A DNA stretch of 64,000 bases from an uncultured Lachnospiraceae bacterium. Its GTDB lineage: Bacteria; Bacillota; Clostridia; Oscillospirales; CAG-272. This document shows, one piece after another, positions 1-64,000 of the stretch. The position numbers and the translations under genes were made by a program. The stretch's first letter is position 1. Every line of letters begins with the position of its first letter. The notes under the pieces are model-generated. The model was given only the letters and a program-made list of their open reading frames with translations. It was not told where the DNA came from and made no database searches. The DNA is taken from contig CAZXAU010000001.1 in the NCBI GenBank assembly GCA_964638675.1, positions 56,966-120,965 of the forward strand. The letters run 5' to 3'.

Positions 1-1
1 C

Positions 2-577
2 GCATCGATCGGTATATACGGCATAAGAAACAGACATCTGCGTTCAGGCGTTATGCTTGTGACCAATATCCCGATGATGAATCCTGATATTGTAACCGGT
101 GTTTCGCTCATGCTGCTCTTTGTCTTTATCGGCAGAGTTATTGGTTTTGCCGGTGATTCGCTGTCATTTGTAACGCTTCTGATTGCACATATCACATTTA
201 ATATTCCGTATGTTATACTCAATATTATGCCGAAGTTCAATCAGCTTGACAATTCAATAGTCGAAGCAGCGACCGATCTCGGCTGCACTCCTGCTCAGGC
301 GTTTTTTAAGGTGATATTCCCTGAGATCATGCCGGGTGTATTTTCGGGAGCGTTGATGTCCTTTACTCTTTCGCTTGACGATTTCGTAATAAGCTATTTT
401 ACAAACGGAGCTGATTTTCAGACGCTTCCGCTTTATATCTACAGCATTACCAAAAAGAATGTCAAGCCAGATATCTACGCACTTTCGACGATAATCTTTG
501 TTGTCATACTTCTGCTTCTTCTTGTGAATGCACTTCATTCAAAATCGGACAAGACTAACATTATCAGAAAAAACTGA
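2..577 (+). CDS. potC: Spermidine/putrescine ABC transporter permease PotC, 5'-truncated by the window edge
   Basis: The frame is open from base 2. The protein is multi-span and hydrophobic, with the ABC-permease EAA loop (EAATDLGCTPAQAFFKVIFPEIMPG). A PotD-type binding protein gene follows directly. Confidence 0.85.
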   Translation, partial: ASIGIYGIRNRHLRSGVMLVTNIPMMNPDIVTGVSLMLLFVFIGRVIGFAGDSLSFVTLLIAHITFNIPYVILNIMPKFNQLDNSIVEAATDLGCTPAQAFFKVIFPEIMPGVFSGALMSFTLSLDDFVISYFTNGADFQTLPLYIYSITKKNVKPDIYALSTIIFVVILLLLLVNALHSKSDKTNIIRKN

Positions 578-643
578 AATATAACAAATCAAATCATTCG
601 GAACAGATTGAACCGATATATGATTACGAAAGGAAAAAACAAA

Positions 644-1777
644 ATGAAAAATACTATCTTCAAAAGAATTTCAGCATTTGCACTTGTTCTTGTTATGATG
701 CTGTCGATGCTTGCAATGCTTCCGTCATGTTCGGTTAATGACAGAATTGATGAGAGCAAGCTCAAAGGAACTTATACCACCGACCTTAAGGGAACTACCC
801 TCAATGTTTTCAACTGGGGCGAAAATATGGCGGACGGCAGTGATGGTTCACTTGCGATAAACAAGGCATTTGAAAAGCTTACAGGAATCAAGGTTAATTA
901 TACCACCTATGAATCAAACGAAGCTCTTTACGGAAAGATCAAGGAGCAGGCTGTTTCATACGATATTATCATTCCTTCCGACTACATGATCGAGAGAATG
1001 ATCTCAGAGGGACTTGTTCAGAAGGTCAATATGGAGAACATAACGAACTACAAGTATATCGACGAGAAATACAAGGGAATGTTCTATGATCCCAACAACG
1101 AGTATTCGGTTCCTTACACCGTCGGACTTGTCGGAATCATTTACAATACGAAAATGGTTGAAGGCACGCCCGACAGCTGGTCGCTTATGTGGGATGAAAA
1201 GTATTCCGGAAAGATCCTGTCTTTCGACAACTCGAGAGATGCTTTCGGAATCGCACAGTGCTATCTCGGACTTGATGTCAATTCGACCGACAAAGCCGAT
1301 TGGGACAGAGCGGCAGAAAAGCTCAGAGAGCAGTCTCCTCTCCTTCAGGGAAGAGTAATGGATCAGATATTCCAGAAGATGGAAGGCGGAAATGCTGCAG
1401 TCGGTGCCTACTATGCCGGCGACTGTCTGACAATGATGGACAACAACGAGGATCTTGAATTCTTCTATCCGAAAGAAGGAACGAACATTTTCGTAGACGC
1501 AATGTGCATTCCTGCAAACAGCAAAAACACAAAAGCGGCAGAGATGTATATCAACTTCCTGCTTGAAGAAGAGGTTGCTGTTGCGAACTCGGAATATATC
1601 TGCTATGCTTCGCCCAACACTCTCGTTGTAAACAGCGACAGCTACTCGCTCAAGGACAACGAATATCTCTATCCGGGAGACGAAGTGCTTGAAAAGGCAC
1701 AGTACTACCACGATATCGATCCCGAGGTCAGAAAATATTTTGAAAATCTTTTCCTTGATATTACGCTCAACAAATAA
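644..1777 (+). CDS. potD: Spermidine/putrescine-binding lipoprotein PotD
   Basis: Start moved from 608 to ATG 644, which has a GAAAGGA SD. The signal peptide ends in a lipobox-like LPSC. The body resembles PotD/PotF-family binding proteins, and the gene sits in a pot operon context. Confidence 0.85.
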   Translation: MKNTIFKRISAFALVLVMMLSMLAMLPSCSVNDRIDESKLKGTYTTDLKGTTLNVFNWGENMADGSDGSLAINKAFEKLTGIKVNYTTYESNEALYGKIKEQAVSYDIIIPSDYMIERMISEGLVQKVNMENITNYKYIDEKYKGMFYDPNNEYSVPYTVGLVGIIYNTKMVEGTPDSWSLMWDEKYSGKILSFDNSRDAFGIAQCYLGLDVNSTDKADWDRAAEKLREQSPLLQGRVMDQIFQKMEGGNAAVGAYYAGDCLTMMDNNEDLEFFYPKEGTNIFVDAMCIPANSKNTKAAEMYINFLLEEEVAVANSEYICYASPNTLVVNSDSYSLKDNEYLYPGDEVLEKAQYYHDIDPEVRKYFENLFLDITLNK

Positions 1778-1903
1778 GTGATATAAATCATACAACCGAA
1801 TATCAGAGGAATATAATAACAAAAAGACCGATGTATTCTGCATTGGTCTTTATGCTGTAAGTAAAGATTTATTATCAAAAACCAATACTTGGAGGTTATA
1901 AAA

Positions 1904-3187
1904 ATGAAATACTGCGAAATGACGTCTGCCGAGCTTGAAAAAGAGTATGCGCAGGTAAAAGAAGAATACGAAAATATAAAATCACTTGGTCTGAAGCTTA
2001 ACATGGCACGCGGAAAGCCGTCACCCGAACAGCTTGCACTGACGATGCCCATGCTTTCAACGCTTACGCCCGAGGATATACTCACATCAGAGGACGGAAC
2101 CGATTGCCGCAACTACGGTGTGCTTGACGGAATTCCCGAGGCTAAAAAGCTTCTCGGTGACATGATCGGCGTATCGCCTGAAAATGTTATCGTTTACGGA
2201 AACTCAAGTCTGAATATTATGTATGATCAGATTTCCCGTCTTTACACCCACGGAACTCAGGGCGAAAAGCCGTGGGGAAAATACGAGCAGATCAAATTCC
2301 TCTGCCCGAGTCCCGGTTATGACAGACATTTCGGTGTTACCGAGCATTTCGGTTTTACCCTTATCACTGTTGCCATGACACCCGACGGACCTGACATGGA
2401 TGAAGTTGAATCGCTTGTTGCAAATGATGAAAGCATTAAGGGTATCTGGTGCGTTCCGAAATATTCAAATCCTCAGGGCTACACCTACTCATACGAGACT
2501 TCAAGACGTCTTGTATCTATGAAGACTGCCGCCAAGGATTTCAGAATATTCTGGGACAATGCATACGGTGTACATCATCTTTACGGCGATGCCGAAAAGC
2601 AGTCTGATATTCCCGAAATTCTCTCGCTTGCGGCTGAGTGCGGAAATCCCGACCGTGTATACGAATTCTGCTCGACCAGCAAGATAACCTTCCCTGGAAG
2701 CGGAATTGCGGCGATTGCTTCTTCACTTTCCAACATAACCGAGATCAGAAAACAGCTTTCCGCTCAGACTATCGGTCATGACAAGATAAATCAGCTTCGC
2801 CATGTTCGTTTTCTTAAAAATGCCGATCATCTGCGTGAAGTTATGCAAAATCATGCTGACATTCTCCGTCCGAAATTTGAAAAGGTCATTAATACCCTCG
2901 AATCTCAATTGTCCGATCTCGCTATCGGCGAATGGACATATCCTCTCGGCGGATATTTCATCTCTTTTGACTCGCTCCCCGGTTGTGCTAAACGCATAGT
3001 TGAGCTTGCCAAGAACGCCGGAATGTCACTCACCGGTGCTGGTGCGACCTATCCTTACAAAAAAGATCCCGAGGACAAAAACATAAGAATAGCACCATCT
3101 TTCCCCTCGCTCGAGGAGATCGGCAAGGCGTCCGAGCTTTTCGCCGTCTGCGTCAAGCTCGCTTCCCTTGAGAAGCTGATGAAATAG
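1904..3187 (+). CDS. Class I/II PLP-dependent aminotransferase (aspartate-aminotransferase-like, about 430 aa)
   Basis: Start at ATG 1904, 8 nt after a GGAGG; the track start at 1889 is TTG. The N-terminus (KLNMARGKPSPEQL) and the SKITFPGSG lysine region are typical of this clostridial aminotransferase family. Confidence 0.75.
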   Translation: MKYCEMTSAELEKEYAQVKEEYENIKSLGLKLNMARGKPSPEQLALTMPMLSTLTPEDILTSEDGTDCRNYGVLDGIPEAKKLLGDMIGVSPENVIVYGNSSLNIMYDQISRLYTHGTQGEKPWGKYEQIKFLCPSPGYDRHFGVTEHFGFTLITVAMTPDGPDMDEVESLVANDESIKGIWCVPKYSNPQGYTYSYETSRRLVSMKTAAKDFRIFWDNAYGVHHLYGDAEKQSDIPEILSLAAECGNPDRVYEFCSTSKITFPGSGIAAIASSLSNITEIRKQLSAQTIGHDKINQLRHVRFLKNADHLREVMQNHADILRPKFEKVINTLESQLSDLAIGEWTYPLGGYFISFDSLPGCAKRIVELAKNAGMSLTGAGATYPYKKDPEDKNIRIAPSFPSLEEIGKASELFAVCVKLASLEKLMK

Positions 3188-3211
3188 GAGTTAGTTTGTG
3201 TATAGGATATC

Positions 3212-3447
3212 GGGGGGAACTTTCTGTAGAAAGTTCCCCCCGAACTCCCTTCAAAGACTTTATTGGAGATGGGGGGTATAGGGCTTCGTTGATGTGGTGC
3301 TGATACTGTAGTTGCTTGAGACATAGCCGTCATGTGGGGCCCCTCCCCCACACGGTTGTTCAAAATTTTTGAGAGTTAATTTGTGTTAAGTAGAGTGTGG
3401 GGCTTTCTTCACTCTTTACTGAACCGTATCTCCCCTACACGGTTTTT
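3212..3447 (+). repeat. Intergenic repeat family A, copy 1 (starts 25 nt after the aminotransferase stop)
   Basis: It begins with the perfect hairpin GGGGGGAACTTTCTGTAGAAAGTTCCCCCC. It then carries the blocks CAAAGACTTTATTGGAGA, GGCTTCG, GTGGTGCTGA and TAGCCGTCATGTGGGG...CCCCACACGG. These are shared with 39806-40060 and 59393-59565 in reverse complement. Confidence 0.9.
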
Positions 3448-3549
3448 CGTAATTACTATAGCAAGTTTGTGTATATGATATATGGCTTTACATAAACAGT
3501 GATGATATACTGAAATAAATACTGTTGCAAAAGATGAAAGGAGCAGATC

Positions 3550-4155
3550 ATGAATTTTGAAAGGATCAGAAAAAATTTAGAAGACCGTGGCTATAAAGTA
3601 TCCTGCTTTGAGAGTGCAGAAGAAGCAGTAGACTACATGGACAGTCAGATCAACGGTAAAACGATCGGATTCGGCGGTTCTGTAACACTGCAGGAAATAG
3701 GACTGTACGAAAGGCTTTCTGTTCACAATGATGTTCGTTGGCATCACCGTATCCCCGAAGGGCAAACAGATAAAGAAGTACGTCTTGCGGCAAATGCGGC
3801 GGATATATATATTTCTTCTGTCAACGGTCTTGCCGAAACCGGAGAGATTATAAATATAGACGGCAGATGCAATCGTGTTTCCTCGATCTTATACGGACAC
3901 GAAAAGGTATATCTTATAGTCGGTGCGAATAAAATTGTAGAAGATTATGAAAGTGCTTTGTGGCGTGCAAGGAATATCGCCGCTCCGCTTAACGCTAAGC
4001 GTTTGGGCGTGAAAACTCCTTGTGCCGTAAAAGCAGACCGTTGTTATGACTGCAAAAGTCCGGATAGAATTTGCAGAGGTCTGTCTGTGCTTTGGTCTAA
4101 GCCTATGACCGGAGAATTTGAATTGGTGTTGATCAATGAGAAACTGGGGTATTGA
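3550..4155 (+). CDS. LUD-domain (LutC/YkgG-like) protein
   Basis: AAAGGAG SD upstream. The 201-aa protein has GKTIGFGGSVTLQEIG and a C-terminal Cys cluster (CAVKADRCYDCKSPDRIC), typical of lactate-utilization LUD-domain proteins. Confidence 0.6.
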   Translation: MNFERIRKNLEDRGYKVSCFESAEEAVDYMDSQINGKTIGFGGSVTLQEIGLYERLSVHNDVRWHHRIPEGQTDKEVRLAANAADIYISSVNGLAETGEIINIDGRCNRVSSILYGHEKVYLIVGANKIVEDYESALWRARNIAAPLNAKRLGVKTPCAVKADRCYDCKSPDRICRGLSVLWSKPMTGEFELVLINEKLGY

Positions 4156-4308
4156 ATAAAGTATGCGTGGCTATGGAAAGGTAGGTTTATAACACTCGCT
4201 TCAAATTCGAGTTTCGCTCAAAAAATGCTTTATTGTTTTCGTATGATTTATCTGCTATAATAAATACACCGAACCGGAACGGAATAATTTATACAAGGAA
4301 AATGCTGT

Positions 4309-5370
4309 ATGAAAACTATAGGAGATAATATTAAAGAATACAGACAAAAGAATAATATGACTCAAGAGCAGCTTGCAGCCTGTCTCAACGTCACATATCA
4401 GGCCGTTTCAAAATGGGAGACCGGCGTATCAAGTCCCGATTTGTCCTTGATTATTCCTATCACAAAAATCTTTCATATTTCTGCCGATGAGCTTCTCGGT
4501 GTCAACGATATAGAACCTGACAGAAGATACGAAGAGCTCAGAGCGGCTTATGATCACACTTACAAAACAGGAGATTTGGCTGAGCGTCAGAGAATATGCG
4601 AACTTGCTGTATCAGAATATCCCGGCGATATGAAATGGCTGATAAATCTCGCCTGGGTGGTTTCTAATCGTTCATTTGATTATGAAGATAACAATAGATA
4701 CATAGCTGAGCAAGAAAAAGCTATTAAATTGTTTGATGCCGTTGTAAAATACTGTAAAGATGACATTATCAGAGGGGATGCTATCGAAGGGATCACGCAA
4801 CTTCTCGGTTGGAGAGGCCGCAAGGACGAAGCGAGAAAATATGCGGAAATGCTTCCCGAAAGAGCAACGGTCACACGTGATGCGGTTTGGGAAAACATAC
4901 TGGAAGGCGATGAACTGATCCTGTTTAAACAAAAACGAATTATGAGTCATATTGAGGGCGTTCTTTGGGATCTGTCATTGATGCCTGCGGTATACACAGA
5001 CATTATGCAACAGATCGTCAGCGTGATGCTTCCGGACGGAAACTACATTCAATTCAATCATTCTTTGTATTTCGCAGTAAAAAAGAAGATCAACCATCTG
5101 CTGAAACACAAACCGAATGTTTCTGAAAATAAGATTCGGGATCTATTGATCGAAATGAAGTCGTATGCCAAATCATATGATGAAATTGTTTTCTCAAACC
5201 CCGGAGTTTACAAATATACCGCCCCGTGGTTCGACCGCATTGAAGAGGACACCCGTGAATGGCTCGAGAACGAGGGAACAACGATGACACAGGATTTCCG
5301 GGAATATCTTGATGAGCCGCAGTTTGATGATCTGCGTGATCACGACTATTTTGTTATGCTTAAGTCCTGA
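4309..5370 (+). CDS. XRE-family HTH transcriptional regulator with a helical (TPR-like) C-terminal domain
   Basis: The N-terminal HTH_3 signature is NMTQEQLAACLNVTYQAVSKWETGVSSPDLSLIIPITKIFHISADELLG. About 280 aa of helical-repeat-like sequence follow. Confidence 0.8.
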   Translation: MKTIGDNIKEYRQKNNMTQEQLAACLNVTYQAVSKWETGVSSPDLSLIIPITKIFHISADELLGVNDIEPDRRYEELRAAYDHTYKTGDLAERQRICELAVSEYPGDMKWLINLAWVVSNRSFDYEDNNRYIAEQEKAIKLFDAVVKYCKDDIIRGDAIEGITQLLGWRGRKDEARKYAEMLPERATVTRDAVWENILEGDELILFKQKRIMSHIEGVLWDLSLMPAVYTDIMQQIVSVMLPDGNYIQFNHSLYFAVKKKINHLLKHKPNVSENKIRDLLIEMKSYAKSYDEIVFSNPGVYKYTAPWFDRIEEDTREWLENEGTTMTQDFREYLDEPQFDDLRDHDYFVMLKS

Positions 5371-5423
5371 TCAAATGCCGCTTGGCATTGTTTCTCGATT
5401 GATTGTTGAGTATATATAAATTC

Positions 5424-5473
5424 ACCGCCGGGAGCGACCGATCACTCCCAGCGGTATTATTACTTATTTTTTT
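5424..5473 (+). terminator. Possible terminator after the XRE regulator gene
   Basis: Stem ACCGCCGGGAG / CTCCCAGCGGT. The T-rich tract (TTATTTTTTT) starts only about 10 nt downstream, so this is not a textbook terminator. Confidence 0.4.
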
Positions 5474-5517
5474 ACAACAAAGTTCTCAAAAACGGGATTA
5501 TAGTATATTTAAAAATT

Positions 5518-5583
5518 AAATAACAGTTATCCCCTACAGGAGGATGTTGATCCTCCCCCCCTGTAGTGGATAACTGTTATTTT
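5518..5583. repeat. Long near-perfect inverted repeat (about 23-bp arms, 8-nt loop)
   Basis: AAATAACAGTTATCCCCTACAGGAGG atgttgat CCTCCCCCCTGTAGTGGATAACTGTTATTT, flanked by A/T runs on both sides. It lies between convergent genes and could act as a bidirectional terminator. Confidence 0.7.
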
Positions 5584-5666
5584 ATACAATTTTGAGATAC
5601 GGCTTATATCAAGCCTTTTTTATATCGTTTGTGCTGTTCATCTACACATAAACAATATAAAATATT

Positions 5667-6140
5667 TTACTGCCGCTTTGAATGAATTAAATGCAGTCCT
5701 ATATGCCCTATGCCCAATATGATGGTTGCGATGATCAATGGCAGGTTACATTTGCATATGCCGATGAGCGCAGATGCAACGACCGGCAGAGTTGCTCCAG
5801 CTACGGGGATTCCCAAAAGACTGCTATAAAAATCCTGCATTCTTCTCTCGCCTGCAAAATACTTTACCCACCACAGCTCATACATGAGCATTGCGATCAA
5901 TGCCGCTATCAGGAAAAGAACTTGCGGAAAGCGGAAGCATTCCTTTTCATCGGAGAAGATCAGCATAAGCGTTGTGACAAGCACCTGACCGATACGCTCA
6001 AAGGCAAGCAAAAATTTATTTTCGTTTTTCTCGTATTCTTCGTATTTTTTCGGTTTGTTTTTTGTCCATATTATATTCGGTATTGTCAGCATCAACAGAA
6101 AGATCAGACCGATATAAGAAAACCCGAAATGCAGATTCAT
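5667..6140 (-). CDS. Hypothetical integral membrane protein (157 aa, about 4-5 TM)
   Basis: The ORF has several hydrophobic spans. I recognise no family. Confidence 0.55.
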   Translation of the reverse strand: MNLHFGFSYIGLIFLLMLTIPNIIWTKNKPKKYEEYEKNENKFLLAFERIGQVLVTTLMLIFSDEKECFRFPQVLFLIAALIAMLMYELWWVKYFAGERRMQDFYSSLLGIPVAGATLPVVASALIGICKCNLPLIIATIILGIGHIGLHLIHSKRQ

Positions 6141-6179
6141 GTTATTTTCCTTTATGTATGCAGATTGCAGATCTGTCTG

Positions 6180-7448
6180 TCAATCTTCTATATATCTGAT
6201 ATTCGCACCGACTGATTTGAGCATTCCAACGATATTGTCATATCCTCTTTCGATAAAGTGTATATCGTCAATTACAGTTGTTCCTTCTGCTGCAAGAGCG
6301 GCTATAATAATTGCACCGCCTGCACGCAAGTCTGTTGAACGAACATTTGCACCGTGCAGTTTTTCTATTCCGTGGATCGTTGCACTCGTCTGATCAACAT
6401 CTATCGATGCACCCATTCTGGTCAGCTCATCTGTATATTTGAATCGTTTCTGATATATATTTTCGATTATTTTACTGTCTCCCGGCACTAATGTGAGAAG
6501 TGCGGCAAACTGTGCCTGCATGTCGGTTGGAAATCCCGGATATGCCTGCGTTTTTATGTTGACCGGAGACAATTCTCCTTTTGTGGCATCGATGATCACG
6601 CTGTCTCCGTTTTCTTCGACGCTTATTCCTATTTCGCCGAGTTTGGCACTGATTGATTCGAGATGCTTTGGAATAACATTTTCAAGCTTAAGCACGCCTC
6701 TTGTTATTGCGGCGGCGACCATATATGTACCTGCCTCGATCATATCGGGGATAATTGCATAGCTCGAGCCTTTCAGCGATTCAACGCCTGTGATCTTAAT
6801 GGTTTCACTTCCTGCACCCTGGATCTTGGCACCGCAGGTATTAAGAAAATTCGCAAGGTCGACAATGTGCGGCTCTCTTGCTGCCGTTTCGATTATTGTC
6901 ACCCCAGGGGTGAGCACCGAGGCAAGCATAATGTTGGCTGTTCCTCCTACCGTGACAAAATCAAAATTTATTTTTGCACTGTGGAGTCCGCCTTGCTCAG
7001 TCATACCTGTGATGCGGTTTTCTTCTTCGTTTATGACAGCACCGAGTGCTCTGAAACCCTTGATATGCTGTTCTATCGGACGTTTATCGCCGAAATTACA
7101 TCCGCCGGGATATCCTATTGTTGTTTTTCCGTACCGTCCGAGCTCTGCACCCATGAGGTAGTATGACGCTCTTGTTTTTTTAAATTCCTCAATAGGAGCA
7201 CTTCCCGGCACAAGATCATCGGTGTTTATTTTGACGGTGTTCGCATTCAGCCAATCTACTTTTGCTCCCATTTTTTTTATAATAGTGAGACATATGTGAA
7301 CATCGATTATATTCGGTACATTTTCTATTATATTATCGCCCTTCGTAAGAACTGTTGCGTATATAATGGGGAGCACAGCATTTTTCATGCCGTTTATGAC
7401 AAGCGAGCCATTTAATTTATTGCCGCCGACAATTTCTATTTTACTCAT
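6180..7448 (-). CDS. murA: UDP-N-acetylglucosamine 1-carboxyvinyltransferase
   Basis: Full-length 422-aa match to the MurA pattern: MSKIEIVGGNKLNGSLVINGMKNAVLPI, the active-site loop GGCNFGDKRPIEQH, and C-terminal RAGGAIIIAALAAEGTT...ERGY. Confidence 0.95.
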   Translation of the reverse strand: MSKIEIVGGNKLNGSLVINGMKNAVLPIIYATVLTKGDNIIENVPNIIDVHICLTIIKKMGAKVDWLNANTVKINTDDLVPGSAPIEEFKKTRASYYLMGAELGRYGKTTIGYPGGCNFGDKRPIEQHIKGFRALGAVINEEENRITGMTEQGGLHSAKINFDFVTVGGTANIMLASVLTPGVTIIETAAREPHIVDLANFLNTCGAKIQGAGSETIKITGVESLKGSSYAIIPDMIEAGTYMVAAAITRGVLKLENVIPKHLESISAKLGEIGISVEENGDSVIIDATKGELSPVNIKTQAYPGFPTDMQAQFAALLTLVPGDSKIIENIYQKRFKYTDELTRMGASIDVDQTSATIHGIEKLHGANVRSTDLRAGGAIIIAALAAEGTTVIDDIHFIERGYDNIVGMLKSVGANIRYIED

Positions 7449-7543
7449 ATCGATATAACGGATGACCGTTTTCCTTTCAATTCAATGCAGTTGTCAATAT
7501 CAATATATGGAATCTGTCAAAAAATTGCTAAAATCGAAAAAAA

Positions 7544-7762
7544 TTATTTTTTTGATCTTACAAGCCAATATCCGAAAAGACCGCCGATGACCGCCGCCCC
7601 GGCAAGTATCAACGTTACTATCGATGCATCTATTCTGATAACATCTCCGACTTCTGCTGTTTGTGCAGGAACGGCGGTATCAGCATATGATGCAAGAGAC
7701 AGAGATATCAATAAAGCGAGTATCAACAGGGCAATTATTATTCCAAACGATCTGTTTTTCAT
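7544..7762 (-). CDS. Small membrane protein (72 aa; N-terminal signal/TM, C-terminal TM plus KK)
   Basis: GAAAGG SD 9 nt upstream of the ATG, two hydrophobic segments, and a position directly upstream of murA on the same strand. The overlapping + strand ORF 7485-7781 has no comparable signals. Confidence 0.5.
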   Translation of the reverse strand: MKNRSFGIIIALLILALLISLSLASYADTAVPAQTAEVGDVIRIDASIVTLILAGAAVIGGLFGYWLVRSKK

Positions 7763-8082
7763 TATTTCGTGCCTTTCATAACTGAGTTTATGGCTTAAAC
7801 AAGCTGAAACCGCCTGATTTTTAGTGTATCATGCAGTTATAGATACCAATATCGATCAATATATTACATTTGATCGCGGCGGTGAAGCTGAGCTTCGGAG
7901 AGGGCAGACAAACCCACCCACTTCATTATAACACATCTTTTCTGATAATAAAAGCCCTTTTTAAAAATATTTTTATTTTTTATATTTTTATGTAGGTATA
8001 AGTAAATAATACAGTGCCTTTCAGTGTTTGTATAAGCCCGTATCATTTTAATGTCATTTTTTTAATATTACAGCCAGATGTC

Positions 8083-8637
8083 TCAAAGCTCAATCACTCT
8101 GTCTGTAAGCATCCGGCATTCATCGGCATTGTGGGAAATAAGGATCACGGTTCCGTGTTCGCAGAGCAATATGTTTTTAATGATTTTTTCTTTAGTACGA
8201 TCGTCAATCCCGTTAAACGGTTCATCAAGCAGAAGTATATCGTGCTTGAAGGCGAGAGCACGGGCAATTGCGGCACGTCTTGCCATTCCGCCTGAAAGCT
8301 CGTGCGGCATCATGTGAAAGCAATCTTCCGAAAGACAAACCGCAGAAAGAGAGTCTTTTGCAATTTTTTCATCATCGCAGACTGACATGACATTTTCCAG
8401 AAGGTCAAATGATGAAAACAGTCTATCTTCCTGAAAAACGGCAGAAATTCTGCCGTCTGTAGAAACTACCCCTTCGCTCGGCAATTGCATACCCATGATC
8501 ATATTGAGGACTGTAGTTTTTCCGCAGCCTGACTTTCCTGTGATTGCAACCTTCTCACCGTCGGCAATAGTAAAATCAAGATTTGTGAATATATAATCTC
8601 TTCCGTAGCTTATGGATACATTTTCAAATTTTATCAC
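8083..8637 (-). CDS. ABC transporter ATP-binding protein (compact, 184 aa)
   Basis: Walker A GKSGCGKTT, signature LSGGMARR, Walker B LLLDEP, H-loop ISHN. It overlaps the upstream permease gene by 14 nt. Confidence 0.85.
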   Translation of the reverse strand: MIKFENVSISYGRDYIFTNLDFTIADGEKVAITGKSGCGKTTVLNMIMGMQLPSEGVVSTDGRISAVFQEDRLFSSFDLLENVMSVCDDEKIAKDSLSAVCLSEDCFHMMPHELSGGMARRAAIARALAFKHDILLLDEPFNGIDDRTKEKIIKNILLCEHGTVILISHNADECRMLTDRVIEL

Positions 8638-9412
8638 TTTTCTTACTTTTTCCTTTCGGTGCAGATATTCTTCCTATAATTGCTTCAAATATCAGCGAAA
8701 TAATAATGATCAGTGCAGTCAATGCAAAAAGATCGGCACTTTCAAAATTTACCTTCGCATCGTACAACAGTCCGCCTATTGAGTATTTTGTTCTGACGAG
8801 TGCTTCGGCAGAAATTCCCGCCTTCCATGCGAGACCGAAAGAGGTCAGTGCTGAGGCTGTAAAATAGCTTTTGATCTCCGGGATATAAATATATTTAATT
8901 TTCTTTCGTATGCCGAAGCCGAAAACTTTGGCAACGTCGAGCTGCTTTGCACCTATATCTGAAAATCCGACAACTATATTCCCCCATACTATCGGAATCA
9001 CTATAAGTGAAGCCGTAAAACCCGGGATCTCATTTTTGCTCATCCACAGGTAAGCAAGGATAATAAACGATGCGACCGGTGTTGATTTGATTATCGCACG
9101 CGCAGGTGCAAGCAGAGCTTTTGCCACCCCCGAAGCGAGCGAGAGCAGAGCAAACAAAGTTCCTGCTGTCAGTCCGACTATATATCCGATGATTACCCTC
9201 AAAATACTGTAAAGCAGTGATCTGAGAAAGATCTCGTTTTTGAAAAGCAGGATCAGATGGTAAAAGCAAAGCTCCGGTGATGGAAAAAGTATCTCTTTAT
9301 TTATACATAGCGATGCGATCTTCCATATTGCGATCCAGAATAAAAGGACCGCAATATATCCAATCGGTGCAGGAATATTTTTTTTATTATTTTTATGCAA
9401 ATATTTCTTCAT
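8624..9412 (-). CDS. ABC transporter permease (NitT/TauT-type)
   Basis: Six-span hydrophobic protein in an operon between the binding protein and the ATPase. Translationally coupled overlaps at both ends. Confidence 0.8.
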   Translation of the reverse strand: MKKYLHKNNKKNIPAPIGYIAVLLFWIAIWKIASLCINKEILFPSPELCFYHLILLFKNEIFLRSLLYSILRVIIGYIVGLTAGTLFALLSLASGVAKALLAPARAIIKSTPVASFIILAYLWMSKNEIPGFTASLIVIPIVWGNIVVGFSDIGAKQLDVAKVFGFGIRKKIKYIYIPEIKSYFTASALTSFGLAWKAGISAEALVRTKYSIGGLLYDAKVNFESADLFALTALIIIISLIFEAIIGRISAPKGKSKKSDKI

Positions 9413-10442
9413 CGGGGAGTTTTCCTCCGCAGAGAGAGGGTTTAAAATCGTATAACGATTTATAGAATCCGAGCAGTGATGTCTTCATTTCCTCACCGCT
9501 CAGACATACGGTCTTGCAAAGCGGAATTGCCGTTTTGGCAATCTGCTCTGAAGGGATGATGCCAAGCTCCGAAACAAGCTTTGCCGCTTCATCATTTTCT
9601 TCATTTACAAATCTGACCGATTCACGCACATCGTCAATTATATTACTTATATCTACACCCTTATCGGCAAGTGATCCTACATTTACCGCTATACAGCTTG
9701 TCATAAGCCGACATTCATCGGATGAAATATTATCAAATTCCTGTGTCATGTCGAGTGCGATGTTAAGACTGTTCTCTGATTTCGCAAGCAGTGTTGTGAC
9801 ATACGGCTGGGGAAGCATTGCAACGCTTGTCTTGCCCGAAAGCAGAATAGAGCCGACCTCTGCCGGTGTGCTGAAATATTCGATATTGACATCTTCTCCG
9901 ACAACAAGTCCGTTTTTCTCGAGAACGTACTCAAGCACGAAGCCGGGGATCAGTCCCTCTCCTGTTGCATATATTGTTTTTCCTCTGAGATCGGATACGC
10001 TTTTGACGCTGCCGTCACTGTCAATCATGTAAAGCACGCCGAGAGTGTTCACCGCCGCAATTTTATATACCCCCGCTGCCTTTACCGAGAGTACAGCCGC
10101 AAGGTTGGTCGGAATGGATACTATGTCATATTTACCGCCGATAAGGTCGGCAAGTGCTTCATCTGCCGAATCTGCAAAAACAAATTCATATCTGCCATTT
10201 TGCGTAAGCTTTGCAAGCGATATTCCCGTGGGTCCGTTCATTGCAAAGACAGACAGTTTTTCATTGGCGGTATTATTATCTGTTGTGGGTGTGGTATCGG
10301 TTGCTGCAGTGCCCTGTGTTGCGGTATCGGATGTATTATTGCCCGATGTGCTGTCGCAGGAGATCAATAATCCGCATATCAGCAGGGCAACAATTAACAG
10401 TATGCCGTATTTTTTTGTTTTTGTAGTTTTGGTCGTTTTCAT
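9393..10442 (-). CDS. ABC transporter substrate-binding lipoprotein (NMT1/THI5-like)
   Basis: Signal peptide with lipobox LLISC, a Thr/Asn-rich linker, then a binding-protein-like body. First gene of the three-gene ABC operon. Confidence 0.75.
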   Translation of the reverse strand: MKTTKTTKTKKYGILLIVALLICGLLISCDSTSGNNTSDTATQGTAATDTTPTTDNNTANEKLSVFAMNGPTGISLAKLTQNGRYEFVFADSADEALADLIGGKYDIVSIPTNLAAVLSVKAAGVYKIAAVNTLGVLYMIDSDGSVKSVSDLRGKTIYATGEGLIPGFVLEYVLEKNGLVVGEDVNIEYFSTPAEVGSILLSGKTSVAMLPQPYVTTLLAKSENSLNIALDMTQEFDNISSDECRLMTSCIAVNVGSLADKGVDISNIIDDVRESVRFVNEENDEAAKLVSELGIIPSEQIAKTAIPLCKTVCLSGEEMKTSLLGFYKSLYDFKPSLCGGKLPDEEIFA

Positions 10443-10531
10443 TTTTGTTCATCCTTTCACAAATAATCTGTGGTAAAATCGCCTGACGTTTTATATCCTG
10501 AATCGATTTTTCCCGATATATTTATATTATT

Positions 10532-11164
10532 TTATTTGACTGTTTTTATTCTGTCCTTATCCCTGACGATCGATCCGCTCTCTTCGAGCGAGGAGAGCAC
10601 TCTGTACAATGATGCCCGTCCTATTCCGAGCCGATCGGCAACTGAGGTCATTTTTTCTTCGATTATGACATATCCCTCTTCATCGACATTGCATTCACGC
10701 AAATATTTCATCACCCTGTCCTGCACGCTCGGCGAAAGATATGAATATATACGGGCATTGAGAAATCTGATCTTCCCGGAAAGCAGTTTTATGATCTTCA
10801 GACCGAATCTGCCGTCCTCTTGCACTGTCTCCTCGATGACCTGTGTCGGCAGAAAAATTATCTCTGCGTTCGATTTTGCAATAATTTCTGTCGAATGCCT
10901 GTCGCATTCCGTATACATTGAAGCAAAGCCGAAGCAGTCGGTTGCGGCAAGTATATTCAAAAGCCGCTTTTTGTCATCCTGCAAAGAATAGACTCCGCAT
11001 TTTCCCGATGCGATCAGACTGATGCCGTTCATCTGCGGAACTCTGTCGTCTTTTGCGATCTTTAATACGCTCGCATTGTCGGAAAGTCTTCCGATAGGTT
11101 TTTCACCGAGATCTGCAAAAAGCTTACATCGGCATATATTCTCTTTTATTTCGTTCTTTTCCAT
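10532..11164 (-). CDS. Crp/Fnr-family transcriptional regulator
   Basis: Start moved to ATG 11164 (MEKNEIKENICRCKLFADL). A cNMP-binding-like N-terminal domain precedes a C-terminal HTH (TSVADRLGIGRASLYRVLSSLEESG). A consensus promoter lies at 11217-11245. Confidence 0.8.
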   Translation of the reverse strand: MEKNEIKENICRCKLFADLGEKPIGRLSDNASVLKIAKDDRVPQMNGISLIASGKCGVYSLQDDKKRLLNILAATDCFGFASMYTECDRHSTEIIAKSNAEIIFLPTQVIEETVQEDGRFGLKIIKLLSGKIRFLNARIYSYLSPSVQDRVMKYLRECNVDEEGYVIIEEKMTSVADRLGIGRASLYRVLSSLEESGSIVRDKDRIKTVK

Positions 11165-11216
11165 CTTTCTTTCCAATCGGTCATTTTTAAAAAAGTGTCT
11201 TAATTGATACACTTTT

Positions 11217-11245
11217 ATTATAATACAGTATGATCGACAAGTCAA
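11217..11245 (-). promoter_or_regulatory. Sigma-A type promoter of the Crp/Fnr gene
   Basis: On the minus strand: TTGACT, a 17-nt spacer, then TATAAT. It lies about 50 nt upstream of ATG 11164. Confidence 0.7.
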
Positions 11246-11276
11246 TAGTATTTTAAAAAAAGTTTGATACAGTACG

Positions 11277-11313
11277 AAAAAAACAGACAGCACCTTTCTT
11301 TTGTGCTGTCTGT
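11277..11313 (-). terminator. Rho-independent terminator after the radical SAM gene
   Basis: On the minus strand: ACAGACAGCAC aaaagaaaggt GTGCTGTCTGT followed by TTTTTTT. Confidence 0.8.
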
Positions 11314-11347
11314 AATTATTACATCGGCTTGTCCGGATCAGAGTTTT

Positions 11348-12247
11348 TTATTTTCTGATAACACCCGTGAGATCAAACGCCGGAGTGAATGACGCCGATG
11401 ATGATGAGCTGTCCTGTGAAAAACCGTTGAACCCATAATCGCTGGCAAGCGACAGAACGCTGTCATATTCAAATGATGTGAGCTTTCTCGAAAGGGGAGG
11501 GATCATGCCTTCGATCGGCGTATATTGATTCATCAGCGAGATCAGAAATTCGTCATTTGAGAAATTGTCGTGAAGAAGCTTCATGACCGCAAGAGAGTTT
11601 TTCCTCTCTCCCGGAATTACGAGGTGTCTGACGATGACTCCCTTTTTCATGATGCCGTCGCCGTCAAGCAGAGGTTTACCCACAAAGGCTATCATTTTTT
11701 TTAGTGCATTCAGTGCCACTTCGGGATAATCCTCCGCATTTGAAAGCCTTTTTGCACTTTCGGGGAGGGCGTATTTGAAATCGGGCAGATATATATCAAC
11801 AATATCACGGAAGTATTCAAGTGTTTCATCGCTTTCATATCCTCCCGTATTGCAGATTATCGGCAATGCAAGCTCGCTTTTTATCGGTGCTATTGCATCA
11901 TATATCATCGGTGCGTAATGAGTGGGGGTGACAAGGTTTATATTATTCGCCCCTTTTTCCTTGAGTTCAAAGCAAATTTCACGTAGCCTTTGAGTGCTGA
12001 TATTCGCCCCGTACAGGCATCCCTTGGAGATCTCATGATTCTGGCAATATATACATCCGAGAGAGCATCCCGAAAAAAATATTGCCCCCGAACCTTTTTT
12101 GCCCGATATAGGCGGTTCTTCCCAAAAATGAAGTGAAGCACGGGAAATATTCAGTTTTTCTCCGACACCGCACGCACCGATGCTATTTTTTCTGTCGCCT
12201 CCACATTTTCTGGGGCAGAGCATACATTTTTCACTGTTAAAATTCAT
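11348..12247 (-). CDS. Radical SAM protein (PflX / pyruvate formate-lyase activase-related family)
   Basis: CxxxCxxC cluster motif in GCSLGCIYCQNHEIS, an additional N-terminal Cys motif (CMLCPRKCG), 299 aa. Confidence 0.75.
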   Translation of the reverse strand: MNFNSEKCMLCPRKCGGDRKNSIGACGVGEKLNISRASLHFWEEPPISGKKGSGAIFFSGCSLGCIYCQNHEISKGCLYGANISTQRLREICFELKEKGANNINLVTPTHYAPMIYDAIAPIKSELALPIICNTGGYESDETLEYFRDIVDIYLPDFKYALPESAKRLSNAEDYPEVALNALKKMIAFVGKPLLDGDGIMKKGVIVRHLVIPGERKNSLAVMKLLHDNFSNDEFLISLMNQYTPIEGMIPPLSRKLTSFEYDSVLSLASDYGFNGFSQDSSSSSASFTPAFDLTGVIRK

Positions 12248-12476
12248 TTTTTCTCCGTCTTATCTTCAAATATAGGGAATACCGTCGAGCATAGTTGTGA
12301 CTGTTTCGGATGACATTATACTTCATATTTGTGAATTAAGGGTTAATAATAAATAATTTATCGATATTTTATATTTTTTTTACAGGACATGCAAAAAGAA
12401 TTCTTTTTTATGTATTAAAATGATAGCGTAAAAAATTCTGTTAAGAAATATTATTATAATATCTTGGAGTTGTTTT

Positions 12477-13304
12477 ATGATTACAGTAGGCATTGACGTC
12501 GGCGGAAGTACGACAAAAATTGTTGGTTTTTCTTCGGATAAAACACTTATTAAACCGATTTTTGTCAAAGCAAACGATCCTGTGACTTCGATATACGGTG
12601 CGCTGGGAAGGTTCACCGTTGAAAATGGGTGTTCTCTTTCCGACATCGGCAAGATCATGATAACCGGAGTCGGCTCTTCAAAGGTTTCGGACAGTCTTTA
12701 CTCAATTCCATGCTTTCATGTCAGCGAATTTGAATCTGTCGCAAGAGGTGGAATCTATTTATCGGGGCTGGATAAGGCAATTATTGCGAGCATGGGTACC
12801 GGGACGGCACTTGTCTATGCCGAAAAAAACGGAATAAACGAATATCTCGGCGGAACGGGTGTCGGTGGAGGAACTATAGGCGGACTGTGCAAGCTTCTTC
12901 TCGGAATGTACAATATCGGTCATATATCCGAGCTTGCAGGAGAGGGCAATCTCTCCAATGTGGATCTCCGCATTTCTGATATCTCATCAGACGATAAAAA
13001 ACTCGGTCTGCCCGGGGAAATGACGGCTGCCAATTTCGGAAATGTAAGTGATATAGCATCTAAGGCAGATATTGCAATGGGAACGATCAATATTGTGATA
13101 GAAACGGTCGGAATGATGTGCATTTTCGCCGCAAGGGCTCATAACACACGTGATATTGTGCTGACAGGGCATATATCTACCATCGCACAGTCAAAGGAAA
13201 GATTTGAAATACTAAGCAAAATGTTTGACCTGAATTTTGTAATACCCGAAATGTCACAGTTTGCTACGGTTATCGGTGCGGCACTTCAGGGCACACAGGA
13301 CTGA
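12477..13304 (+). CDS. coaW: Type II pantothenate kinase
   Basis: Motifs line up with the staphylococcal type II PanK as I recall it: GIDVGGSTTKIV, MGTGTA, GGTGVGGGTIGGLCKLLL, GEMTAANFG. Length 275 aa. Confidence 0.8.
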   Translation: MITVGIDVGGSTTKIVGFSSDKTLIKPIFVKANDPVTSIYGALGRFTVENGCSLSDIGKIMITGVGSSKVSDSLYSIPCFHVSEFESVARGGIYLSGLDKAIIASMGTGTALVYAEKNGINEYLGGTGVGGGTIGGLCKLLLGMYNIGHISELAGEGNLSNVDLRISDISSDDKKLGLPGEMTAANFGNVSDIASKADIAMGTINIVIETVGMMCIFAARAHNTRDIVLTGHISTIAQSKERFEILSKMFDLNFVIPEMSQFATVIGAALQGTQD

Positions 13305-13374
13305 TAGGGAATCTTATCTTACGGATTCGGCGTCCGGGTGCTCCCCATATTATTGTGAAAGGTTAAAATAAAAA

Positions 13375-14568
13375 ATGTTCAGCGGAAAAATTCTGAATTT
13401 CTTGCTTTTCTCTGTTTTATTTGTAATGACAATACAGCTTTCCGGATGTAATGTGATAGGTTGTTATGAATCAGATGAGATTGTCATTTCTGAAGACAGT
13501 AAAATTTTTATAGTCTACGGATGCAAAGCAAGTGATTATGTAATTAAAAACGCACAAAATCTCGGAAATACACTCAAAGAGCAGACAGGAGCTTCTGTTG
13601 TTATAAAAAGCGACTGGAAATTCAACGAAAAAAACGATTTGAGGCCTGATGACAGAACGGCAGTTGTGATCCTTTACGGTGACACCGATCAGGAATTGAG
13701 CAAAAGCTGTTATGAAAGTATCCGTGAGGATGGCTTCGAGGGTTACATGGTGAAAACCACCGGAAACCATATAGTTATTTCAGCCACCACTGAAAAGTTG
13801 CTTATGTCTGCCGCTGAGGATATTATTGCAGATTATTCAAAAGAAGATCGGACTTTTGAGATCCCATGTGATAAATCGATAAAAAGTACCGAAAACAATT
13901 TTTTCTGTATTGCTGATAAAGGACAGGTCAAGGCTGATTTTGTAATTAAAGAAGGCGTCGGAGAGGATGCCCGGGCGCTGACCCGTCTTGCCGCACAGAT
14001 GATCGGAAAAAAATGCAATAAATCGGCAGATGTCTATTTCGAGGGCGAATATATTGAATCGGAAAACAACTGTATAATAGTATCGTTGGATGATATTGAT
14101 ACAGAAAACGCCGAACAGCACGAGCACATATCGAGAATAAAATGTGAAAACGGCAGATTGTATATAAGCGGCAGTGATGATGTGTCACTTCTGAGTGCGA
14201 TCTCTTCTTTCATCGGAGAAGTAATTATTAACTGTGACAGACGAGAGAACGGAGGCAATCTCTTTTATTTTCCCGAATATAGATCGATAAGTTATTCATG
14301 GAATTACCCGTTGCCGATAATACCTTCCTGTACGCTCGATAATTATATGACATCCGATGCAGTTGAGTTGCGTTTTGAATTCGGCGGAGCGACCGATCAG
14401 GTATTCAGTTCCTATTCGGATATTCTCAGGAAGATAGGTTTCAGCCTAATAGATGTTCAATCGCTCAACGAATGTGAGCTGTCTGTATTCTATAAAGACT
14501 ATACGAAGGTCTATATCAAATATTATTCAAATGATTCGAAAATCACCCTTGCCGTAACAATGGCATAA
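13375..14568 (+). CDS. Hypothetical lipoprotein (397 aa)
   Basis: Signal peptide with lipobox LSGC. No recognisable catalytic motifs. Confidence 0.6.
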   Translation: MFSGKILNFLLFSVLFVMTIQLSGCNVIGCYESDEIVISEDSKIFIVYGCKASDYVIKNAQNLGNTLKEQTGASVVIKSDWKFNEKNDLRPDDRTAVVILYGDTDQELSKSCYESIREDGFEGYMVKTTGNHIVISATTEKLLMSAAEDIIADYSKEDRTFEIPCDKSIKSTENNFFCIADKGQVKADFVIKEGVGEDARALTRLAAQMIGKKCNKSADVYFEGEYIESENNCIIVSLDDIDTENAEQHEHISRIKCENGRLYISGSDDVSLLSAISSFIGEVIINCDRRENGGNLFYFPEYRSISYSWNYPLPIIPSCTLDNYMTSDAVELRFEFGGATDQVFSSYSDILRKIGFSLIDVQSLNECELSVFYKDYTKVYIKYYSNDSKITLAVTMA

Positions 14569-14772
14569 TGGTATGACAGAGTATTAAAAGTGTTTGCATA
14601 AAAACGCAGACACTTTTTTATTTCACTTTGAAAAACTTTCGGATAAATCGAAAATATCTTGTTTACATTTAAAAAATAATGTGATATACTGTGTTGTAGT
14701 TGAGAAAAATACATTTTGAAAAAATGTTAATCGGTATCTGAGAATGCTCGGGTAAAAAGAAGGGGTGATCGT

Positions 14773-16818
14773 GTGAAAGAAATCGAATCAAAACCGTTCA
14801 GGCTTGTGTCCGACTATAAGCCTACGGGAGACCAGCCTGAGGCGATCAAAAAGCTTGTGGAGGGTATAGAAAGAGGAGATGCAATGCAGACTCTTTTGGG
14901 TGTTACAGGCTCGGGTAAGACATTCACAATGGCGAACGTTATAGCCAAGTGTAACCGTCCTGCCCTTATTCTTGCACACAACAAAACGCTTGCCGCACAG
15001 CTTTGCAGTGAATTCAAGGAATTCTTTCCTGATAATGCGGTCGAGTATTTTGTATCTTATTATGACTATTATCAGCCCGAGGCATATATTCCCGGGACAG
15101 ACAAATATATAGAAAAGGACGCCGCCGTCAATGATGAAATTGACAGACTGCGTCACAGTGCCACAACAGCCCTGATGACGAGAAGAGATGTCATTGTTGT
15201 GTCTTCGGTATCGTGTATATATTCGCTCGGAGATCCCTCAGAGTATGAAAATCAGATGCTTGAATTTTCGGTCGGTGATGAGATCAGCCGTGAGGATATC
15301 ATAGAAAAGCTGGTTGCGATAAGGTATGAACGGAATGATATAGCATTTGAGAGAAACCGCTTTCGTGTCAGGGGCGATACTCTTGAGATTTATCCTGCGG
15401 GGGGAGAAGAGCATATTGCCGTTCGCATTGAGTTTTTCGGCGATGAAATTGACAGAATATATATAATCAATACAGTGACGGGAGAGATTCTCCGTCAGCC
15501 GCTCTATTACGCAATTTTCCCTGCAAGCCACTATGTTGCATCCGAAAAGGCAAAAGAGCGTGCGCTCATTGAAATAGAAGAGGAAATGAAAGAAAGAGTT
15601 GCCGAATTTGAATCACAGGGCAAGCTTATTGAGGCTCAGAGAATCAAAGAGCGGACAAGTTATGACCTTGAAATGATCCGGGAGATCGGTTATTGTTCTG
15701 GGATCGAGAATTACTCAAGGGTAATGTCTGGAAGAGAACCGGGTTCAACCCCTTATACATTGCTCGACTTCTTCCCGGACGATTTTCTGCTTTTCATCGA
15801 TGAGTCACATGTCACGATTCCTCAGGTCAGAGCGATGAGCGGCGGCGACAGAGCGAGAAAGGAAAATCTTGTTGAATACGGCTTCAGACTTCCTTCTGCA
15901 TTTGACAACAGACCGCTCCGCTTCGATGAATTTGAAGGAAAGCTGAATCAGACAGTTTTTGTCTCAGCAACTCCTGCTGAATACGAAAAAGAGCGTTCAA
16001 CCCAGACAGCCGAACAGCTGATACGTCCGACCGGACTTGTAGATCCCGAGGTGATCGTACGTCCAATCGAAGGTCAGGTCGATGATCTGATGCATGAGAT
16101 CGATATACGCACCAAGAAGGGCGAGCGTGTGCTCGTTACGACTCTTACAACATCAATGGCGGAAGATCTTACCGAATATTTTGAAACGCACGGAATAAAG
16201 GTCAAATATATACATCACAAGGTCGAAACGATGGAGCGTAGTGAGATCCTGCGTGATCTGCGACTCGGTGTCTTTGACGTGCTTGTCGGGATAAACCTTC
16301 TCCGTGAAGGACTTGACCTGCCCGAGGTCTCGCTTGTCGCAATACTTGATGCCGATAAGGAAGGATTTCTGCGTTCCGAAACTTCGCTGATACAGACGAT
16401 AGGAAGAGCGGCAAGAAATTCGGAAGGAAAAGTCATAATGTATGCCGACAATATTACAGACTCCATGAAGGGTGCGATAGGCGAAACAAACCGCCGCCGG
16501 AAGATACAGACAGAATATAACGAATTGCACGGAATCACGCCAGAAACGATCAAGAAAGCAGTGAGAGATCTGCCCGGCTCGGATATCCTGCCGTCAATGA
16601 AAAACAAACGCACCGATAAAAATGCGGTGAACAAAAAGAATAAGAGCGCTCAAAATGACAGCTTTGATATGTTCGATATTTTTGAGGGAAAAGAACTGTC
16701 AAAGGAACAAAAGATCTCACAACTCACAAAACAGATGCGTCAGGCGGCACTGTTGCTCGAATTTGAAAAAGCGGCAGAGCTTCGTGATGCGATCAATAAA
16801 TTGAAAGCAGAAGAATGA
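14773..16818 (+). CDS. uvrB: Excinuclease ABC subunit B
   Basis: GTG start after AAGGGG. Motifs: [19 protein letters not shown] (Walker A), helicase motifs, and a C-terminal UVR domain ([16 protein letters not shown]). Confidence 0.97.
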
Positions 16819-16904
16819 CCTATAAATAAGGCGGTACGACCCTATTCGACGGAAATCGGGGATACCTGTCTTAAGGTGTAATAATCAAAAGGAAAAAATC
16901 AATA

Positions 16905-19739
16905 ATGAACAATTCGATAAAAATTAAGGGTGCAAGAGAAAATAATCTCAAAAATATAGATGTCGAAATTCCTCGTGATAAGCTTGTCGTAATTACGGGA
17001 CTCTCGGGCTCGGGAAAATCGTCACTCGCATTTGATACGATATACGCCGAAGGGCATCGCCGATTTGTGGAATCTCTCTCGTCATATGCAAGGCAGTTTC
17101 TCGGTCAGCTTGATAAGCCGGATGTCGATTTTATTGAAGGACTTTCGCCCGCAATTGCTATAGACCAGAAAACGACATCGAAAAATCCACGCTCCACGGT
17201 TGGAACTATAACAGAAATTTATGATTATCTCCGACTTTTATATGCGAGAGTCGGAACTCCGCACTGTCCGATCTGCGGCAGGGCGATAATTATGCGTACT
17301 ACCGACAGCATAATTGATGAGATTATGGATCTGCCCGAGAAGACAAGATTTGTTTTAATGGCACCTGTCGTCAAATCAAAAAAAGGTATGCACGAAAAGG
17401 TGTTTGAATCGGCGAAAAAATCGGGATATGCACGTGTAAGAGTTGACGGCTCGATATATGAGCTGACCGAAGAGATCAAACTCGACAAAAACCTCAAACA
17501 TACAATAGAGATCGTTGTTGACCGCCTTGTCATAAAAAGCGATCTCCGCCCGCGCCTTGCCGATTCGGTCGAAACTGCAATGAAGCTTGCGGACGGCTGT
17601 ATAAAGGTACTTGTAATGCCGAAGGATTCGGAGGAATACGAGCTTGATTTCAACCGCAACTACGCCTGTGAGGAGCATGGGATATCATTTCCCGAGCTTT
17701 CACCACGTATGTTTTCATTCAACAATCCGCTCGGTGCTTGCGATGAATGCTCTGGACTCGGTGAAAAGCGGATATTTTCTCCCTATCGAATGATCCCCGA
17801 TAAGTCAAAATCCCTGCGAGAGGGAGCAATACAGGTAAACGGCTTCAAGACGGTCAGCGAAAAGACATGGAACGGTCCTCTTTTCATCCTTTTGGGCAAA
17901 GATTACGGTTTTACCATAGACACTCCGCTGAATCAATTTTCAGATGAAGCAATGAATGCTCTGCTCTACGGATGTGATAAGACCTATGAATTTATAGGGG
18001 AATTTGACGGCAATAAAAAACCACGAAAGGTCAAATATGAAGGTATTGTCGGCATGATGGAGCAAAGGGCGGGAACTGGAATATTCGGCTCGCAGGAGTA
18101 TTACGATCAGTTTGTCGATGATATCCCATGTCCGAAATGCAAAGGAAAGCGACTGAAAAAGGAGCTTTTGTGCGTAACTGTCGGGGATAAAAGCATTGAT
18201 GAATTCTGCGATATGCCGATCTCACAGGCGCTTGATTTCGTCAATAATTTACAGCTCAGCCCGAGCAATCAAAAAATCGCAAAGGATATACTTACCGAAC
18301 TCAAAGCAAGGCTTAATTTCCTTTATGAAGTCGGTCTTGAATATCTGACTCTCTCAAGAAAGGCGGGAACGCTCTCGGGAGGAGAAAGCCAGAGAATACG
18401 TCTTGCAACCCAGATAGGGTCGGCTCTCATGGGGGTAATATATATACTTGACGAACCCTCGATAGGGCTGCATCAGCGTGACAATTGCAAGCTTATTGCA
18501 ACACTTAAAAAACTGCGTGATACAGGAAACACTGTGCTTGTCGTAGAACACGATGAAGAAACGATGCTCGAATCGGACTATATTATAGATATAGGACCAG
18601 GTGCAGGAGTAAACGGCGGACAGCTTGTTGCCTGCGGAACACCCAAACAGCTTATGATGTCAAAGAGATCTGTTACGGGCGATTTTCTCTCGGGCAGAAG
18701 AAAGATAGCCGTTCCCGAAACAAGAAGAGAAGGAAACGGAAAATTTCTTGAGATAAAGGGCGCATCGCTCAACAATCTGAAAAATGTCAATGTGAAAATA
18801 CCACTCGGGACTCTTACCTGTATTACCGGTGTTTCGGGTTCGGGAAAATCCTCACTCATAAACGGAACACTTTATCCCGTGCTCGCCTCTGAGCTGAACG
18901 GTGCACACACATTTCCGGGAAAGCATGATAAGATCCTCGGCATACAGCATCTTGACAAGGTTATCGCCATCGATCAAAGCCCGATAGGACGGACCCCACG
19001 TTCAAACCCTGCGACATATACAGGCGTTTTCACCGACATACGTGAGCTCTTTTCCGAAACGCCCGATGCGAAAAAGCGTGCTTATACCTCGGGAAGATTT
19101 TCTTTCAATGTGAAAGGCGGAAGATGCGAAGCATGTGAGGGAGACGGCGTGAAATGTATAGAAATGCATTTTCTTCCCGATGTATATGTCACATGCCCCG
19201 TGTGTCACGGAAAAAGATATAATATAGACACTCTCGAGTGCCGGTATAAAGGCAAAAATATATCGGATGTACTCGAAATGAGCGTAGATGAAGCGGTTGA
19301 CTTCTTCGCAAATCAGCCTAAGATCTTACGCAAAATTACAACTCTTCAGGATGTCGGACTCGGATATATAAAGCTCGGCCAGTCTGCAACCACACTTTCG
19401 GGAGGAGAAGCACAGAGAGTCAAGCTTGCAACAGAGCTGTCAAAACGTGATACCGGAAAAACAGTCTATATCCTTGACGAGCCGACAACAGGTCTGCATT
19501 CAGCCGATGTTGAAAAGCTGATAGCAATACTCGACCGCCTTGTGTCAAACGGCAACAGCGTTATTGTCATCGAGCACAACATCGATGTAATAAAAACTGC
19601 CGACTATATCATTGATATGGGACCCGAAGGCGGAAACGGCGGCGGACAGGTCGTTGCAACAGGAACGCCCGAGCAGGTCGCCGAAAACGAAAGATCACAT
19701 ACAGGGAAATGTCTGATTAAAGTGCTGGAAAAGTGCTGA
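16905..19739 (+). CDS. uvrA: Excinuclease ABC subunit A
   Basis: Two ABC ATPase modules ([25 protein letters not shown]; [16 protein letters not shown]) and zinc-finger Cys clusters. 944 aa. Confidence 0.97.
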
Positions 19740-19766
19740 AGAATCAAATTATCATATTAAATTAAT

Positions 19767-19794
19767 AAACCCTTCGAAGCCTTTCGGAGGGTTT
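19767..19794. terminator. Bidirectional terminator between uvrA and the convergent methyltransferase gene
   Basis: AAACCCTTCGAAGCCTTTCGGAGGGTTT hairpin with A/T runs on both sides. Confidence 0.7.
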
Positions 19795-19806
19795 GTTTAG
19801 TTATTA

Positions 19807-20997
19807 TTAATCAATCATTATTTTTGCGATAAAGGGCTTAACGCCGAGAAATTCGCACGACTTTGTAAATTCATCTGCCGCTTTTTTGCGCTTTTCCTGT
19901 GGGGTATTCTTATATATTGCCCGAATAATTACATTTTTTGGGGTTTCCTCTGGGTCTATAAGCTCAAATGCCGCCACTTCATAGCCTTTGCTCTCCAGTG
20001 CAAGTACACGCAGAGAATCGGTCAGTGCATCGGCGAGCTTCTGTCGCAATATTGAATGTCTTGTCACGAAAGCAAGCTCTTTACAATCGAGCTGGCGGTT
20101 AAGCTCATGGTGACAGCAGGGGGTTGATAATATGACTTTGGCCTTTAAACGTATGGCATTCATGAGTACTATATCGGTTGCGATATCGCATGCATGAAGT
20201 GAAACGACCATGTCGGCATCTTTTGTAAGCGTAAATGCCGAGATATCGCCCGATATAAAATGCATTCCCGAATATCCGAGCTTTTCGGCAAGCGAGCCGC
20301 AATAGCATATGACGTCCGATTTCAGATCTACACCGTACATATTGACCTTTCTGCCTTTTACACAGGTCAGATAGTGATAAAGAGCAAAGGTCAGATAGCT
20401 TTTTCCGCAACACAGATCACATACGGTAAGCTCACCCTCAGGCGGCAGTGAGTCGTATACATCACGCACGACCTCCAGAAATTTATTGATCTGCCTGAAT
20501 TTTGACATTTTCCTGTCAAAAACATTTCCGTTTTCGTCTGATATTCCGAGTCCGTATAGAAAATCCTTTGAGTTTGCGGCATCGATGATATACTTCTTCT
20601 GTCTGTCGTGTCCGGGAATCTCAAGCTCATACATCGACACATTTTCGTGTTTTATACGGTCAATAACAGTAACTTTGCCGTTTTTTGATATCATGACCTG
20701 GCATTCTCCGCAAAGGGTGATGATATTGCATCTTTTAAAATCATTAAGTGCCTTATTTGCAAGTACTTCGGGTGCTTCTCCTGCGGTATAATTTCTTCGC
20801 AAAGATTTTCCGTCTTTTCTGAATTCTGTATAGTTGATGAAAAGTCTGTCAGATTTCTCAAAAAGCGCCGCCTCCGCTCTCAGTATATCGTGGCTTACAG
20901 GTATCGAAAAAACGATTTTTTTAAGCGCATGTTTTTCGATGGCTTCATCAATTATTCCTTGTATCTTTTCAAATTCATTCTTCATTATTGTCAGCAC
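19807..20997 (-). CDS. Class I SAM-dependent methyltransferase (396 aa)
   Basis: A Rossmann SAM-binding motif region (VCDLCCGKSYLTFALYHYL) with an acidic loop (VDLKSDV) lies in the C-terminal half. The N-terminal domain is of unknown function. Confidence 0.7.
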   Translation of the reverse strand: MLTIMKNEFEKIQGIIDEAIEKHALKKIVFSIPVSHDILRAEAALFEKSDRLFINYTEFRKDGKSLRRNYTAGEAPEVLANKALNDFKRCNIITLCGECQVMISKNGKVTVIDRIKHENVSMYELEIPGHDRQKKYIIDAANSKDFLYGLGISDENGNVFDRKMSKFRQINKFLEVVRDVYDSLPPEGELTVCDLCCGKSYLTFALYHYLTCVKGRKVNMYGVDLKSDVICYCGSLAEKLGYSGMHFISGDISAFTLTKDADMVVSLHACDIATDIVLMNAIRLKAKVILSTPCCHHELNRQLDCKELAFVTRHSILRQKLADALTDSLRVLALESKGYEVAAFELIDPEETPKNVIIRAIYKNTPQEKRKKAADEFTKSCEFLGVKPFIAKIMID

Positions 20998-21122
20998 CTT
21001 TCGTTTTGGGCGTTTCTGTAATCTTGTCGGATATTATATCAGAAATCCGGCTCGGTTTCAATATGATATAAAAATTTTTACCGTATTGGTCTTTTATGAC
21101 CGATCGAATAACTGATTAAGGC

Positions 21123-21153
21123 AAAAAACCGCCTTGTGACGGGCGGTTTTTTT
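21123..21153 (-). terminator. Rho-independent terminator ending the four-gene minus-strand operon
   Basis: AAAAAACCGCC ttgtgac GGGCGGTTTTTTT, starting 2 nt after the stop codon of the 652-aa gene. Confidence 0.85.
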
Positions 21154-21154
21154 A

Positions 21155-23113
21155 TTAGCTGATCTGTATAGCTTTTCTCTCGGAATAGATCCGTCCGAAC
21201 TGAGTTTCGTAGACTATACGCACAGTATATGAGCCGGGATATTCATACGAAAGAGTGACTTTCCCGTTTGATATTTCATCATCGGTCAGCCTTCTTTGAT
21301 ATCTCGTTACATATGTCGATGTTTCAAGACATACTCCAATAGGCTTGCAGTTTGAATAATTCCCGAATGAAAGCACAAAGCTCTCTCCGACGGTTGCCTT
21401 TGCTTTACTGACCGCCGCATCTCCTGCCGAAGCATATTCCCACTGTATGCTATCGCTCTTTTTTTCATCCTTATATTCGAGGTATGCCGAGTATTTTCCG
21501 GTTTTCGTATGTGTGAAGCCGTATATTTTATATTTCTTTCCGTTGATCGTCTTTGTCCCTGTTTCGGATATCCTGATTCTTGCACACTCTGTTTTATCGC
21601 ATAAAATTACAAGGTATTCTGCCGATTTATCAAGAATATTGATCTGTGCGATCTCGTTCTCTTTATATACCGACATGTCTCCTTTGTCAAGTGCAAGCGA
21701 GTTGTTATAGCTCATCTTATCAAAGGAGAGTGATATGTCGGGTGACGGAATCCTTTCGGGATATGCATATCTGTAAACCGAATAAATATCGAGAAAATGG
21801 CTTTTGAAGTAGTCATATGTCACGTATGTGCGCGTCATGCAGGGTATAGCGGCTTCCGATATCTGTACATACTTTATTTTATTATCGCTGTCTCTCAGAA
21901 TATCGGTGACGATCGCCATATGACCTCCCGAAAAATCTTTTTGCGTAACGTTGCAGAGCACATCCCCGATTCGGATCTCGTTTTCCGACATATCGAGCTT
22001 TTCCATTCCGTCTATCGTCTCCCATTCATAGGTCGTATATACAAAATCCAAGCCGTATGCATAATCGATCATCGAAGAGCATACTGCTCCGTAGGGATTC
22101 CATGCGTAATATATCCACGATGAATATCCCGGGTCGAGCGGATCACGGTAATCGGATGTGTAAACAACGCTTGCCGGATTCTTTATTGCCGAAAAAAAGG
22201 TATATACTCCGACATCGATTCCGATGTACGTGTTGGTTTTTCTTACCGACGAATAAGGAAAGCCGATTATACTTTCGTTTTCTGACAACTTGTATCTCGA
22301 ATATGGGTCTGCCTGTCCGATCTTATTTTTGTCGATAAATCCGATCGTCATCCCTTCGCCGCTTGCTGTTAGGACATTGTCGCAAAAGACCGAAAGCCGT
22401 GCAAGCATATTGTTTATCCCCGGATTGCTTGGAGAATCGTGTGTCAAACCGTTTTCAAACCTCTGTACAAGTGAATCCCCTCTCCCTTTTACCAGTCGGT
22501 AATCCATCATTTCAAGATATTCTGGGGTTGAAAATTCGCTCTTTGAAGTAAAAATTCTGATATATTCGGTGTTTGCACTCGTTATAAAGGTTCTCGGTCC
22601 CATAGTATCGCCGTAGACGCAATATCTTACAAGATTCTTGTCGGCGTCATATTCAACAAGATTGGAATATGAGCAGGGATAACCCGGAAATGCAATACTG
22701 AGCGTATACATTTCGCCCGGCGAAACCTTTATATACCCGCTCCGCATCATCTCGTCGGAATCCGCTTCTCTGCCGTCAGAGCCTATTGTACCTTTTTCAA
22801 AATACCCGTCGAACAGATTGGTTTCGGGTTCTTGCGTTTCACTGTCGGTCGGTTTTATCGGAGTGATCGGTGTAATCGTGGTAATCGATGTGATTGGAAT
22901 AATCGGAGTAAGCGGCGGAATCGACGGATAGCCTTCTTCAGGCGTTTGCGTTATTCCGGGGAAAGGTATGGCGGTATGTGCTCCCGTTAAACAGAGCAAG
23001 ATAACAAGCGCTATACATACTGCGGTCAGAATCAGAGCGACAGACGGCAGAATTATTTTTTTCAATACTCCTGCGGATACCGTAACGGAAGATTGATTAT
23101 TGGAGTTGTTCAT
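21155..23113 (-). CDS. Membrane-anchored extracytoplasmic protein with a Pro/Ile/Thr linker and a putative NlpC/P60-like (papain-fold) Cys...His region
   Basis: Single N-terminal TM (ILPSVALILTAVCIALVILLCLTG) and linker PPLTPIIPITSITTITPITPIKPT. YGAVCSSMIDYAYG (Cys345) and IRIGDVLCNVTQKDFSGGHMAIVTDI (His398) lie 53 residues apart. Separated by 24 nt from the SPFH gene stop. Confidence 0.55.
   Translation of the reverse strand: MNNSNNQSSVTVSAGVLKKIILPSVALILTAVCIALVILLCLTGAHTAIPFPGITQTPEEGYPSIPPLTPIIPITSITTITPITPIKPTDSETQEPETNLFDGYFEKGTIGSDGREADSDEMMRSGYIKVSPGEMYTLSIAFPGYPCSYSNLVEYDADKNLVRYCVYGDTMGPRTFITSANTEYIRIFTSKSEFSTPEYLEMMDYRLVKGRGDSLVQRFENGLTHDSPSNPGINNMLARLSVFCDNVLTASGEGMTIGFIDKNKIGQADPYSRYKLSENESIIGFPYSSVRKTNTYIGIDVGVYTFFSAIKNPASVVYTSDYRDPLDPGYSSWIYYAWNPYGAVCSSMIDYAYGLDFVYTTYEWETIDGMEKLDMSENEIRIGDVLCNVTQKDFSGGHMAIVTDILRDSDNKIKYVQISEAAIPCMTRTYVTYDYFKSHFLDIYSVYRYAYPERIPSPDISLSFDKMSYNNSLALDKGDMSVYKENEIAQINILDKSAEYLVILCDKTECARIRISETGTKTINGKKYKIYGFTHTKTGKYSAYLEYKDEKKSDSIQWEYASAGDAAVSKAKATVGESFVLSFGNYSNCKPIGVCLETSTYVTRYQRRLTDDEISNGKVTLSYEYPGSYTVRIVYETQFGRIYSERKAIQIS
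22847..22915 (-). repeat. About seven tandem 9-bp units encoding the (P/T)-I-T linker
   Basis: On the plus strand: GGTTTTATC GGAGTGATC GGTGTAATC GTGGTAATC GATGTGATT GGAATAATC GGAGTAAGC. Confidence 0.7.
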
Positions 23114-23137
23114 ATAACATCAAATTGATCTATCCGA

Positions 23138-24454
23138 TCAGACCAAGTCGTTATCATCAAATTTGTCTCCGCATTCGGGACAGAATTTCGGAGGATTTTG
23201 CGGATCATCGGGAATCCATCCGCACTTGTTGCATCTGAATTGTCCGCTCGGACGTTTTGCACCGCATTCCGAACAGAATTTGCCGCTGTTTACATTGCCG
23301 CAAGAGCATTTCCATGTGCCGTCATTTGCCGGTTTCTTTTCACCGCAGGATGAGCAGAATTTTCCCGAATTCTCATTTCCGCATTTCGGGCATTTCCATG
23401 TGTTTTCGCTCTTTTCAGGAGCTTTTTGCTGATTTTGTGCCTGCTGCTGAGCCGCAACACCGTAGAGATTCTGTGCTGTGTTTCCGCCGGCACCCTGAGC
23501 TACGCCCATTCCCATAAATCCGAGCATTGCTCCGCCCGAGTTTGATGCGGCTGCCTTCATTGCCTCGGCTTGTGCGTCGACCATAGCCGCCGCACCCATT
23601 GATACGTCACGGTAGACCGCTTTTTTCTGAAGCTCTTTTATAAGCTTTTCATCTTCCGCCGATGCACTGACCGAGTTTACACCAAACTGTGCTATAGTTA
23701 TGCCCCGTGTTTCTGCCCATTTTTTTGAAAGCACATCGTTGAGGGCGTCGGCTATTTCAAGTGTATGCCCTGGAAGTGAGCTGTAACGGACTCCCATATC
23801 GGAGATCTTTGCGAATGCCGGCTGAAGTGCGGTGAGAAGCTCGCTTTTGAGCTGGCTGTCAATTGTCGAACGTGTATAGCTTTCACTTACATTTCCGGTG
23901 ACATTCGTATAGAAAAGTATCGGGTCTGTGATCCTGTATGAATATTCGCCGTTACATCTGATAGCGATATCGATATCAAGTCCTATGTTTTTGTCGACAA
24001 CTCTGAAAGGAACGGGTGTTGCCGTACCGTATTTGTTTCCGACTATCTCTTTTGTATTGATATAGTATACCCGCTGGTCACGTCCGGTATCTCCGCCGTA
24101 TGTGAAGCGTTTGCCTATATCCTTGAAGGTATTGAGAATACCTGTGCCCAGTTTTCCCGTAAAGATCGAGGGAGATGTTGTTGATGAGTATTTGAATTCG
24201 CCCGGTTCTGCACAAAGTTCGACTACCTTTCCGCCGTCAACGATCAGCATACACTGACCGTCGCTTACGGCAACGACCGAACCGTCGGATATTACATTAT
24301 CGCTTCCTTTTGTGTTGGAAGATCTTGAGCTTGTTTTCTTTCGTCCCTTGCAGACGAGAGTGTCCGATGACATCGAATCGCAGTAAAAATATTCCTTCCA
24401 CTGATCGGCAAGATTTCCTCCGAGTGATCCTGCAAATGCCTTGATAAGTCCCAT
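23138..24454 (-). CDS. SPFH (Band-7_1 / YdjI-like) protein with three C-terminal zinc ribbons
   Basis: AAGGAG SD. The N-terminus MGLIKAFAGSLGGNLADQWKEYFYCDS and body are typical of the YdjI / 'virion core protein' SPFH family. The C-terminus carries CPKC..CSSC, CSC..CSEC and CNKC..CPEC. Confidence 0.75.
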   Translation of the reverse strand: MGLIKAFAGSLGGNLADQWKEYFYCDSMSSDTLVCKGRKKTSSRSSNTKGSDNVISDGSVVAVSDGQCMLIVDGGKVVELCAEPGEFKYSSTTSPSIFTGKLGTGILNTFKDIGKRFTYGGDTGRDQRVYYINTKEIVGNKYGTATPVPFRVVDKNIGLDIDIAIRCNGEYSYRITDPILFYTNVTGNVSESYTRSTIDSQLKSELLTALQPAFAKISDMGVRYSSLPGHTLEIADALNDVLSKKWAETRGITIAQFGVNSVSASAEDEKLIKELQKKAVYRDVSMGAAAMVDAQAEAMKAAASNSGGAMLGFMGMGVAQGAGGNTAQNLYGVAAQQQAQNQQKAPEKSENTWKCPKCGNENSGKFCSSCGEKKPANDGTWKCSCGNVNSGKFCSECGAKRPSGQFRCNKCGWIPDDPQNPPKFCPECGDKFDDNDLV

Positions 24455-24586
24455 TGTTTTCTCCTTTTTGTTATTGGCTATTATTCTGAAATGTTGTTTT
24501 GTGGTCTTTTGCGGAAGGTTTCCCCACCTTCAAAGATTTTACGGAATGTAAATTTTACATATTGTAAAATGAAAAATGAATTTAAA

Positions 24587-25393
24587 TCAGAAATGTCCTC
24601 CGTGATGCGAGCCTCCGCCCGAATGGCCGCCTGAGCCTCCGCCCGATCTTCCGCCCGATGACGAATCGGGTTTGGGTACCTTTGTCAGGGTACTGTACAG
24701 GAAGCGGTCTCTCGATTCGGTGATCGTGATATCCCGGTTTTCAAAATATCTTGAAGCACCTCTCTGTTTTTTAACGGTGTCCATTTTGGATCTCATCGAC
24801 AGTACAACGACAAGCGAAATTACTGCCCCGATAATAAGCGATATCAGAGCGTATGTCAGACATGAGCTCATGCTTTTTCCCACAATAAATCTTTCATTTT
24901 CGCTGTTGCCCGAGAACTCGAGTGCAAGCTCGGCAAATTTCACTGCGGCACCGTCAAAATTGTTTGCACGAAGCAGCGGCATTATCGCCCCATTGAGTCT
25001 GTCGCCTTCATCGTACGTGATCTTACCGACATATTCACCGTGTCTTACATATATATCGAATGAACGGCTGATCGTTCCGAGATAGAGAAGCACTCCGCTT
25101 TCGCAATAGTTTCCGTTTAAATACATCCTCTCGGCATCGTCGTCACGTATGCTGTCATTTGAATTCACATAGTTTGTGTAATAAATTATAACAGAACAGT
25201 TGTATTTTTCATATGCTTCGTCTATAAGACGATTTATTCTGTTGGCACTTTCTGAGCTTATTGTTCCTGTATGATCGATCAGTTCTCCTTTATTATAGAT
25301 CCTCTCCTTTGTTGCAAACGAGGGGATTAAAGAGAGGGCGATCATCAATACCGCAAGAATAAGGCAATAAAATATTTTATATCTTTTTCTCAT
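24587..25393 (-). CDS. TPM-domain membrane protein (YdjH-like)
   Basis: Start moved to ATG 25393 (GAGGGGGA SD). Signal/TM, then a TPM-like domain (HTGTISSESANRINRLIDEAYEKYNCSVIIYYT ... GVLLYLG), then a TM, then a Gly/His-rich tail GGRSGGGSGGHSGGGSHHGGHF. Confidence 0.7.
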   Translation of the reverse strand: MRKRYKIFYCLILAVLMIALSLIPSFATKERIYNKGELIDHTGTISSESANRINRLIDEAYEKYNCSVIIYYTNYVNSNDSIRDDDAERMYLNGNYCESGVLLYLGTISRSFDIYVRHGEYVGKITYDEGDRLNGAIMPLLRANNFDGAAVKFAELALEFSGNSENERFIVGKSMSSCLTYALISLIIGAVISLVVVLSMRSKMDTVKKQRGASRYFENRDITITESRDRFLYSTLTKVPKPDSSSGGRSGGGSGGHSGGGSHHGGHF

Positions 25394-25403
25394 GCTGTCC
25401 CCC

Positions 25404-26492
25404 TCAAAGTATGAATATAAGAAGCAGTGACAGAAGAGCACCAATTCCTAAAGTCATGGATGCAAGCCATGCAAAAAATCTGCCGTAATCAACAGGTAGC
25501 TCACCCGAGGCTTTACCTGTCTCACCGTTCATTGCAAACTGATAATTTTTTCCTCTGTATTTCGTATTCAGCATCCACACGGGAAAGAGTGCATATATGA
25601 CACCTGAATTTGTATGCTTGATGTTTGAGGATTCTTTTATAACTCCTGTATAGCCGAGAGTGGTTTTGCGGAATTCGCCGTCAATGCTTTCAAGCATCCT
25701 GGCGTTGATCCTCGACTGAAGCTCGGACGGCTCTACATCATATTTATCGGCGTTATATCCTGCAAGATATGACGCATTGAAGGGTTCGGATCTATCGGCA
25801 TTGAACGGCTCGATAGATTCCATGAGTGCATCGTCTGTTTTTTTACTGCCGTCTGCCGGGATATTTCTGAATATGAAATTGCCTTTTCTGTAAAGTCGGA
25901 AGTAATCGGTTTTAGTGTAAATATATCTTGAATCTGACCATGTGAAAACCTTTTTCGCTCTGTATACGACTTTGGCGTCGCTATCGCAGTCGAACAGCCA
26001 GAAGGGAACATATACTCCGGTTACATTTTCGATCCTGTTTTCAGATTTAAAGGCTTTGGGAAGGAGCGGCTTTCCTTTATACAGATTTTTGAGAGCCTGT
26101 TTTGCATCCGATTTGTTCATTCTGAAGGGAATTACTATATCAGGACGGTATATTCCGCTCAGCCGTTCAGGAATCATTGCAGGATTTCCGCAATATACAC
26201 AGGTGGTTGAAGATGTGTTGGCATCGGTTATGAGCTGACCTGCACATGAAGGACAGGTGAAGACCTTGAATTTATCATCTTCTTCGCTTGTGAATTTTCT
26301 GTCTTCGCCCGGGGCTTCAAATTCATCTGCTGTATCTGCTGTATCGCCGATATCACCGACCTCTGAGCTTTCTACAAATTCCTCGATACCTATTTCACAG
26401 CCACAGTATTCACACACCATTTTATCTGATTTTCCGTCATATTCAATTTTTGCGTTACAGTGCGGGCATTTGCTGACTATCGATTCTGACAT
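25404..26492 (-). CDS. Double zinc-ribbon protein with a C-terminal TM (YdjG-like)
   Basis: Start moved to ATG 26492 (GGAG SD 7 nt upstream). Motifs CPHC..CEYC and CPSC..CVYC, the conserved IVIPF and GVYVPFWLFD motifs, and a C-terminal TM. Confidence 0.7.
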   Translation of the reverse strand: MSESIVSKCPHCNAKIEYDGKSDKMVCEYCGCEIGIEEFVESSEVGDIGDTADTADEFEAPGEDRKFTSEEDDKFKVFTCPSCAGQLITDANTSSTTCVYCGNPAMIPERLSGIYRPDIVIPFRMNKSDAKQALKNLYKGKPLLPKAFKSENRIENVTGVYVPFWLFDCDSDAKVVYRAKKVFTWSDSRYIYTKTDYFRLYRKGNFIFRNIPADGSKKTDDALMESIEPFNADRSEPFNASYLAGYNADKYDVEPSELQSRINARMLESIDGEFRKTTLGYTGVIKESSNIKHTNSGVIYALFPVWMLNTKYRGKNYQFAMNGETGKASGELPVDYGRFFAWLASMTLGIGALLSLLLIFIL

Positions 26493-26665
26493 GACAATCT
26501 CCATTCTGCCGCCGGAGCGGCGGCACAAATCATTTAGGGAATTCGCTGAGGCTACTCATCAAATCTGGGCGTGAAACAGATGAACTTCTCCATGCAGGTA
26601 AAACATATCTATCACGCTATCACCTTTCTCGAACTTTCCTTATGCGATCATTCTTTCACATTTCG

Positions 26666-26694
26666 ATTATACCACACAGTGAACGATTTGTCAA
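26666..26694 (-). promoter_or_regulatory. Consensus sigma-A promoter of the zinc-ribbon/TPM/SPFH operon
   Basis: On the minus strand: TTGACA, a 17-nt spacer, then TGgTATAAT (extended -10). This leaves a leader of about 165 nt before ATG 26492. Confidence 0.8.
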
Positions 26695-26811
26695 CAATAA
26701 TAAAAGAATGCTTACGGCATTTTTATGTTTTAATGCCAATGAAATGTTCAAAATACACCTTAAAGTGCAAATAAATCGGACATGTATTTGGAAAATATTT
26801 CAGAATTCATA

Positions 26812-26840
26812 TTGACAACAGTGAAAGAATATGGTATTAT
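26812..26840 (+). promoter_or_regulatory. Near-consensus sigma-A promoter facing the DNRLRE-protein gene
   Basis: TTGACA, a 17-nt spacer, then TGgTATTAT. It is divergent from the promoter at 26666-26694. Confidence 0.75.
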
Positions 26841-26846
26841 GATATT

Positions 26847-27015
26847 GTAGAAAAGTAACCATAGATAACTCGCAATCCCCGATGCAACGTCAGTGCTGTT
26901 GAGGTATTCTTGAATCTATATAATGCTATGGTGCGGTGAAGCATCACCGTCAGGAATATTTTTGAATAATAAGGCACATAAGCTTCGGGACTCATAGGGG
27001 ACTTATGTGCTTTTT
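26847..27015 (+). ncRNA. Candidate leader RNA / small RNA of about 170 nt, bounded by a promoter and an intrinsic terminator
   Basis: The predicted TSS is about 7 nt after the -10. There is an internal hairpin CGGTGA agca TCACCG. The terminator is GCACATAAG ...19 nt... CTTATGTGC followed by TTTTT at 27011-27015. No ORF with an RBS lies inside. Confidence 0.45.
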
Positions 27016-27214
27016 AATTTGAACTTTGGAGGAGGATACCGATCATGTACAGTATCATTAGTTATGTAAACATATTTTCAGACCGCAGGCTTCCTCTGCT
27101 TTTCCGCTCTAGTGGCATATAGATCTGAAGGCAGGATCTATATGCAAGGATACGTTATGCCGTAAATAAATTATCGAATTAACCGATCCATGAAAAACAA
27201 CGAAAGGGAGAAAT

Positions 27215-30200
27215 ATGTTCAAAAAAAGCAAAGCATTGACAGCGTTATTGCTTACTGTCGTAATACTTTTCGGTTCTGTCCTGGGTGGCGTATTCGCACT
27301 TGAATCGGACAAATTGACCAATGCATCGGATATGACATCCGTAATGCCGGGCGAGCTGTCCGGATTGACCGATTTGAGTCATGAATTCAGTGACGGAGCA
27401 GTAATCGGTAAGGTTGCGGAAGTCACCTCACTGCGTGATGAAAATGTAAAGCATTTTCGTCTTGATAACGGAACATTTGAAGCGGTCATGTATCCTTATC
27501 CGGTACATAGACAGGATTCTGACGGCGTCTGGCAGGATATCGACAATTCTCTTGCACTGAAAAACGACGGAATGCTGAAGGTTTACGCAACATCAGATTC
27601 AAGAGTGAAATTTGCGGATTCATTCAAGTCAAATTCAGAGTTGTACAGCTTGAGCGAAAACGGTTATTCGATATCGATGGCATTGATAGAAAATGAACCG
27701 TTAAGGTACACTGGAACTCTGAATGCCGGACTTGAAAATAAATCTAAGATCATCGTAAGCAGCGGTGAAAAATACTCAGCCGAAAAGGCTTTTGATTCGC
27801 TTGAGCAGGCGGCAAAGATCAATAATAAAAGCTCGGTCCTCTACTGCAATGTAAGAGCGAATACCGACATTCAATACATTTTGCAGGAAAATGACATTAA
27901 AGAGAATATAATAGTCAAAGCTCCGGGTGAAAGCTATGAATATCGCTTCGGAATTGCTCTTGAAGGGCTTACAGCCTCGCTTGATAGATCGGGCGTCATC
28001 AATCTTTATGATGCCGAAAGCGGCGAGCTGAAATATATTATGCCCGCACCATATATGTATGACATTGGCGGTGAATATTCAAATGATGTATCATATGATA
28101 TACAACAGCTTCGTGACGGCAGTTATCTGCTTACTGTAAGCGCTGATGAGAAGTGGATGAACTCAAAGGAGCGTGTATTCCCGGTTACTATAGACCCGAC
28201 ATTGACATTGCCGAGTTCAGCTTTTGACTCATATACCGATAAGTCAAATCCCGATGAAAATTACGGTCTTGATGAGAAAATGTGGGTGAGCAGCGAAAAA
28301 ACTGCATATATACATATGGCTGTTCCGAACCTTCCGGCAACCGCAACCCTAAATTCCGCAACTTTGCATGTTCCGTACTATTTTAATAAAACAACAGGAA
28401 GCTTGCTTGCCGCTGCATATCAAGTGTATGAAGTTTGGTTTGAATCTGCGATAACATATAACAACACACCGGATTGTTCAACACTATCTCTCTCAAATAC
28501 AACATTGATCGCCTCTTCGTCTGTAACTCAGGCAACCCCCGGTTGGGCTGAATTTGATATAACAAATGCGGCGGTCGATTGGTATGCTGATCCGACCACA
28601 AACTACGGAGTTGCTATCAAGAGATGGATAAGTCCGTATTCAAACAACTCGTCCGTTATTTTGAAATCGTATGAGTCAGGAAGCGATTGGGCATATATCA
28701 GCGTAAACTATATTAACTATATTCCGAGCGGTGTGTATGCATTCAGATCAAAACTCAGCAGTACCAGATGGATAAAAGTAACCGGTAATTCAGCGGGCAG
28801 TTATCTCCAACATGTCAGCTTAACAAATTTCCCTGCGGACGCTGAAGTTTTTGACCGTTCGTGTCTGTTTAAGATCTACAATGTTCCGGGTACTGTCAGA
28901 TATATTATACGCTCAATGTTGAACAATGAACTGACCTTTGATATTTCCGGAGATAAGTTTGTTACAAAAAAGATATCCAATATTGACAGCGAGGTTCCTC
29001 CGGAGGATAGCTTCTATATCAACTGGGACGGATACGGATTCAAAATACGTCCCTACTATTCCGATAAGATAGTCAATATATCTTCAACATCCAATCCGGA
29101 TCTCACAACTTTGAGCAACGCTGATGCCGGATCGGGAGCAAGATGGGAACTGGTTCAGTATACGGGCAATAGCAAGCGTGGATATACTTTAAACCCAAAT
29201 ACTATGTTTTTAAAGCCCGGAACCGAAGTAACATTAAGTACGATCGTTTGGACAACATCTATTGGCTACAATAAACCCGAAATTGTTTTGAATGACGGCT
29301 GTTCAGATGTAGCATCCCTTGCATGGAACAGAAGTACCGGTATGGGAAAACTGGTGATAAATAAAACCGGTTCGTTTGGCGGCTACATAAGAATACTCAA
29401 AGAAGAAGACCTTAGCGTATACGAGTCTTTATATTTCACCTATGCAGTCAATGTTCCGGTTTCGAGTGGTGACTATTTTGTCATGAACAAAGAAGCAGGG
29501 AAATATATGCAGTTAGATGACGGTGATGCACCGGACTTTAATAATAACGGCGGAATTGCAGAGATTCATTCATTCGACGGAGGAGATTATCAAAAATGGA
29601 CATTTACCCATTTGGGAAGTGGGTATTATAGCATAAGATCTGTTGTCACCGGTTATGCCCTCACAGTTCCGCCGGATAAAGTAACATCCGATAATGTCGA
29701 TTTGGTCTTGAAGCCGTATACCGGTTCTTATAATCAGAAATGGAAGATAACTGTTACAAATAGCGGAGCGTACAAGATCAAAGCAAAGTCATCTGAAAGC
29801 TATACAGAAAAAGATCTTGTTATGGATCTTAAGGATCCAGCATTCTCATATAACGGGCTTAGTATACGGCAGAGAGAGAATGAGGATAGTTCGAGCTATA
29901 GGGACGAGTGGATTATACGAAAATCAAATGATTACACTTTGATGTATATCGGAGATTATGTTGGAGATCCGCAAATGCCTCCTATTTTATCCGATGTAGA
30001 TACAGCATTAAGAAATAATGCCGGCATGAGCGGGTATGCCTACACCTCATTAAATGACGAAGATTTGTTAGGGTGTCTTTCAACAAGTTCAATTTTTTCT
30101 TGTATCACACACGGCGATCAATATGCACTGACAGTGTCAAACGGAATAATTACAGTAAATGATATAAACAGATTGGTGGATGGAGCCTTATCAAATTTGG

Positions 30201-30511
30201 AATTTGTCTGTCTTGGTGCTTGTTCTGTTGGAAGAGGCGGTGCCTCATCTATTAACATGGTTAATGCATTATCCGCCAAAGGCGCACAAAACGTTTTGGG
30301 TTTTAAAGAGAATGTAATAATTCCACATGCAAATCTATGGATGAAAACATTTATGGTAACTCTTTCAACCGGTTGCTCTGTAAAAGATGCTATGGCTGTT
30401 GCCGATGATGCCGTTCAACACGATATCGAATGCCTGTCTTTCGGTGAAATCACAACAAATGAAGAATATCGTTATATATGCGGATCTGATGAGATCGCCC
30501 CATGTAATTAA
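27215..30511 (+). CDS. Secreted multidomain protein: WapA/RHS-like N-terminal region, DNRLRE domain, two ricin-type beta-trefoil lectin domains, C-terminal caspase-like (His-Gly ... Cys) region
   Basis: AGGGAG SD and a signal peptide. The DNRLRE-type segment is about aa 325-500 (DSYTDKSNPDENYG...VYEVWFESAITYNNTP...GWAEFDIT). QxW repeats: YQKWTF, NQKWKI, RDEWII. The C-terminal region has SCITHGD and EFVCLGACSVG. Confidence 0.7.
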   Translation: MFKKSKALTALLLTVVILFGSVLGGVFALESDKLTNASDMTSVMPGELSGLTDLSHEFSDGAVIGKVAEVTSLRDENVKHFRLDNGTFEAVMYPYPVHRQDSDGVWQDIDNSLALKNDGMLKVYATSDSRVKFADSFKSNSELYSLSENGYSISMALIENEPLRYTGTLNAGLENKSKIIVSSGEKYSAEKAFDSLEQAAKINNKSSVLYCNVRANTDIQYILQENDIKENIIVKAPGESYEYRFGIALEGLTASLDRSGVINLYDAESGELKYIMPAPYMYDIGGEYSNDVSYDIQQLRDGSYLLTVSADEKWMNSKERVFPVTIDPTLTLPSSAFDSYTDKSNPDENYGLDEKMWVSSEKTAYIHMAVPNLPATATLNSATLHVPYYFNKTTGSLLAAAYQVYEVWFESAITYNNTPDCSTLSLSNTTLIASSSVTQATPGWAEFDITNAAVDWYADPTTNYGVAIKRWISPYSNNSSVILKSYESGSDWAYISVNYINYIPSGVYAFRSKLSSTRWIKVTGNSAGSYLQHVSLTNFPADAEVFDRSCLFKIYNVPGTVRYIIRSMLNNELTFDISGDKFVTKKISNIDSEVPPEDSFYINWDGYGFKIRPYYSDKIVNISSTSNPDLTTLSNADAGSGARWELVQYTGNSKRGYTLNPNTMFLKPGTEVTLSTIVWTTSIGYNKPEIVLNDGCSDVASLAWNRSTGMGKLVINKTGSFGGYIRILKEEDLSVYESLYFTYAVNVPVSSGDYFVMNKEAGKYMQLDDGDAPDFNNNGGIAEIHSFDGGDYQKWTFTHLGSGYYSIRSVVTGYALTVPPDKVTSDNVDLVLKPYTGSYNQKWKITVTNSGAYKIKAKSSESYTEKDLVMDLKDPAFSYNGLSIRQRENEDSSSYRDEWIIRKSNDYTLMYIGDYVGDPQMPPILSDVDTALRNNAGMSGYAYTSLNDEDLLGCLSTSSIFSCITHGDQYALTVSNGIITVNDINRLVDGALSNLEFVCLGACSVGRGGASSINMVNALSAKGAQNVLGFKENVIIPHANLWMKTFMVTLSTGCSVKDAMAVADDAVQHDIECLSFGEITTNEEYRYICGSDEIAPCN

Positions 30512-30534
30512 TTTTGAAGGAGGAATATACTGCA

Positions 30535-31500
30535 ATGAAAAAAACAATGTCAATTTTTATGCTGATCGTCATGCTGATCTCATTTTGCTCATGTGCCGTA
30601 GTTGACAATCAAACCGAGAGCGATGTGAAAACTGTTTTGAATCCGGACAACACTTTGAGCAACGTCACATGCGATCCTGCCCAGAATTTAAAGAATCTGA
30701 TCTTAGAAGTGGATTCAGGTTTCTATGATTCACTCGGCGATAATATTGAACGCAAAAACCTGATAAGTGATAAAATAGAACACTATTTTGATTCAAATGC
30801 TACTCCAAACAAGGTTTTCAATATTAATTCGGCTGAACTGAGTTTAAAGTATGATGAAAGTCTCAAATATCCGGTAGGCGATATGACTCTCGATCAGTAT
30901 TTGTTAGACGGAGATAAAGATAAAAAGATTATATTAAAGCAAGACGGTAAATTAAAAGCATTATTATATGAATTTGAAACAATTGACTTTTTGCCGACTT
31001 CTTTGGTAAAAGATATTCGTCCTTTGCTTGAGGATAAGCTTGCAAGTATTATAGACCTTACTAAATTTCAATATCTGAAAAAATCCTGCGATGATGATAG
31101 TGTGATAGATAGAGTGTGTAATTTTTTGTATTATAATATGGTTGACGGATATATGACCGATTTCGCAAGACTTGCGGTTTATGCAGATGGACAAATCGGT
31201 GCATTGGTGATCAATGATTTAGAGTCGGAAAATCTTGATTTTAAGGTAGACAAAGAAACGGAACGCAAGCTTCTGTCAGAAAAAATAAAAGATGTCTATG
31301 AAACAACGATTGCTGACAAAGAGTATATCTCATACAGGGAATCTGAAAACATAACTGCGGATATCGTAAAATATGAAGGTCAGCTCTATGTGAGGCATTA
31401 TGTTTCGGCAAGAGTCAATTATATGGGAAGTGAAATGGAAGACTGGATGAGATGTTTTTTGGTACCGCTCGATTTGATTACGGTTGACGCTGTAGAATAA
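30535..31500 (+). CDS. Hypothetical lipoprotein (321 aa)
   Basis: Start moved to ATG 30535 (AGGAGG at 30518-30523). Signal peptide MKKTMSIFMLIVMLISFCSC. It begins 23 nt after the stop of the 1098-aa gene. Confidence 0.6.
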   Translation: MKKTMSIFMLIVMLISFCSCAVVDNQTESDVKTVLNPDNTLSNVTCDPAQNLKNLILEVDSGFYDSLGDNIERKNLISDKIEHYFDSNATPNKVFNINSAELSLKYDESLKYPVGDMTLDQYLLDGDKDKKIILKQDGKLKALLYEFETIDFLPTSLVKDIRPLLEDKLASIIDLTKFQYLKKSCDDDSVIDRVCNFLYYNMVDGYMTDFARLAVYADGQIGALVINDLESENLDFKVDKETERKLLSEKIKDVYETTIADKEYISYRESENITADIVKYEGQLYVRHYVSARVNYMGSEMEDWMRCFLVPLDLITVDAVE

Positions 31501-31725
31501 AGATATGGTATCGTGAAGCAAAGCTGCTTTATGGTGCAACTGCCGATAAAGAAGCAGAGCAAATTGCAATCAAGCTTGGTGCAAAAAAAGAATTAAGCTG
31601 CCTGCTTTGATCCCCTATGATTTTGACGAATCATAGGGGATGAATTTTTATAAAGCAATATGGCTTCTTTATTCCGAAGCGATTTTTTATTTATATCAGA
31701 GCTTTTACTTTTTTTGAAAAAGCTA

Positions 31726-31753
31726 TTGACAAAGCGATAAAAATATGTATAAT
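31726..31753 (+). promoter_or_regulatory. Promoter of the TPP riboswitch-thiT unit
   Basis: TTGACA, a 16-nt spacer, then TATAAT. Confidence 0.75.
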
Positions 31754-31761
31754 TCAATTGA

Positions 31762-31850
31762 CGATACAACAGGGGTGCCTTTTGGCTGAGATGGGAAACC
31801 GAACCCTTTTAACCTGATACGGATAATGCCGGCGTAGGGAGCAATGTACC
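31762..31850 (+). promoter_or_regulatory. TPP (THI-box) riboswitch aptamer
   Basis: GGGGTGC...GCTGAGA...ACCC...AACCTGATACGGATAATGCCGGCGTAGGGA matches the conserved THI element core. A weak AT-rich hairpin plus T-run follows at about 31848-31872. A thiamine transporter gene lies downstream. Confidence 0.9.
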
Positions 31851-32029
31851 GTGAAAAATTTTTCGGTTTTTCGATCGACCTGACTGTAGATTTGTTTTTG
31901 ATTTGATTTTGCGATCGGATCTGTTCCGGGATTTTCTTTTCGGTAATAAAGTTCTGCTGCGGCTTGCCGCGGCTTTTGTTTTATTCGGGAAATAGATATA
32001 TATACTGTACCGTCAGAAAGGAATTTCTT

Positions 32030-32611
32030 ATGAACAAAAGAAATCAAAATCTATTCATCCTTGTCGAATGTGCGGCTATGATCGCTCTTTCGACCGTACT
32101 GAGCCTTTTGAAGGTAATTCAGATGCCTCTCGGCGGCTCGGTAACTCTTTTCAGTATGCTTCCTGTCTGCTTTATTTCTATAAGGCACGGTGTGAAGTGG
32201 GGACTCGGAGCTGCATTTATTTATTCTGTAGGACAGTTTTTCCTTGGCGGATCACTTGGCTGGGGACTTGATCTTACTACACTTGTGATATGTGCACTTC
32301 TTGATTACATAATCGCTTATACGGTGCTCGGTCTTTCGGGAATCTTTGCAAAAAAAGGTTCTGCCGGCATAGTTTCGGGAACTGTTATGGTTTTGGTTTT
32401 ACGTTTTGCCTGTCATTTTCTCTCAGGCGTAACCATTTGGGAACGTTTGAAGCCTTGGGAGCTTTTCGGAAAAACATTTGAGAATATGCCTGTGCTTTAC
32501 TCCTTCTGTTACAACGGTTTTTATATGATCCCCGAGATAGTTTTCACAACTGTTGCTATCATCGTACTCATAAAAATTCCCGTAATCAAAAAGCTGCTGA
32601 TCAAACAGTGA
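32030..32611 (+). CDS. thiT: Thiamine ECF transporter S component ThiT (YuaJ family)
   Basis: Start moved to ATG 32030 (AAAGGAA SD). Six-span protein beginning MNKRNQNLFILVECAAMIALSTVLSLL. It sits under TPP riboswitch control. Confidence 0.85.
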   Translation: MNKRNQNLFILVECAAMIALSTVLSLLKVIQMPLGGSVTLFSMLPVCFISIRHGVKWGLGAAFIYSVGQFFLGGSLGWGLDLTTLVICALLDYIIAYTVLGLSGIFAKKGSAGIVSGTVMVLVLRFACHFLSGVTIWERLKPWELFGKTFENMPVLYSFCYNGFYMIPEIVFTTVAIIVLIKIPVIKKLLIKQ

Positions 32612-32659
32612 ACTGCCGCCGGTAAGTGTAAAGCTATTTGAAAAATAGGGAAAATATAA

Positions 32660-32700
32660 ATGAAGCCCTGCTGTGTTTTGGCATGGCTTCATTTGTTTTA
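32660..32700 (+). terminator. Terminator of thiT
   Basis: ATGAAGCC ...13 nt... GGCTTCAT followed by TTGTTTTA. Confidence 0.7.
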
Positions 32701-32913
32701 TTTTGTGGTATTGTAAAATGAAGTTGCAATACCGGATAGAGCAAAATTTTCAAAAAAGATATCCATAGTAACAATTCTATCACAGAAGACAGAAAAGGTC
32801 AACATCTATTGAATGGAGAATGACATGAAATTGAAGTTAGTAAATTCCTTCCACCGTGGAATTTACTAATCGGAAATATTTATAAAGAGCAAGGAAATGC
32901 TTCCTTTTTTTTG

Positions 32914-32942
32914 TTGACTTTTTCAAAAAGATATGATATAAT
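32914..32942 (+). promoter_or_regulatory. Consensus-like promoter upstream of the small hydrophobic ORF / 232-aa ORF
   Basis: TTGACT, a 17-nt spacer, then TGaTATAAT. Confidence 0.7.
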
Positions 32943-33043
32943 GTAGAGAAAAAATGAAGATTAGGTGGTAATAATTGAACAAATTACCCGCTGTGCAGCC
33001 GTGATGAAAACAAGAAGATCAAATACGGCAAAGTTCCTGAGTA

Positions 33044-33250
33044 ATGGAAGAAGAATCTACACAAAAATGTATGACAATGCAGGTTGATATTTATAGTGAA
33101 GCGAATGATGGTATGATATATTATGAGCATCATTACTGTTGGAGAGTCAATGCTGCTATTCTTGCGGCTGTTGGATCAATTGTACTTATCGAATCGGGTG
33201 CAGGTGCACCCGCCGGTGTTGCAGGTTTAGGTGCATTGGTACTTGCTTAA
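33044..33250 (+). CDS. Possible small protein with a Gly/Ala-rich hydrophobic C-terminus (68 aa or shorter)
   Basis: The ORF ends in AAILAAVGSIVLIESGAGAPAGVAGLGALVLA. No convincing SD precedes any of the candidate ATGs, so coding status is uncertain. Confidence 0.3.
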   Translation: MEEESTQKCMTMQVDIYSEANDGMIYYEHHYCWRVNAAILAAVGSIVLIESGAGAPAGVAGLGALVLA

Positions 33251-33273
33251 ATCATTTCATCAAGGAGAGATTT

Positions 33274-33969
33274 ATGGGAACATTCAGAATTCAATATACA
33301 GGGAGCCCGTATTCTAAAGAGCCGAATAAAGCTTTTTTAAAGGAGATGTCGAGGCAGATTTCGGATAAACTTATTATGCTTATCGAAAATGAAGATGTAA
33401 AGAATCACGCAACGGAATTGGTTGGTCTTACTGTTCACAATCAATATTATGAGTACGCAATTCAAAAAAAGCCCGGTTCTTTAACAATGTTCGTGTCTAC
33501 TAAAGGGGCGTTCTATCTATGTAAAATCAATGTAACGTGGAGCGTTTCCGACGGTGAAAACATCTACCCATATGAAAGCATTGCTGGAAGAAGTATTCTT
33601 TTTGATGTTACAATGGAGAGATCCGAGAGAAGCAAGCTGAATTACCTGCTGCCACAGCTTTACAGTCCTGTAATCAAATCGGAGGAAAGCGGATATCCTT
33701 TTGACTATCAGATCCATTTCGGAGGACATACTTTTGTTCTGAAATTCAATCAAGACATAGATACCGAAACGATCCGAAAAAGTGCTGCAATGGCAAGAGA
33801 GCTTTATTTCTGCACCTTTTCGGAGATTCACGGATCTCCGCTGATCCGCATCGGAAAGAGTGAGATCCGCATGACCGTTTCACCGGATCGTTTGAATACA
33901 GATGTCATCATGCAAATACTCGCTATTTTCAAAAAAATACCGGGGATTCAAAGAATTACGGTTCGCTGA
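33274..33969 (+). CDS. Hypothetical cytoplasmic protein (231 aa), no recognisable family
   Basis: Start moved to ATG 33274 (AAGGAGAG SD 5 nt upstream). No signal peptide or TM. Confidence 0.6.
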   Translation: MGTFRIQYTGSPYSKEPNKAFLKEMSRQISDKLIMLIENEDVKNHATELVGLTVHNQYYEYAIQKKPGSLTMFVSTKGAFYLCKINVTWSVSDGENIYPYESIAGRSILFDVTMERSERSKLNYLLPQLYSPVIKSEESGYPFDYQIHFGGHTFVLKFNQDIDTETIRKSAAMARELYFCTFSEIHGSPLIRIGKSEIRMTVSPDRLNTDVIMQILAIFKKIPGIQRITVR

Positions 33970-34026
33970 ATATTTGATATACCACGCAGGGAATGGAAAG
34001 AAAAATGAAGAACTTGCAATGTGTGA

Positions 34027-34400
34027 GTTGCCTTAACTATACCCCAAACGATCTCAAATGATGGATTAGTATACAATCAGTATGCCTATGATAAGCTCGG
34101 ACAGCTGATCAGCGAAGACAACGGAGATGCAAATAAGAGCTACACCTATTCCTATGACAGCAGAGGAAATATTCTTGAAAAGAAAACCTATGCTTTCACC
34201 TTTGGAACGCTCGGAACAGTTCAAAAGAAGGACAGCTACGATTATACTTCAGACAGCCGGAAAGACCGTTTGACATCCTATAACGGCAACGATACCATAA
34301 ACTATGACTGCATCGGAAATTCTTCGACCTACAACAACGGTATCTCCTACTCCTTCACATGAGAAGGTCGGCAGGCGCAATCGGCGGTTAAGGAAAGCTC
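34027..34400 (+). pseudogene. Internal fragment of an RHS/YD-repeat protein gene with an in-frame TGA
   Basis: The frame-1 translation reads ...NDGLVYNQYAYDKLGQLISEDNGDANKSYTYSYDSRGNILEKKTYAFTF...DSYDYTSDSRKDRLTSYNGNDTINYDCIGNSSTYNNGISYSFT*EGRQAQSA. It has no start codon. TGA at 34360-34362 sits where such proteins have Trp (TGG). Confidence 0.8.
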
Positions 34401-34628
34401 CTTCTTTCTGTTTTTTATTATAGCAGATCTTTGGACGTTTGTCGACTCTATTCATATTATAACACTCTACTTCAACAATGTTAACGCACCTCCATATGAC
34501 TATAATAACCCATGGAAGCAAAAGATTACTTACGAGACAAGAAACACAAACTATTGATCCGTTGCTTTTCTATAATTCTGCGAATTTTTACTGTGATACC
34601 AATTAAATTCAAAGAAAGAGGTCAGATT

Positions 34629-36233
34629 ATGAAAAAAATTACAGTCTCCATACTCGTTGTTCTTATTGTTCTCATTGTTCTTCCGCTTCCTCTTACGGCA
34701 TCTGCCGGGGAAGAAAAATATGCACTTAAAAACATAACTGAGGAAGAATTCAACTGTTTGTACGGCGAAAAAGAATGCCCTGACAGTTATTTCATTCCGA
34801 TCGCTTATTACGGTTTGACTTATGATGTATACAAAGAAGCTCTTGAAAATGAAGGCAAATTCACCTATCGCTACGGAAATATCTATGTATCTAATCAGGT
34901 TATGTGTTGTGATAAAAACGGGAAGATTTCCCACAGCGTCTGCCGATGGTCATATGGTCATGGTATGGAAGATAGTGATTTTGATTGGATGAATGATCTT
35001 TCTCTTTTGCAGTTAACGTGGTTGGGCGAAAAAAACGAGGCGAATATCATGGCGTTTCTTGCTCCGTGGTGTTTATATGACGGAGAAAATTTCTATACAT
35101 GGAACGATCTTATGTCGCTTTCGATTAACGAACTTTCAAAAATTAATTATTCATTTTACGGATTCAAAACCTTTATTTCGTCTGTTAAATCAGAAATGAG
35201 TAAGCGAGGCTGGTGGAATGATGGGTACGAAGACCTCTACACCCTTCTGAAATTGCATGAGGATGATTACGACGCAGCACATAAAGGCGAAAAGTTTTAT
35301 CCCGGATTTGACGGAAGCAAGGTCTATCTTTCTGAAATATGCAGACAGGCTAATATCAAAAAAATTGAATTATATTATCAGTGTTATTTTTCCTTTGACA
35401 AAATAATTCCCGTATATAATATCGATATATATTCATTCAACCCGTATACAAAAGAGTTTGCCGATTGGTTTTTATCCGTAAAAGGAGATCTTGAAGACAG
35501 CAGCTTTAAGTTATATATGACCGAATTCTGCGAATCATTTTATTCTCCTGAATTACCTGATATAGGAGGAGAAGGTTACGGAATGTATGGTGGTATTAAT
35601 ATGGCATACTACCTTTTTGAAGGCTTTAACATAAAAGACATGTTATATGTAGAAGAATTTGCGGGAAAGGATATCGGTGGATACGGATGTTTATGGAATG
35701 TTTTCAAAGCACATAAAACCGGAATACTGACAGACGATGATGTTGCCTCGGGACTTGCAGAAAAAGCCTATATTGATCGCAGAGGAAGATTCTATCAGAG
35801 TTACTATGACCTGCTTGTAGGAGACTCGTGGTATGATCTACTCAAATCGACTCTTATGCATAACAGATATCATTTCGGCAGTGTAATTCTTTATTTGGAG
35901 TATAATGATTTTGAAAAAATGAACCGGTCTGTTGGGTGTGCATTTCGGGAGGTTTTCACAAAAGAGCAACTTGAAAGCATTGACGATCCTTATAGGGTCT
36001 ATTCAGATCTTCTCGAACTTCGAACCCTCGATTTCAATTGGGGATACACCGATTTTGGTCCCGGAGAAACCGGTTATGCAAGACTTGAGGAAAACATAAA
36101 GAATGTGAAGGCTCTTATGTCAGATCCTCCTTCGACATCGGACAGTACTGCAATATACGTTGTTATCGCACTTGCATCAATAGCTCTGTGCACCGTGGTA
36201 CTGTTCCGGAAAGGCAGATTTATTAAAGAGTAA
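34629..36233 (+). CDS. Secreted, C-terminally anchored hypothetical protein (534 aa)
   Basis: Start moved to ATG 34629 (AGAGG SD). Signal peptide ...PLTASA|GEE, an aromatic-rich body, and the C-terminus PPSTSDSTAIYVVIALASIALCTVVLFRKGRFIKE. Confidence 0.65.
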   Translation: MKKITVSILVVLIVLIVLPLPLTASAGEEKYALKNITEEEFNCLYGEKECPDSYFIPIAYYGLTYDVYKEALENEGKFTYRYGNIYVSNQVMCCDKNGKISHSVCRWSYGHGMEDSDFDWMNDLSLLQLTWLGEKNEANIMAFLAPWCLYDGENFYTWNDLMSLSINELSKINYSFYGFKTFISSVKSEMSKRGWWNDGYEDLYTLLKLHEDDYDAAHKGEKFYPGFDGSKVYLSEICRQANIKKIELYYQCYFSFDKIIPVYNIDIYSFNPYTKEFADWFLSVKGDLEDSSFKLYMTEFCESFYSPELPDIGGEGYGMYGGINMAYYLFEGFNIKDMLYVEEFAGKDIGGYGCLWNVFKAHKTGILTDDDVASGLAEKAYIDRRGRFYQSYYDLLVGDSWYDLLKSTLMHNRYHFGSVILYLEYNDFEKMNRSVGCAFREVFTKEQLESIDDPYRVYSDLLELRTLDFNWGYTDFGPGETGYARLEENIKNVKALMSDPPSTSDSTAIYVVIALASIALCTVVLFRKGRFIKE

Positions 36234-36313
36234 AGCTTTCTTTATATTTGATCAGAATTTAACAAATGTACAAGTTAATCTTAATCAGGAAAATACGAAA
36301 GGTGAAAAATAAC

Positions 36314-37387
36314 ATGAAAAAAATTCTGTCATCAGCACTTGTATTATTACTTGTTTTTTCGCTTTCGTTGGTATGTTTTGCTGAAGATGATACCATAAGC
36401 GATGAGCAAGCAAAAGATCTGTACAAAAAAATGGAAACCCTTTGGACTATGATAAATCAAAGTCCTGTTGGGAGCATGCCTGTTGATGGCTCGAAAACCG
36501 TAGTTTATTGTTTGCATAATGATTATAATGCAGCAAATAATTCACCCCCCTATCTTTTCGAGTACTATACCGTCAAAGATGAATACAATTCTTTGGAAAA
36601 AATGCAGAATAAATGGGCAGAAGTATTCACAGATGAAATAGCTTCATATGCATTTCTTCCCAACATCCATAACTTGTGTGAGTTCACAGTACATGAGGGA
36701 AAAGTATGCGTTTTTTCGATGGCGGCGTATGCTCCCGGAGATTTCGGACTTTATGATGATATTGAAGGAATTGAAAGGGAATCAGGAAAAGTTGTGTTAA
36801 AGGTAAATGTTGATAACTACCGTGACAGTACCGGCCTTGGTGATTCCGTTCAGACTCACACACTTGAAATTACAAAGGGTGACAACGGATGGCGTATCTC
36901 CGGCGGAAGCCTTATCGATCTTTTGTTCCCTGTTAAATCCGGTTACACTATGCCCGGCGAAGAAGATAGTTTGATTATAAGTGCCGCAAAAGACGGTTGC
37001 ACGCCTTACCAAGAATCGTATATTACCGAATATCAGCTTCAAGGAACTGCAAATACAAAAATAAAGGTATATCCGTATATCGATTTTGAAAATGCACTTA
37101 TTGCAAATAAAGAATCGGAAAAATGCACGCTGTCGGTCAACATTTACAGCAACAAAAAATATAATGGCAAACCTCTTCTTCTTATGGAAAATGCAACGAT
37201 CGAACTTGAATACCGGGATGAAGAATGGAATGTCGTCGGCGGAAGTTATGAAAACCTTGAACAGCACCTTGGTGTAAGTTATATTCCTCAGACATCTGAT
37301 GGTTCTGTATTTTTCGTAGTTCTCATGGTCCTCTCACTTTTATCGATCGGCGTTGTTTCGTCTGTAAAGAAAGAGGTCAGATCATAA
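36314..37387 (+). CDS. Secreted, C-terminally anchored hypothetical protein (357 aa)
   Basis: Start moved to ATG 36314 (AAAGGTGA SD). Signal peptide ...SLVCFA|EDD and the C-terminus IPQTSDGSVFFVVLMVLSLLSIGVVSSVKKEVRS. Confidence 0.65.
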   Translation: MKKILSSALVLLLVFSLSLVCFAEDDTISDEQAKDLYKKMETLWTMINQSPVGSMPVDGSKTVVYCLHNDYNAANNSPPYLFEYYTVKDEYNSLEKMQNKWAEVFTDEIASYAFLPNIHNLCEFTVHEGKVCVFSMAAYAPGDFGLYDDIEGIERESGKVVLKVNVDNYRDSTGLGDSVQTHTLEITKGDNGWRISGGSLIDLLFPVKSGYTMPGEEDSLIISAAKDGCTPYQESYITEYQLQGTANTKIKVYPYIDFENALIANKESEKCTLSVNIYSNKKYNGKPLLLMENATIELEYRDEEWNVVGGSYENLEQHLGVSYIPQTSDGSVFFVVLMVLSLLSIGVVSSVKKEVRS

Positions 37388-37513
37388 AAAAACGCCCTCA
37401 CTCCCGTTGTTCTCATTGTTCTTCCGATAACACTTACAGCATCTGCCGAGAAAGAAAAATATGCTCTTAAAAATATAACTAAGGAAGAATTCAACTATTT
37501 GTACGGCGAAAAA
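37366..37513 (+). pseudogene. Truncated, start-less duplicate of the SD and first ~45 codons of the 34629 gene
   Basis: It aligns with 34611-34772. AAAGAAAGAGGTCAGAT is shared, ATG is replaced by ATA, a 14-nt net deletion lies in the signal-peptide region, and then 91 of 102 positions are identical by hand count. Homology stops at the terminator. Confidence 0.8.
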
Positions 37514-37556
37514 ATGCGGAAATTGCAACTTGATATTGCAATTTCCGCATTTTATT
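37509..37556. terminator. Bidirectional terminator between the accessory patch and the convergent phosphoesterase gene
   Basis: AAAAAATGCGGAAATTGCAA cttgata TTGCAATTTCCGCATTTTATTTTT. Confidence 0.85.
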
Positions 37557-38679
37557 TTTCTATAAACATTTTATCATATGTTTTTCCCGAATGGTCTGTG
37601 ATCTGACAGCCTATGCCGTCTTGCTTTACTGTCAGAGCGAGGCCTTTATAGCCAACAACCTGTCCGGCATCATCCCTTACGAGCATTCCCGAAACTGCGA
37701 TAGGGCAGGGCAGAAGTCCATAGCTGTCAAGAGCTCCTTTTTTGTCCGAAAATACCGTTTTGTGAAGGTGACCCGATATCATGAGATGCGGCTTTATATT
37801 TTCACCGATAAGTTTCAGCCATTCACGGTATATATCGCCTTCGATATCAAAGGGAGGCTGATTTTTAAGGCAGAAGGGAATATGACTTATGACGATTCTG
37901 TACTCGGCAGAGCTTTCCATATACTCCGATTTTCTATTTTCAATGACTTTTTTTATAAATTCGGTTTCTGCCTTGCGGAATATATGACATACATCGGTGC
38001 TTCCGTATTCGGGATGTGAATCGGGCTTATCCTCGCCGCAGTCAAGAACGATTCCCCATATTTTCCCGAGTCTGAATGTATAATAAGGTGTTCCGTTTTC
38101 GTTTGGGGTGTAATTTTCGAGCATTTCGGCGTATCTTCCACGGAGATCATGATTTCCTCTTGAAAATATACAGGGATGCTCTCCTTTTGTTATCTCTTCG
38201 CAAAGAGCAAACATAAGATCAAAGTTTTTTATATTGTCACTGCTGTCGTTGATATCACCGTTAAGTATCAGAAGATCTATATCATCCCCGAAGTATTTTC
38301 CTGCCATAGCGGGATATTCGTAATTCCCATGCGTATCTGAGAGTATGTAAATGTTGATATCACCGTCTTTTCTGACAGGGACGAAATTGAAGGATATCTC
38401 CACGGTCTCTTCGCTCTGCGTGAAATACGGCTTTCTTTCTTTGATTTTTCTGTATCTGAGAGTGTACATACCTGCTTCATCCAGCTTTGAGATCGGAACC
38501 TTGATCTTGTGGACGAGCCCGAGCGATCTGCGTATACCACCCGAATGGTCAAAATATTCGCTGTCACCGATTTTTATACTGAGAAGAATCTCGCTCTTTG
38601 TCAGAACAATAATTTCATAATTATTTCCGCAAGCAAACACCGCAGGCGTAAAGCGTATCTCTTTAAGTTCTTTTTTCAT
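37552..38679 (-). CDS. Calcineurin-like metallophosphoesterase
   Basis: Motifs ILSDTHGN, LNGDINDS, SRGNHD, SGHLH. The start is taken as ATG 38679 (MKKELK); the alternative ATG 38691 lies inside repeat B. Confidence 0.8.
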   Translation of the reverse strand: MKKELKEIRFTPAVFACGNNYEIIVLTKSEILLSIKIGDSEYFDHSGGIRRSLGLVHKIKVPISKLDEAGMYTLRYRKIKERKPYFTQSEETVEISFNFVPVRKDGDINIYILSDTHGNYEYPAMAGKYFGDDIDLLILNGDINDSSDNIKNFDLMFALCEEITKGEHPCIFSRGNHDLRGRYAEMLENYTPNENGTPYYTFRLGKIWGIVLDCGEDKPDSHPEYGSTDVCHIFRKAETEFIKKVIENRKSEYMESSAEYRIVISHIPFCLKNQPPFDIEGDIYREWLKLIGENIKPHLMISGHLHKTVFSDKKGALDSYGLLPCPIAVSGMLVRDDAGQVVGYKGLALTVKQDGIGCQITDHSGKTYDKMFIEK

Positions 38680-38812
38680 ATTTATAACCATAGCTTTCGC
38701 ATTGCGAAAGCTTCCTTTCCTGAGGAATTGTGGCTGGTTTTGTGAAGCAAAATCGCCGCCGCGACGGCGGCGAAAGCCACAAAACGCCGTTTGAAAGATT
38801 TATCTTTCAAAC
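38680..38812 (-). repeat. Intergenic repeat family B, copy 1 (ends at the phosphoesterase start codon)
   Basis: On the minus strand: GTTTGAAAGATAAATCTTTCAAAC - GGCGTTTTGTGGCTTTCGCC - hairpin - GGCGATTTTGCTTCACAAAACCAGCC - GAAAGG - AAGCTTTCGCAATGCGAAAGC - ATGGTTATAAATATG. Confidence 0.9.
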
Positions 38813-38820
38813 TTCTCTCT

Positions 38821-39759
38821 TTATTTTGTTCTGCTCAGCTTTTCGTTTGTCCAGCTGATAATGTCGTCATATATCTGTTCTCTGTTTATCTCACTCAGAA
38901 GATCGTGCCGTGCCTCGGGGTATATGTTTGCTTCAATATCAGATATTCCGAATGATTTATATGCCGCACCGATCTTCCTGACATCCTCGCCGTACATTCC
39001 GACAGGATCATCTTCGCCCGAGAGTAATAATATAGGCAGCCCTTTGTCGGTCTTTTCATAGGTCTCATTGCTGTTTGCCCTGAGCTGAAGGGACAAAAGA
39101 GCGGCGAGTGATGAAACGGTAAGACGAAAACCGCATTTTGAGTCGGATATATATTCATCTGCTTTATTTTTATCTCTTGTAAGCCAGGCAAACGGTCTGC
39201 CCCTTTCGCATCTTGAATTGTATGAGTCGAAAATAAGCTTTTCGCAGAATTTTGAATAGCTCCTTCTTCCATTTGACTGCGCTAGGGTTTCGGCAAGTGC
39301 AAGTGCAAATCTTGCCGATGTCCGGGGCGTTCCGCTTCCGCAAATGAGTGCGGCATCAAACAATCCCTTTTTTGCACGGGATATCGCCATTCGTGCAATA
39401 AGTGATCCCGACGAGTTGCCGAAGATCACAAGCGGAAGTCCTTCATGCTCTGCCTTGATACGCTCTGCATCGTAAAGAATATCCCCGACAAGTGCATCAG
39501 CGCCCGCTTCGAGCGGAATATGTCCTAAGTCTTTAATATCTGTGACAGAATCGCCGTGTCCGATATGGTCGTGGCAAACAGATATATAGCCGTTGTCGCA
39601 GAGATGATCCATAAAAGGGACGTATCTTTTTTTATGCTCAGCCATTCCGTGAGAAATGATGAATATGCCCTTAGGCTCGGAATCGGGCATCATCTTTATG
39701 CCACGAAGGGTAGATATGTCATCGCATGACTGAATTGTGTATTCTGTAATTCTGTTCAT
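38821..39759 (-). CDS. Alpha/beta hydrolase (lysophospholipase / monoacylglycerol-lipase-like)
   Basis: HGMAEHKKRY oxyanion region, nucleophile elbow GNSSGS, and a C-terminal ARHDLL His motif. The start is probably ATG 39759 (MNRITEY) rather than the TTG at 39786. Confidence 0.8.
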   Translation of the reverse strand: MNRITEYTIQSCDDISTLRGIKMMPDSEPKGIFIISHGMAEHKKRYVPFMDHLCDNGYISVCHDHIGHGDSVTDIKDLGHIPLEAGADALVGDILYDAERIKAEHEGLPLVIFGNSSGSLIARMAISRAKKGLFDAALICGSGTPRTSARFALALAETLAQSNGRRSYSKFCEKLIFDSYNSRCERGRPFAWLTRDKNKADEYISDSKCGFRLTVSSLAALLSLQLRANSNETYEKTDKGLPILLLSGEDDPVGMYGEDVRKIGAAYKSFGISDIEANIYPEARHDLLSEINREQIYDDIISWTNEKLSRTK

Positions 39760-39805
39760 AAGCTCTCTCTGTTTTTTATAAATCAAATTCCGAATTTTTC
39801 GTATA

Positions 39806-40060
39806 GGAAGGGAAGAGGAGGGGAGGGAAGAGTGAAGAGTGAAAAGTGAAGAGGTGGATAGACCAATTAATTTTGAAAAAAATTGATAAAACGTGTGGGG
39901 GAGGGGGGCCCCACATGACGGCTACGAATCAAGCGGCTACAGCTTCAGCACCACTTCAGCGAAGCCCCATACCTTCCCTCTCCAATAAAGTCTTTGAGGG
40001 GGGAGGTGACATTTTCTGTTGAAAATGTCACCGGGGGAACTTTCTACAGAAAGTTCCCCC
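39806..40060 (-). repeat. Intergenic repeat family A, copy 2 (starts 14 nt after the rlmI-like stop)
   Basis: The reverse complement aligns block by block with 3212-3447. It has two tandem hairpins (GGGGGAACTTTCTGTAGAAAGTTCCCCC and GGTGACATTTTCAACAGAAAATGTCACC) and a pyrimidine-rich tail. Confidence 0.9.
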
Positions 40061-40073
40061 ATATTAAATCATT

Positions 40074-41309
40074 TCAAACCACACGGAAAATGTAGAATTT
40101 AAGGTATTCGGTCTCTGGCATATTCCAGAGGATCGGGTGATCGCAGGCTTGTTGCCTGCCTTCGATCTGCATAAGAGATACGCCGGCGTCCTTGGCGGCT
40201 TCGCTTAGCATTGAGCAGAAATAGCTGTCTCTCATAAAATGTGAGCAGGAGCAGGTTGCGAGATATCCGCCTCTCGGCATGGCGCGCATTGCAAGGGTGT
40301 TCAGCCTTAGATAGCCTTTATATGCATTCTTTACGGTGTCTCCCGATTTGGTAAAGGCAGGGGGATCGAGAATGATGAAGTCATAAAGCTTTTTAGAGCT
40401 GTCGACAAGCTGTTGCAGATAGTCAAACATGTCCGAGCGAACGAAATCAATATTGGTAAATCCGTTCAGTTCGGCGTTTTTGCGAGCATTTTCAAGCGCA
40501 GATGCCGATACATCGAGCGCAGTAACGCTTTTCGCACCGCCGGCACAGGCATTGAGGGCAAATGCCCCAGTGTGAGTGCATACATCGAGAACCGACGAGT
40601 TTTTTGCAATTTTACGGATTGCAAGCCGATTGTATTTCTGATCGAGAAAATAACCGGTCTTCTGTCCGTCTATATAATCGACATTGTAGAGTATCCCGTT
40701 TTCGTTTATAATGCATTTTCCGTCAGAGCTACCGAGCAGACCGTGGGCAGAGTAAAAGCCTTTGTACTTTTCCATTCCCTCGAGTAAACGTATTTCACCC
40801 TCGTTACGCTCGTAGATCACATCGATCTTCTCACCGAGCGAGGACAGCTCATCAAGCAGAGCATGATAGATAACATCTTTCCGCAGTTCAATTCCGAGTG
40901 ATAGCACTTCGCTGACAAGCACATTTCCGAAACGGTCGACAGTAAGTCCGGGGAAGCCGTCAGCTTCTCCGAAGATCAAACGGCAGCATTTGAAATCGTC
41001 TCCCGGCATCGTCTTGAATCTGTAAGATACAGCATAAGATACACGGCGTCTCCAGAATCCACCGTCAAAACGGTCATTTGCGTTTTTTGAGAGGACACGC
41101 AGGGCAATCTTTGAATTGTTGTTGTAAAATCCGCTGCCGAGATAATTACCCTTTTTACCGATAATGTCGGCAATGCAACCGTTTTCAAGCGGTAACTCTC
41201 CTTGGATGCGTTCGGCGATCTCATCACGGTAAACCCACAGATGACCGCCTTTCAGGCTTTTTTCAGCTTTTTCGCTGACAATAATTGAAGAATAAGGTCT
41301 TTGTTTCAT
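40074..41309 (-). CDS. rlmI: PUA-domain class I SAM-dependent rRNA (cytosine-C5) methyltransferase, RlmI-like
   Basis: The 411-aa protein has an N-terminal PUA-like region (GHLWVYRDEI), the SAM motif VLDVCTHTGAFAL, and ILDPPAF. Confidence 0.75.
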   Translation of the reverse strand: MKQRPYSSIIVSEKAEKSLKGGHLWVYRDEIAERIQGELPLENGCIADIIGKKGNYLGSGFYNNNSKIALRVLSKNANDRFDGGFWRRRVSYAVSYRFKTMPGDDFKCCRLIFGEADGFPGLTVDRFGNVLVSEVLSLGIELRKDVIYHALLDELSSLGEKIDVIYERNEGEIRLLEGMEKYKGFYSAHGLLGSSDGKCIINENGILYNVDYIDGQKTGYFLDQKYNRLAIRKIAKNSSVLDVCTHTGAFALNACAGGAKSVTALDVSASALENARKNAELNGFTNIDFVRSDMFDYLQQLVDSSKKLYDFIILDPPAFTKSGDTVKNAYKGYLRLNTLAMRAMPRGGYLATCSCSHFMRDSYFCSMLSEAAKDAGVSLMQIEGRQQACDHPILWNMPETEYLKFYIFRVV

Positions 41310-41352
41310 TGTTATTATATGTTTGTGTTATTTAAGAATCCTGATTTGTTGT

Positions 41353-43956
41353 TTATATGTTTTCGTCAAGCCACTTCCATCTGCTTTCGATAAAATCTCC
41401 AAGATATTTTATCTGTTTTGCATAGGTGTTGTATTGCTTGATAGACGAATCCTCACAGCCTACACGCTTGTTCAGAATATCCCACTTTTCAAAGTTGTAG
41501 TCTGCCGAGCGTTCGACAAGTGCCGAATATGTGTTGACCGTGTTTCTCATGTTTTCAAGTATGTCGTACTTGACTTCGTCCCATCTTAGCTTGAAGAGCT
41601 CACGGAAATATGGGTCGTTGATAAGATAAACCATCCAGTTATCCCAGATATAGTCGCTTGTTGTGTCTGCTGTTGCCCAGGTCGAATATGTCTTGTCATC
41701 CTTCCAGAAATTTCCGAAAGCGTTATCGAAATCCCACAGCGGCCCCATGGTGAGTTTGCCGCCTGCATCTTTTGTAAAATAACAGCTTCTTCTGAAGCAA
41801 CAGTCTATATTATAGCTGAGCTCCTGAATGATCACCCAGTCAATCAGGGCACCCATATCTATATATTCCCAATAGCCGTCGCTTGCCATGACCGATTTAT
41901 CGGCGTTTACCGTCCAATTTTTGATAAAAGCGACCTGCTCTTTTGTGAGCGTTCCCTCATCGGGGGCTTTGACCTTTACATACTTGCAAAGGGTCGTATA
42001 GAAGCAGGTTTCATTCCATACATCGGCAGACGATGTTCCGCCGATCTCAAGAAGATACCCTGTATCGGTATCGGAGCCGTTGTCGGCAAGCTCGACTCTT
42101 CCCGAATTTGCCTGAAGCTGTTCGCCCATCGTGTATACACCGACATACTCTCCGTTGAAAAAGAGGTCAACAGGGTACTGAGTCGGGGTATATGAAAGAT
42201 TTGAAAGAATTTTTCCTGCCTCGGTTGCAACGGTGTTCCTGATAAGTGATTTATCCGAATAATTCGCAAGCAGTACCCATTGTTTATGAGCCTCAAGACC
42301 GAAAACTGATACCTTTGAATCAAATTTGATCTTATACGGCTTTTTGTCCCACTTCCAGGTGGAATGCCCACGTCCTCGTATCTGTATATTTTGCAGATCT
42401 ATCTCATCAAAATACGGGCAACCGTCGGTATTCATATAAAAGGTTGCGTTTTGATATTCTTCGTTTGATTCAACCGCAGAGCCGCTCTGTGTATTGATTA
42501 CGACCACAGGAAGAGCAGAGGGCTGATAATCCGCTTTGATAAGATATCTGCTTGTCTTGCCGTTTTTGTCGGTGACATTCAGATAGCATCCGCTGTCATA
42601 AAGCAGATTGACCGTTCCATCATCGCTGAGAACCGTTTTATCAAATTCTACCTTTCCGCCGTTTGTGGCAGTGTATGTGAGTATAGCACTCTCGAGTGTA
42701 CGTGTATCAACGATGCAGTCGATCGTTGCACTCAGTACATAGCCGTCTGCACGGAAAAATATATCACGGGTGAGATTTTTATTGTTCTTTTTGAGAAGAG
42801 ATATCATTGAAAGCACCGAAGTACTCTCACCGCCGAGCACGTAGTCGCTGGGGGCAATGCCGTTCACAGAAAGAACATCCATGACCGAAACTATATCAAG
42901 CATTGAAATTCCCTCATTCCTCGGGATGCTCCATGTGATCTGAGCCTGTGCGGCATTGATTTTTATCGGAATATCGGGAAGCGTAACATTCTTGCCTGAT
43001 GAAAATGTCATTTTACATTTTTGGTCGGTGTCAATATTTATGGCTTTTTCGAGTGTGACGCCGTCAGCAAATTCAATCGAAACAGGCATACTGAAGTCAA
43101 TTTCGCTTTCGATCGTATAATTGCCCGAGAGCGTGAGCTTCGTATCGGGGTAAAGGTGCGGCAGGCACTCGTTATCAATAAGATCGAGCAATTCTTTTTC
43201 GCTGAATATCTTTATACTGTTGAAGTCAAGAACCCTTCCGTTGTATGCATACACGCGAAGATAGTAGGTCGGATTTGCGACTATCTTTTTTATTGTCGGA
43301 ATTTTGAGTGTCAGATTTTCGGCTTCGGCAAATATATTACTCGGAGAAAATTCTCCGTCGCCCTCTTCGCTGATTCGCAGTGTTCCTTCAAGGGCGGTAG
43401 ATATATAAAGCATTTCGGGCGAAAAGACACAATCCTTTATGCCGATAGTCAGAGGTCTTTCAATATTAAAGCGGCCCGAAGATATATTGATCGGTATAAT
43501 GACAGTGTCATACAGAGCAGTTGATGAAAGCATTACAGCCAATTCATCGGCGTTGAAGGGGTAGCCTACAAGTACAGTCGAGCCATCCTTTTCGTACCTG
43601 ACCTCGATCGAAATAAGCGAGCTTTTTTCTACGGCAAAGCTGTGCTTTTCTCCTGCCTCAACTATAAAATTCTTTGAAACTACATCATCTCCCGAGAGAC
43701 ATTTGAGCGTAAAGTCATATCGGACATCCGAAGTGTTTTCAACTTCGATCGTTTCGTTTCCGAGCTCGGTAATAACGCTTTCGGGTGGCTCAGGCGTTCT
43801 GAATATTGTACCTGTCTGTGAGCCGGTGACAGTAAATGAGAGCGATTCACTCGGTGGGGGATCTTCTGTATGACAGCCCGGAAAGGCGAGAATTATCAGG
43901 AGCAGAATAAGAGCAAAAACAGATATATGTCCGATCCTTGTTTTTGATTTTTTCAT
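41353..43956 (-). CDS. CotH-kinase-family protein with N-terminal signal peptide and Ig-like region
   Basis: Signal peptide ending AFPGC. The C-terminal half has typical CotH blocks (IRGRGHSTWKWDKKPYKIKF, WVLLANYSDKSLIRN, PVDLFFNGEYVGVY, LWDFDNAFG). Confidence 0.75.
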   Translation of the reverse strand: MKKSKTRIGHISVFALILLLIILAFPGCHTEDPPPSESLSFTVTGSQTGTIFRTPEPPESVITELGNETIEVENTSDVRYDFTLKCLSGDDVVSKNFIVEAGEKHSFAVEKSSLISIEVRYEKDGSTVLVGYPFNADELAVMLSSTALYDTVIIPINISSGRFNIERPLTIGIKDCVFSPEMLYISTALEGTLRISEEGDGEFSPSNIFAEAENLTLKIPTIKKIVANPTYYLRVYAYNGRVLDFNSIKIFSEKELLDLIDNECLPHLYPDTKLTLSGNYTIESEIDFSMPVSIEFADGVTLEKAINIDTDQKCKMTFSSGKNVTLPDIPIKINAAQAQITWSIPRNEGISMLDIVSVMDVLSVNGIAPSDYVLGGESTSVLSMISLLKKNNKNLTRDIFFRADGYVLSATIDCIVDTRTLESAILTYTATNGGKVEFDKTVLSDDGTVNLLYDSGCYLNVTDKNGKTSRYLIKADYQPSALPVVVINTQSGSAVESNEEYQNATFYMNTDGCPYFDEIDLQNIQIRGRGHSTWKWDKKPYKIKFDSKVSVFGLEAHKQWVLLANYSDKSLIRNTVATEAGKILSNLSYTPTQYPVDLFFNGEYVGVYTMGEQLQANSGRVELADNGSDTDTGYLLEIGGTSSADVWNETCFYTTLCKYVKVKAPDEGTLTKEQVAFIKNWTVNADKSVMASDGYWEYIDMGALIDWVIIQELSYNIDCCFRRSCYFTKDAGGKLTMGPLWDFDNAFGNFWKDDKTYSTWATADTTSDYIWDNWMVYLINDPYFRELFKLRWDEVKYDILENMRNTVNTYSALVERSADYNFEKWDILNKRVGCEDSSIKQYNTYAKQIKYLGDFIESRWKWLDENI

Positions 43957-44190
43957 AATGGTTCTAAATCTCCGTATACTTTTTTCATTCGATCTATTAT
44001 AAAATCAAGCTGATGTTTACCATAATCCATTATCGATTATAACCGATTATATCGGTCATGTCAATAGATAAAAAGTTAATAAGAAGTGAAGTTTGGGCGA
44101 AAAGAATGTATTATTGCTTTCGATATCTGTGAATTACTTGAAATTGATGATAAATATTGATTATATCAGATTATTTTTTTCAAAAAACTG

Positions 44191-44219
44191 TTTACAAAAC
44201 AAAGAGAATGTAATATAAT
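44191..44219 (+). promoter_or_regulatory. Promoter of cysS
   Basis: TTTACA, a 17-nt spacer, then TATAAT. About 175 nt upstream of ATG 44402. Confidence 0.65.
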
Positions 44220-44268
44220 GTAGGTAATTTATAATACATAAAATTCAATAAATACAAAAGGATAAAAG

Positions 44269-44401
44269 GTTTGAAAGATTAATCTTTCAAACAGCGTTTT
44301 GTGGCTTTCGCAACCGAAACGGTGGCGATTTTGCTCTGCAAAACCAGCCCCAATTCCGAAAGAAAGGAAGCTTTCGCAATGCGAAAGCTATGGTCAAAAA
44401 T
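44269..44401 (+). repeat. Intergenic repeat family B, copy 2 (ends at the cysS start codon)
   Basis: Same block order as copy 1. The palindrome is GTTTGAAAGATTAATCTTTCAAAC and the variable hairpin is ACCGAAACGGT. It ends ...GCGAAAGCTATGGTCAAAAATATG. Confidence 0.9.
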
Positions 44402-45847
44402 ATGAAGCTTTATAATTCACTTACAAGAACACGCGAGGAGTTTGTGCCGAGAGAGGAAAACAAGGTCAACATATATACGTGCGGTCCTACGGTATATCAC
44501 TTTGCACACATAGGAAATCTCAGAACATATATTATGGAGGATATTCTCGAAAAATATCTGAGACATATCGGATATGATGTCACGAGAGTAATGAACATAA
44601 CAGATGTCGGACACCTGACCAGCGATGCCGATACAGGTGAGGATAAGATGCTCAAGGGCGCAAAACGTGAGCATAAGACGGTCATGGAGATCGCCAAGTT
44701 CTATACCGACGCCTTTTTCTCCGATTGCAAAAAGCTGAACATAAAAACCCCCGACATCGTGAAGCCGGCTACCGAATGTATCGATGAATTCATCAAGGTC
44801 ATATCGTCACTCCTTGATAAGGGATATGCATATGAAGCGGGCGGAAATATCTACTTTGACACTTCAAAGCTCGAAAATTATTATGTTTTTCATAATTTTG
44901 AGGAGGAAGACCTTGAAGTCGGTGTGCGTGACGGTGTTGAGGCTGACGGAAATAAGCGGAACAAGGCGGATTTTGTACTTTGGTTTACAAAATCGAAATT
45001 TGACGATCAGGAACTCAAATGGGACAGTCCGTGGGGCGTGGGATATCCCGGATGGCATATCGAATGCTCATGCATTTCTATGAAATATCTCGGCGAATAT
45101 CTCGATATTCACTGCGGAGGCATTGATAACGCATTCCCTCACCACACCAACGAGATCGCGCAGAGCGAGGCATATCTCGGTCATAAGTGGTGCAATTATT
45201 GGTTTCACGTTCTTCACCTCAATACAAACAGCGGCAAAATGTCGAAATCAAAGGGAGAATTCCTCACTGTTTCTCTGCTTGAGGAAAAGGGCTACGATCC
45301 TATGGTATACCGTATGTTCTGCCTGCAATCTCACTATCGCAAATCGCTCGTATTTTCATGGGAGAATCTTGACAATGCAAAGATCGCATATACTAAGCTT
45401 GTTCAGAAGATCGCCGCAATAGCTGACGAGGGAGAGACAGATCCCGAAATGCTCGCAAAGCTGATATCCGATTTCAGATCGGCACTTGACAACGACCTTA
45501 ATACATCGCTTGCGATCACATCAATATACAATGTACTGAAATCGTCGGCAAACGGACATACTAAGCTTGAGGCGATCCGTATGTTTGATACAGTCCTCTC
45601 GCTCGATCTTTTGAAGGCTGCTGTAAAAATCAGAGAGGAAAACAAAAAAGCACAGTCTGAAAAGACAGATGCCGCAGAATCGGACGATCCGTTTATCCGC
45701 ATGATAAAAGAGCAGATCGAGCTTCGCAAAGCCGCAAAGAAAGCAAAGAATTATGCAGAAGCGGACAGAATAAGAAATGAGCTTGAACAAAAGGGAGTTA
45801 TCCTGACCGACACGGCACAGGGTACAGTATTTACCGTAAAAGTCTGA
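44402..45847 (+). CDS. cysS: Cysteine--tRNA ligase
   Basis: Canonical N-terminus MKLYNSLTR at ATG 44402. HIGH motif (HFAHIGNLR) and KMSKS (GKMSKSKG). 481 aa. Confidence 0.96.
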   Translation: MKLYNSLTRTREEFVPREENKVNIYTCGPTVYHFAHIGNLRTYIMEDILEKYLRHIGYDVTRVMNITDVGHLTSDADTGEDKMLKGAKREHKTVMEIAKFYTDAFFSDCKKLNIKTPDIVKPATECIDEFIKVISSLLDKGYAYEAGGNIYFDTSKLENYYVFHNFEEEDLEVGVRDGVEADGNKRNKADFVLWFTKSKFDDQELKWDSPWGVGYPGWHIECSCISMKYLGEYLDIHCGGIDNAFPHHTNEIAQSEAYLGHKWCNYWFHVLHLNTNSGKMSKSKGEFLTVSLLEEKGYDPMVYRMFCLQSHYRKSLVFSWENLDNAKIAYTKLVQKIAAIADEGETDPEMLAKLISDFRSALDNDLNTSLAITSIYNVLKSSANGHTKLEAIRMFDTVLSLDLLKAAVKIREENKKAQSEKTDAAESDDPFIRMIKEQIELRKAAKKAKNYAEADRIRNELEQKGVILTDTAQGTVFTVKV

Positions 45848-45989
45848 AAAATACATTTTTCAGACACCGTTTTGTGGCTTTCGCCTTGCGGTCTCCGCAA
45901 TCTGTACGGCAGCGATTTTGCTTCGCAAAACCAGCCCCAACTCCGGGGGAAAGGAAGCTTTCGCATAAGCGAAAGCAATGGTCATAAAA
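45844..45989 (+). repeat. Intergenic repeat family B, copy 3 (ends at the lipoprotein start codon)
   Basis: The conserved arms and the start-proximal hairpin (AAGCTTTCGCATAAGCGAAAGC) are present. The 24-nt palindrome is replaced by the hairpin CTGAAAAATACATTTTTCAG, which overlaps the cysS stop. Confidence 0.85.
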
Positions 45990-47306
45990 ATGAAAAAAAG
46001 ATTGAACCATTTATTTTCGATAACTGTTGCCGCCGCTTTGGTGATCCTGTCTGTATTGTCTCTGGCATCATGCAGTGTCATAGATGATTTTCAGCGGCTA
46101 GGTCTGCTCGGATGGCTGAATACCGGCGTAAAAAAGGGTGAAACCACGGCCACACCCACATCGGGTGTAACCGATTCGCCTTCTTCAACCCCGGGCAGCT
46201 CATCGGCCGACCTTACCATTGCGCCGTTTCCGACGGTTTTACCTGTTATTCCCCGATTTCCCGATATGCAGACGTTGTTATCGTCATTGGAACTCGATTT
46301 GACCAACGGGCGAAGTTTTATTATGTACATTTCCGATACGCCGAATGTCTATGCATTATACGGCGAAACTGTTGAAAAACAGAATTCGCTGATATCCGAA
46401 AAATTCGGATTTACGATCTCATCTCATAAGGAGAGTGCTGAGACTATAAATAAATTGGTTTCTGGCGAGGATTATTTTGCAGATCTTCTGTACATTCCGC
46501 TTTCTGAGGCTGTTTCACTTGCAAATAAAGGACTACTCATCCCATTTAATGAAGGGCAAGGAAATGGAAATGAGGAATTGTTTTATATAACGAACAGAAG
46601 CGATACTGCTTATTATGCTGTTCCCTCATTCAGCGTACCGTATGAGAGCAATATAGTGATATACTGCAACACAGATATACTTGCAAGAATGGGAAAGTAT
46701 ACCGACATCACGCAGGTGACGTCAAACGGAAGCTTTGATATCGGGCTTTTTTCACAAATGCTGAATATTTCGTCACTTCCGGAGGGAGTATGCCCTATTG
46801 TCAGTCGATTTGACAGCGGCAAGCTTGAAGGAATCTTATCGGCGGCGCAGGGATATACGGAAAGCAGTATTTCGGAGAGTGTTCTTGATGCTCTTACTGT
46901 AAAAAGCAGTGAAGATGCTCTTAGTGAATTCTATACGGGTAAGGCACTTTTCATGATTGCAGATATCTCAGATATAAGAGAGCTTTATGATTCGTATGAT
47001 TCATATGCTATATTGCCCATGCCTAAGGCAGATGCATCCGACAAGGATTATCCTTCACTGTTTGATTCGGACACTCTTTATGTTTATGCGATTCCGAAAA
47101 GTGCAGTGAATCTGTCGGCGGCAAAATCGTATATAAAGGCTCGCTGTTTCGCATCAAAATATCAGTTCAGATATGAGTTTGCCGAATCACTCTATTCGTA
47201 TTATCTCAGACAGGAGAGCTCGACAGCTCATCTCGGGGTATCACTTTTCAGCGGATTGTGTGATATTTGCGAGAATACTGAAAACACAGATGACACAGGT
47301 GAATGA
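45990..47306 (+). CDS. Hypothetical lipoprotein (solute-binding-protein-like size and context-free)
   Basis: Start at ATG 45990 (MKKRLNH). Lipobox LASC, a Ser/Thr/Pro linker, and a body of about 400 aa with no motif I can name. Confidence 0.6.
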   Translation: MKKRLNHLFSITVAAALVILSVLSLASCSVIDDFQRLGLLGWLNTGVKKGETTATPTSGVTDSPSSTPGSSSADLTIAPFPTVLPVIPRFPDMQTLLSSLELDLTNGRSFIMYISDTPNVYALYGETVEKQNSLISEKFGFTISSHKESAETINKLVSGEDYFADLLYIPLSEAVSLANKGLLIPFNEGQGNGNEELFYITNRSDTAYYAVPSFSVPYESNIVIYCNTDILARMGKYTDITQVTSNGSFDIGLFSQMLNISSLPEGVCPIVSRFDSGKLEGILSAAQGYTESSISESVLDALTVKSSEDALSEFYTGKALFMIADISDIRELYDSYDSYAILPMPKADASDKDYPSLFDSDTLYVYAIPKSAVNLSAAKSYIKARCFASKYQFRYEFAESLYSYYLRQESSTAHLGVSLFSGLCDICENTENTDDTGE

Positions 47307-47350
47307 TAAAGACACCGCAAAAAATAAATTTCTGAAGGGGAATTCCGCAT

Positions 47351-49633
47351 ATGATTTTCGACAGATTCGCTCCGTTTATAAGAGATTATATATATTCAAA
47401 CGGCTGGAAAGAGCTTCGCAGTGTACAGACACAGGCGGCGCAGATCATATTTGACAGTGAAGACAATCTTCTCATATGTTCATCTACCGCTTCGGGCAAA
47501 ACCGAGGCGGCATTTTTCCCGATAATTTCGTGCTTGTGCAACGATCCTCCGAAGGACGAGGGCTTTTCGGTGCTGTATATCGCACCGCTCAAATCGCTGA
47601 TAAACGATCAGTTTGAAAGAATGACCGATATTTTAGCCATGAGCGAGATCTCACTGACTCATTGGCATGGGGATGTCGGTGCATCGCATAAGACAAAGGC
47701 ACTGAAATCTCCTGGTGGAATATTGCAGATCACGCCGGAATCACTTGAGAGTATGCTGATAAATAGGGGAAATGATATTCCGAAGCTTTTCGGTGCACTC
47801 CGTTACATAGTGATTGATGAACTCCACGCTCTTATGGGTGCTGACAGAGGAAGACAGGTGCTTTGTCAGATCGCAAGACTTGACCGCATTCTCGGCAGAC
47901 ACCCGCGGAGGATCGGGCTTTCGGCGACAATAGGCGATAAAGAATGGGCGGCAGCATGGCTGGGCGACGGTTCGGAACGTGATACTGCGGTCACATCGTC
48001 AAACGAAGGGGATAACCGCTGGAGAATTTCAATAAATCACTTTTTTGTTCAGAATCGGAATTTCGAACAGGGAAGAGACCGGAATGATACCGCTGAAATG
48101 AATGAAAAAGGTGAAAAAAAAGAGAGCGAAATCGTTCTCCCAGATACAAAGGGCAAAAAAGCAACTGCAGATGCAGGATATGAATATATTTATGACTGCT
48201 GTAAAAACAGAAGGTGCATTGTCTTTTCCAATTCAAGAGAAGAAACTGAGTACACAACGGCAACTCTGCGTCAGATTGCAAAACGCAGAAATGACAGCGA
48301 TGATTTTCTGATCCATCACGGAAATCTGTCGGCGGCACTTCGTGAGGATGCCGAGGACAAGCTGAAGCACGACGAGCGGAAATTCACCGTATGTGCCACA
48401 GTCACTCTCGAGCTCGGAATCGATATCGGCGATCTTGAAAGGATAGTAGAGCTTGACAGTCCTAACCGTGTCAGCAGTTTTCTGCAACGAATGGGCAGAA
48501 GCGGCAGAAGGGGCGAGCCGAGCGAGATGATAACCGTGATAAGGGAGGAAGAAGCACTTCCAAATGCACCGCTCCCGCAGATAATTCCATGGTCGCTCGC
48601 AAGGGCAGTCGCTATCATCAGGCTGTATAAAGAGGAGGGATTCATCGAACCGGCATCAAAGCGAAAAATGCCGCTCTCGCTCCTGTTTCAGCAGACACTT
48701 TCGCTTCTTGCATCAATGGGAGAAATGACGGCATCAGCCCTTGCTTCAAGAATATATTCAATGCCTCCATTTGCAGAAATGCCACGTGAAATATTCAAGT
48801 CGCTTCTGAGATTTATGCTCGAAGAGGATTATCTTGAAAAGACAGAGGAAGGCGGACTTATTGTAGGACTCAAAGGAGAGCGGCTGACAAACAGTTTTAA
48901 GTTCTATGCTTCCTTCAAGGATTCTGAAGATTACACCGTTCGCTGCGGCTCGGAGGAGATAGGCACGATCAGTGCGTGTCCGCCTGTAGGTGAGCGATTC
49001 GCACTTGCAGGCAGAGCATGGGAAATCGAGGAAACAGATATCGAACGCCGTCTTATATTTGTAAAGCAGGTTGACGGCAAGCTTGAGGTCTCGTGGCCTG
49101 GGGAATACGGTGAAATTCACACAAAGCTGCTCGAATATATAAGGCTTGTTCTCAGCGAGAGGTGCAAATATCCCTTTCTGCGTCCGAATGCCGTAAACAG
49201 GCTTGATGAGGGAATCAATATTGCATTGAATGCATCGATGGATAAACGATTTCTCATTCCGCTTGGCGGCAGATCATATTGCCTGTTCCCATGGCTGGGA
49301 ACGAGGTCGTTCAATGCCATGAGAAGGATCATAGCCAAATACGCCGCCGCTATAGGAATTGCCGGGATTGAAAACGGAGGGTATTATATCACCTTTAAAA
49401 TGAGCGGAGCGAACGAGCGCAATTTTGCACACAAGCTTCTTTCGCTGATAGATAAGGACGGCGGAATTGATCCGGTCAGCCTTGTCGGTCCTGCCGAGAT
49501 CCCGATGTATGATAAATACGATTCGATCTTGCCGCACGAACTTCTCAGATATTGCTATGCACACGATAAGCTCGATGTAGACGAAGCACTTATTCGTCTT
49601 CGTCAGATCGCAAAGAGTGAAAATACTTTCTGA
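47351..49633 (+). CDS. Lhr-like DEAD/DEAH-box (SF2) helicase, 760 aa
   Basis: Motif I CSSTASGKTEAAF, motif II VIDELHAL, SAT, helicase C motifs (TVTLELGIDIGD, QRMGRSGRRG). The N-terminal Q-like region (LRSVQTQA) resembles Lhr. Confidence 0.8.
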   Translation: MIFDRFAPFIRDYIYSNGWKELRSVQTQAAQIIFDSEDNLLICSSTASGKTEAAFFPIISCLCNDPPKDEGFSVLYIAPLKSLINDQFERMTDILAMSEISLTHWHGDVGASHKTKALKSPGGILQITPESLESMLINRGNDIPKLFGALRYIVIDELHALMGADRGRQVLCQIARLDRILGRHPRRIGLSATIGDKEWAAAWLGDGSERDTAVTSSNEGDNRWRISINHFFVQNRNFEQGRDRNDTAEMNEKGEKKESEIVLPDTKGKKATADAGYEYIYDCCKNRRCIVFSNSREETEYTTATLRQIAKRRNDSDDFLIHHGNLSAALREDAEDKLKHDERKFTVCATVTLELGIDIGDLERIVELDSPNRVSSFLQRMGRSGRRGEPSEMITVIREEEALPNAPLPQIIPWSLARAVAIIRLYKEEGFIEPASKRKMPLSLLFQQTLSLLASMGEMTASALASRIYSMPPFAEMPREIFKSLLRFMLEEDYLEKTEEGGLIVGLKGERLTNSFKFYASFKDSEDYTVRCGSEEIGTISACPPVGERFALAGRAWEIEETDIERRLIFVKQVDGKLEVSWPGEYGEIHTKLLEYIRLVLSERCKYPFLRPNAVNRLDEGINIALNASMDKRFLIPLGGRSYCLFPWLGTRSFNAMRRIIAKYAAAIGIAGIENGGYYITFKMSGANERNFAHKLLSLIDKDGGIDPVSLVGPAEIPMYDKYDSILPHELLRYCYAHDKLDVDEALIRLRQIAKSENTF

Positions 49634-49795
49634 CAAAATAAAGAATCATAAGTGAAAAAATAATTGTTGTTATGTCAAAAATGCGTATGACGCTGTAAAA
49701 AGAGCCGAAAACTCTTGACAAAGAGGAATTTTGGATTTATAATCATTCATGTATTTGAATTCAGATTTAAACGGGTATTGTATTTGGGGTAAAAT

Positions 49796-51097
49796 ATGGA
49801 CGGTGTCGGGATAAAAAATGATAATCGAAGGATCGCTGTTATCGGCGGTGGAGCATCCGGACTGTTTTTTGCCTACCGTGCTTCAAAGCTCGGATGTGAT
49901 GTTGTTTTGTTTGAAAAAAACGAAAAATGCGGCCGCAAGTTAGGCATTACGGGTAAGGGAAGATGTAACCTTACGAACAACTGTCCGGTCAATGAATTCA
50001 TAGAGAATATTGTTTCAAACAAGCGTTTTTTATACAGTGCCGCACACGCCCTCTCTCCTCAGAAGGTTATGGAGATCTTCGAGGACGAGTTGCACGTTCC
50101 GCTTAAGACCGAGAGGGGAAACAGAGTGTTTCCGGTTTCGGATAAGGCAGGAGATATCGTATATGCACTCGTTCGAGGATGCGAGAAGAACGGCGTCAGG
50201 TTTATACGGGATAAAGTAACCGATATTGAATGCTCTGACGGCAGGGTCTGCGGAATTCACTGCGGGGCTAAAAAATATTCTTTCGACTGTGTTGTCGTTG
50301 CTACCGGCGGAAAATCATATCCGCTGACAGGCTCGGACGGTTCGGGATATATTCTGGCAGAGAAGCTCGGGCTGAAAATTACTGAAATCACACCCTCACT
50401 CGTTCCGCTTGTCACAAGAGAACGAGACGTCTGCGATATGATGGGGCTGTCGCTCAAAAATGTTGGACTGAGCGTACGTGATAACGAAAACGGTAAAATT
50501 GTGTTCAGCGATTTCGGAGAGATGATCTTCACACATTTTGGAATCAGCGGACCTATTGTTCTTTCTGCTTCGGCACATATGCGTCCGATTTCTAAGGGCA
50601 GGTTTTCGGTGATCATCGATCTTAAGAGTGCACTTGATGAAAAAACACTTGATGCGAGAATCCTTTCGGATTTTGAAAAGTTTAAAAACTGCGATTTCAT
50701 CAACTCACTAAAAGAGCTTTTGCCGTCAAAAATGATACCTGTTTTTGTGAAAAGGTGTTCGATTCCTGCCAATAAGAAGGTCAACTCGATAACAAAAGGC
50801 GAAAGACAGCGAATTGTCAGGCTTTTCAAGAATTTTGAATTTACTATAGACGGTACCCGACCGATATCAGAGGCGATCATCACGGCCGGCGGTGTGGAGC
50901 TTTCACAGCTTGACCCGAAAAGTATGGAGTGCAAGAGCATAAAAAATCTTTATTTTATCGGTGAAGTGCTTGATCTTGATGCCTATACCGGAGGGTTTAA
51001 TTTGCAGATAGCGTTTTGCAGTGCAAATGTTGCAGCACTCAATATTGTAAAGAAAATGACCGATATTTCACAAAATGACGGTAAAGTAGTAATATGA
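49796..51097 (+). CDS. HI0933/YhiN/BaiN-family FAD-dependent oxidoreductase
   Basis: GxGxxG motif (IAVIGGGASGLFFA), GKGRCNLTN, and the C-terminal YFIGEVLDLDAYTGGFNLQIAF typical of this family. Confidence 0.85.
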   Translation: MDGVGIKNDNRRIAVIGGGASGLFFAYRASKLGCDVVLFEKNEKCGRKLGITGKGRCNLTNNCPVNEFIENIVSNKRFLYSAAHALSPQKVMEIFEDELHVPLKTERGNRVFPVSDKAGDIVYALVRGCEKNGVRFIRDKVTDIECSDGRVCGIHCGAKKYSFDCVVVATGGKSYPLTGSDGSGYILAEKLGLKITEITPSLVPLVTRERDVCDMMGLSLKNVGLSVRDNENGKIVFSDFGEMIFTHFGISGPIVLSASAHMRPISKGRFSVIIDLKSALDEKTLDARILSDFEKFKNCDFINSLKELLPSKMIPVFVKRCSIPANKKVNSITKGERQRIVRLFKNFEFTIDGTRPISEAIITAGGVELSQLDPKSMECKSIKNLYFIGEVLDLDAYTGGFNLQIAFCSANVAALNIVKKMTDISQNDGKVVI

Positions 51098-51158
51098 TTA
51101 CTTTCATCTGCGAAAATATCGTAATTTGAGATAAATCTAACAGAAGGACTTATAAAAA

Positions 51159-51833
51159 ATGAAGCATATAAATATTGCACTCGACGGACCTGCCGGAGCC
51201 GGAAAAAGTTATTTGTGTAAGGAAATAGCGAAGCACTACGGACTTATTCATGTTGACACCGGTGCACTTTACAGAGCCATAGGGCTTTTTGTCAACAGAA
51301 GTCAGATATCAAAGGACGATAAGGAGGGAATCATTTCCTGCCTTGATAAGATTGAGCTTACGCTTTCATTTGTTGACTCTCAGCAGTGCGTAATGCTTTG
51401 CGGCGAGAATGTCAATTCGTATATCAGAACACCAGAGATATCTATGTACGCCTCGGCGGTATCAGCAATACCCGAAGTCAGGGCATTCCTTCTCGATACT
51501 CAGAGAAAAATAGCGGAAAAGGAAAGTGTCATTATGGATGGCAGAGATATCGGAACGGTCATTCTTCCCAATGCTGATGTTAAAATATTTTTGACGGCGA
51601 GCAATGAGGCGAGAGCTATGAGGAGATATACCGAGCTTTGCGAAAAAGGCATTGCCACCACTTTTGAAGATGTACTTTCCGATATAATACAGAGAGATAA
51701 ACAGGATTCAACCAGGCAGTCGGCACCTTTGAGGGCAGCAGACGATGCTGTGATCCTGGATAATTCAGGTCTTGACAGGCAACAAACTGTAGAGATGGCT
51801 ATAAAACTGATCGATGAAAATCTGATAAAATGA
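51159..51833 (+). CDS. cmk: Cytidylate kinase
   Basis: IALDGPAGAGKS P-loop, DTGALYRA and MDGRDIGT motifs. 224 aa. Confidence 0.95.
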   Translation: MKHINIALDGPAGAGKSYLCKEIAKHYGLIHVDTGALYRAIGLFVNRSQISKDDKEGIISCLDKIELTLSFVDSQQCVMLCGENVNSYIRTPEISMYASAVSAIPEVRAFLLDTQRKIAEKESVIMDGRDIGTVILPNADVKIFLTASNEARAMRRYTELCEKGIATTFEDVLSDIIQRDKQDSTRQSAPLRAADDAVILDNSGLDRQQTVEMAIKLIDENLIK

Positions 51834-52081
51834 TTTAATATTAGATATTCTATAGGTAATTTAAGTAAATATCATTGTAAAAAACGACAGAAAATGATAA
51901 TATCAATTTGATTTTTTAGCTAAAAGGGAAAAAATATTTTTTTTGTTGAAAACCCCTTTACAATATCCATTAAATTTGGTAAACTGACTGCATAGGTATT
52001 TTGAGAAATATGACTGAATCAGTATAAAAAGCAGTCACCGATCGGATTCTGATCGTAATTATATATATTAGGAGGTTCATA

Positions 52082-53221
52082 ATGAACGAAAACGAAAATT
52101 TTGCTCAGATGCTTGAAGAATCATTCAAGACTTTAAATACAGGAGATGTAGTTACGGGTACTATCAGGTCAATCGGTACAACAGAAATTACTGTTGATCT
52201 TCCCGCTAAGGTTACAGGTATCATTCCTTTTGACGAAGTTACAGACGATTCTTCTGTTAAGCTCTGCGAGCTTTACAATGAGGGAGATGAGATCTCCGCT
52301 CAGGCAATCAGAGTAAGCGATGTTGACGGTATCGCAACACTTTCCGTCAAAAAAATCAGACGTGCTGACAATTGGATCAAGATCAAAAACGGTCTCGGAA
52401 CAAAAGAGGTCTTCACCGGTAAGGTTACCGAAGTTGTTAAGGGCGGTGTTATTGTTTCGTCTAACTTTATCAAGGTATTTGTTCCCGGCGGAAAAACAGG
52501 TGTCTCCAGAGATGTTTCACTCGATACTCTCATGGGTCAGACTGTAAGATTCAGAATTATCGATATTAATGAAGAAAGAAACCGTGCTGTCGGTTCTATT
52601 CGTGATGTCGAAAGAGATGAACGCCGCGAGGAACGCCGTGCTCTTGTCGAAGAGTTCTGGAACAACATAGAGGTTGGTAAGGTTTATAACGGAACTGTTA
52701 AATCAATCGTTGATTTCGGTGCTTTCATCGATCTCGGCGGTGTTGACGGACTTGTTCACATTACTGAGCTTTCCTGGCTCCATATCAAGCATCCTTCGGA
52801 AGTCGTTGCTGTCGGCGATAAGATTGAAGTATTTGTTAAGTCATTTGACAAAGCAAAGAAACGTATTTCTCTCGGTCACAAAACAGAAGAGACTTATCCT
52901 TGGAATGTATTTATCAACAATTACGCTGTCGGCGATGTTGTTGACGTCACAATCGTAAGCATTCTCTCTTACGGTGCTTTTGCAAGAGTTATTGACGGTA
53001 TCGATGGTCTTATCCATATTTCCGAAATCGCTGACAAGAAGGTCAATGACACTAACGAAGAGCTTACCGTCGGACAGGTCGTTCAGGCGAAGATCATCAA
53101 TATAGACGACGAAAAGAAGAAGGTTTCTCTCTCTATCCGTGCTCTTATAGCACCTGCAACCGAAGAAGCTGCAGAAACTGAAGAGGTTTCTGAGGAAGTT
53201 TCAGAAGAAACAGCAGAATAA
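52082..53221 (+). CDS. rpsA: 30S ribosomal protein S1 (four S1 domains)
   Basis: Repeated S1-domain signatures (GDVVTGTI, GKVTEVVKGGVIV, GTVKSIVDFGAFIDLGGVDGLVHITE, GDVVDVTIVSILSYGAFARV). GGAGG SD upstream. Confidence 0.92.
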   Translation: MNENENFAQMLEESFKTLNTGDVVTGTIRSIGTTEITVDLPAKVTGIIPFDEVTDDSSVKLCELYNEGDEISAQAIRVSDVDGIATLSVKKIRRADNWIKIKNGLGTKEVFTGKVTEVVKGGVIVSSNFIKVFVPGGKTGVSRDVSLDTLMGQTVRFRIIDINEERNRAVGSIRDVERDERREERRALVEEFWNNIEVGKVYNGTVKSIVDFGAFIDLGGVDGLVHITELSWLHIKHPSEVVAVGDKIEVFVKSFDKAKKRISLGHKTEETYPWNVFINNYAVGDVVDVTIVSILSYGAFARVIDGIDGLIHISEIADKKVNDTNEELTVGQVVQAKIINIDDEKKKVSLSIRALIAPATEEAAETEEVSEEVSEETAE

Positions 53222-53231
53222 TCATTAATTC

Positions 53232-53266
53232 AGGTGATCCGCTTTTGCAGATCACCTGTTTTTTTG
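53232..53266 (+). terminator. Terminator of rpsA
   Basis: AGGTGATC cgcttttgca GATCACCT followed by GTTTTTTT. Confidence 0.85.
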
Positions 53267-53412
53267 CCCTTTAGAGAAAGGTCTCGGCAAAAACTTTGCT
53301 TGGAGATAAGACGTATAGCTGTACCGAATTCCTTAGCATTTTTTTCGGCTTTTCGAGAAAAGCCTTGGCAAAAGCTTTATTACCGGACAAAACATATAGT
53401 TTTACCGTAATT
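53267..53412 (+). repeat. Two degenerate tandem units of about 65 nt (family C, distantly resembling part of family A)
   Basis: The first unit is CCTTTAGAGAAAGGTCTCGGCAAAAACTTTGCTTGGAGATAAGACGTATAGCTGTACCGAATT. The second is GCTTTTCGAGAAAAGCCTTGGCAAAAGCTTTATTACCGGACAAAACATATAGTTTTACCGTAATT. Confidence 0.65.
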
Positions 53413-53416
53413 TGTG

Positions 53417-53552
53417 TCATACGATTTTTTCAAACATAAATGTTTGAAAAAAACCACCAAAAAGCAAATACTCCCGCAGATGAATGTAAACACTCATCGT
53501 ACGGGAGTATTTGCTTTTTGGTGGTCTTTCAGCATAGCTGAAAGTCGTATGA
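53417..53552. repeat. Nested four-hairpin element (closing stem plus three internal hairpins, one with a 23-bp perfect stem)
   Basis: The closing stem is TCATACGA/TCGTATGA. It encloses TTTTTTCAAACA..TGTTTGAAAAAA, then CCACCAAAAAGCAAATACTCCCG..CGGGAGTATTTGCTTTTTGGTGG, then CTTTCAGC..GCTGAAAG. Confidence 0.75.
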
Positions 53553-53600
53553 TTAATTTTTCAGTCAAGCACTTTAGGAGAAGTTTCTCGATTCCTCTTT

Positions 53601-54914
53601 TCAAAGAGGAATGGAATAATAGTTATCGCCGGCTATAATGGGAGTAGTGAAGAAAACTCTTGAGAGCTCAACGAGGGCAGCGGTGTCAGCTATGCCGGCA
53701 GTTTCATATGAAGAGTGCATAGCGAGCTGAGGCAGACCCACATCCGCAGAATTAATTGAAACCTTGGTGGTGGCAATTCCTCCGAGAGTGGAGCCGCCTG
53801 CCATATCGGATCGATTTGTATAAACCTGATATGGTATGTCGTTTTTGTTGCAGAGAAGTTTAACTACAGATTCGGAGACCGAATCTGTTGTATAACGCTG
53901 AGAAGCATTAAATTTGATTACGACACCGCCGTTGAGGGTAACACGGTTCTGTGAATCGGCGTATTCAGGGTGATTAGGATGAACTGCGTGAGCGTTGTCG
54001 CACGAAAGGAGGAAGGATGAAGCAAGAAGACAACGGAATTCCTCATCTGAAGCAGAAAGAACGATTCGGCGAAGAGTGTCAAAAAGGAATGTAGAAGCCG
54101 CACCCTGCTTGGTTGAGCTTCCCACCTCTTCGTTGTCGAAGCAGGCAAAAACAGGAACAGCTGATGAAGTGTGAGACGAAAGGAAGCCTTTGAGATTAGA
54201 GAAAGCGGATTGAAGATCGTCGAGAGATCTTGACGAAATGAATTCATCTGATGAACCCCAGATTTTTCCTTCAGAGCGGTTGTAAACGAAAAGATCCGTC
54301 CCGAGAATTTTTTCCTTGTCGACATTTGCGGCATCGGCAACTGCATCGATAATACTTTTTTTATCAGTGCCGCAGGAATAGAGCGGAACTGTATCGACAG
54401 AAGCATTGTAATTAAAGCCGGTATTGACAGAACCGTTCATGTGAATGGCTACATTGGGAATAAGGAGAATATCACGGTCAACATTGACAAGCTTGATCTC
54501 AATTCCGCTGTCGGTTTCGACAACGATTCTTCCGGCGACGGAAAGTGGTCTGTCAAGCCAGGTCGAGCAGATCATTCCACCGTAACGCTCGGTGTTGATG
54601 CGGACGAAGTCATTCCCCGAAAGCTCGCATTTGTCTTTGAGCTTGTAGCAGGGAAAATCGCTGTGCGAAGCGGCAATATTGAAGCCGGTTATCTCAGCGT
54701 TCGGAATGCGGAAAGCGATAATTGAAGAGTTGTTACGGATAACGAAGTATTTACCGCCGTTTTCAAGATTCCATTTAGAGCCTTCGCAAAGCTTGGTGTA
54801 GCCATCCGATTCGAGATAGTTTTTAATTGTATCTATAGAGTGAAAGGCACTCGGAGAAGCTTTGATAAAATCAAGAAGCTCACGGGAGAGCTCGGCGTTG
54901 TTGTATTCTTTCAT
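53601..54914 (-). CDS. M18-family aminopeptidase
   Basis: 437 aa. The N-terminus LLDFIKASPSAFHSIDTIKNYLESDGYTKL, plus AASHSDFPCYKLK, DNEEVGS and C-terminal HSSYETAG, are typical of M18 (aspartyl aminopeptidase-like) enzymes. Confidence 0.85.
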   Translation of the reverse strand: MKEYNNAELSRELLDFIKASPSAFHSIDTIKNYLESDGYTKLCEGSKWNLENGGKYFVIRNNSSIIAFRIPNAEITGFNIAASHSDFPCYKLKDKCELSGNDFVRINTERYGGMICSTWLDRPLSVAGRIVVETDSGIEIKLVNVDRDILLIPNVAIHMNGSVNTGFNYNASVDTVPLYSCGTDKKSIIDAVADAANVDKEKILGTDLFVYNRSEGKIWGSSDEFISSRSLDDLQSAFSNLKGFLSSHTSSAVPVFACFDNEEVGSSTKQGAASTFLFDTLRRIVLSASDEEFRCLLASSFLLSCDNAHAVHPNHPEYADSQNRVTLNGGVVIKFNASQRYTTDSVSESVVKLLCNKNDIPYQVYTNRSDMAGGSTLGGIATTKVSINSADVGLPQLAMHSSYETAGIADTAALVELSRVFFTTPIIAGDNYYSIPL

Positions 54915-55028
54915 ATTTTTATATGACCACCTTTCTTGTGGAATTTGGGCTGGTTTTGTGGAGCAAAATCGCTGTTACTATAACGGCGAAAGCCACGAAA
55001 CGCCGTTTGAAAGATTTATCTTTCAAAC
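54915..55028 (-). repeat. Intergenic repeat family B, copy 4 (ends at the M18 aminopeptidase start codon)
   Basis: On the minus strand: GTTTGAAAGATAAATCTTTCAAAC - GGCGTTTCGTGGCTTTCGCC - GTTATAGTAAC - AGCGATTTTGCTCCACAAAACCAGCC - CACAAGAAAGGTGG - TCATATAAAAATATG. It lacks the start-proximal hairpin. Confidence 0.9.
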
Positions 55029-55092
55029 TTATGTCATTTCGGGGAAAAGCTTATGAACAATTGTAGGTAAGTGAAAGCAGAACGAAAGAGAA

Positions 55093-55887
55093 TCAAATGC
55101 CGAGAAGCTCACGGGCATTTTTGTTTGTAAGATCAATAAGCTCGTTCAGCTCCATGCCTCGAATATTTGCGAGAAATTCTGCGGTGTGCATCATCAGAAG
55201 CGAATTGTTGATCTCACCACGATGAGGAACGGGGGTAAGATAGGGGCAATCGGTTTCAATCAGAAGTCGATCTTTTGATACGACAGCTGCTGCTTCAACA
55301 GTTTTTCTTGCATTTTTGAATGTGAGAGAACCGGAAAAAGAGATATAGAAGCCTAAATCTTCAAATTCACGAACCATCTCTGCCGATGCAGAATAGCTAT
55401 GCATGATTCCTCGAATGCCTTTGAATTCTTTGAGAATTGAAATCAGATCTCCGTGTGCTTCACGGTCGTGAATGACGACGGGAATGTCAAGGTCACGGGC
55501 GAGTGAGAGCTGAGAGCGAAACCATTTTTTTTGTGTTTCACGGTCGGTGTCATCATAATGATAATCAAGACCAATCTCACCCAGTGCCTTTGCCTTTGGG
55601 TGTGAAAGCAGCTTTGCAAGTCTTTGCAGAAACTCAGATTCGCTTTCGGATATTTTGCCTGTCTCGTGCGGATAAACACCGAGAGCCGCATAGATATTGG
55701 GATATTTCTCGCAAAGCGACAGAGTATTGATCGAATCTTCAATATCAACCGAAGCGTTGAGTATGTATTCAACACTGCCGGCGAAAAGATGCTCGAGAAG
55801 AGCATCTTTTCCGCCTTCAAGTGAATTGAATTTTTCATCATTGTAATGGGCGTGCGTGTCAAACAGCCCGGAGGATTTAAGAGACAT
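55093..55887 (-). CDS. tatD: TatD-family metal-dependent hydrolase
   Basis: FDTHAHYNDEKF, GEIGLDYHY, VIHDREAH and ETDCPYL motifs. Confidence 0.92.
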   Translation of the reverse strand: MSLKSSGLFDTHAHYNDEKFNSLEGGKDALLEHLFAGSVEYILNASVDIEDSINTLSLCEKYPNIYAALGVYPHETGKISESESEFLQRLAKLLSHPKAKALGEIGLDYHYDDTDRETQKKWFRSQLSLARDLDIPVVIHDREAHGDLISILKEFKGIRGIMHSYSASAEMVREFEDLGFYISFSGSLTFKNARKTVEAAAVVSKDRLLIETDCPYLTPVPHRGEINNSLLMMHTAEFLANIRGMELNELIDLTNKNARELLGI

Positions 55888-55909
55888 AATTTTGCCCTAT
55901 CTTTTCGCC

Positions 55910-57844
55910 TTATCTTATTCTTTCACCGAGAGGTGTTGCATCATCGAGGAAAACAACTCGTACAGTTTCCTCTCCCGATGCAAGGAGCATGCCGTTTGAT
56001 TCTTCGCCGCAAAGAGTTGCAGGCTTAAGGTTGGCAACTACTATAACCTTCTTGCCGATCAGCTCTTCGGGCTTGTAGTGCTTGGCAATGCCCGAAACTA
56101 TCTGACGTTTTTCATAACCGAGATCGACAATGATCTTGAGAAGCTTTTTAGCCTTTTTCACAGGTTCGGCAGATATGATCTTTGCAGATCTCAGTTCTAC
56201 CGATTTGAATGAGCCGTATTCGATCTGTGCTTCCTCATCTTCGGGACGGGCGGTCTCTTGCTCTGCTTGTGCTTGTGCTGCCTGTCTTGCTTCCATGTCG
56301 GCAATGAATTTTGCCTCATCTATTCTTGCGAAAAGAGCAGGTGTCATAACAATGCTCTTGCCGCTTGCAAGCTTTCCGAATGTATAGCTGTCAAGTGAGC
56401 GTTCATCGGTTGAAAGTGCGGCAAAGATTTTTTCCGCAGTCTCGGGAATAATGGGCGTGAGAAGAATTGCACTAAGACGGATAGTTTCAAGAAGATTGTA
56501 AAGAACAGTTCCGAGACGTCCCTTCTTTTCCTCGTCCTTTGCAAGCACCCAAGGGGTGGTCTCGTCAATATATTTGTTCGCGCGGCGTAAAAGCGTAAAT
56601 ACATTTTCTACGGCGTCGGCGATATGGAAGCTTTCCATGTTTTCGGTGTAAAGCTCAAGTGTTTTTTCGGCAAGGGCTTTAAGCTCGGAATCGAATTCAC
56701 CTTCTACCGAATTATCGGGAATAATTCCGCCGAAATATTTCTCGGTCATAGAAAGAGTGCGGCTGACGAGATTTCCGAGATTGTTTGCAAGGTCGGTGTT
56801 ATATCTCTTTATAAGACTTTCATAGGTGATGCTTCCGTCTTGAGCATAAGGCATTTCAGAGAGAACATAGTGACGGACGCCGTCAACTCCGAAAAGATCG
56901 GAAAGCTCATCGGCATACAAAACATTGCCTTTGGATTTGCTCATCTTGTCATTTCCGAAGAGAAGCCAAGGGTGACCAAAAACCTTTTTCGGCAACGGCT
57001 CTCCGAGTGCCATAAGGAATATCGGCCAGTATATCGTATGGAATCTTACGATGTCTTTTCCGATTATATGAACATCGGCAGGCCAGTATTTTTTGTAGCT
57101 CTCACTCGGGTTATCGATATCATATCCGATTGCCGAAATGTAGTTGGTGAGAGCGTCAAGCCAAACATAAACTACATGCTTACTGTCAAAATCCACAGGA
57201 ATACCCCATTTAAAGGAGGTTCTTGAAACGCAGAGATCCTGCAATCCGGGGAGGAGGAAATTGTTGAGCATTTCTTTTCTTCTCGAATCGGGTGCAATGA
57301 ATTCGGCGTGATCTTCATAGTATTTGATAAGCCTGTCAGCGTATTTGCTCATTCTGAATGAATACGCCTCTTCCTTGGTTTTGGTGACCTCTCTGCCGCA
57401 GTCGGGGCATTTTCCGTCCTTGAGCTGTGTTTCGGGGAAGAAGGACTCGCAAGGAACGCAATACCAGCCTTCGTATTCGGTTTTATAAATGTCACCCTGA
57501 TCGTAGAATTTTTTGAAGATCTTCTGTACGTTCTTCTCGTGATAGTCATCGGTCGTGCGGATAAAATGATCGTATGATACGTTCATTCTGTCCCAAAGCT
57601 GTTTGATGTCGCCCGAGACATTATCGACCCACTGCTTTGGTGTGATCCCGCCCGATTTTGCGAGATCTTCGATTTTTTTGCCGTGTTCGTCTGTTCCGGT
57701 GCAGAAAAAAACATCGTATCCTTGCATGCGTTTGAAACGGGCTATTGCATCTGCCATTATAGCTTCATAGGTGTTTCCGATATGCGGTTTTCTTGATGCA
57801 TAAGCTATTGCTGTTGTGATATAATATTTTCCTTTGTTTTCCAT
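55910..57844 (-). CDS. metG: Methionine--tRNA ligase with C-terminal tRNA-binding domain
   Basis: HIGN motif (PHIGNTYEAI), zinc knuckle (CVPCESF...CPDCG), KMSKS (DKMSKSKGN), and a C-terminal EMAP-like domain. Confidence 0.96.
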   Translation of the reverse strand: MENKGKYYITTAIAYASRKPHIGNTYEAIMADAIARFKRMQGYDVFFCTGTDEHGKKIEDLAKSGGITPKQWVDNVSGDIKQLWDRMNVSYDHFIRTTDDYHEKNVQKIFKKFYDQGDIYKTEYEGWYCVPCESFFPETQLKDGKCPDCGREVTKTKEEAYSFRMSKYADRLIKYYEDHAEFIAPDSRRKEMLNNFLLPGLQDLCVSRTSFKWGIPVDFDSKHVVYVWLDALTNYISAIGYDIDNPSESYKKYWPADVHIIGKDIVRFHTIYWPIFLMALGEPLPKKVFGHPWLLFGNDKMSKSKGNVLYADELSDLFGVDGVRHYVLSEMPYAQDGSITYESLIKRYNTDLANNLGNLVSRTLSMTEKYFGGIIPDNSVEGEFDSELKALAEKTLELYTENMESFHIADAVENVFTLLRRANKYIDETTPWVLAKDEEKKGRLGTVLYNLLETIRLSAILLTPIIPETAEKIFAALSTDERSLDSYTFGKLASGKSIVMTPALFARIDEAKFIADMEARQAAQAQAEQETARPEDEEAQIEYGSFKSVELRSAKIISAEPVKKAKKLLKIIVDLGYEKRQIVSGIAKHYKPEELIGKKVIVVANLKPATLCGEESNGMLLASGEETVRVVFLDDATPLGERIR

Positions 57845-57845
57845 G

Positions 57846-58778
57846 CTAATCCTGCCTTTCTCTCAGCTTTGTGAGAAGAATTTTAAAATAATCGGGAAGC
57901 TCGGATTCAAAGCTGAGCTTTTCCCCTGTTATCGGGTGAATAAAATCAATATATTTTGCGTGCAGACACTGTCCTTTAAGAATATCTGCATACTGTTTTT
58001 CAAATTTTGTATTGCCTGCACCGTAGAGCGTGTCTCCCATTACGGGGTGGCCTATCGAGAATGTGTGAACTCTGATCTGATGAGTCCGCCCTGTTTCGAG
58101 CCGCAACCTGACATAGCAAAAGCCGTCAAAGCGTTCAATGACACGGTAATGAGTTATTGCCTCTCTGCCGTCACTTACTATAGCCATTTTAAGTCGATTC
58201 TTGGGCGATCTTCCGATGTTTCCTTCAATAGTTCCCGAATCGTCCTTCAGGTTTCCGACAAGAATACTTTCATATTCTCTTCCGAATGAATGGATCTTTA
58301 TCTGCTCGGCAAGTGCCGTGTGAGCTTCATCGGTTTTGGCAATGATGAGAAGTCCGCTTGTGTCTTTATCGATACGGTGTACGATGCCCGGTCGGATGAC
58401 TCCGTTTATAGAGGAAAGACGCCCTTGCATTGCATACAGCAGTGCGTTGACGAGTGTACCGTCATAGTTTCCCGGTGCGGGGTGTACTACCATGCCTTTG
58501 GGTTTGTTTACAAGTGCGAGATAATCGTCCTCGTATACGATATCTATCGGAATATCCTCGGGAAGAGCCTTGTCGGGGATCGGATCGCTCAGCTCAAGTC
58601 TGATGATATCCCCCTGTACAGGCTTGTATTTATTATCCTTGACTTTTCCGCTGACAAGTATTCTTCCTTCTTCGTTCATTTTCTGAACAGCCGATCTCGT
58701 CAGAGAGCAAAGCTGTGAAAGATAGACATCAAGCCGTGGATTGTCAGGGGTGTCAACATTGAGTATTTCGGTCTTCAT
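57846..58778 (-). CDS. rluD: RluA/RluD-family 23S rRNA pseudouridine synthase
   Basis: N-terminal S4 domain, the catalytic HRIDKDTSGLL motif, and GRTHQIRVH. Confidence 0.92.
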   Translation of the reverse strand: MKTEILNVDTPDNPRLDVYLSQLCSLTRSAVQKMNEEGRILVSGKVKDNKYKPVQGDIIRLELSDPIPDKALPEDIPIDIVYEDDYLALVNKPKGMVVHPAPGNYDGTLVNALLYAMQGRLSSINGVIRPGIVHRIDKDTSGLLIIAKTDEAHTALAEQIKIHSFGREYESILVGNLKDDSGTIEGNIGRSPKNRLKMAIVSDGREAITHYRVIERFDGFCYVRLRLETGRTHQIRVHTFSIGHPVMGDTLYGAGNTKFEKQYADILKGQCLHAKYIDFIHPITGEKLSFESELPDYFKILLTKLRERQD

Positions 58779-59328
58779 CTATTGTATCATTTTGAGGAGC
58801 TTCTACGTTTTCTATGTTTTCGAGTGCCTTTTTTCTTTTTCTTTCTTCGATTATCTCCGATCTGATGTAAGCTATCACAAAAAGAAACGCACCGACAACA
58901 ACGCAGGCATCCGCAACATTGAAAATGTATGACCAGATCTTCGGAAATGCACAGAAATCGAGAAAATCTATAACTGTTCCGTTAAGGAAAGATTCTCCGA
59001 AAAAGCACCTGTCTATCATATTGGAAAAACCGCCGCCGACAATGAGTGAAAACGAAATGTTATAAAGCATACCCATTTTCTTCCTGTATCTTATGAGCAG
59101 GTAAACTATTACAATGAGCGTGACTATAGTCAGCGACATGAAGATCCACCTTGCCGAGCCGAGCATTCCGAATGCCGCACCTTGGTTTCTTATGTAGGTG
59201 AATCTGAATATTCCGGGTATAACGTCAATCGATTGACCGAGCGACATTCCCGAAACAACGAGATATTTTGTCAGCTGATCAATTGCTACAACCAGTATAA
59301 AAATTATTGCTGAAATTACAAGCGACAT
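58753..59328 (-). CDS. lspA: Lipoprotein signal peptidase (signal peptidase II)
   Basis: Four-TM protein with the NQGAAFG and FNVADA motifs. It overlaps rluD by 26 nt. Confidence 0.92.
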   Translation of the reverse strand: MSLVISAIIFILVVAIDQLTKYLVVSGMSLGQSIDVIPGIFRFTYIRNQGAAFGMLGSARWIFMSLTIVTLIVIVYLLIRYRKKMGMLYNISFSLIVGGGFSNMIDRCFFGESFLNGTVIDFLDFCAFPKIWSYIFNVADACVVVGAFLFVIAYIRSEIIEERKRKKALENIENVEAPQNDTIDEDRNTQC

Positions 59329-59392
59329 GAATTACCTCATAAAGGATAGTGAATAATTGAAACTAATCTGTTTTCTTGATATTTAAATTTTA

Positions 59393-59565
59393 CGTATGGG
59401 GCAGGAGATCCACATGACGGCTACAGTTCATGCAGTTACAATCTTAGCACCATTCGAGCGAAGCCACCATACACCCTACACCTCTAATAAAGTCTTTGAT
59501 GGGGGAAGGTGAAATTTTCTGTAGAAAATTTCACCGGGGGAATCATTCTACAGAAAGTTCCCCCG
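59393..59565 (-). repeat. Intergenic repeat family A, copy 3 (starts 16 nt after the ileS stop)
   Basis: The reverse complement aligns with copies 1 and 2. It has hairpins GGGGGAACTTTCTGTAGAATGATTCCCCC and GGTGAAATTTTCTACAGAAAATTTCACC, then the blocks CAAAGACTTTATTAGAGG, GGCTTCGCT and TAGCCGTCATGTGG. Confidence 0.9.
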
Positions 59566-59580
59566 TAAACCAAACACAAA

Positions 59581-62367
59581 CTATCTTTTATTGACTATGC
59601 TGTCGCAACGGTAGCAGAGGAAGCCACCGTCTTCGGTGTGAGTGCCGTTTTCGGAGTGCATCCAGCAACGGTCGCATTTGCAACCGGGTGCGGCAGTTAC
59701 GACAACTCTAACGCCGGATGTTGTGTCTATAAATGCACCCTCGGGAGCTTCGCCTTCGATAACATCTACAGCGGAAACGATAAATACTGTTCCGAGGTCA
59801 CTGCCGAAGCTGTCAAGAAGCTTCTTTATAGTGCTGTTGCAGTAGATAGTTACCTTAGCTTCAAGCGATTTGCCGATCAGTTTAGCATTTCTTGCTTCTT
59901 CAAGTGCTTTGAGAATATCATCTCTCATCTCAAAGAGTCTGTCGTAATGCTCTTCGACCTCACGGAAGTCATATTTTGCATCGGCAACAGGCATGTCGTT
60001 CAGAAGCACGTGCTTTTTGTTTTCCTCTTTGGAATGAACCATCATCTGCCAGATCTCATCCGATGTGTAGAAGAGGATCGGAGCTATAAGACGGGTGAGT
60101 GATGAGAGAACTCTGTAAAGCGTTGTTTGTGCTGCAAGACGTGTGGGCGATTTCTTATCTTCGACATAAAGACGGTCTTTTGTGATGTCGATATAAAGCT
60201 TCGACATTTCGGTCGTGCAGAAATTCACGACTGCGTGGTATACTGCATGGAATTCGTACTTGTTATATGCCTCAAGACATTCCTTGATAAGCTTATTGAG
60301 TTTTGCATTAGCCCATTTGTCTATATCAAGAAGCTGACTTTCGTCTACAGCATCATTGTCGGGATCAAATCCGTCGAGGTTGGCCATGATGATACGGGTG
60401 GTGTTTCTGATCTTTCTGTAGCTTTCTGAAAGTTGTTTGAATATATTATCCGAAACACGGACATCTACCTGATAATCGGAGGACGCAACCCAGAGACGAA
60501 CAAGGTCGGCACCGTATTTTTTAATGACATCCTCGGGCAATATCGAGTTTCCGAGCGATTTATGCATTGCTTTTCCTTCGCCGTCAACCACCCAGCCGTG
60601 AGTGAGGACCTGCTTGTAGGGCGCCCCCTGCTCTTTTGCACCGACAGCTGTCAGAAGGGAGGACTGGAACCATCCTCTGTACTGGTCTGCTCCTTCAAGA
60701 TAGAGATCGGCAGGCCACTTTTGTCCCTCTTTGCCTTCAATTACTGCGAAATGGCTTGAACCCGAATCGAACCATCCGTCAAGTGTATCGGTTTCCTTAA
60801 AGAATTCGGAGCATCCGCATTCGCACTTGAAGCCTTCGGGAAGAAGCTCTTTTTCGGGAAGATCAAACCATGCGTTCGATCCTTTTTCGGCAAATATATT
60901 TGAAATTTTCTCGATAGTTTCATCGTTGCATATCGGCTTTTTGCAGTCGGCACAGTATACAACAGGAATCGGGAGACCCCAATGACGCTGACGGGAGATG
61001 CACCAGTCGTTTCTTTCTCTGATCATCTGTTTGATGCGTTCGCCGCCCCATGCAGGAATCCACTCGACCTGTTCGCAGGCCTGAACGGCCTGATCCTTGA
61101 AGGATTCAACCGAGCAGAACCACTGAGGAGTTGCACGGAAGATTATCGGGCTCTTGCATCTCCAGCAGTGAGGATAGGAGTGAGTGACCTTCTCACTTGC
61201 GAACAGCGCACCGCTCTCCTGCATGTCGGCAAGAATAACCTCATTCGATTTCTCATAGTAAAGACCTGCATATTTTCCTGCCAGCTCGGTCTGATAACCC
61301 TTGTCATCGACAGGCACAACTATATCGATGCCGTATCTGCGTGATGTCATATAGTCATCTGCTCCGAATCCGCCGGCAGTGTGTACGCATCCCGTGCCGC
61401 TTTCCATTGTTACATAGTCGGCGTTCACTATAAGTACATCACGGTCGAGGAAGGGGTGCTCTGCAACCATATATTCGAATTCTTTACCCGGCATGGTTTT
61501 GATGATTTCATATTCATCAATATTGCCTGCCTTCATGGTCTTTGCGGCAAGTGCTTCGGCCGTGATATAGTATTCACTGCCTGCTTTTATAAGTGCATAG
61601 CTTTCATAGGGATTGAGAGCGATTGCCTGGTTGCCGGGGAGAGTCCATGTGGTTGTTGTCCATATGATGAAATATGTCGAGTCAAGCGTCGTTCCGAGCT
61701 TGCCCTTATCGTCGCTTACTTTGAATTTTACATATATGGTCGTACAGGGGTCGTCCTGATACTCTATCTCTGCCTCGGCAAGAGCGGTCTCATCCTTAGG
61801 ACACCAATAAACCGGCTTGAGCCCCTTGTAGATATAGCCCTTTTTATACATTTCACCGAAGACCTTGACTTCTCTCGCTTCAAAAGAGGGGTTCATTGTG
61901 AGGTAGGGGTGCTCCCAATCCGCAGTGACTCCGAGACGCTTGAATGATGCCATCTGGATGTCAACATAGTTTTGGGCAAATGCGTGGCATGCCGAACGGA
62001 ACTCCGGGATACTCATTTTTTTGCGGTCGAGTTTATTTTTCTTTATGATAGCCGATTCGATAGGCATTCCGTGGTTGTCCCATCCAGGGATATACGGAAC
62101 CTTGTAACCGGTCATTGATTTCGATTTGTTGATAATGTCCTTGAGGACCTTGTTCATTGCCGTTCCCATATGGATGTTACCGTTTGAGAATGGAGGACCG
62201 TCATGGAGAAGGAATGTAGGTTTTCCTTCGTTTCTTTTAAGCATTTCATTGTAAAGATCGAGCTTTTCAACTTCCTTGAGCATTCCCGGTTCACGTTCCG
62301 GAAGATTGGCTCTCATTGAAAACCCGGTTTTTGGCAAATTCAGGGTTGATGTATAATCGACTGCCAT
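59581..62367 (-). CDS. ileS: Isoleucine--tRNA ligase
   Basis: 928 aa. HIGH region (PFSNGNIHMGT), KMSKS (GKAMHKSLGN), a CP1 editing domain, and a C-terminal zinc-binding Cys pairs. Confidence 0.97.
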   Translation of the reverse strand: MAVDYTSTLNLPKTGFSMRANLPEREPGMLKEVEKLDLYNEMLKRNEGKPTFLLHDGPPFSNGNIHMGTAMNKVLKDIINKSKSMTGYKVPYIPGWDNHGMPIESAIIKKNKLDRKKMSIPEFRSACHAFAQNYVDIQMASFKRLGVTADWEHPYLTMNPSFEAREVKVFGEMYKKGYIYKGLKPVYWCPKDETALAEAEIEYQDDPCTTIYVKFKVSDDKGKLGTTLDSTYFIIWTTTTWTLPGNQAIALNPYESYALIKAGSEYYITAEALAAKTMKAGNIDEYEIIKTMPGKEFEYMVAEHPFLDRDVLIVNADYVTMESGTGCVHTAGGFGADDYMTSRRYGIDIVVPVDDKGYQTELAGKYAGLYYEKSNEVILADMQESGALFASEKVTHSYPHCWRCKSPIIFRATPQWFCSVESFKDQAVQACEQVEWIPAWGGERIKQMIRERNDWCISRQRHWGLPIPVVYCADCKKPICNDETIEKISNIFAEKGSNAWFDLPEKELLPEGFKCECGCSEFFKETDTLDGWFDSGSSHFAVIEGKEGQKWPADLYLEGADQYRGWFQSSLLTAVGAKEQGAPYKQVLTHGWVVDGEGKAMHKSLGNSILPEDVIKKYGADLVRLWVASSDYQVDVRVSDNIFKQLSESYRKIRNTTRIIMANLDGFDPDNDAVDESQLLDIDKWANAKLNKLIKECLEAYNKYEFHAVYHAVVNFCTTEMSKLYIDITKDRLYVEDKKSPTRLAAQTTLYRVLSSLTRLIAPILFYTSDEIWQMMVHSKEENKKHVLLNDMPVADAKYDFREVEEHYDRLFEMRDDILKALEEARNAKLIGKSLEAKVTIYCNSTIKKLLDSFGSDLGTVFIVSAVDVIEGEAPEGAFIDTTSGVRVVVTAAPGCKCDRCWMHSENGTHTEDGGFLCYRCDSIVNKR

Positions 62368-62521
62368 TTTTATATCTCCTTGTTTTGTAATGTTATCGGT
62401 TGTATTTATAATAGCCTATGCGGAAACTATGTCCGCACAGATCTTTCAATATCAATAAATGATCAAGTTATGCTTTTACTGCCGGCGTGATCTGCACTGA
62501 AATATCGGCGATAATCAGCGT

Positions 62522-63340
62522 TCAATCGGCATTGTCCGAAAAAAGCTTTTTGAGCTCTTCATCGGTTGAAGAACTGTTGTCAGATTCTTCAGCTGTGTTG
62601 TCCGGACTTTTAGTACTGCCATACTCATTACCGCTAACGTCGATTTCTGTCGGTTTGCTTTTCGGTCTGAGTGTCTTTGCAGGCTTAGGTCTTTTGCGTT
62701 TTATCTGACTTGAAATGGTATTCTCGATCTCCTCGTCCGAGAGTCCTGAGAATTCGCCCATTCCATGAGAAATATTTTCGGTCTGCGATTTTCCGGAATC
62801 GGAGGATGACTCAAAACCCTCTGCCGCGGAGCGAATGCTTTGCATGATCTTTGCAACAAGCTCATTGTCGCTGCGATCCCAATCCGGGTCTGCGTTTTCA
62901 GGTGCAATTTCGTTCAATTCGGAAATCTGTTTGTTGTATCTCTCAAGCATAGACGTTTTGAATTCAGATACGCTATCCATCATTGCGTGCAGTGTTGCCT
63001 TTTGTAACTTTATTTTTTCTGCAAATTCACTGATCATCACCGAGATATCCTTCTTTGCGGCGTCGGTGATTGCCTGTGCCTGAAGCTGAGCATCCGAGAT
63101 AATTCTCTCCTGAATTCGCTGAGCACTTACAAGTGCACGGTTTATGGCGTCTTCCTTGGATTCAAATTCCTCAAGTCTTGCGTTCAGTTGCAAAAGTTCT
63201 TTTTCAAGCTCGTCATTTTTCCTGTAGAGTTCTGTGTATTTTTCAACTATAAAGTCTATATGTTCATTAACCTCCGTCTGTGCATAACCTCTGAGTGCAA
63301 GCGGAAATTTTTTGTTTTTCAGTTCATGTGGAGGAAGCAT
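62522..63340 (-). CDS. divIVA: DivIVA-domain cell-division protein
   Basis: The N-terminus LPPHELKNKKFPLALRGYAQTEVNEHIDFIVEKY is the DivIVA lipid-binding domain. A coiled coil and an acidic tail follow. Confidence 0.9.
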   Translation of the reverse strand: MLPPHELKNKKFPLALRGYAQTEVNEHIDFIVEKYTELYRKNDELEKELLQLNARLEEFESKEDAINRALVSAQRIQERIISDAQLQAQAITDAAKKDISVMISEFAEKIKLQKATLHAMMDSVSEFKTSMLERYNKQISELNEIAPENADPDWDRSDNELVAKIMQSIRSAAEGFESSSDSGKSQTENISHGMGEFSGLSDEEIENTISSQIKRKRPKPAKTLRPKSKPTEIDVSGNEYGSTKSPDNTAEESDNSSSTDEELKKLFSDNAD

Positions 63341-63572
63341 TCGATTATCTCCTTAAATATTTTGTGTTGGCTGTCCGATTGTCGGGCGTCGACTCTCTGC
63401 ATTTATTCTCATTGAAATGCTTGGACAAGGACTTTTGTGTATTTTTGTGTTTAATTTACTTGTGTAATTTTTAAAATGTCTGTGTCATGTGCCGGACGAT
63501 CGACCCAAGACAGAACACAGGAGCTTTGATAAGTAATTAAAAGATGTATAAACAATGCAGATCAAAACACTG

Positions 63573-63881
63573 CTAAAATATGTTCAATATCATTAACAGC
63601 ATATTGACAAACACCGCTCCGAAGAAAAATGAAACATCTAAGGGAGAGCCAGAAAACCATCCCTTTTTTTCGATAAAAACTCTTATCGGTGCAATGAATA
63701 TTTCTGTCAGAAAAACGATAACACCGACAAAGGGACCTTCAGCGTCCGGTGTAAAAAATGACATGAGCATTCTGATAAAAAATGCTACGTCAACAATTAT
63801 GAGAAAAAAATAAATAAATGAATAAATTATCAATAACATTTTATATTCCCCGGATTTACGAATAGCTGATTCATTATTCAT
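63573..63881 (-). CDS. yggT: YggT-family membrane protein
   Basis: Small two-to-four-TM protein with ...FIRMLMSFF..., in the conserved position upstream of divIVA. The exact start (63881 or the internal Met) is uncertain. Confidence 0.8.
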   Translation of the reverse strand: MNNESAIRKSGEYKMLLIIYSFIYFFLIIVDVAFFIRMLMSFFTPDAEGPFVGVIVFLTEIFIAPIRVFIEKKGWFSGSPLDVSFFFGAVFVNMLLMILNIF

Positions 63882-64000
63882 GCTTCGGGCATAAAGAATC
63901 CCCGAAAGAACCCGCTTTTTCGGATTCTTTCGGAAATACTGTTTAAAAGCGGAATACTTTTCACATGCCCGAAGATCAATTTTCAGAAAATGATCCAGGC

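Follow-up and report, generated by a model that had tools for sequence, protein, structure and literature searches.

How does one and the same repeat come to end at the start codons of four genes? In the window, a 64-kb stretch of DNA, four copies of this repeat (family B) are found at 38680-38812 (-), 44269-44401 (+), 45842-45989 (+) and 54915-55028 (-), and each has the ATG of a long ORF directly 3' of it (Metallophos, cysS, a solute-binding lipoprotein and an M18 peptidase). From these copies it was argued that a phase lock to start codons speaks against a mobile repeat. We arrive at another answer, which is probable although far from certain: family B would be a non-coding, non-autonomous, MITE-like insertion element of ~115-150 nt that enters translation-initiation regions in sense orientation and brings its own ribosome-binding site.

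Architecture and distribution of family B

A 22-base core, GCGATTTTGCTNNNCAAAACCAGCC, occurs four times in the window and not once in 100 shuffles, and a covariance model matches exactly four places with 105-163 bits: 38675-38812 (-), 44269-44406 (+), 45842-45994 (+) and 54894-55028 (-). The four copies of the original prediction are thus confirmed, with the start of copy 3 moved from 45844 to 45842. Copy 1, on the minus strand, begins with the 5' hairpin GTTTGAAAGATAAATCTTTCAAAC (38789..38812), whose helix 1 covaries across the family, followed by a long central hairpin (38737..38785) composed of P1 (GUUUUG/CAAAAC), P2 and a P3 with a variable tip. After this come the element-borne SD block GGAAAGGA (38713..38720; family consensus AGAAAGGA), the optional hairpin HP3, AGCTTTCGCAATGCGAAAGCT (38692..38712), and the tail ATGGTTATAAAT (38680..38691), which consists of a second SD-like block, UGGUNAU, and an A/U spacer and adjoins the Metallophos ATG at 38679. 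The 5' hairpin of this copy includes TTG-AAA, with TGA and TAA in the two remaining frames. Copy 2 (44269..44401, +) lies in the 5' UTR of cysS (ATG at 44402), with its 5' hairpin at 44269-44292, central hairpin at 44296-44344, SD block at 44361-44368, HP3 at 44369-44389 and tail at 44390-44401; a promoter-like TTTACA-17-TATAAT lies upstream of it at 44191-44219. Copy 3 (45842..45989, +) is located between cysS and the lipoprotein gene (ATG at 45990) and has the corresponding parts at 45842-45865, 45869-45931 (with a longer P3 tip), 45948-45955, 45956-45977 and 45978-45989. Its 5' hairpin, GTCTGAAAAATACATTTTTCAGAC, had been described as unrelated to the others, but corresponds to theirs, with two pairs changed in a compensatory manner. 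The TGA inside it is the stop codon of cysS. Copy 4 (54915..55028, -), upstream of the M18 aminopeptidase ATG at 54914, has its 5' hairpin at 55005-55028 and its central hairpin at 54953-55001. Here only HP3 is missing; the tail AGAAAGGT-GGTCATATAAAAAT-ATG is kept, a correction to the earlier description.

The 3' end of the element therefore reads AGAAAGGA, the optional hairpin, UGGUNAU, an A/U spacer of ~4 nt and the host ATG. The two purine blocks, AGAAAGGA and GGUGAU/GGUCAU, stand on either side of HP3 and become contiguous in the copy without it, where AGAAAGGT (54929-54936, -) continues directly into GGTCAT to give the extended SD AGAAAGGTGGTCAT. Both blocks are complementary to the 3' tail of 16S rRNA, AGAAAGGA to the 3' end UCCUUUCU, as judged by the established Firmicute anti-SD. 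GAAAGG had been named as the only SD-like run; weak purine runs also lie just 5' of copies 1 and 2, and relatives have a strong GGAGG directly 5' of the element. The in-frame ATGGTNANAAAN is indeed present in three window copies, but in the family ACG, GTG, TTG, AAG or CTG often replaces its ATG, or an in-frame stop comes after it; this ATG is therefore no conserved start codon. For annotation, this in-frame ATG and the upstream TTG/GTG create false N-terminal extensions, of which a 159-aa SmpB (P0123) and the window ORFs starting at 38691, 44390 and 45978 are examples. Leaderless mRNA starting from TATAAAT-ATG was considered as well and rejected, the -10 to +1 spacing, as judged from sequence alone, being unfit.

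That the repeat is a real family is evident from ~70 copies, which come from ~35 MAGs of gut and rumen Clostridia and one prophage; the carriers are all MAGs, and the copies are related to one another, such that the counts do not represent independent events. A scan with the core only, blind to gene position, retrieved ~65 true copies in Clostridia MAGs. All 70 evaluable model matches are co-oriented with the next ORF, none being antisense to it, and the predicted single orientation and lock to start codons hold throughout: 59 of the 70 are followed directly by an ORF that has at least 100 aa or is cut off by the contig end, and five further copies adjoin ORFs of 50-99 aa (64/70 with at least 50 aa). 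The downstream genes are functionally unconnected across the family, as had been noted for the window. Copies are single units of 115-150 nt with rare partial duplications (L008, L055), and their number and subfamily vary from genome to genome. The distribution is patchy: 472 kb around 82 cysS orthologues contain no copy, and 444 kb of carrier loci only four unseeded extra ones. In curated plasmid and phage collections, family B had no match, and literature searches for a described Clostridia equivalent yielded nothing beyond the MIRU concept discussed below. It had also been stated that no named riboswitch or leader is recognisable here. Accordingly, Rfam 15 gave nothing on the element at the gathering score, at E<=1 (7 loci) or at E<=10 (1.9 kb of the window); Gut-1-like Rfam matches in L036 proved to be unrelated tandem GTGATAT hairpin arrays.

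Filled, empty and deleted junctions

The phase lock loses its force as an argument against mobility once the same junctions are viewed in relatives, where they occur empty, filled or internally deleted. Orthologues of cysS (up to 80% identical) have empty sites with SD-N7-ATG upstream of the gene. In one of them (L182, 80% identical), a plain intergenic spacer is also found downstream of cysS, i.e., the junction of copy 3 is empty too, and CAAAGGA occupies the place that matches the purine run AAAAGGATAAAAG (44256..44268, +) directly 5' of copy 2; this run is probably a relic of the native cysS SD. At the rnr-smpB junction, L021 carries a full element, L190-L193 (SmpB 95% identical) a short form with a deletion between two GCTTTCGC repeats, and L184-L189 (91-92% identical) none. 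The pth junction is filled in L068 and empty in L197 (89% identical) and L198/L199. The insertion point at rnr-smpB and pth lies 0-4 nt 5' of the ATG. Varying copy number and subfamily likewise argue for mobility, as do the native SDs stranded just upstream of most copies: 41/65 copies have GGAG/GAGG in the 18 nt preceding the element, as opposed to 3/65 and 8/65 in control windows further upstream, and the spacing from native SD to element NTG (6.6 +/- 1.2 nt) resembles the natural distance between SD and ATG with its peak at 6-8 nt. Most copies thus adjoin the gene's own SD on its 3' side, where it is left as a relic. Of the shared cis-acting 5'-UTR module that was first envisaged, the fold and the lock stand, and the ancient shared leader falls with the empty sites in relatives.

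A target-site duplication of 0, 1 or 2 nt (TA) fits two filled/empty comparisons, the junctions being ambiguous by up to 4 nt because the A/T termini of the element (TA...TA/TATC) resemble the spacer. A long duplication was considered for the 10-mer ATGGAGGGTA, which stands 5' of the element in L021 but 3' in L190; tails of unrelated copies resemble each other and not their own flanks, and ATGGAGGGTA is therefore no general duplication. The ends of the element, 5' (TA)GTGTGAAAA / (AA)GTTTGAAAG and 3' ...ATGGTGAT(TATC) / ...ATGGTCAT(AAAT), are not inverted repeats.

How would such an insertion be tolerated? We propose that the element integrates in sense orientation 0-4 nt upstream of the start codon, either between a gene's SD and its ATG or immediately behind the stop codon of the gene before it, and that it is tolerated there because its 3' end would serve as a complete ribosome-binding site for the host ATG, with the purine blocks as the likely working SD. 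The place of insertion and this 3' end, rather than an ancient shared leader, would then account for the phase lock and the one orientation. Co-transcribed with the gene, the element would fold into a 5' clamp hairpin, the long conserved hairpin and HP3, and this folded 5' part presumably acts to insulate or stabilise the mRNA, not to sense a ligand. From the junctions we infer that family B is or was mobile by a site-specific mechanism which recognises SD/TA-NN-ATG-like DNA or RNA. Several points count against the insertion reading. No partner transposase, recombinase or autonomous element is assigned to family B, and we know of no DNA-level mechanism that recognises start codons. The two differing states of the smpB junction need independent insertions or several rearrangements. 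Finally, the core is strongly conserved, above the synonymous level and to a degree not expected of a purely selfish insert in decay.

A further proposal for how the element finds its target, which we regard as quite unlikely, is that it homes to translation-initiation regions by mimicry and that the inserted RNA docks to the 16S 3' tail across the looped-out hairpin as a split 14-nt SD. The left junction (TA|GT-GTG-AAA) and the right junction (TA|NN-ATG) look alike, and joined ends (GGTGAT-TA-GT-GTG-AAA) would read SD-spacer-start; a dedicated recombinase, an RNA-guided or a ribosome-linked step could therefore use 'SD-N-ATG' as its attachment site. The inserted element would then be a natural portable ribosome-loading adaptor.

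The fold and the alternatives to insertion

A conserved fold with compensatory changes, in keeping with the RNA module first suggested, is borne out by the family alignment, in which 96% of cells are paired, nine pairs are changed on both sides and two hairpins covary; none of 500 shuffles and no slid control reaches the covariation score, and folding z-scores range from -3.7 to -7.6. This raises the question of whether the element is a cis-regulatory leader in which the central hairpin and the internal loops bind a protein, a small RNA or a ligand and thereby switch access to the SD, the repeated GCUUUCGC pairing either with GCGAAAGC or with the SD GAAAGG. Unrelated genes would then form a regulon under common translational control, and an element of mobile origin could have been domesticated to this end. 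We consider such a leader unlikely. In its favour, parts of the core outside the search pattern (GUUUUGUGGCUUUCG, CCCAAUUCC, AGAAAGGA) are nearly invariant in ~35 MAGs; the invariance of the core as a whole is in part ascertainment because the search used the exact core pattern. Orthologous copies are 95-100% identical compared with 78-87% at adjacent third codon positions, and conservation above synonymous sites therefore leaves room for a regulatory RNA role. Alternative folds with the duplicated GCUUUCGC are among the minimum-free-energy structures (L081), and predicted UUCC/GGAA pairing partly masks the SD block. However, the downstream genes have no common function, the essential cysS, smpB and pth are filled in one lineage and empty in near relatives, and Rfam offers no match even at the loosest threshold. 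Covariation favours local HP3, which changes with compensation in L038 and L011 while the core stays constant, over the long-range alternative; P1 and P2 never vary across the family and hence give covariation no test. The core GGCUUUCGCC could pair with the 3' arm of HP3 in all copies, yet covariation lends this no support.

The stranded SDs suggest another route, translational coupling as in MIRUs, which we think improbable. Ribosomes would load at the native SD, start at the element's TTG/GTG in place of the old ATG, read through and unfold the element, stop at a TAA/TGA beside the gene's ATG and reinitiate, with expression remaining under the native SD. The spacing from native SD to NTG is that of a natural start, MIRUs provide a precedent (PMC12548453), and 25/49 small upstream ORFs in the NTG frame stop within 30 nt before the ATG, compared with 25/98 for the two remaining frames, and another five are fused in frame to the gene. 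The tail TAAATATGA has stops in both non-gene frames, and window copies 1 and 4 finish with a TAA that precedes the ATG by 2 nt and 6 nt, respectively. Nevertheless, 19/49 of these ORFs stop early or overshoot, and an ATGA overlap is seen in only 2/49. In window copy 2 the ORF stops after three codons, while copy 3 has CTG and no upstream SD. A conserved leader peptide was rejected: because the linker varies by 1-5 nt, neither frame nor peptide is conserved, and stop positions are scattered. Nor is the element stop-free by design, as 0-2 stops per ~105 nt do not differ significantly from dinucleotide-shuffle means of 0.6-2.2 (P 0.04-0.66). In addition, the NTG is buried within a 10-bp stem, and the older copies of the window have a weak upstream SD or none, as if it had become dispensable.

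A signal at the DNA level, with the 24-bp palindrome as operator for a dimeric DNA-binding protein or P3 and UUUU as an intrinsic terminator or attenuator, is highly improbable: the TGAAA...TTTCA half-sites are invariant and might suit protein binding, but stem positions 2, 3 and 9 covary and the loop length varies, which fits a hairpin better than a fixed operator, one P1 pair is most often a U.G wobble, which points to sense-strand RNA, and a scan for promoter-like sites found none inside any copy. Intrinsic terminators have a GC-rich stem followed by a U-rich tract of about 7-9 nt; a terminator scan flags the P3 stem with TTTTGCT (in copy 1 only) and the 5' hairpins, but the U tract is only 4 nt long and lies inside P1/P2, and copies 1 and 3 are inside operons, where the downstream gene would be silenced.

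Family B among known repeats

Insertion near start codons brings several known systems to mind. Integron attC sites and Vibrio VCRs (60-140 nt) are likewise structured repeats that stand in one orientation immediately before the next ORF. Family B, however, lacks a cassette array, an integrase and R''/R' core sites; it is found among housekeeping genes on either strand, and orthologues are syntenic without it. Riboswitches would be expected before functionally related genes at conserved loci, and family B is absent from cysS, smpB and pth orthologues. IS200/IS605-derived PATE or REP/RAYT elements combine subterminal hairpins with a fixed target of 4-5 nt immediately before the left end and a cognate TnpA/RAYT. 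Family B has hairpins near both ends and is preceded, at a distance varying over 0-4 nt, by a purine-rich SD and no fixed motif. With MITE/REP-type repeats (ERIC, Correia/NEMIS, BOX, RUP, SPRITE) it shares multiple non-coding, co-transcribed, hairpin-forming copies, presence/absence polymorphism and genome-specific subfamilies. Those repeats have terminal inverted repeats or simple palindromes and occur in both orientations at varied intergenic positions, often 3' of genes, whereas family B has asymmetric ends without the terminal inverted repeats of a classical MITE, one orientation and an ATG junction fixed to a few nt. Split ribosome-binding sites, with a hairpin between SD and start, are known from phage T4 genes 38 and 25. 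Like these and synthetic bicistronic-design or insulator cassettes, family B would be a portable standard ribosome-binding module independent of upstream sequence, in which a hairpin may be looped out between the recognition elements; this likeness is a functional analogy only. For the engineering of Clostridia, family B could provide an off-the-shelf translation insulator.

Among known concepts the mycobacterial MIRUs come closest, but family B is not one of them. MIRUs are 40-100 bp long, often tandem (VNTR) and found in Mycobacterium/Actinobacteria (Supply et al., 1997, via PMC12548453, PMC3184786), and they contain an internal ORF whose start overlaps the upstream stop and whose stop overlaps the gene start by 4 nt (PMC12548453, PMC3184786). 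The two share short, seemingly mobile intergenic repeats at start codons or intercistronic junctions, oriented with the gene, as well as empty and filled sites and a tolerance thought to be due to preserved downstream translation. Family B differs in having no conserved ORF or frame, three or four hairpins, its own SD, single units and Clostridia MAGs as hosts. If our reading is right, an element of gut Clostridia, selfish or domesticated, enters the most sensitive bases of a gene without silencing it and would represent a second, independent case of the little-understood MIRU type, now with a defined RNA fold, which opens start-codon targeting to comparison.

Window copies and the fold of the element

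Each of the four Family B copies in the window runs directly into the ATG of a long ORF. Pfam identifies the products as a calcineurin-like phosphoesterase after copy 1 (38680-38812, minus strand), CysS after copy 2 (44269-44401, plus), a solute-binding lipoprotein after copy 3 (45842-45989, plus) and an M18 aminopeptidase after copy 4 (54915-55028, minus), genes as unrelated as the original prediction held. In an alignment of the four, mean column identity is 75% over ~135 nt, and a 22-base core is present at four places in the window versus never in 100 shuffles. A covariance model from 39 family members matches exactly these four copies in the window, with 105-163 bits. The predicted positions were thereby confirmed, except that copy 3 starts at 45842 and not at 45844. 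The 5' hairpin of this copy, thought to be unrelated to the others, proved to be the family hairpin, altered by compensatory changes in two pairs; by sequence, the cysS stop TGA (45845-45847, plus) lies within it. The last codons of cysS read ...ACCGTAAAAGTCTGA in the window versus ...ACCACTAAATAA in the orthologue at locus L182, and the window sequence has lost the native spacer and SD. In copy 4 the optional hairpin is the sole missing part; the tail is present.

The element begins with a 10-bp hairpin whose first stem bases are NTG-AAA (TTG, GTG, rarely CTG), with TGA and TAA in the two remaining frames. Next comes a long hairpin with helices P1, P2 and P3, GUUUUG-U-GGC-UUU-CGCC[variable tip]GGCG-AUUUU-GC-NNN-CAAAAC, followed by CCCAAUUCC and AGAAAGGA, the optional hairpin HP3 of 8-9 bp, and a 3' tail of (A)UGGUNAU, ~4 A/U and the gene's ATG. 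Across the covariation set of 39 sequences 96% of cells are paired, nine pairs are changed on both sides, and the covariation score is higher than in any of the 500 shuffles or slid controls. Helix 1 (the 5' hairpin), helix 4 (P3) and HP3 supply this support; P1 and P2 are invariant in the 39 sequences, partly through ascertainment since CAAAAC stood in the search pattern. One P1 pair is most often a U.G wobble, which favours a sense-strand RNA. Single-sequence folding z-scores run from -3.7 to -7.6.

Rfam places no known family on the element at any stringency. The only Rfam family above its threshold in the window is the TPP riboswitch (RF00059) at 31761-31857 (plus; 64.1 bits, gathering score 54.3). 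Two sub-threshold matches to Gut-1 RNA (RF01706; 43 bits, gathering score 50) at 5218-5297 and 6528-6607 (plus) of locus L036 consist of short GC hairpins in tandem arrays, with GTGATAT between the hairpins; they have no relation to Family B. A divergent pair of near-perfect sigma-70-type promoters, TTGACA-17-TATAAT at 44036-44064 (minus) and TTTACA-17-TATAAT at 44191-44219 (plus), occupies the AT-rich gap ahead of cysS, which places copy 2 inside the cysS 5' UTR. Another such promoter lies at 49715-49743 (plus).

A predicted built-in ribosome-binding site and its position before genes

By the established anti-SD sequence, AGAAAGGA is exactly complementary to the final eight bases of 16S rRNA in Firmicutes (UCCUUUCU-3'), and GGUGAU is the complement of AUCACC, adjacent in the 16S tail. 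In copy 4, without HP3, both SD blocks are contiguous, AGAAAGGTGGTCAT versus the ideal AGAAAGGAGGTGAT. Complementarity and contiguity together indicate that the 3' end of the element reads as an extended SD with a hairpin set in, followed by a normal spacer. This arrangement would explain the constant 12 nt between the predicted upstream ATG of the tail and the real start; as a start codon this ATG is not conserved across the family. In the window, mechanical or automatic ORF calls begin with the in-frame ATG of the element, which gives four spurious extra residues to ORFs 37552-38691 (minus; MVIN), 44390-45847 (plus; MVKN) and 45978-47306 (plus; MVIK). The JGI call for SmpB at L190 (P0123, 159 aa) also begins 12 nt too soon, with an in-frame ATG of the ATGGAGGGTATC stretch between a short element and the true start.

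The family was sought in one genome per species with the core only (CGATTTTGC-N3-5-CAAAACCAGC), a pattern that carries no gene-position information and favours conserved cores in the sample. At least 101 loci were found. Among the matches listed, about 65 are true copies, all in gut or rumen Clostridia MAGs (Oscillospiraceae, Acutalibacteraceae, Flemingibacterium, Christensenellaceae-like and Bianqueaceae-like groups) with up to at least 11 per MAG, and the others are chance matches in unrelated phyla. All carriers are MAGs or metagenome contigs. R1, the covariance model of the family, has 72 matches in 444 kb of sequence from these loci, all but four of them seeded, and no match in the 472 kb surrounding 82 cysS orthologues. 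The single orientation seen in the window extends to the family: wherever the 3' side could be read (70 copies), the element has the orientation of the ORF that follows. This ORF is at least 100 aa long or runs off the contig for 59 of the 70, and has 50-99 aa for a further five; the six exceptions adjoin short or broken ORFs or lie upstream of a second SD.

Subfamilies are genome-specific, told apart by their 5' hairpin, P3 tip and flanking dinucleotide (TA or AA). Rearranged copies include L055 3066-3191, with the SD-HP3-tail segment duplicated between 5' hairpin and core, and L008 1079-1233, with two cores in tandem; others occur at L052, L062 and L087. One MAG has an additional hairpin, GGAATTCCCGAATTTCGGGACGAAATTCC, inserted ahead of the SD block. 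The copy at L066 5325-5440 is without SD block and HP3, and its tail ATG starts an ORF of 9 codons with GGAGAG inside it; the TGA of this ORF overlaps the real start (ATGA), a layout resembling a natural bicistronic design. In the MAG of Clostridiales bacterium UBA11512, N runs (masked stretches of the collection) start inside the element at L006 and L095 (DPGD01000018.1); its other copies are 95% identical to one another. Searches of curated plasmid and phage collections returned no match to the element. A variant copy, which has another 3' hairpin and carries AGAAAGGAGG, immediately precedes the gene for a 692-aa phage tail protein (phrog_372, E 5.5e-92) in prophage-like surroundings on IMG/VR contigs and a Lachnoclostridium MAG (L195 139-280, L196 9619-9760 and L051 3608-3749, all minus), a possible route of horizontal spread.

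Filled and empty sites

Immediately 5' of the element there is often a second SD. Of 65 copies, 41 have GGAG or GAGG in the 18 nt preceding the 5' hairpin; control windows placed further upstream contain it in 3 and 8 of the 65. The sequence of this SD varies between copies even within one genome, and the flanks beyond are unrelated. It stands 6.6 +/- 1.2 nt from the element's NTG, matching natural SD-to-ATG distances at the same loci, which peak at 6-8 nt. Orthologous loci provide the empty sites. About 50 inspected cysS orthologues of the 80 fetched (at most 77% identical) read SD-N7-ATG with the site empty, and in L182, the closest relative (80% identical), both the site upstream of cysS and the cysS-lipoprotein spacer are plain. 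The rnr-smpB junction is filled by a full element in L021 (cggtggTAAtggagggTA[GTGTG...ATGGTGATTATC]ATGgca) and empty in L184-L189 (91-92% identical, dozens of contigs; cggtggTAGggaggtacaagcATGgca). In L190-L193 (SmpB 95% identical) it carries a short form (L190 1447-1517, L191 153-223, L192 883-966, L193 470-553) with the whole core deleted by recombination between its two GCTTTCGC direct repeats. The short form lies upstream of the native SD GGAGGG, and its first bases, TA+G, double as the rnr stop codon. The glmU-like/pth junction is filled in L068 (...gcagggaaaTA[GTGTG...ATGGTGATT]ATATGtat) and empty in L197 (Pth 89% identical; ...gcaggtcgtTAATATGtat).

At both junctions the insertion point lies 0-4 nt 5' of the ATG, and the target is best read as TA|NN-ATG; readings of a target-site duplication span 0-2 nt because the element termini resemble an A/T-rich spacer. 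From these comparisons Family B appears to be an insertion that leaves the native SD behind. The window copies are comparatively diverged (76% mean pairwise identity) and their upstream SD is weak or absent, which would be the expected look of older insertions.

The most likely mechanism, judged from sequence, is site-specific insertion in sense orientation into the SD-ATG spacer or, within operons, the stop-ATG spacer. The element's own 3' end would supply SD and spacer to the host ATG, so that downstream expression would survive, and the native SD would be left as a relic facing a TTG or GTG buried in a hairpin. The structured 5' two-thirds would be carried in the mRNA; their conservation suggests that mobility, the stability or insulation of the mRNA, or a regulator depends on them. 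Both junctions of the element read TA, then NN-NTG, and ends joined head to tail (...GGTGATTA|GTGTG...) would mimic an initiation region.

Conservation, translation and known systems

In three orthologous filled pairs the element is 95%, 98.5% and 100% identical, beside coding sequence of 91-94% identity and third codon positions of 78-87%. Identity above that of third codon positions points to purifying selection, to homogenisation by gene conversion or, less likely, to independent re-insertion. Frame and sequence comparison across copies excluded a conserved encoded peptide, and dinucleotide content accounts for the scarcity of stop codons inside the element. The case for translational coupling through the element, as in MIRU, is weak: 25 of 49 upstream ORFs read in the NTG frame end no more than 30 nt before the ATG, versus 25 of 98 in the other frames, but 19 of the 49 break the pattern, the copies counted are related rather than independent, and in window copy 2 a stop follows after three codons.

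Among known systems, Family B belongs neither to the riboswitches nor to attC, and it is probably no terminator. Nor is it a classical MITE, the element being without terminal inverted repeats and inserted in one orientation only. The nearest described concept is MIRU (Supply et al. 1997, after PMC12548453; also PMC3184786). In outline the two work alike, but Family B is not a MIRU, having no conserved overlapping ORF, no tandem arrangement and another size, host and structure.

What the first reader, a model, noticed from the sequence alone, without database searches (positions are those of the whole stretch)
44269..44401. Family B: conserved arms pair around a hairpin that changes sequence but keeps structure, and a second mutually exclusive pairing reaches the start-codon region
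The left arm GTTTTGTG can pair with the right arm in every copy:
- CACAAAAC in copy 1
- TGCAAAAC in copy 2 (two G-U pairs)
- CGCAAAAC in copy 3 (one G-U pair)
- GTTTCGTGG / CCACAAAAC in copy 4 (one mismatch)

Between the arms each copy has a different self-complementary insert:
- GCCGCCgtcgcGGCGGC
- ACCGaaaCGGT
- TTGCGGtctCCGCAA
- GTTAtagTAAC

The structure is kept while the sequence is free, which is the classic signature of a functional hairpin.

In addition, the conserved GGCTTTCGC of the left arm is complementary to GCGAAAGC in the 3' half of the start-proximal hairpin in copies 1-3. Two alternative folds are therefore possible. One of them would open the hairpin that sits between the GAAAGG purine run and the ATG, which is a riboswitch-like or thermometer-like layout.
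Basis: partly seen in the sequence, partly recalled or inferred. Interest (0 to 1): 0.65.

Follow-up and report, generated by a model that had tools for sequence, protein, structure and literature searches.

The report
Portable ribosome-binding-site repeat before cysS
The hairpin-rich stretch in front of cysS is real, but it is one copy of a repeated, apparently mobile element found in a group of uncultured gut Clostridia; the element sits just before the start codons of unrelated genes and brings its own ribosome-binding site, so it is not a cysS-specific riboswitch.

Summary

The element is a 110-150 nt interspersed repeat. I found 65 more copies in about 25 Oscillospiraceae-type genomes. 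Every copy has the same orientation as the next gene and ends at its start codon. The genes served are unrelated (77 Pfam families among 44 proteins).

Compensatory changes support three hairpins: the 5' hairpin HP1, the variable tip, and the start-proximal hairpin HP3. They do not support the conserved arms. The alternative pairing has no such support in the main family, but one divergent subfamily keeps it.

An insertion origin is supported by:
- a host ribosome-binding sequence (Shine-Dalgarno, SD) left stranded just upstream of most copies;
- two empty-versus-filled site comparisons;
- absence of the element from 83 related cysS loci.

The element carries its own SD. In most copies a 21-nt hairpin fills the gap to an extra in-frame ATG, as in phage T4 genes 38 and 25. 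Copies at the same site in sister species are more conserved than neighbouring synonymous sites, so they are not junk.

Closest known relatives are mycobacterial MIRUs and Neisseria REP2. The family is absent from Rfam. No transposase, terminal inverted repeats or target duplication were found.

The parts
44191..44219 (+). Promoter-like site TTTACA-17-TATAAT. It would place the whole of copy 2 in the cysS 5' UTR. It is not part of the repeat.
   Evidence: Consensus scan, 11 of 12 matches. The upstream gene is divergent (ORF 41353..43956 on the - strand, CotH).
44258..44262 (+). Weak SD-like AAGGA six nt upstream of the element (SD1). I read it as the remnant of the gene's original ribosome-binding site.
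   Evidence: Sequence. Family-wide enrichment of AGGAGG-like 6-mers 2-6 nt upstream of HP1.
44269..44292 (+). HP1, the 5'-terminal hairpin of copy 2: GTTTGAAAGATT/AATCTTTCAAAC.
   Evidence: 12-nt perfect inverted repeat. Three of its ten pairs covary across the family.
44296..44344 (+). Long hairpin of copy 2. Arms GTTTTGTG (44296-44303) and TGCAAAAC (37-44); GC/GC; inner stem TCGC (08-11) with GCGA (25-28); variable tip ACCGaaaCGGT (13-23). Contains the left arm GGCTTTCGC (03-11).
   Evidence: Covariation is found only in the inner stem and tip.
44345..44357 (+). Conserved single-stranded linker CAGCCCCAATTCC. Its TTCC can pair with the GGAA of the element's SD.
   Evidence: Nearly invariant in the alignments, though partly fixed by the search pattern. 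The TTCC/GGAA helix has no covariation.
44358..44370 (+). The element's own Shine-Dalgarno run (SD2), GAAAGAAAGGAAG.
   Evidence: In the short-form copies the same run is AAGGAGG or AAGGTGG, 6-12 nt before the ATG.
44369..44389 (+). HP3, the start-proximal hairpin AGCTTTCGC-aat-GCGAAAGCT. It fills the whole gap between SD2 and the first ATG. Its 3' half can instead pair with the left arm.
   Evidence: (three covarying pairs).
44390..44404 (+). ATGGTCAAAAATATG: an extra ATG (AUG1, 44390) followed by 12 nt and the native cysS ATG (44402), in frame. It would add M-V-K-N to CysS.
   Evidence: ORF list. CysS domain match. Family statistics.
45842..45992 (+). Copy 3. It runs from the cysS stop codon (TGA 45845-45847, inside HP1) to the ATG of a lipoprotein/solute-binding gene (45990). 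AUG1 is at 45978. The tip carries an extra insert.
   Evidence: (100.8 bits).
38677..38812 (-). Copy 1. It lies between a hydrolase gene (stop at 38821) and a metallophosphoesterase gene (AUG1 38691, ATG 38679).
   Evidence: (128.5 bits).
54912..55028 (-). Copy 4, the short form without HP3. SD2 is AAAGGTGG, 12 nt before the ATG (54914) of an M18 aminopeptidase gene.
   Evidence: (110.3 bits). Independent assemblies of this gene break exactly at HP1.

Best explanation
The region is one copy of a non-autonomous interspersed repeat that acts as a portable translation-initiation leader.

**Origin (inferred).** The element spread by insertion into the few bases between a gene's Shine-Dalgarno (SD) sequence and its start codon, very often at tight junctions inside operons. 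The host's old SD (SD1) is left stranded upstream.

**How it works (inferred from anatomy).**
- The element supplies a replacement SD (SD2, GAAAGGAAG), held single-stranded between stable hairpins.
- In the short form, SD2 lies at normal distance from the ATG.
- In the long form, the 21-nt hairpin HP3 fills the gap to an extra in-frame ATG. SD2 and that ATG come together only when HP3 is folded, as in the split initiation regions of phage T4 genes 38 and 25. Most proteins would then gain four residues, M-V-I-x.
- The upstream hairpins (HP1 and the long hairpin with the variable tip) shield the new ribosome-binding site from its surroundings. They may also be what the unknown mobilising machinery recognises.

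**Shown versus inferred.**
- Shown: the repeat family, its fixed position and orientation, covariation in three hairpins, empty sites, and the extra conservation of copies at orthologous sites.
- Inferred: insertion as the mode of spread, use of SD2 and AUG1, and shielding as the role of the hairpins.
For: **Family and position.**
- There are four copies in the window.
- There are 65 more in about 25 genomes of uncultured Clostridia, Flemingibacterium and Massiliimalia, with up to 12 per fragmentary genome.
- All are co-oriented with the next gene and end at its start codon.
- The downstream genes are unrelated: 77 Pfam families among 44 proteins, including gyrA, ispG, argS, pth, smpB, ruvB and pfk.

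**Stranded host SD.**
- 34 of 63 copies have at least 5 of 6 matches to AGGAGG within 20 nt upstream of HP1. The figure is 8.5% for random 20-mers and 26% for crude gene starts.
- The spacing to HP1 is 2-6 nt, against 5-9 nt from SD to ATG at ordinary genes.
- The upstream gene's stop codon usually lies 2-20 nt before HP1, or inside it.
- Two copies that sit upstream of an intact SD (L028, L034) have no SD1, and their SD2 and HP3 have decayed.

**Empty versus filled sites.**
- L147 has the same cysS-to-lipoprotein gene order. It has a plain 34-nt junction with AAGGAG where the window has copy 3.
- Phage contig L154 reads ...GGAGAGTACATGATATG, where its relative L152 has the element between the TGA and the ATG.
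- 80 + 3 related cysS loci lack the element.

**Repeat behaviour.**
- Identity is 86-99% within a genome and 77.5% between genomes.
- Independent assemblies break exactly at HP1.

**Structure.** Covariation supports HP1, the tip and HP3.

**Constraint.** Three orthologous pairs are 98.5, 100 and 94.7% identical in the element. Synonymous sites of the adjacent gene are 81, 88 and 77% identical.

**Start region.**
- AUG1 is ATG in 40 of 49 long-form copies.
- It lies 12 nt before the gene's ATG in 41 of 46.
- It is in frame with no intervening stop in 34.
- The following codons read GTN (all four third bases occur) and ATA/ATT.

**Precedent.** An SD-to-AUG gap of 22 nt bridged by a hairpin is documented for T4 gene 38 (PMC3014915).
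Against: **Mobility is not demonstrated.**
- There are no terminal inverted repeats.
- There is no clear target-site duplication: a 2-nt match in 24 of 51 copies is largely explained by base composition and subfamily.
- No transposase or full-length parent element was found.
- The empty sites come from relatives at only 69-83% protein identity, so loss in the relative cannot be strictly excluded. L169 shows what looks like a decayed copy at the orthologous site of copy 4.

**The constraint is broader than the model needs.** Conservation of orthologous copies covers the whole element, including HP1 and the long hairpin. That is more than a mere replacement ribosome-binding site requires. It points to an additional function or to gene conversion between copies.

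**AUG1 is not universal.** It is mutated in 7 of 49 copies, out of frame in 4 and followed by an in-frame stop in 2.

**Sampling bias.** Copies were collected with an exact 21-base pattern, which inflates the apparent conservation of the right arm and linker.

**No expression data.** There are no transcript, probing or translation data.
Confidence: 0.6

Rival explanations
1. One reading: a riboswitch-like or thermometer-like switch. In one fold the left arm GGCTTTCGC is locked in the long hairpin and HP3 forms. In the other fold the left arm pairs with GCGAAAGC, HP3 opens, and initiation changes. A ligand, temperature or another signal shifts the balance.
For: - The alternative pairing is possible in 94.5% of cells.
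- It is a perfect 9-bp match in copy 2.
- It is nearly as stable as the best fold in copy 2: -45.3 against -46.1 kcal/mol.
- A divergent subfamily (L058:6720-6897) changed the left arm to GACTTCGCG and both strands of HP3 to GACTTCGC/GCGAAGTC. The left arm therefore stays perfectly complementary to the 3' strand of HP3, at a cost of only 3.4 kcal/mol.
- A second small switch is possible: ATTTTGC-nnn-GCAAAAC can form instead of the arm pairing.
- Orthologous copies are under constraint.
Against: - There is no covariation for the alternative pairing in the main family: 0.038 against 0.037 in shuffles.
- HP3 variants in L004, L018 and L063 are not followed by the left arm.
- The energy gap ranges from 0 to 22.6 kcal/mol, mean 5.3, which is not a tuned switch.
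- Seven copies lack HP3 altogether.
- The genes served share no function, so no single metabolite makes sense.
- The left arm and the 5' strand of HP3 being the same sequence could equally reflect an internal duplication.
Confidence: 0.15
2. The copies are binding sites of one trans-acting factor, such as an RNA-binding protein, a small RNA or the ribosome itself. Together they form a global post-transcriptional regulon. The element spread once and was then taken over for coordinated control, as proposed for Neisseria REP2.
For: - Unpaired stretches such as GGCTTT, GATTTTGC and CCAGCCCCAATTCC are strongly conserved across species.
- Orthologous copies are more conserved than synonymous sites across the whole element.
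- Each genome has its own variant of the 'free' hairpins, as expected if they co-evolve with a partner.
- Precedent: REP2 sits before 14 co-regulated genes (PMC3184786).
Against: - No candidate factor was identified.
- Conservation of the right arm and linker is inflated by the search pattern.
- The four copies in the window genome have four different tips, which argues against recognition of the tip.
- Recent amplification or gene conversion explains the genome-specific variants just as well.
Confidence: 0.2
3. MIRU-like translational coupling. The stranded host SD (SD1) drives a short bridge reading frame that starts at the TTG/GTG in HP1 (positions 3-5). That frame runs through the nearly stop-free element and ends next to the gene's ATG, handing the ribosome on.
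For: - TTG or GTG occupies HP1 positions 3-5 in 52 of 53 copies, 5-7 nt after SD1.
- The element has almost no stop codons in any frame between the HP1 loop and its 3' end.
- In the commonest length class the frame ends at TAA, 2 nt before the ATG.
- MIRUs are reported to insert at start codons with a coupled internal reading frame (PMC12548453).
Against: - The stop of this frame has no fixed place. It lies within -12 to +3 of the ATG in only 14 of 53 copies. It is fused in frame in 10, ends early in 14 and runs out of frame into the gene in 15.
- The start is never ATG.
- Tip lengths are not multiples of three.
- Copy 2 has a TAA after three codons.
- The window copies have weak or no SD1.
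Confidence: 0.1

Closest known systems
Mycobacterial interspersed repetitive units (MIRUs)
   Same: Both are short repeats found inside operons and oriented with the genes. MIRUs are reported to be mobile and to insert at start codons in a way that keeps the downstream gene expressed (PMC12548453; PMC3184786). Empty and filled sites are seen between relatives in both cases.
   Different: - MIRUs work through an internal reading frame coupled at -4 nt. Here no fixed coupled frame exists; the element instead brings its own SD and usually an extra ATG.
- MIRUs occur as tandem arrays with short direct repeats at the flanks. These copies are single, and no target duplication is evident.
- There is no sequence similarity, and the phylum differs.
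Neisseria REP2 repeats (and Borrelia IR-A)
   Same: Neither has terminal inverted repeats. [quoted passage not shown]
   Different: - REP2 also carries a promoter. No promoter-like site lies inside these copies, and most sit inside operons directly after an upstream stop codon.
- There is no sequence similarity.
- Co-regulation of the served genes is unknown here.
Split translation-initiation regions of phage T4 genes 38 and 25
   Same: The SD and the start codon are 21-22 nt apart, and a hairpin fills the gap and brings them together. For T4, weakening the hairpin lowers initiation (PMC3014915).
   Different: - In T4 it is a single-gene feature. Here it is a module of a repeat present at dozens of genes.
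- Here the bridged ATG is an added one, 12 nt upstream of the native start.
- Function is untested here.
Classical bacterial MITEs, and structured repeats such as BOX, RUP, Correia and bcr1
   Same: All are short, multi-copy, non-coding intergenic elements able to fold into stable RNA hairpins, with genome-specific subfamilies. (The comparison with bcr1 rests on my own knowledge.)
   Different: - No terminal inverted repeats and no clear target duplication.
- The position is fixed to within a few bases of the start codon, and the orientation is fixed.
T-box leader, the usual cysS control in Firmicutes
   Same: It is a structured leader ahead of an aminoacyl-tRNA synthetase gene.
   Different: No match to the T-box model or to any other Rfam family, even at E-value 10. 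The same element precedes non-synthetase genes.

Membership tests
Riboswitch / RNA thermometer (cis-regulatory leader) | Associated with a functionally coherent set of genes | tested here: not met
   44 downstream proteins hit 77 different Pfam families. The four window genes are CysS, a solute-binding lipoprotein, a metallophosphoesterase and an M18 peptidase.
Riboswitch / RNA thermometer (cis-regulatory leader) | Secondary structure supported by compensatory changes | tested here: met
   Met for HP1, the tip and HP3: 11 pairs and 101 cells changed on both sides, 0 of 500 shuffles as high. Not met for the conserved arms.
Riboswitch / RNA thermometer (cis-regulatory leader) | Mutually exclusive second fold that controls the SD or start, supported by covariation | tested here: inconclusive
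   The fold is possible in 94.5% of cells but covaries no more than shuffles. It is kept in one divergent subfamily. Its energy cost ranges from 0 to 22.6 kcal/mol.
Riboswitch / RNA thermometer (cis-regulatory leader) | Conserved in front of orthologous genes across related species | tested here: not met
   0 of 80 cysS loci at 70-77% identity, and 0 of 3 at 78-80%, carry it. It is retained only between very close species, at 93-96% protein identity.
T-box leader | Match to the T-box covariance model upstream of the synthetase gene | tested here: not met
   Rfam 15 scans found only a TPP riboswitch elsewhere in the window, at the gathering threshold. Nothing relevant was found at E-value up to 10 over 44100-46100.
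MITE (miniature inverted-repeat transposable element) | Short, multi-copy, non-coding, dispersed | tested here: met
   110-150 nt; 4 copies in 64 kb; up to 12 per fragmentary genome. Tip lengths are not multiples of three, so no conserved peptide is encoded.
MITE (miniature inverted-repeat transposable element) | Terminal inverted repeats | tested here: not met
   The inverted repeats in copy 2 are all internal: HP1, HP3, and left arm with HP3. The two termini are not complementary.
MITE (miniature inverted-repeat transposable element) | Target-site duplication | tested here: inconclusive
   The best case is a 2-nt match (AA or TA) in 24 of 51 copies, largely explained by composition and subfamily. 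One suggestive TC...TC case is L049.
MITE (miniature inverted-repeat transposable element) | Empty and filled homologous sites | tested here: met
   L147 against copy 3. Phage L154 against L152. The relatives are only 69-80% identical in protein.
MITE (miniature inverted-repeat transposable element) | A parent insertion sequence with the same ends | not tested
No longer version with a reading frame was seen in the loci held.
MIRU-like intercistronic repeat | Lies at start codons inside operons, co-oriented with the genes | tested here: met
   The upstream same-strand stop is mostly 2-20 nt before HP1 or inside it. All copies end at the start codon.
MIRU-like intercistronic repeat | Internal reading frame coupled to the downstream start at a fixed overlap | tested here: not met
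   The frame opening at the TTG/GTG in HP1 ends within -12 to +3 of the ATG in only 14 of 53 copies. The other stops are scattered.
Neisseria REP2-like repeat | [quoted passage not shown] | tested here: met
   SD2, AUG1, HP1, the long hairpin and HP3 are all present.
Neisseria REP2-like repeat | Carries a promoter | tested here: not met
   The consensus scan finds no sigma-70-like site inside copies 2 or 3. The nearest is 50 nt upstream of copy 2. Other promoter types are not covered by the scan.
Split initiation region (T4 gene 38/25 type) | Over-long SD-to-AUG spacing filled by a hairpin | tested here: met
   21 nt from GGA to AUG1, all within a 9-bp stem and 3-nt loop. The stem covaries.
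Split initiation region (T4 gene 38/25 type) | The hairpin is required for efficient initiation | not testable with these tools
   This needs reporter or toeprint assays.

The most novel reading that the evidence does not exclude
The element is a domesticated mobile leader that works as a genome-wide translational switch. Dozens of unrelated genes acquired the same cassette. In it, a hairpin-bridged SD and start codon is turned off when the left arm captures the 3' strand of that hairpin. The balance would be set by a common signal, such as temperature, a trans-acting factor, or ribosomes arriving from the upstream gene. Each protein it serves would also receive the same M-V-I-x N-terminal extension.
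Probability: 0.12. Interest if true: 0.8.

Novelty: new variant of a known kind. Interest (0 to 1): 0.5.

Why it matters
**If the main reading is right.** This would be a clear example, in abundant but uncultured gut Clostridia, of a selfish or semi-domesticated repeat that lands between a gene's ribosome-binding site and its start codon. It would avoid harming the gene by carrying a replacement ribosome-binding site. That is the same problem MIRUs are thought to solve by coupling, solved in a different way.

**Practical consequences.**
- Gene callers will disagree on start codons at these genes; there are two in-frame ATGs 12 nt apart.
- Assemblies break at the repeat.
- A motif search that looks at a single genome can mistake the repeat for a riboswitch.

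**Possible further value.**
- The hairpin-bridged SD and start codon at dozens of genes would be a natural test set for how ribosomes cope with split initiation regions.
- The compact hairpin-SD-hairpin layout resembles the insulated ribosome-binding-site parts used in synthetic biology.

Tried and rejected
**Searches that found nothing relevant.**
- Known RNA family: Rfam 15 at the gathering threshold, and at E-value up to 10, gave nothing.
- More copies in the window: with filters off, the model finds only the four. Weaker hits are the palindromic HP1 read on the other strand.
- Annotated phage and plasmid collections: no match.
- Literature searches found no description of this family.

**Features tested and not supported.**
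- Promoter inside the element: none by consensus scan.
- Terminator: HP1 and, on the opposite strand, HP3 are flagged as terminator-like. HP1's T-run is short and set off from the stem, and the opposite-strand site has no gene to serve. Both were noted and not pursued.
- Anti-SD helix TTCC/GGAA: paired in 90% of cells but with no covariation.
- A third fold, with the 5' arm pairing to GGTCATAAA at the 3' end, appeared in one minimum-energy structure. The subfamily with GGTGAT breaks it without compensation.
- Coding potential: tip lengths break the frame, and the bridge frame has no fixed end.
- Target-site duplication scan over all boundary offsets: inconclusive.
- An IS200/IS605-type origin (hairpins just inside the ends, strand bias): considered but not testable. 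The two end hairpins differ in sequence, and no conserved flanking tetranucleotide was seen.

**Empty-site test for copy 2 itself.** Gene order is not conserved. Relatives have cysE directly before cysS with a plain stop-SD-ATG junction.
Full report
**1. What is in the sequence**

The region 44269-44401 lies between a promoter-like site and the cysS coding sequence. The promoter-like site is TTTACA-17-TATAAT at 44191-44219. CysS was identified by its tRNA-synt_1e domain, E-value 4e-95.

Reading 5' to 3', the region contains:
- a perfect 12+12 nt hairpin, HP1 (44269-44292);
- a long hairpin (44296-44344), made of the arms GTTTTGTG/TGCAAAAC, a GC/GC step, an inner stem TCGC/GCGA and the tip ACCGaaaCGGT;
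- a C-rich linker, CAGCCCCAATTCC;
- a purine run, GAAAGAAAGGAAG (SD2);
- a 9-bp hairpin, HP3 (44369-44389);
- the sequence ATGGTCAAAAATATG, in which the second ATG (44402) is the usual CysS start (MKLYNSLTR...) and the first (44390) is in frame with it.

The shared 16-mer is far above chance. The folds are more stable than shuffled sequence, with z-scores from -2.8 to -6.8.

**2. It is a repeat family, not a cysS leader**

Rfam 15 has no family for it, including the T-box family.

An exact-pattern scan of one genome per species returned 66 loci. Of these, 65 are real copies and one, in a Rhizobiaceae genome, is a chance match inside unrelated sequence. All real copies come from uncultured Clostridia labelled Acutalibacteraceae, Oscillospiraceae or Flemingibacterium, plus the isolate Massiliimalia massiliensis. 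Fragmentary genomes hold up to 12 copies each.

A covariance model built from 54 copies behaves as follows:
- it finds only the four copies in the window, at 100 bits or more, with the next hit at 20 bits;
- it recovers the pattern-found copies, plus one further copy (in L033), in the fetched loci.

Every copy points the same way as the next gene and ends at its start codon. The genes served have nothing in common:
- in the window they are CysS, a solute-binding lipoprotein, a metallophosphoesterase and an M18 aminopeptidase;
- elsewhere, 44 proteins hit 77 Pfam families, including gyrase A, IspG, ArgS, peptidyl-tRNA hydrolase, SmpB, RuvB, phosphofructokinase, ABC transporters and a siphovirus protein.

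None of 80 metagenomic cysS loci at 70-77% protein identity carries the element. Neither do the three closest loci, at 78-80%. In those relatives cysS mostly follows cysE with an ordinary stop-SD-ATG junction.

**3. Which structures are supported**

On 47 long-form copies, the fold consisting of HP1, the long hairpin and HP3 gives these figures:
- 94.4% of cells are paired;
- 11 pairs have changes on both sides;
- 101 cells have changes on both sides, against 34.5 in shuffles (0 of 500 shuffles as high);
- the covariation score is 0.152, against 0.075 in shuffles and at most 0.068 when the partners are slid.

The double changes fall in three places:
- HP1, 3 pairs (for example GTTTGA.., GTGTGA.., GCGTGA.., GTCTGA..);
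- the inner stem and tip, 5 pairs;
- HP3, 3 pairs.

The conserved arms show only one-sided changes (U-G to C-G or U-A) and no double change. Their right half was fixed by my search pattern, so this says little either way.

It covaries no more than shuffles do (0.038 against 0.037). Forcing it costs 5.3 kcal/mol on average, with a very wide range: 0.8 for the copy in the finding, 15 for copy 1, and up to 22.6.

One piece of positive evidence exists. A divergent subfamily in Flemingibacterium has changed the left arm to GACTTCGCG and HP3 to GACTTCGC...GCGAAGTC. It is seen at L058:6720-6897, with a second, cut copy at the start of L031. The left arm thus stays perfectly complementary to the 3' strand of HP3, at a cost of 3.4 kcal/mol. 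This is a single lineage. It would also be explained if the left arm and the 5' strand of HP3 were simply kept identical as an internal duplication.

The TTCC/GGAA pairing over SD2 has no covariation.

**4. Evidence that it arrived by insertion between the SD and the start codon**

*A stranded host SD.* Just upstream of HP1 most copies have a variable, host-like SD:
- 34 of 63 have at least 5 of 6 matches to AGGAGG within 20 nt, against 8.5% of random 20-mers and 26% of crude gene starts;
- its distance to HP1 is 2-6 nt, a few bases shorter than the 5-9 nt between SD and ATG at ordinary genes in the same loci;
- it often directly follows the stop codon of the upstream gene (TAAGGAG...), and in five copies, including copy 3, the upstream gene stops at the TGA inside HP1.

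*Copies upstream of an intact SD.* Two copies that sit further upstream, ahead of an intact SD (L028, L034), have no such sequence before HP1, and their SD2 and HP3 have decayed.

*Two empty-versus-filled comparisons.*
- Relative L147 has CysS at 80% identity and the same cysS-to-lipoprotein gene order. It has a 34-nt junction, TAATAAggcactatcccAAGGAGatattccccgtaatATG, where the window has copy 3 running from the cysS stop to the ATG.
- Phage contig L154 reads ...ATGGAGAGTACATGATATGGGA.... Its relative L152 has the element exactly between ...ATGGAGGCATGA and the ATG of the homologous gene.

*A decayed copy.* At the site of copy 4, a relative with 83% identity and the same TatD-to-M18 gene order has what looks like a decayed, internally deleted copy.

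*Repeat behaviour.*
- Copies within one genome are 86-99% identical, against 77.5% between genomes. The window genome is an exception at 74%, with four different tips.
- Two independent assemblies of the M18 gene stop exactly at HP1, as expected at a repeat.

*What is missing.* There are no terminal inverted repeats, no convincing target duplication, and no parent element or transposase. The mechanism of spread is therefore unknown.

**5. How it most likely works**

The element replaces the ribosome-binding site it disrupts.
- In seven short-form copies, including copy 4, SD2 is a strong AAGGAGG or AAGGTGG 6-12 nt before the ATG.
- In the long form, SD2 is followed at once by the 21-nt HP3, and the first ATG follows at once after that. 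This gap is the same length as the 22 nt of T4 gene 38, where the intervening hairpin brings the SD and AUG to a working distance and is needed for efficient initiation (PMC3014915).
- That first ATG is present in 40 of 49 distinct long-form copies. It lies 12 nt before the native ATG in 41 of 46, and is in frame with no intervening stop in 34.
- The next two codons vary mainly at their third base: GTC/GTG/GTA/GTT, then ATA/ATT. This fits a translated M-V-I-x extension, but it rests on few independent changes.
- The exceptions (AUG1 mutated in 7, out of frame in 4, followed by a stop in 2) show that the native ATG must also be usable.

I infer, but have not shown, that the stable hairpins on either side keep SD2 exposed and shield it from surrounding sequence.

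The copies are not decaying junk. In three pairs of copies at orthologous sites in sister species, the element is 98.5, 100 and 94.7% identical. Synonymous sites of the adjacent gene are only 81, 88 and 77% identical. The constraint covers HP1 and the long hairpin too. Either these parts have a function beyond shielding, such as a binding partner or a switch, or copies correct each other by gene conversion.

**6. A rival considered: MIRU-like coupling**

A TTG or GTG sits at HP1 positions 3-5 in 52 of 53 copies, at a good distance from the stranded SD. The element is almost free of stop codons. However:
- the frame it opens ends at no fixed place, and only 14 of 53 stops lie next to the ATG;
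- the start is never ATG;
- tip lengths shift the frame.

This is therefore not a defining feature.

**7. Comparison with known elements, and novelty**

The closest described elements are these:
- MIRUs are said to insert at start codons with a coupled reading frame, so that the gene stays expressed (PMC12548453).

This family shares the position and the 'do no harm' logic. It differs in several ways:
- it uses its own SD, usually with a hairpin-bridged extra start codon;
- it has no promoter;
- it has no fixed coupled frame;
- it is unrelated in sequence and host.

It is absent from Rfam and from the annotated phage and plasmid collections, and I found no paper describing it. I rate it a new variant of a known kind.

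**8. Limits**

- Copies were gathered with an exact 21-base pattern, so diversity is under-sampled and the right arm and linker look more conserved than they may be.
- The window's own genome and its close relatives are not in the searchable collections; the nearest CysS is 80% identical.
- All statements about function are inferred from sequence.

Noticed in passing
window 31761-31857 (+): A TPP riboswitch (Rfam RF00059; 64.1 bits against a threshold of 54.3; E-value 2.9e-10). It is the only Rfam family in the window that reaches its curated score.
   Followed up: no
L058:6720-6897 (+), and L031 from about 50 to 110 (+): A divergent subfamily of the element in Flemingibacterium merdigallinarum. 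It has a 10-bp arm pairing, a 13-bp tip hairpin and a duplicated ATTCTGCTTCGC. The left arm and HP3 have both changed to GACTTCGC. It scores only 29.6 bits with the family model.
   Followed up: partly
L023:2950-3190 (+): A rearranged copy. It has three partial tandem copies of an HP1-like hairpin. These are followed by SD2, HP3 and ATGGTTA, fused directly to the long hairpin of a second unit.
   Followed up: no
L015:618-769 and L031:1050-1201: Two Flemingibacterium copies carry an extra perfect hairpin (CTACTGCTTTGCAGTAG / CTGCTGCAATGCAGCAG) inserted in the left arm. This splits GGCTTTCGC, so the alternative pairing with HP3 is interrupted there.
   Followed up: no
L152:1365-1500 (same as L022, L150, L151): A copy lies inside a phage or prophage structural operon, before a DUF859 siphovirus gene. 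HP3 is replaced by an unrelated 28-nt hairpin, GTTTTTGCGGCTATATAGCCGCAAAAAC. The related phage L154 has an empty site.
   Followed up: yes
window 44369-44389 and 45957-45976, minus strand: Read on the opposite strand, HP3 followed by the complement of SD2 (TCCTTTCTTT) scores as an intrinsic-terminator-like site. It could in principle stop antisense transcription running out of the gene.
   Followed up: no
window 44036-44064 (-) and 43957-44268: The 310-nt AT-rich spacer between the CotH gene and cysS holds a perfect TTGACA-17-TATAAT on the minus strand, facing the CotH gene. It lies back to back with the cysS promoter-like site. In relatives L148 and L149, an HD-domain gene and cysE lie between CotH and cysS; they are missing here.
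   Followed up: partly
L169:700-792: The TatD-to-M18 junction of a relative (83% identity) has an HP1-like palindrome overlapping the TatD stop codon, and GTTTTGCAC-ATTTTGC-ACACAAAAG. This looks like a decayed copy with the centre deleted (18.6 bits).
   Followed up: partly
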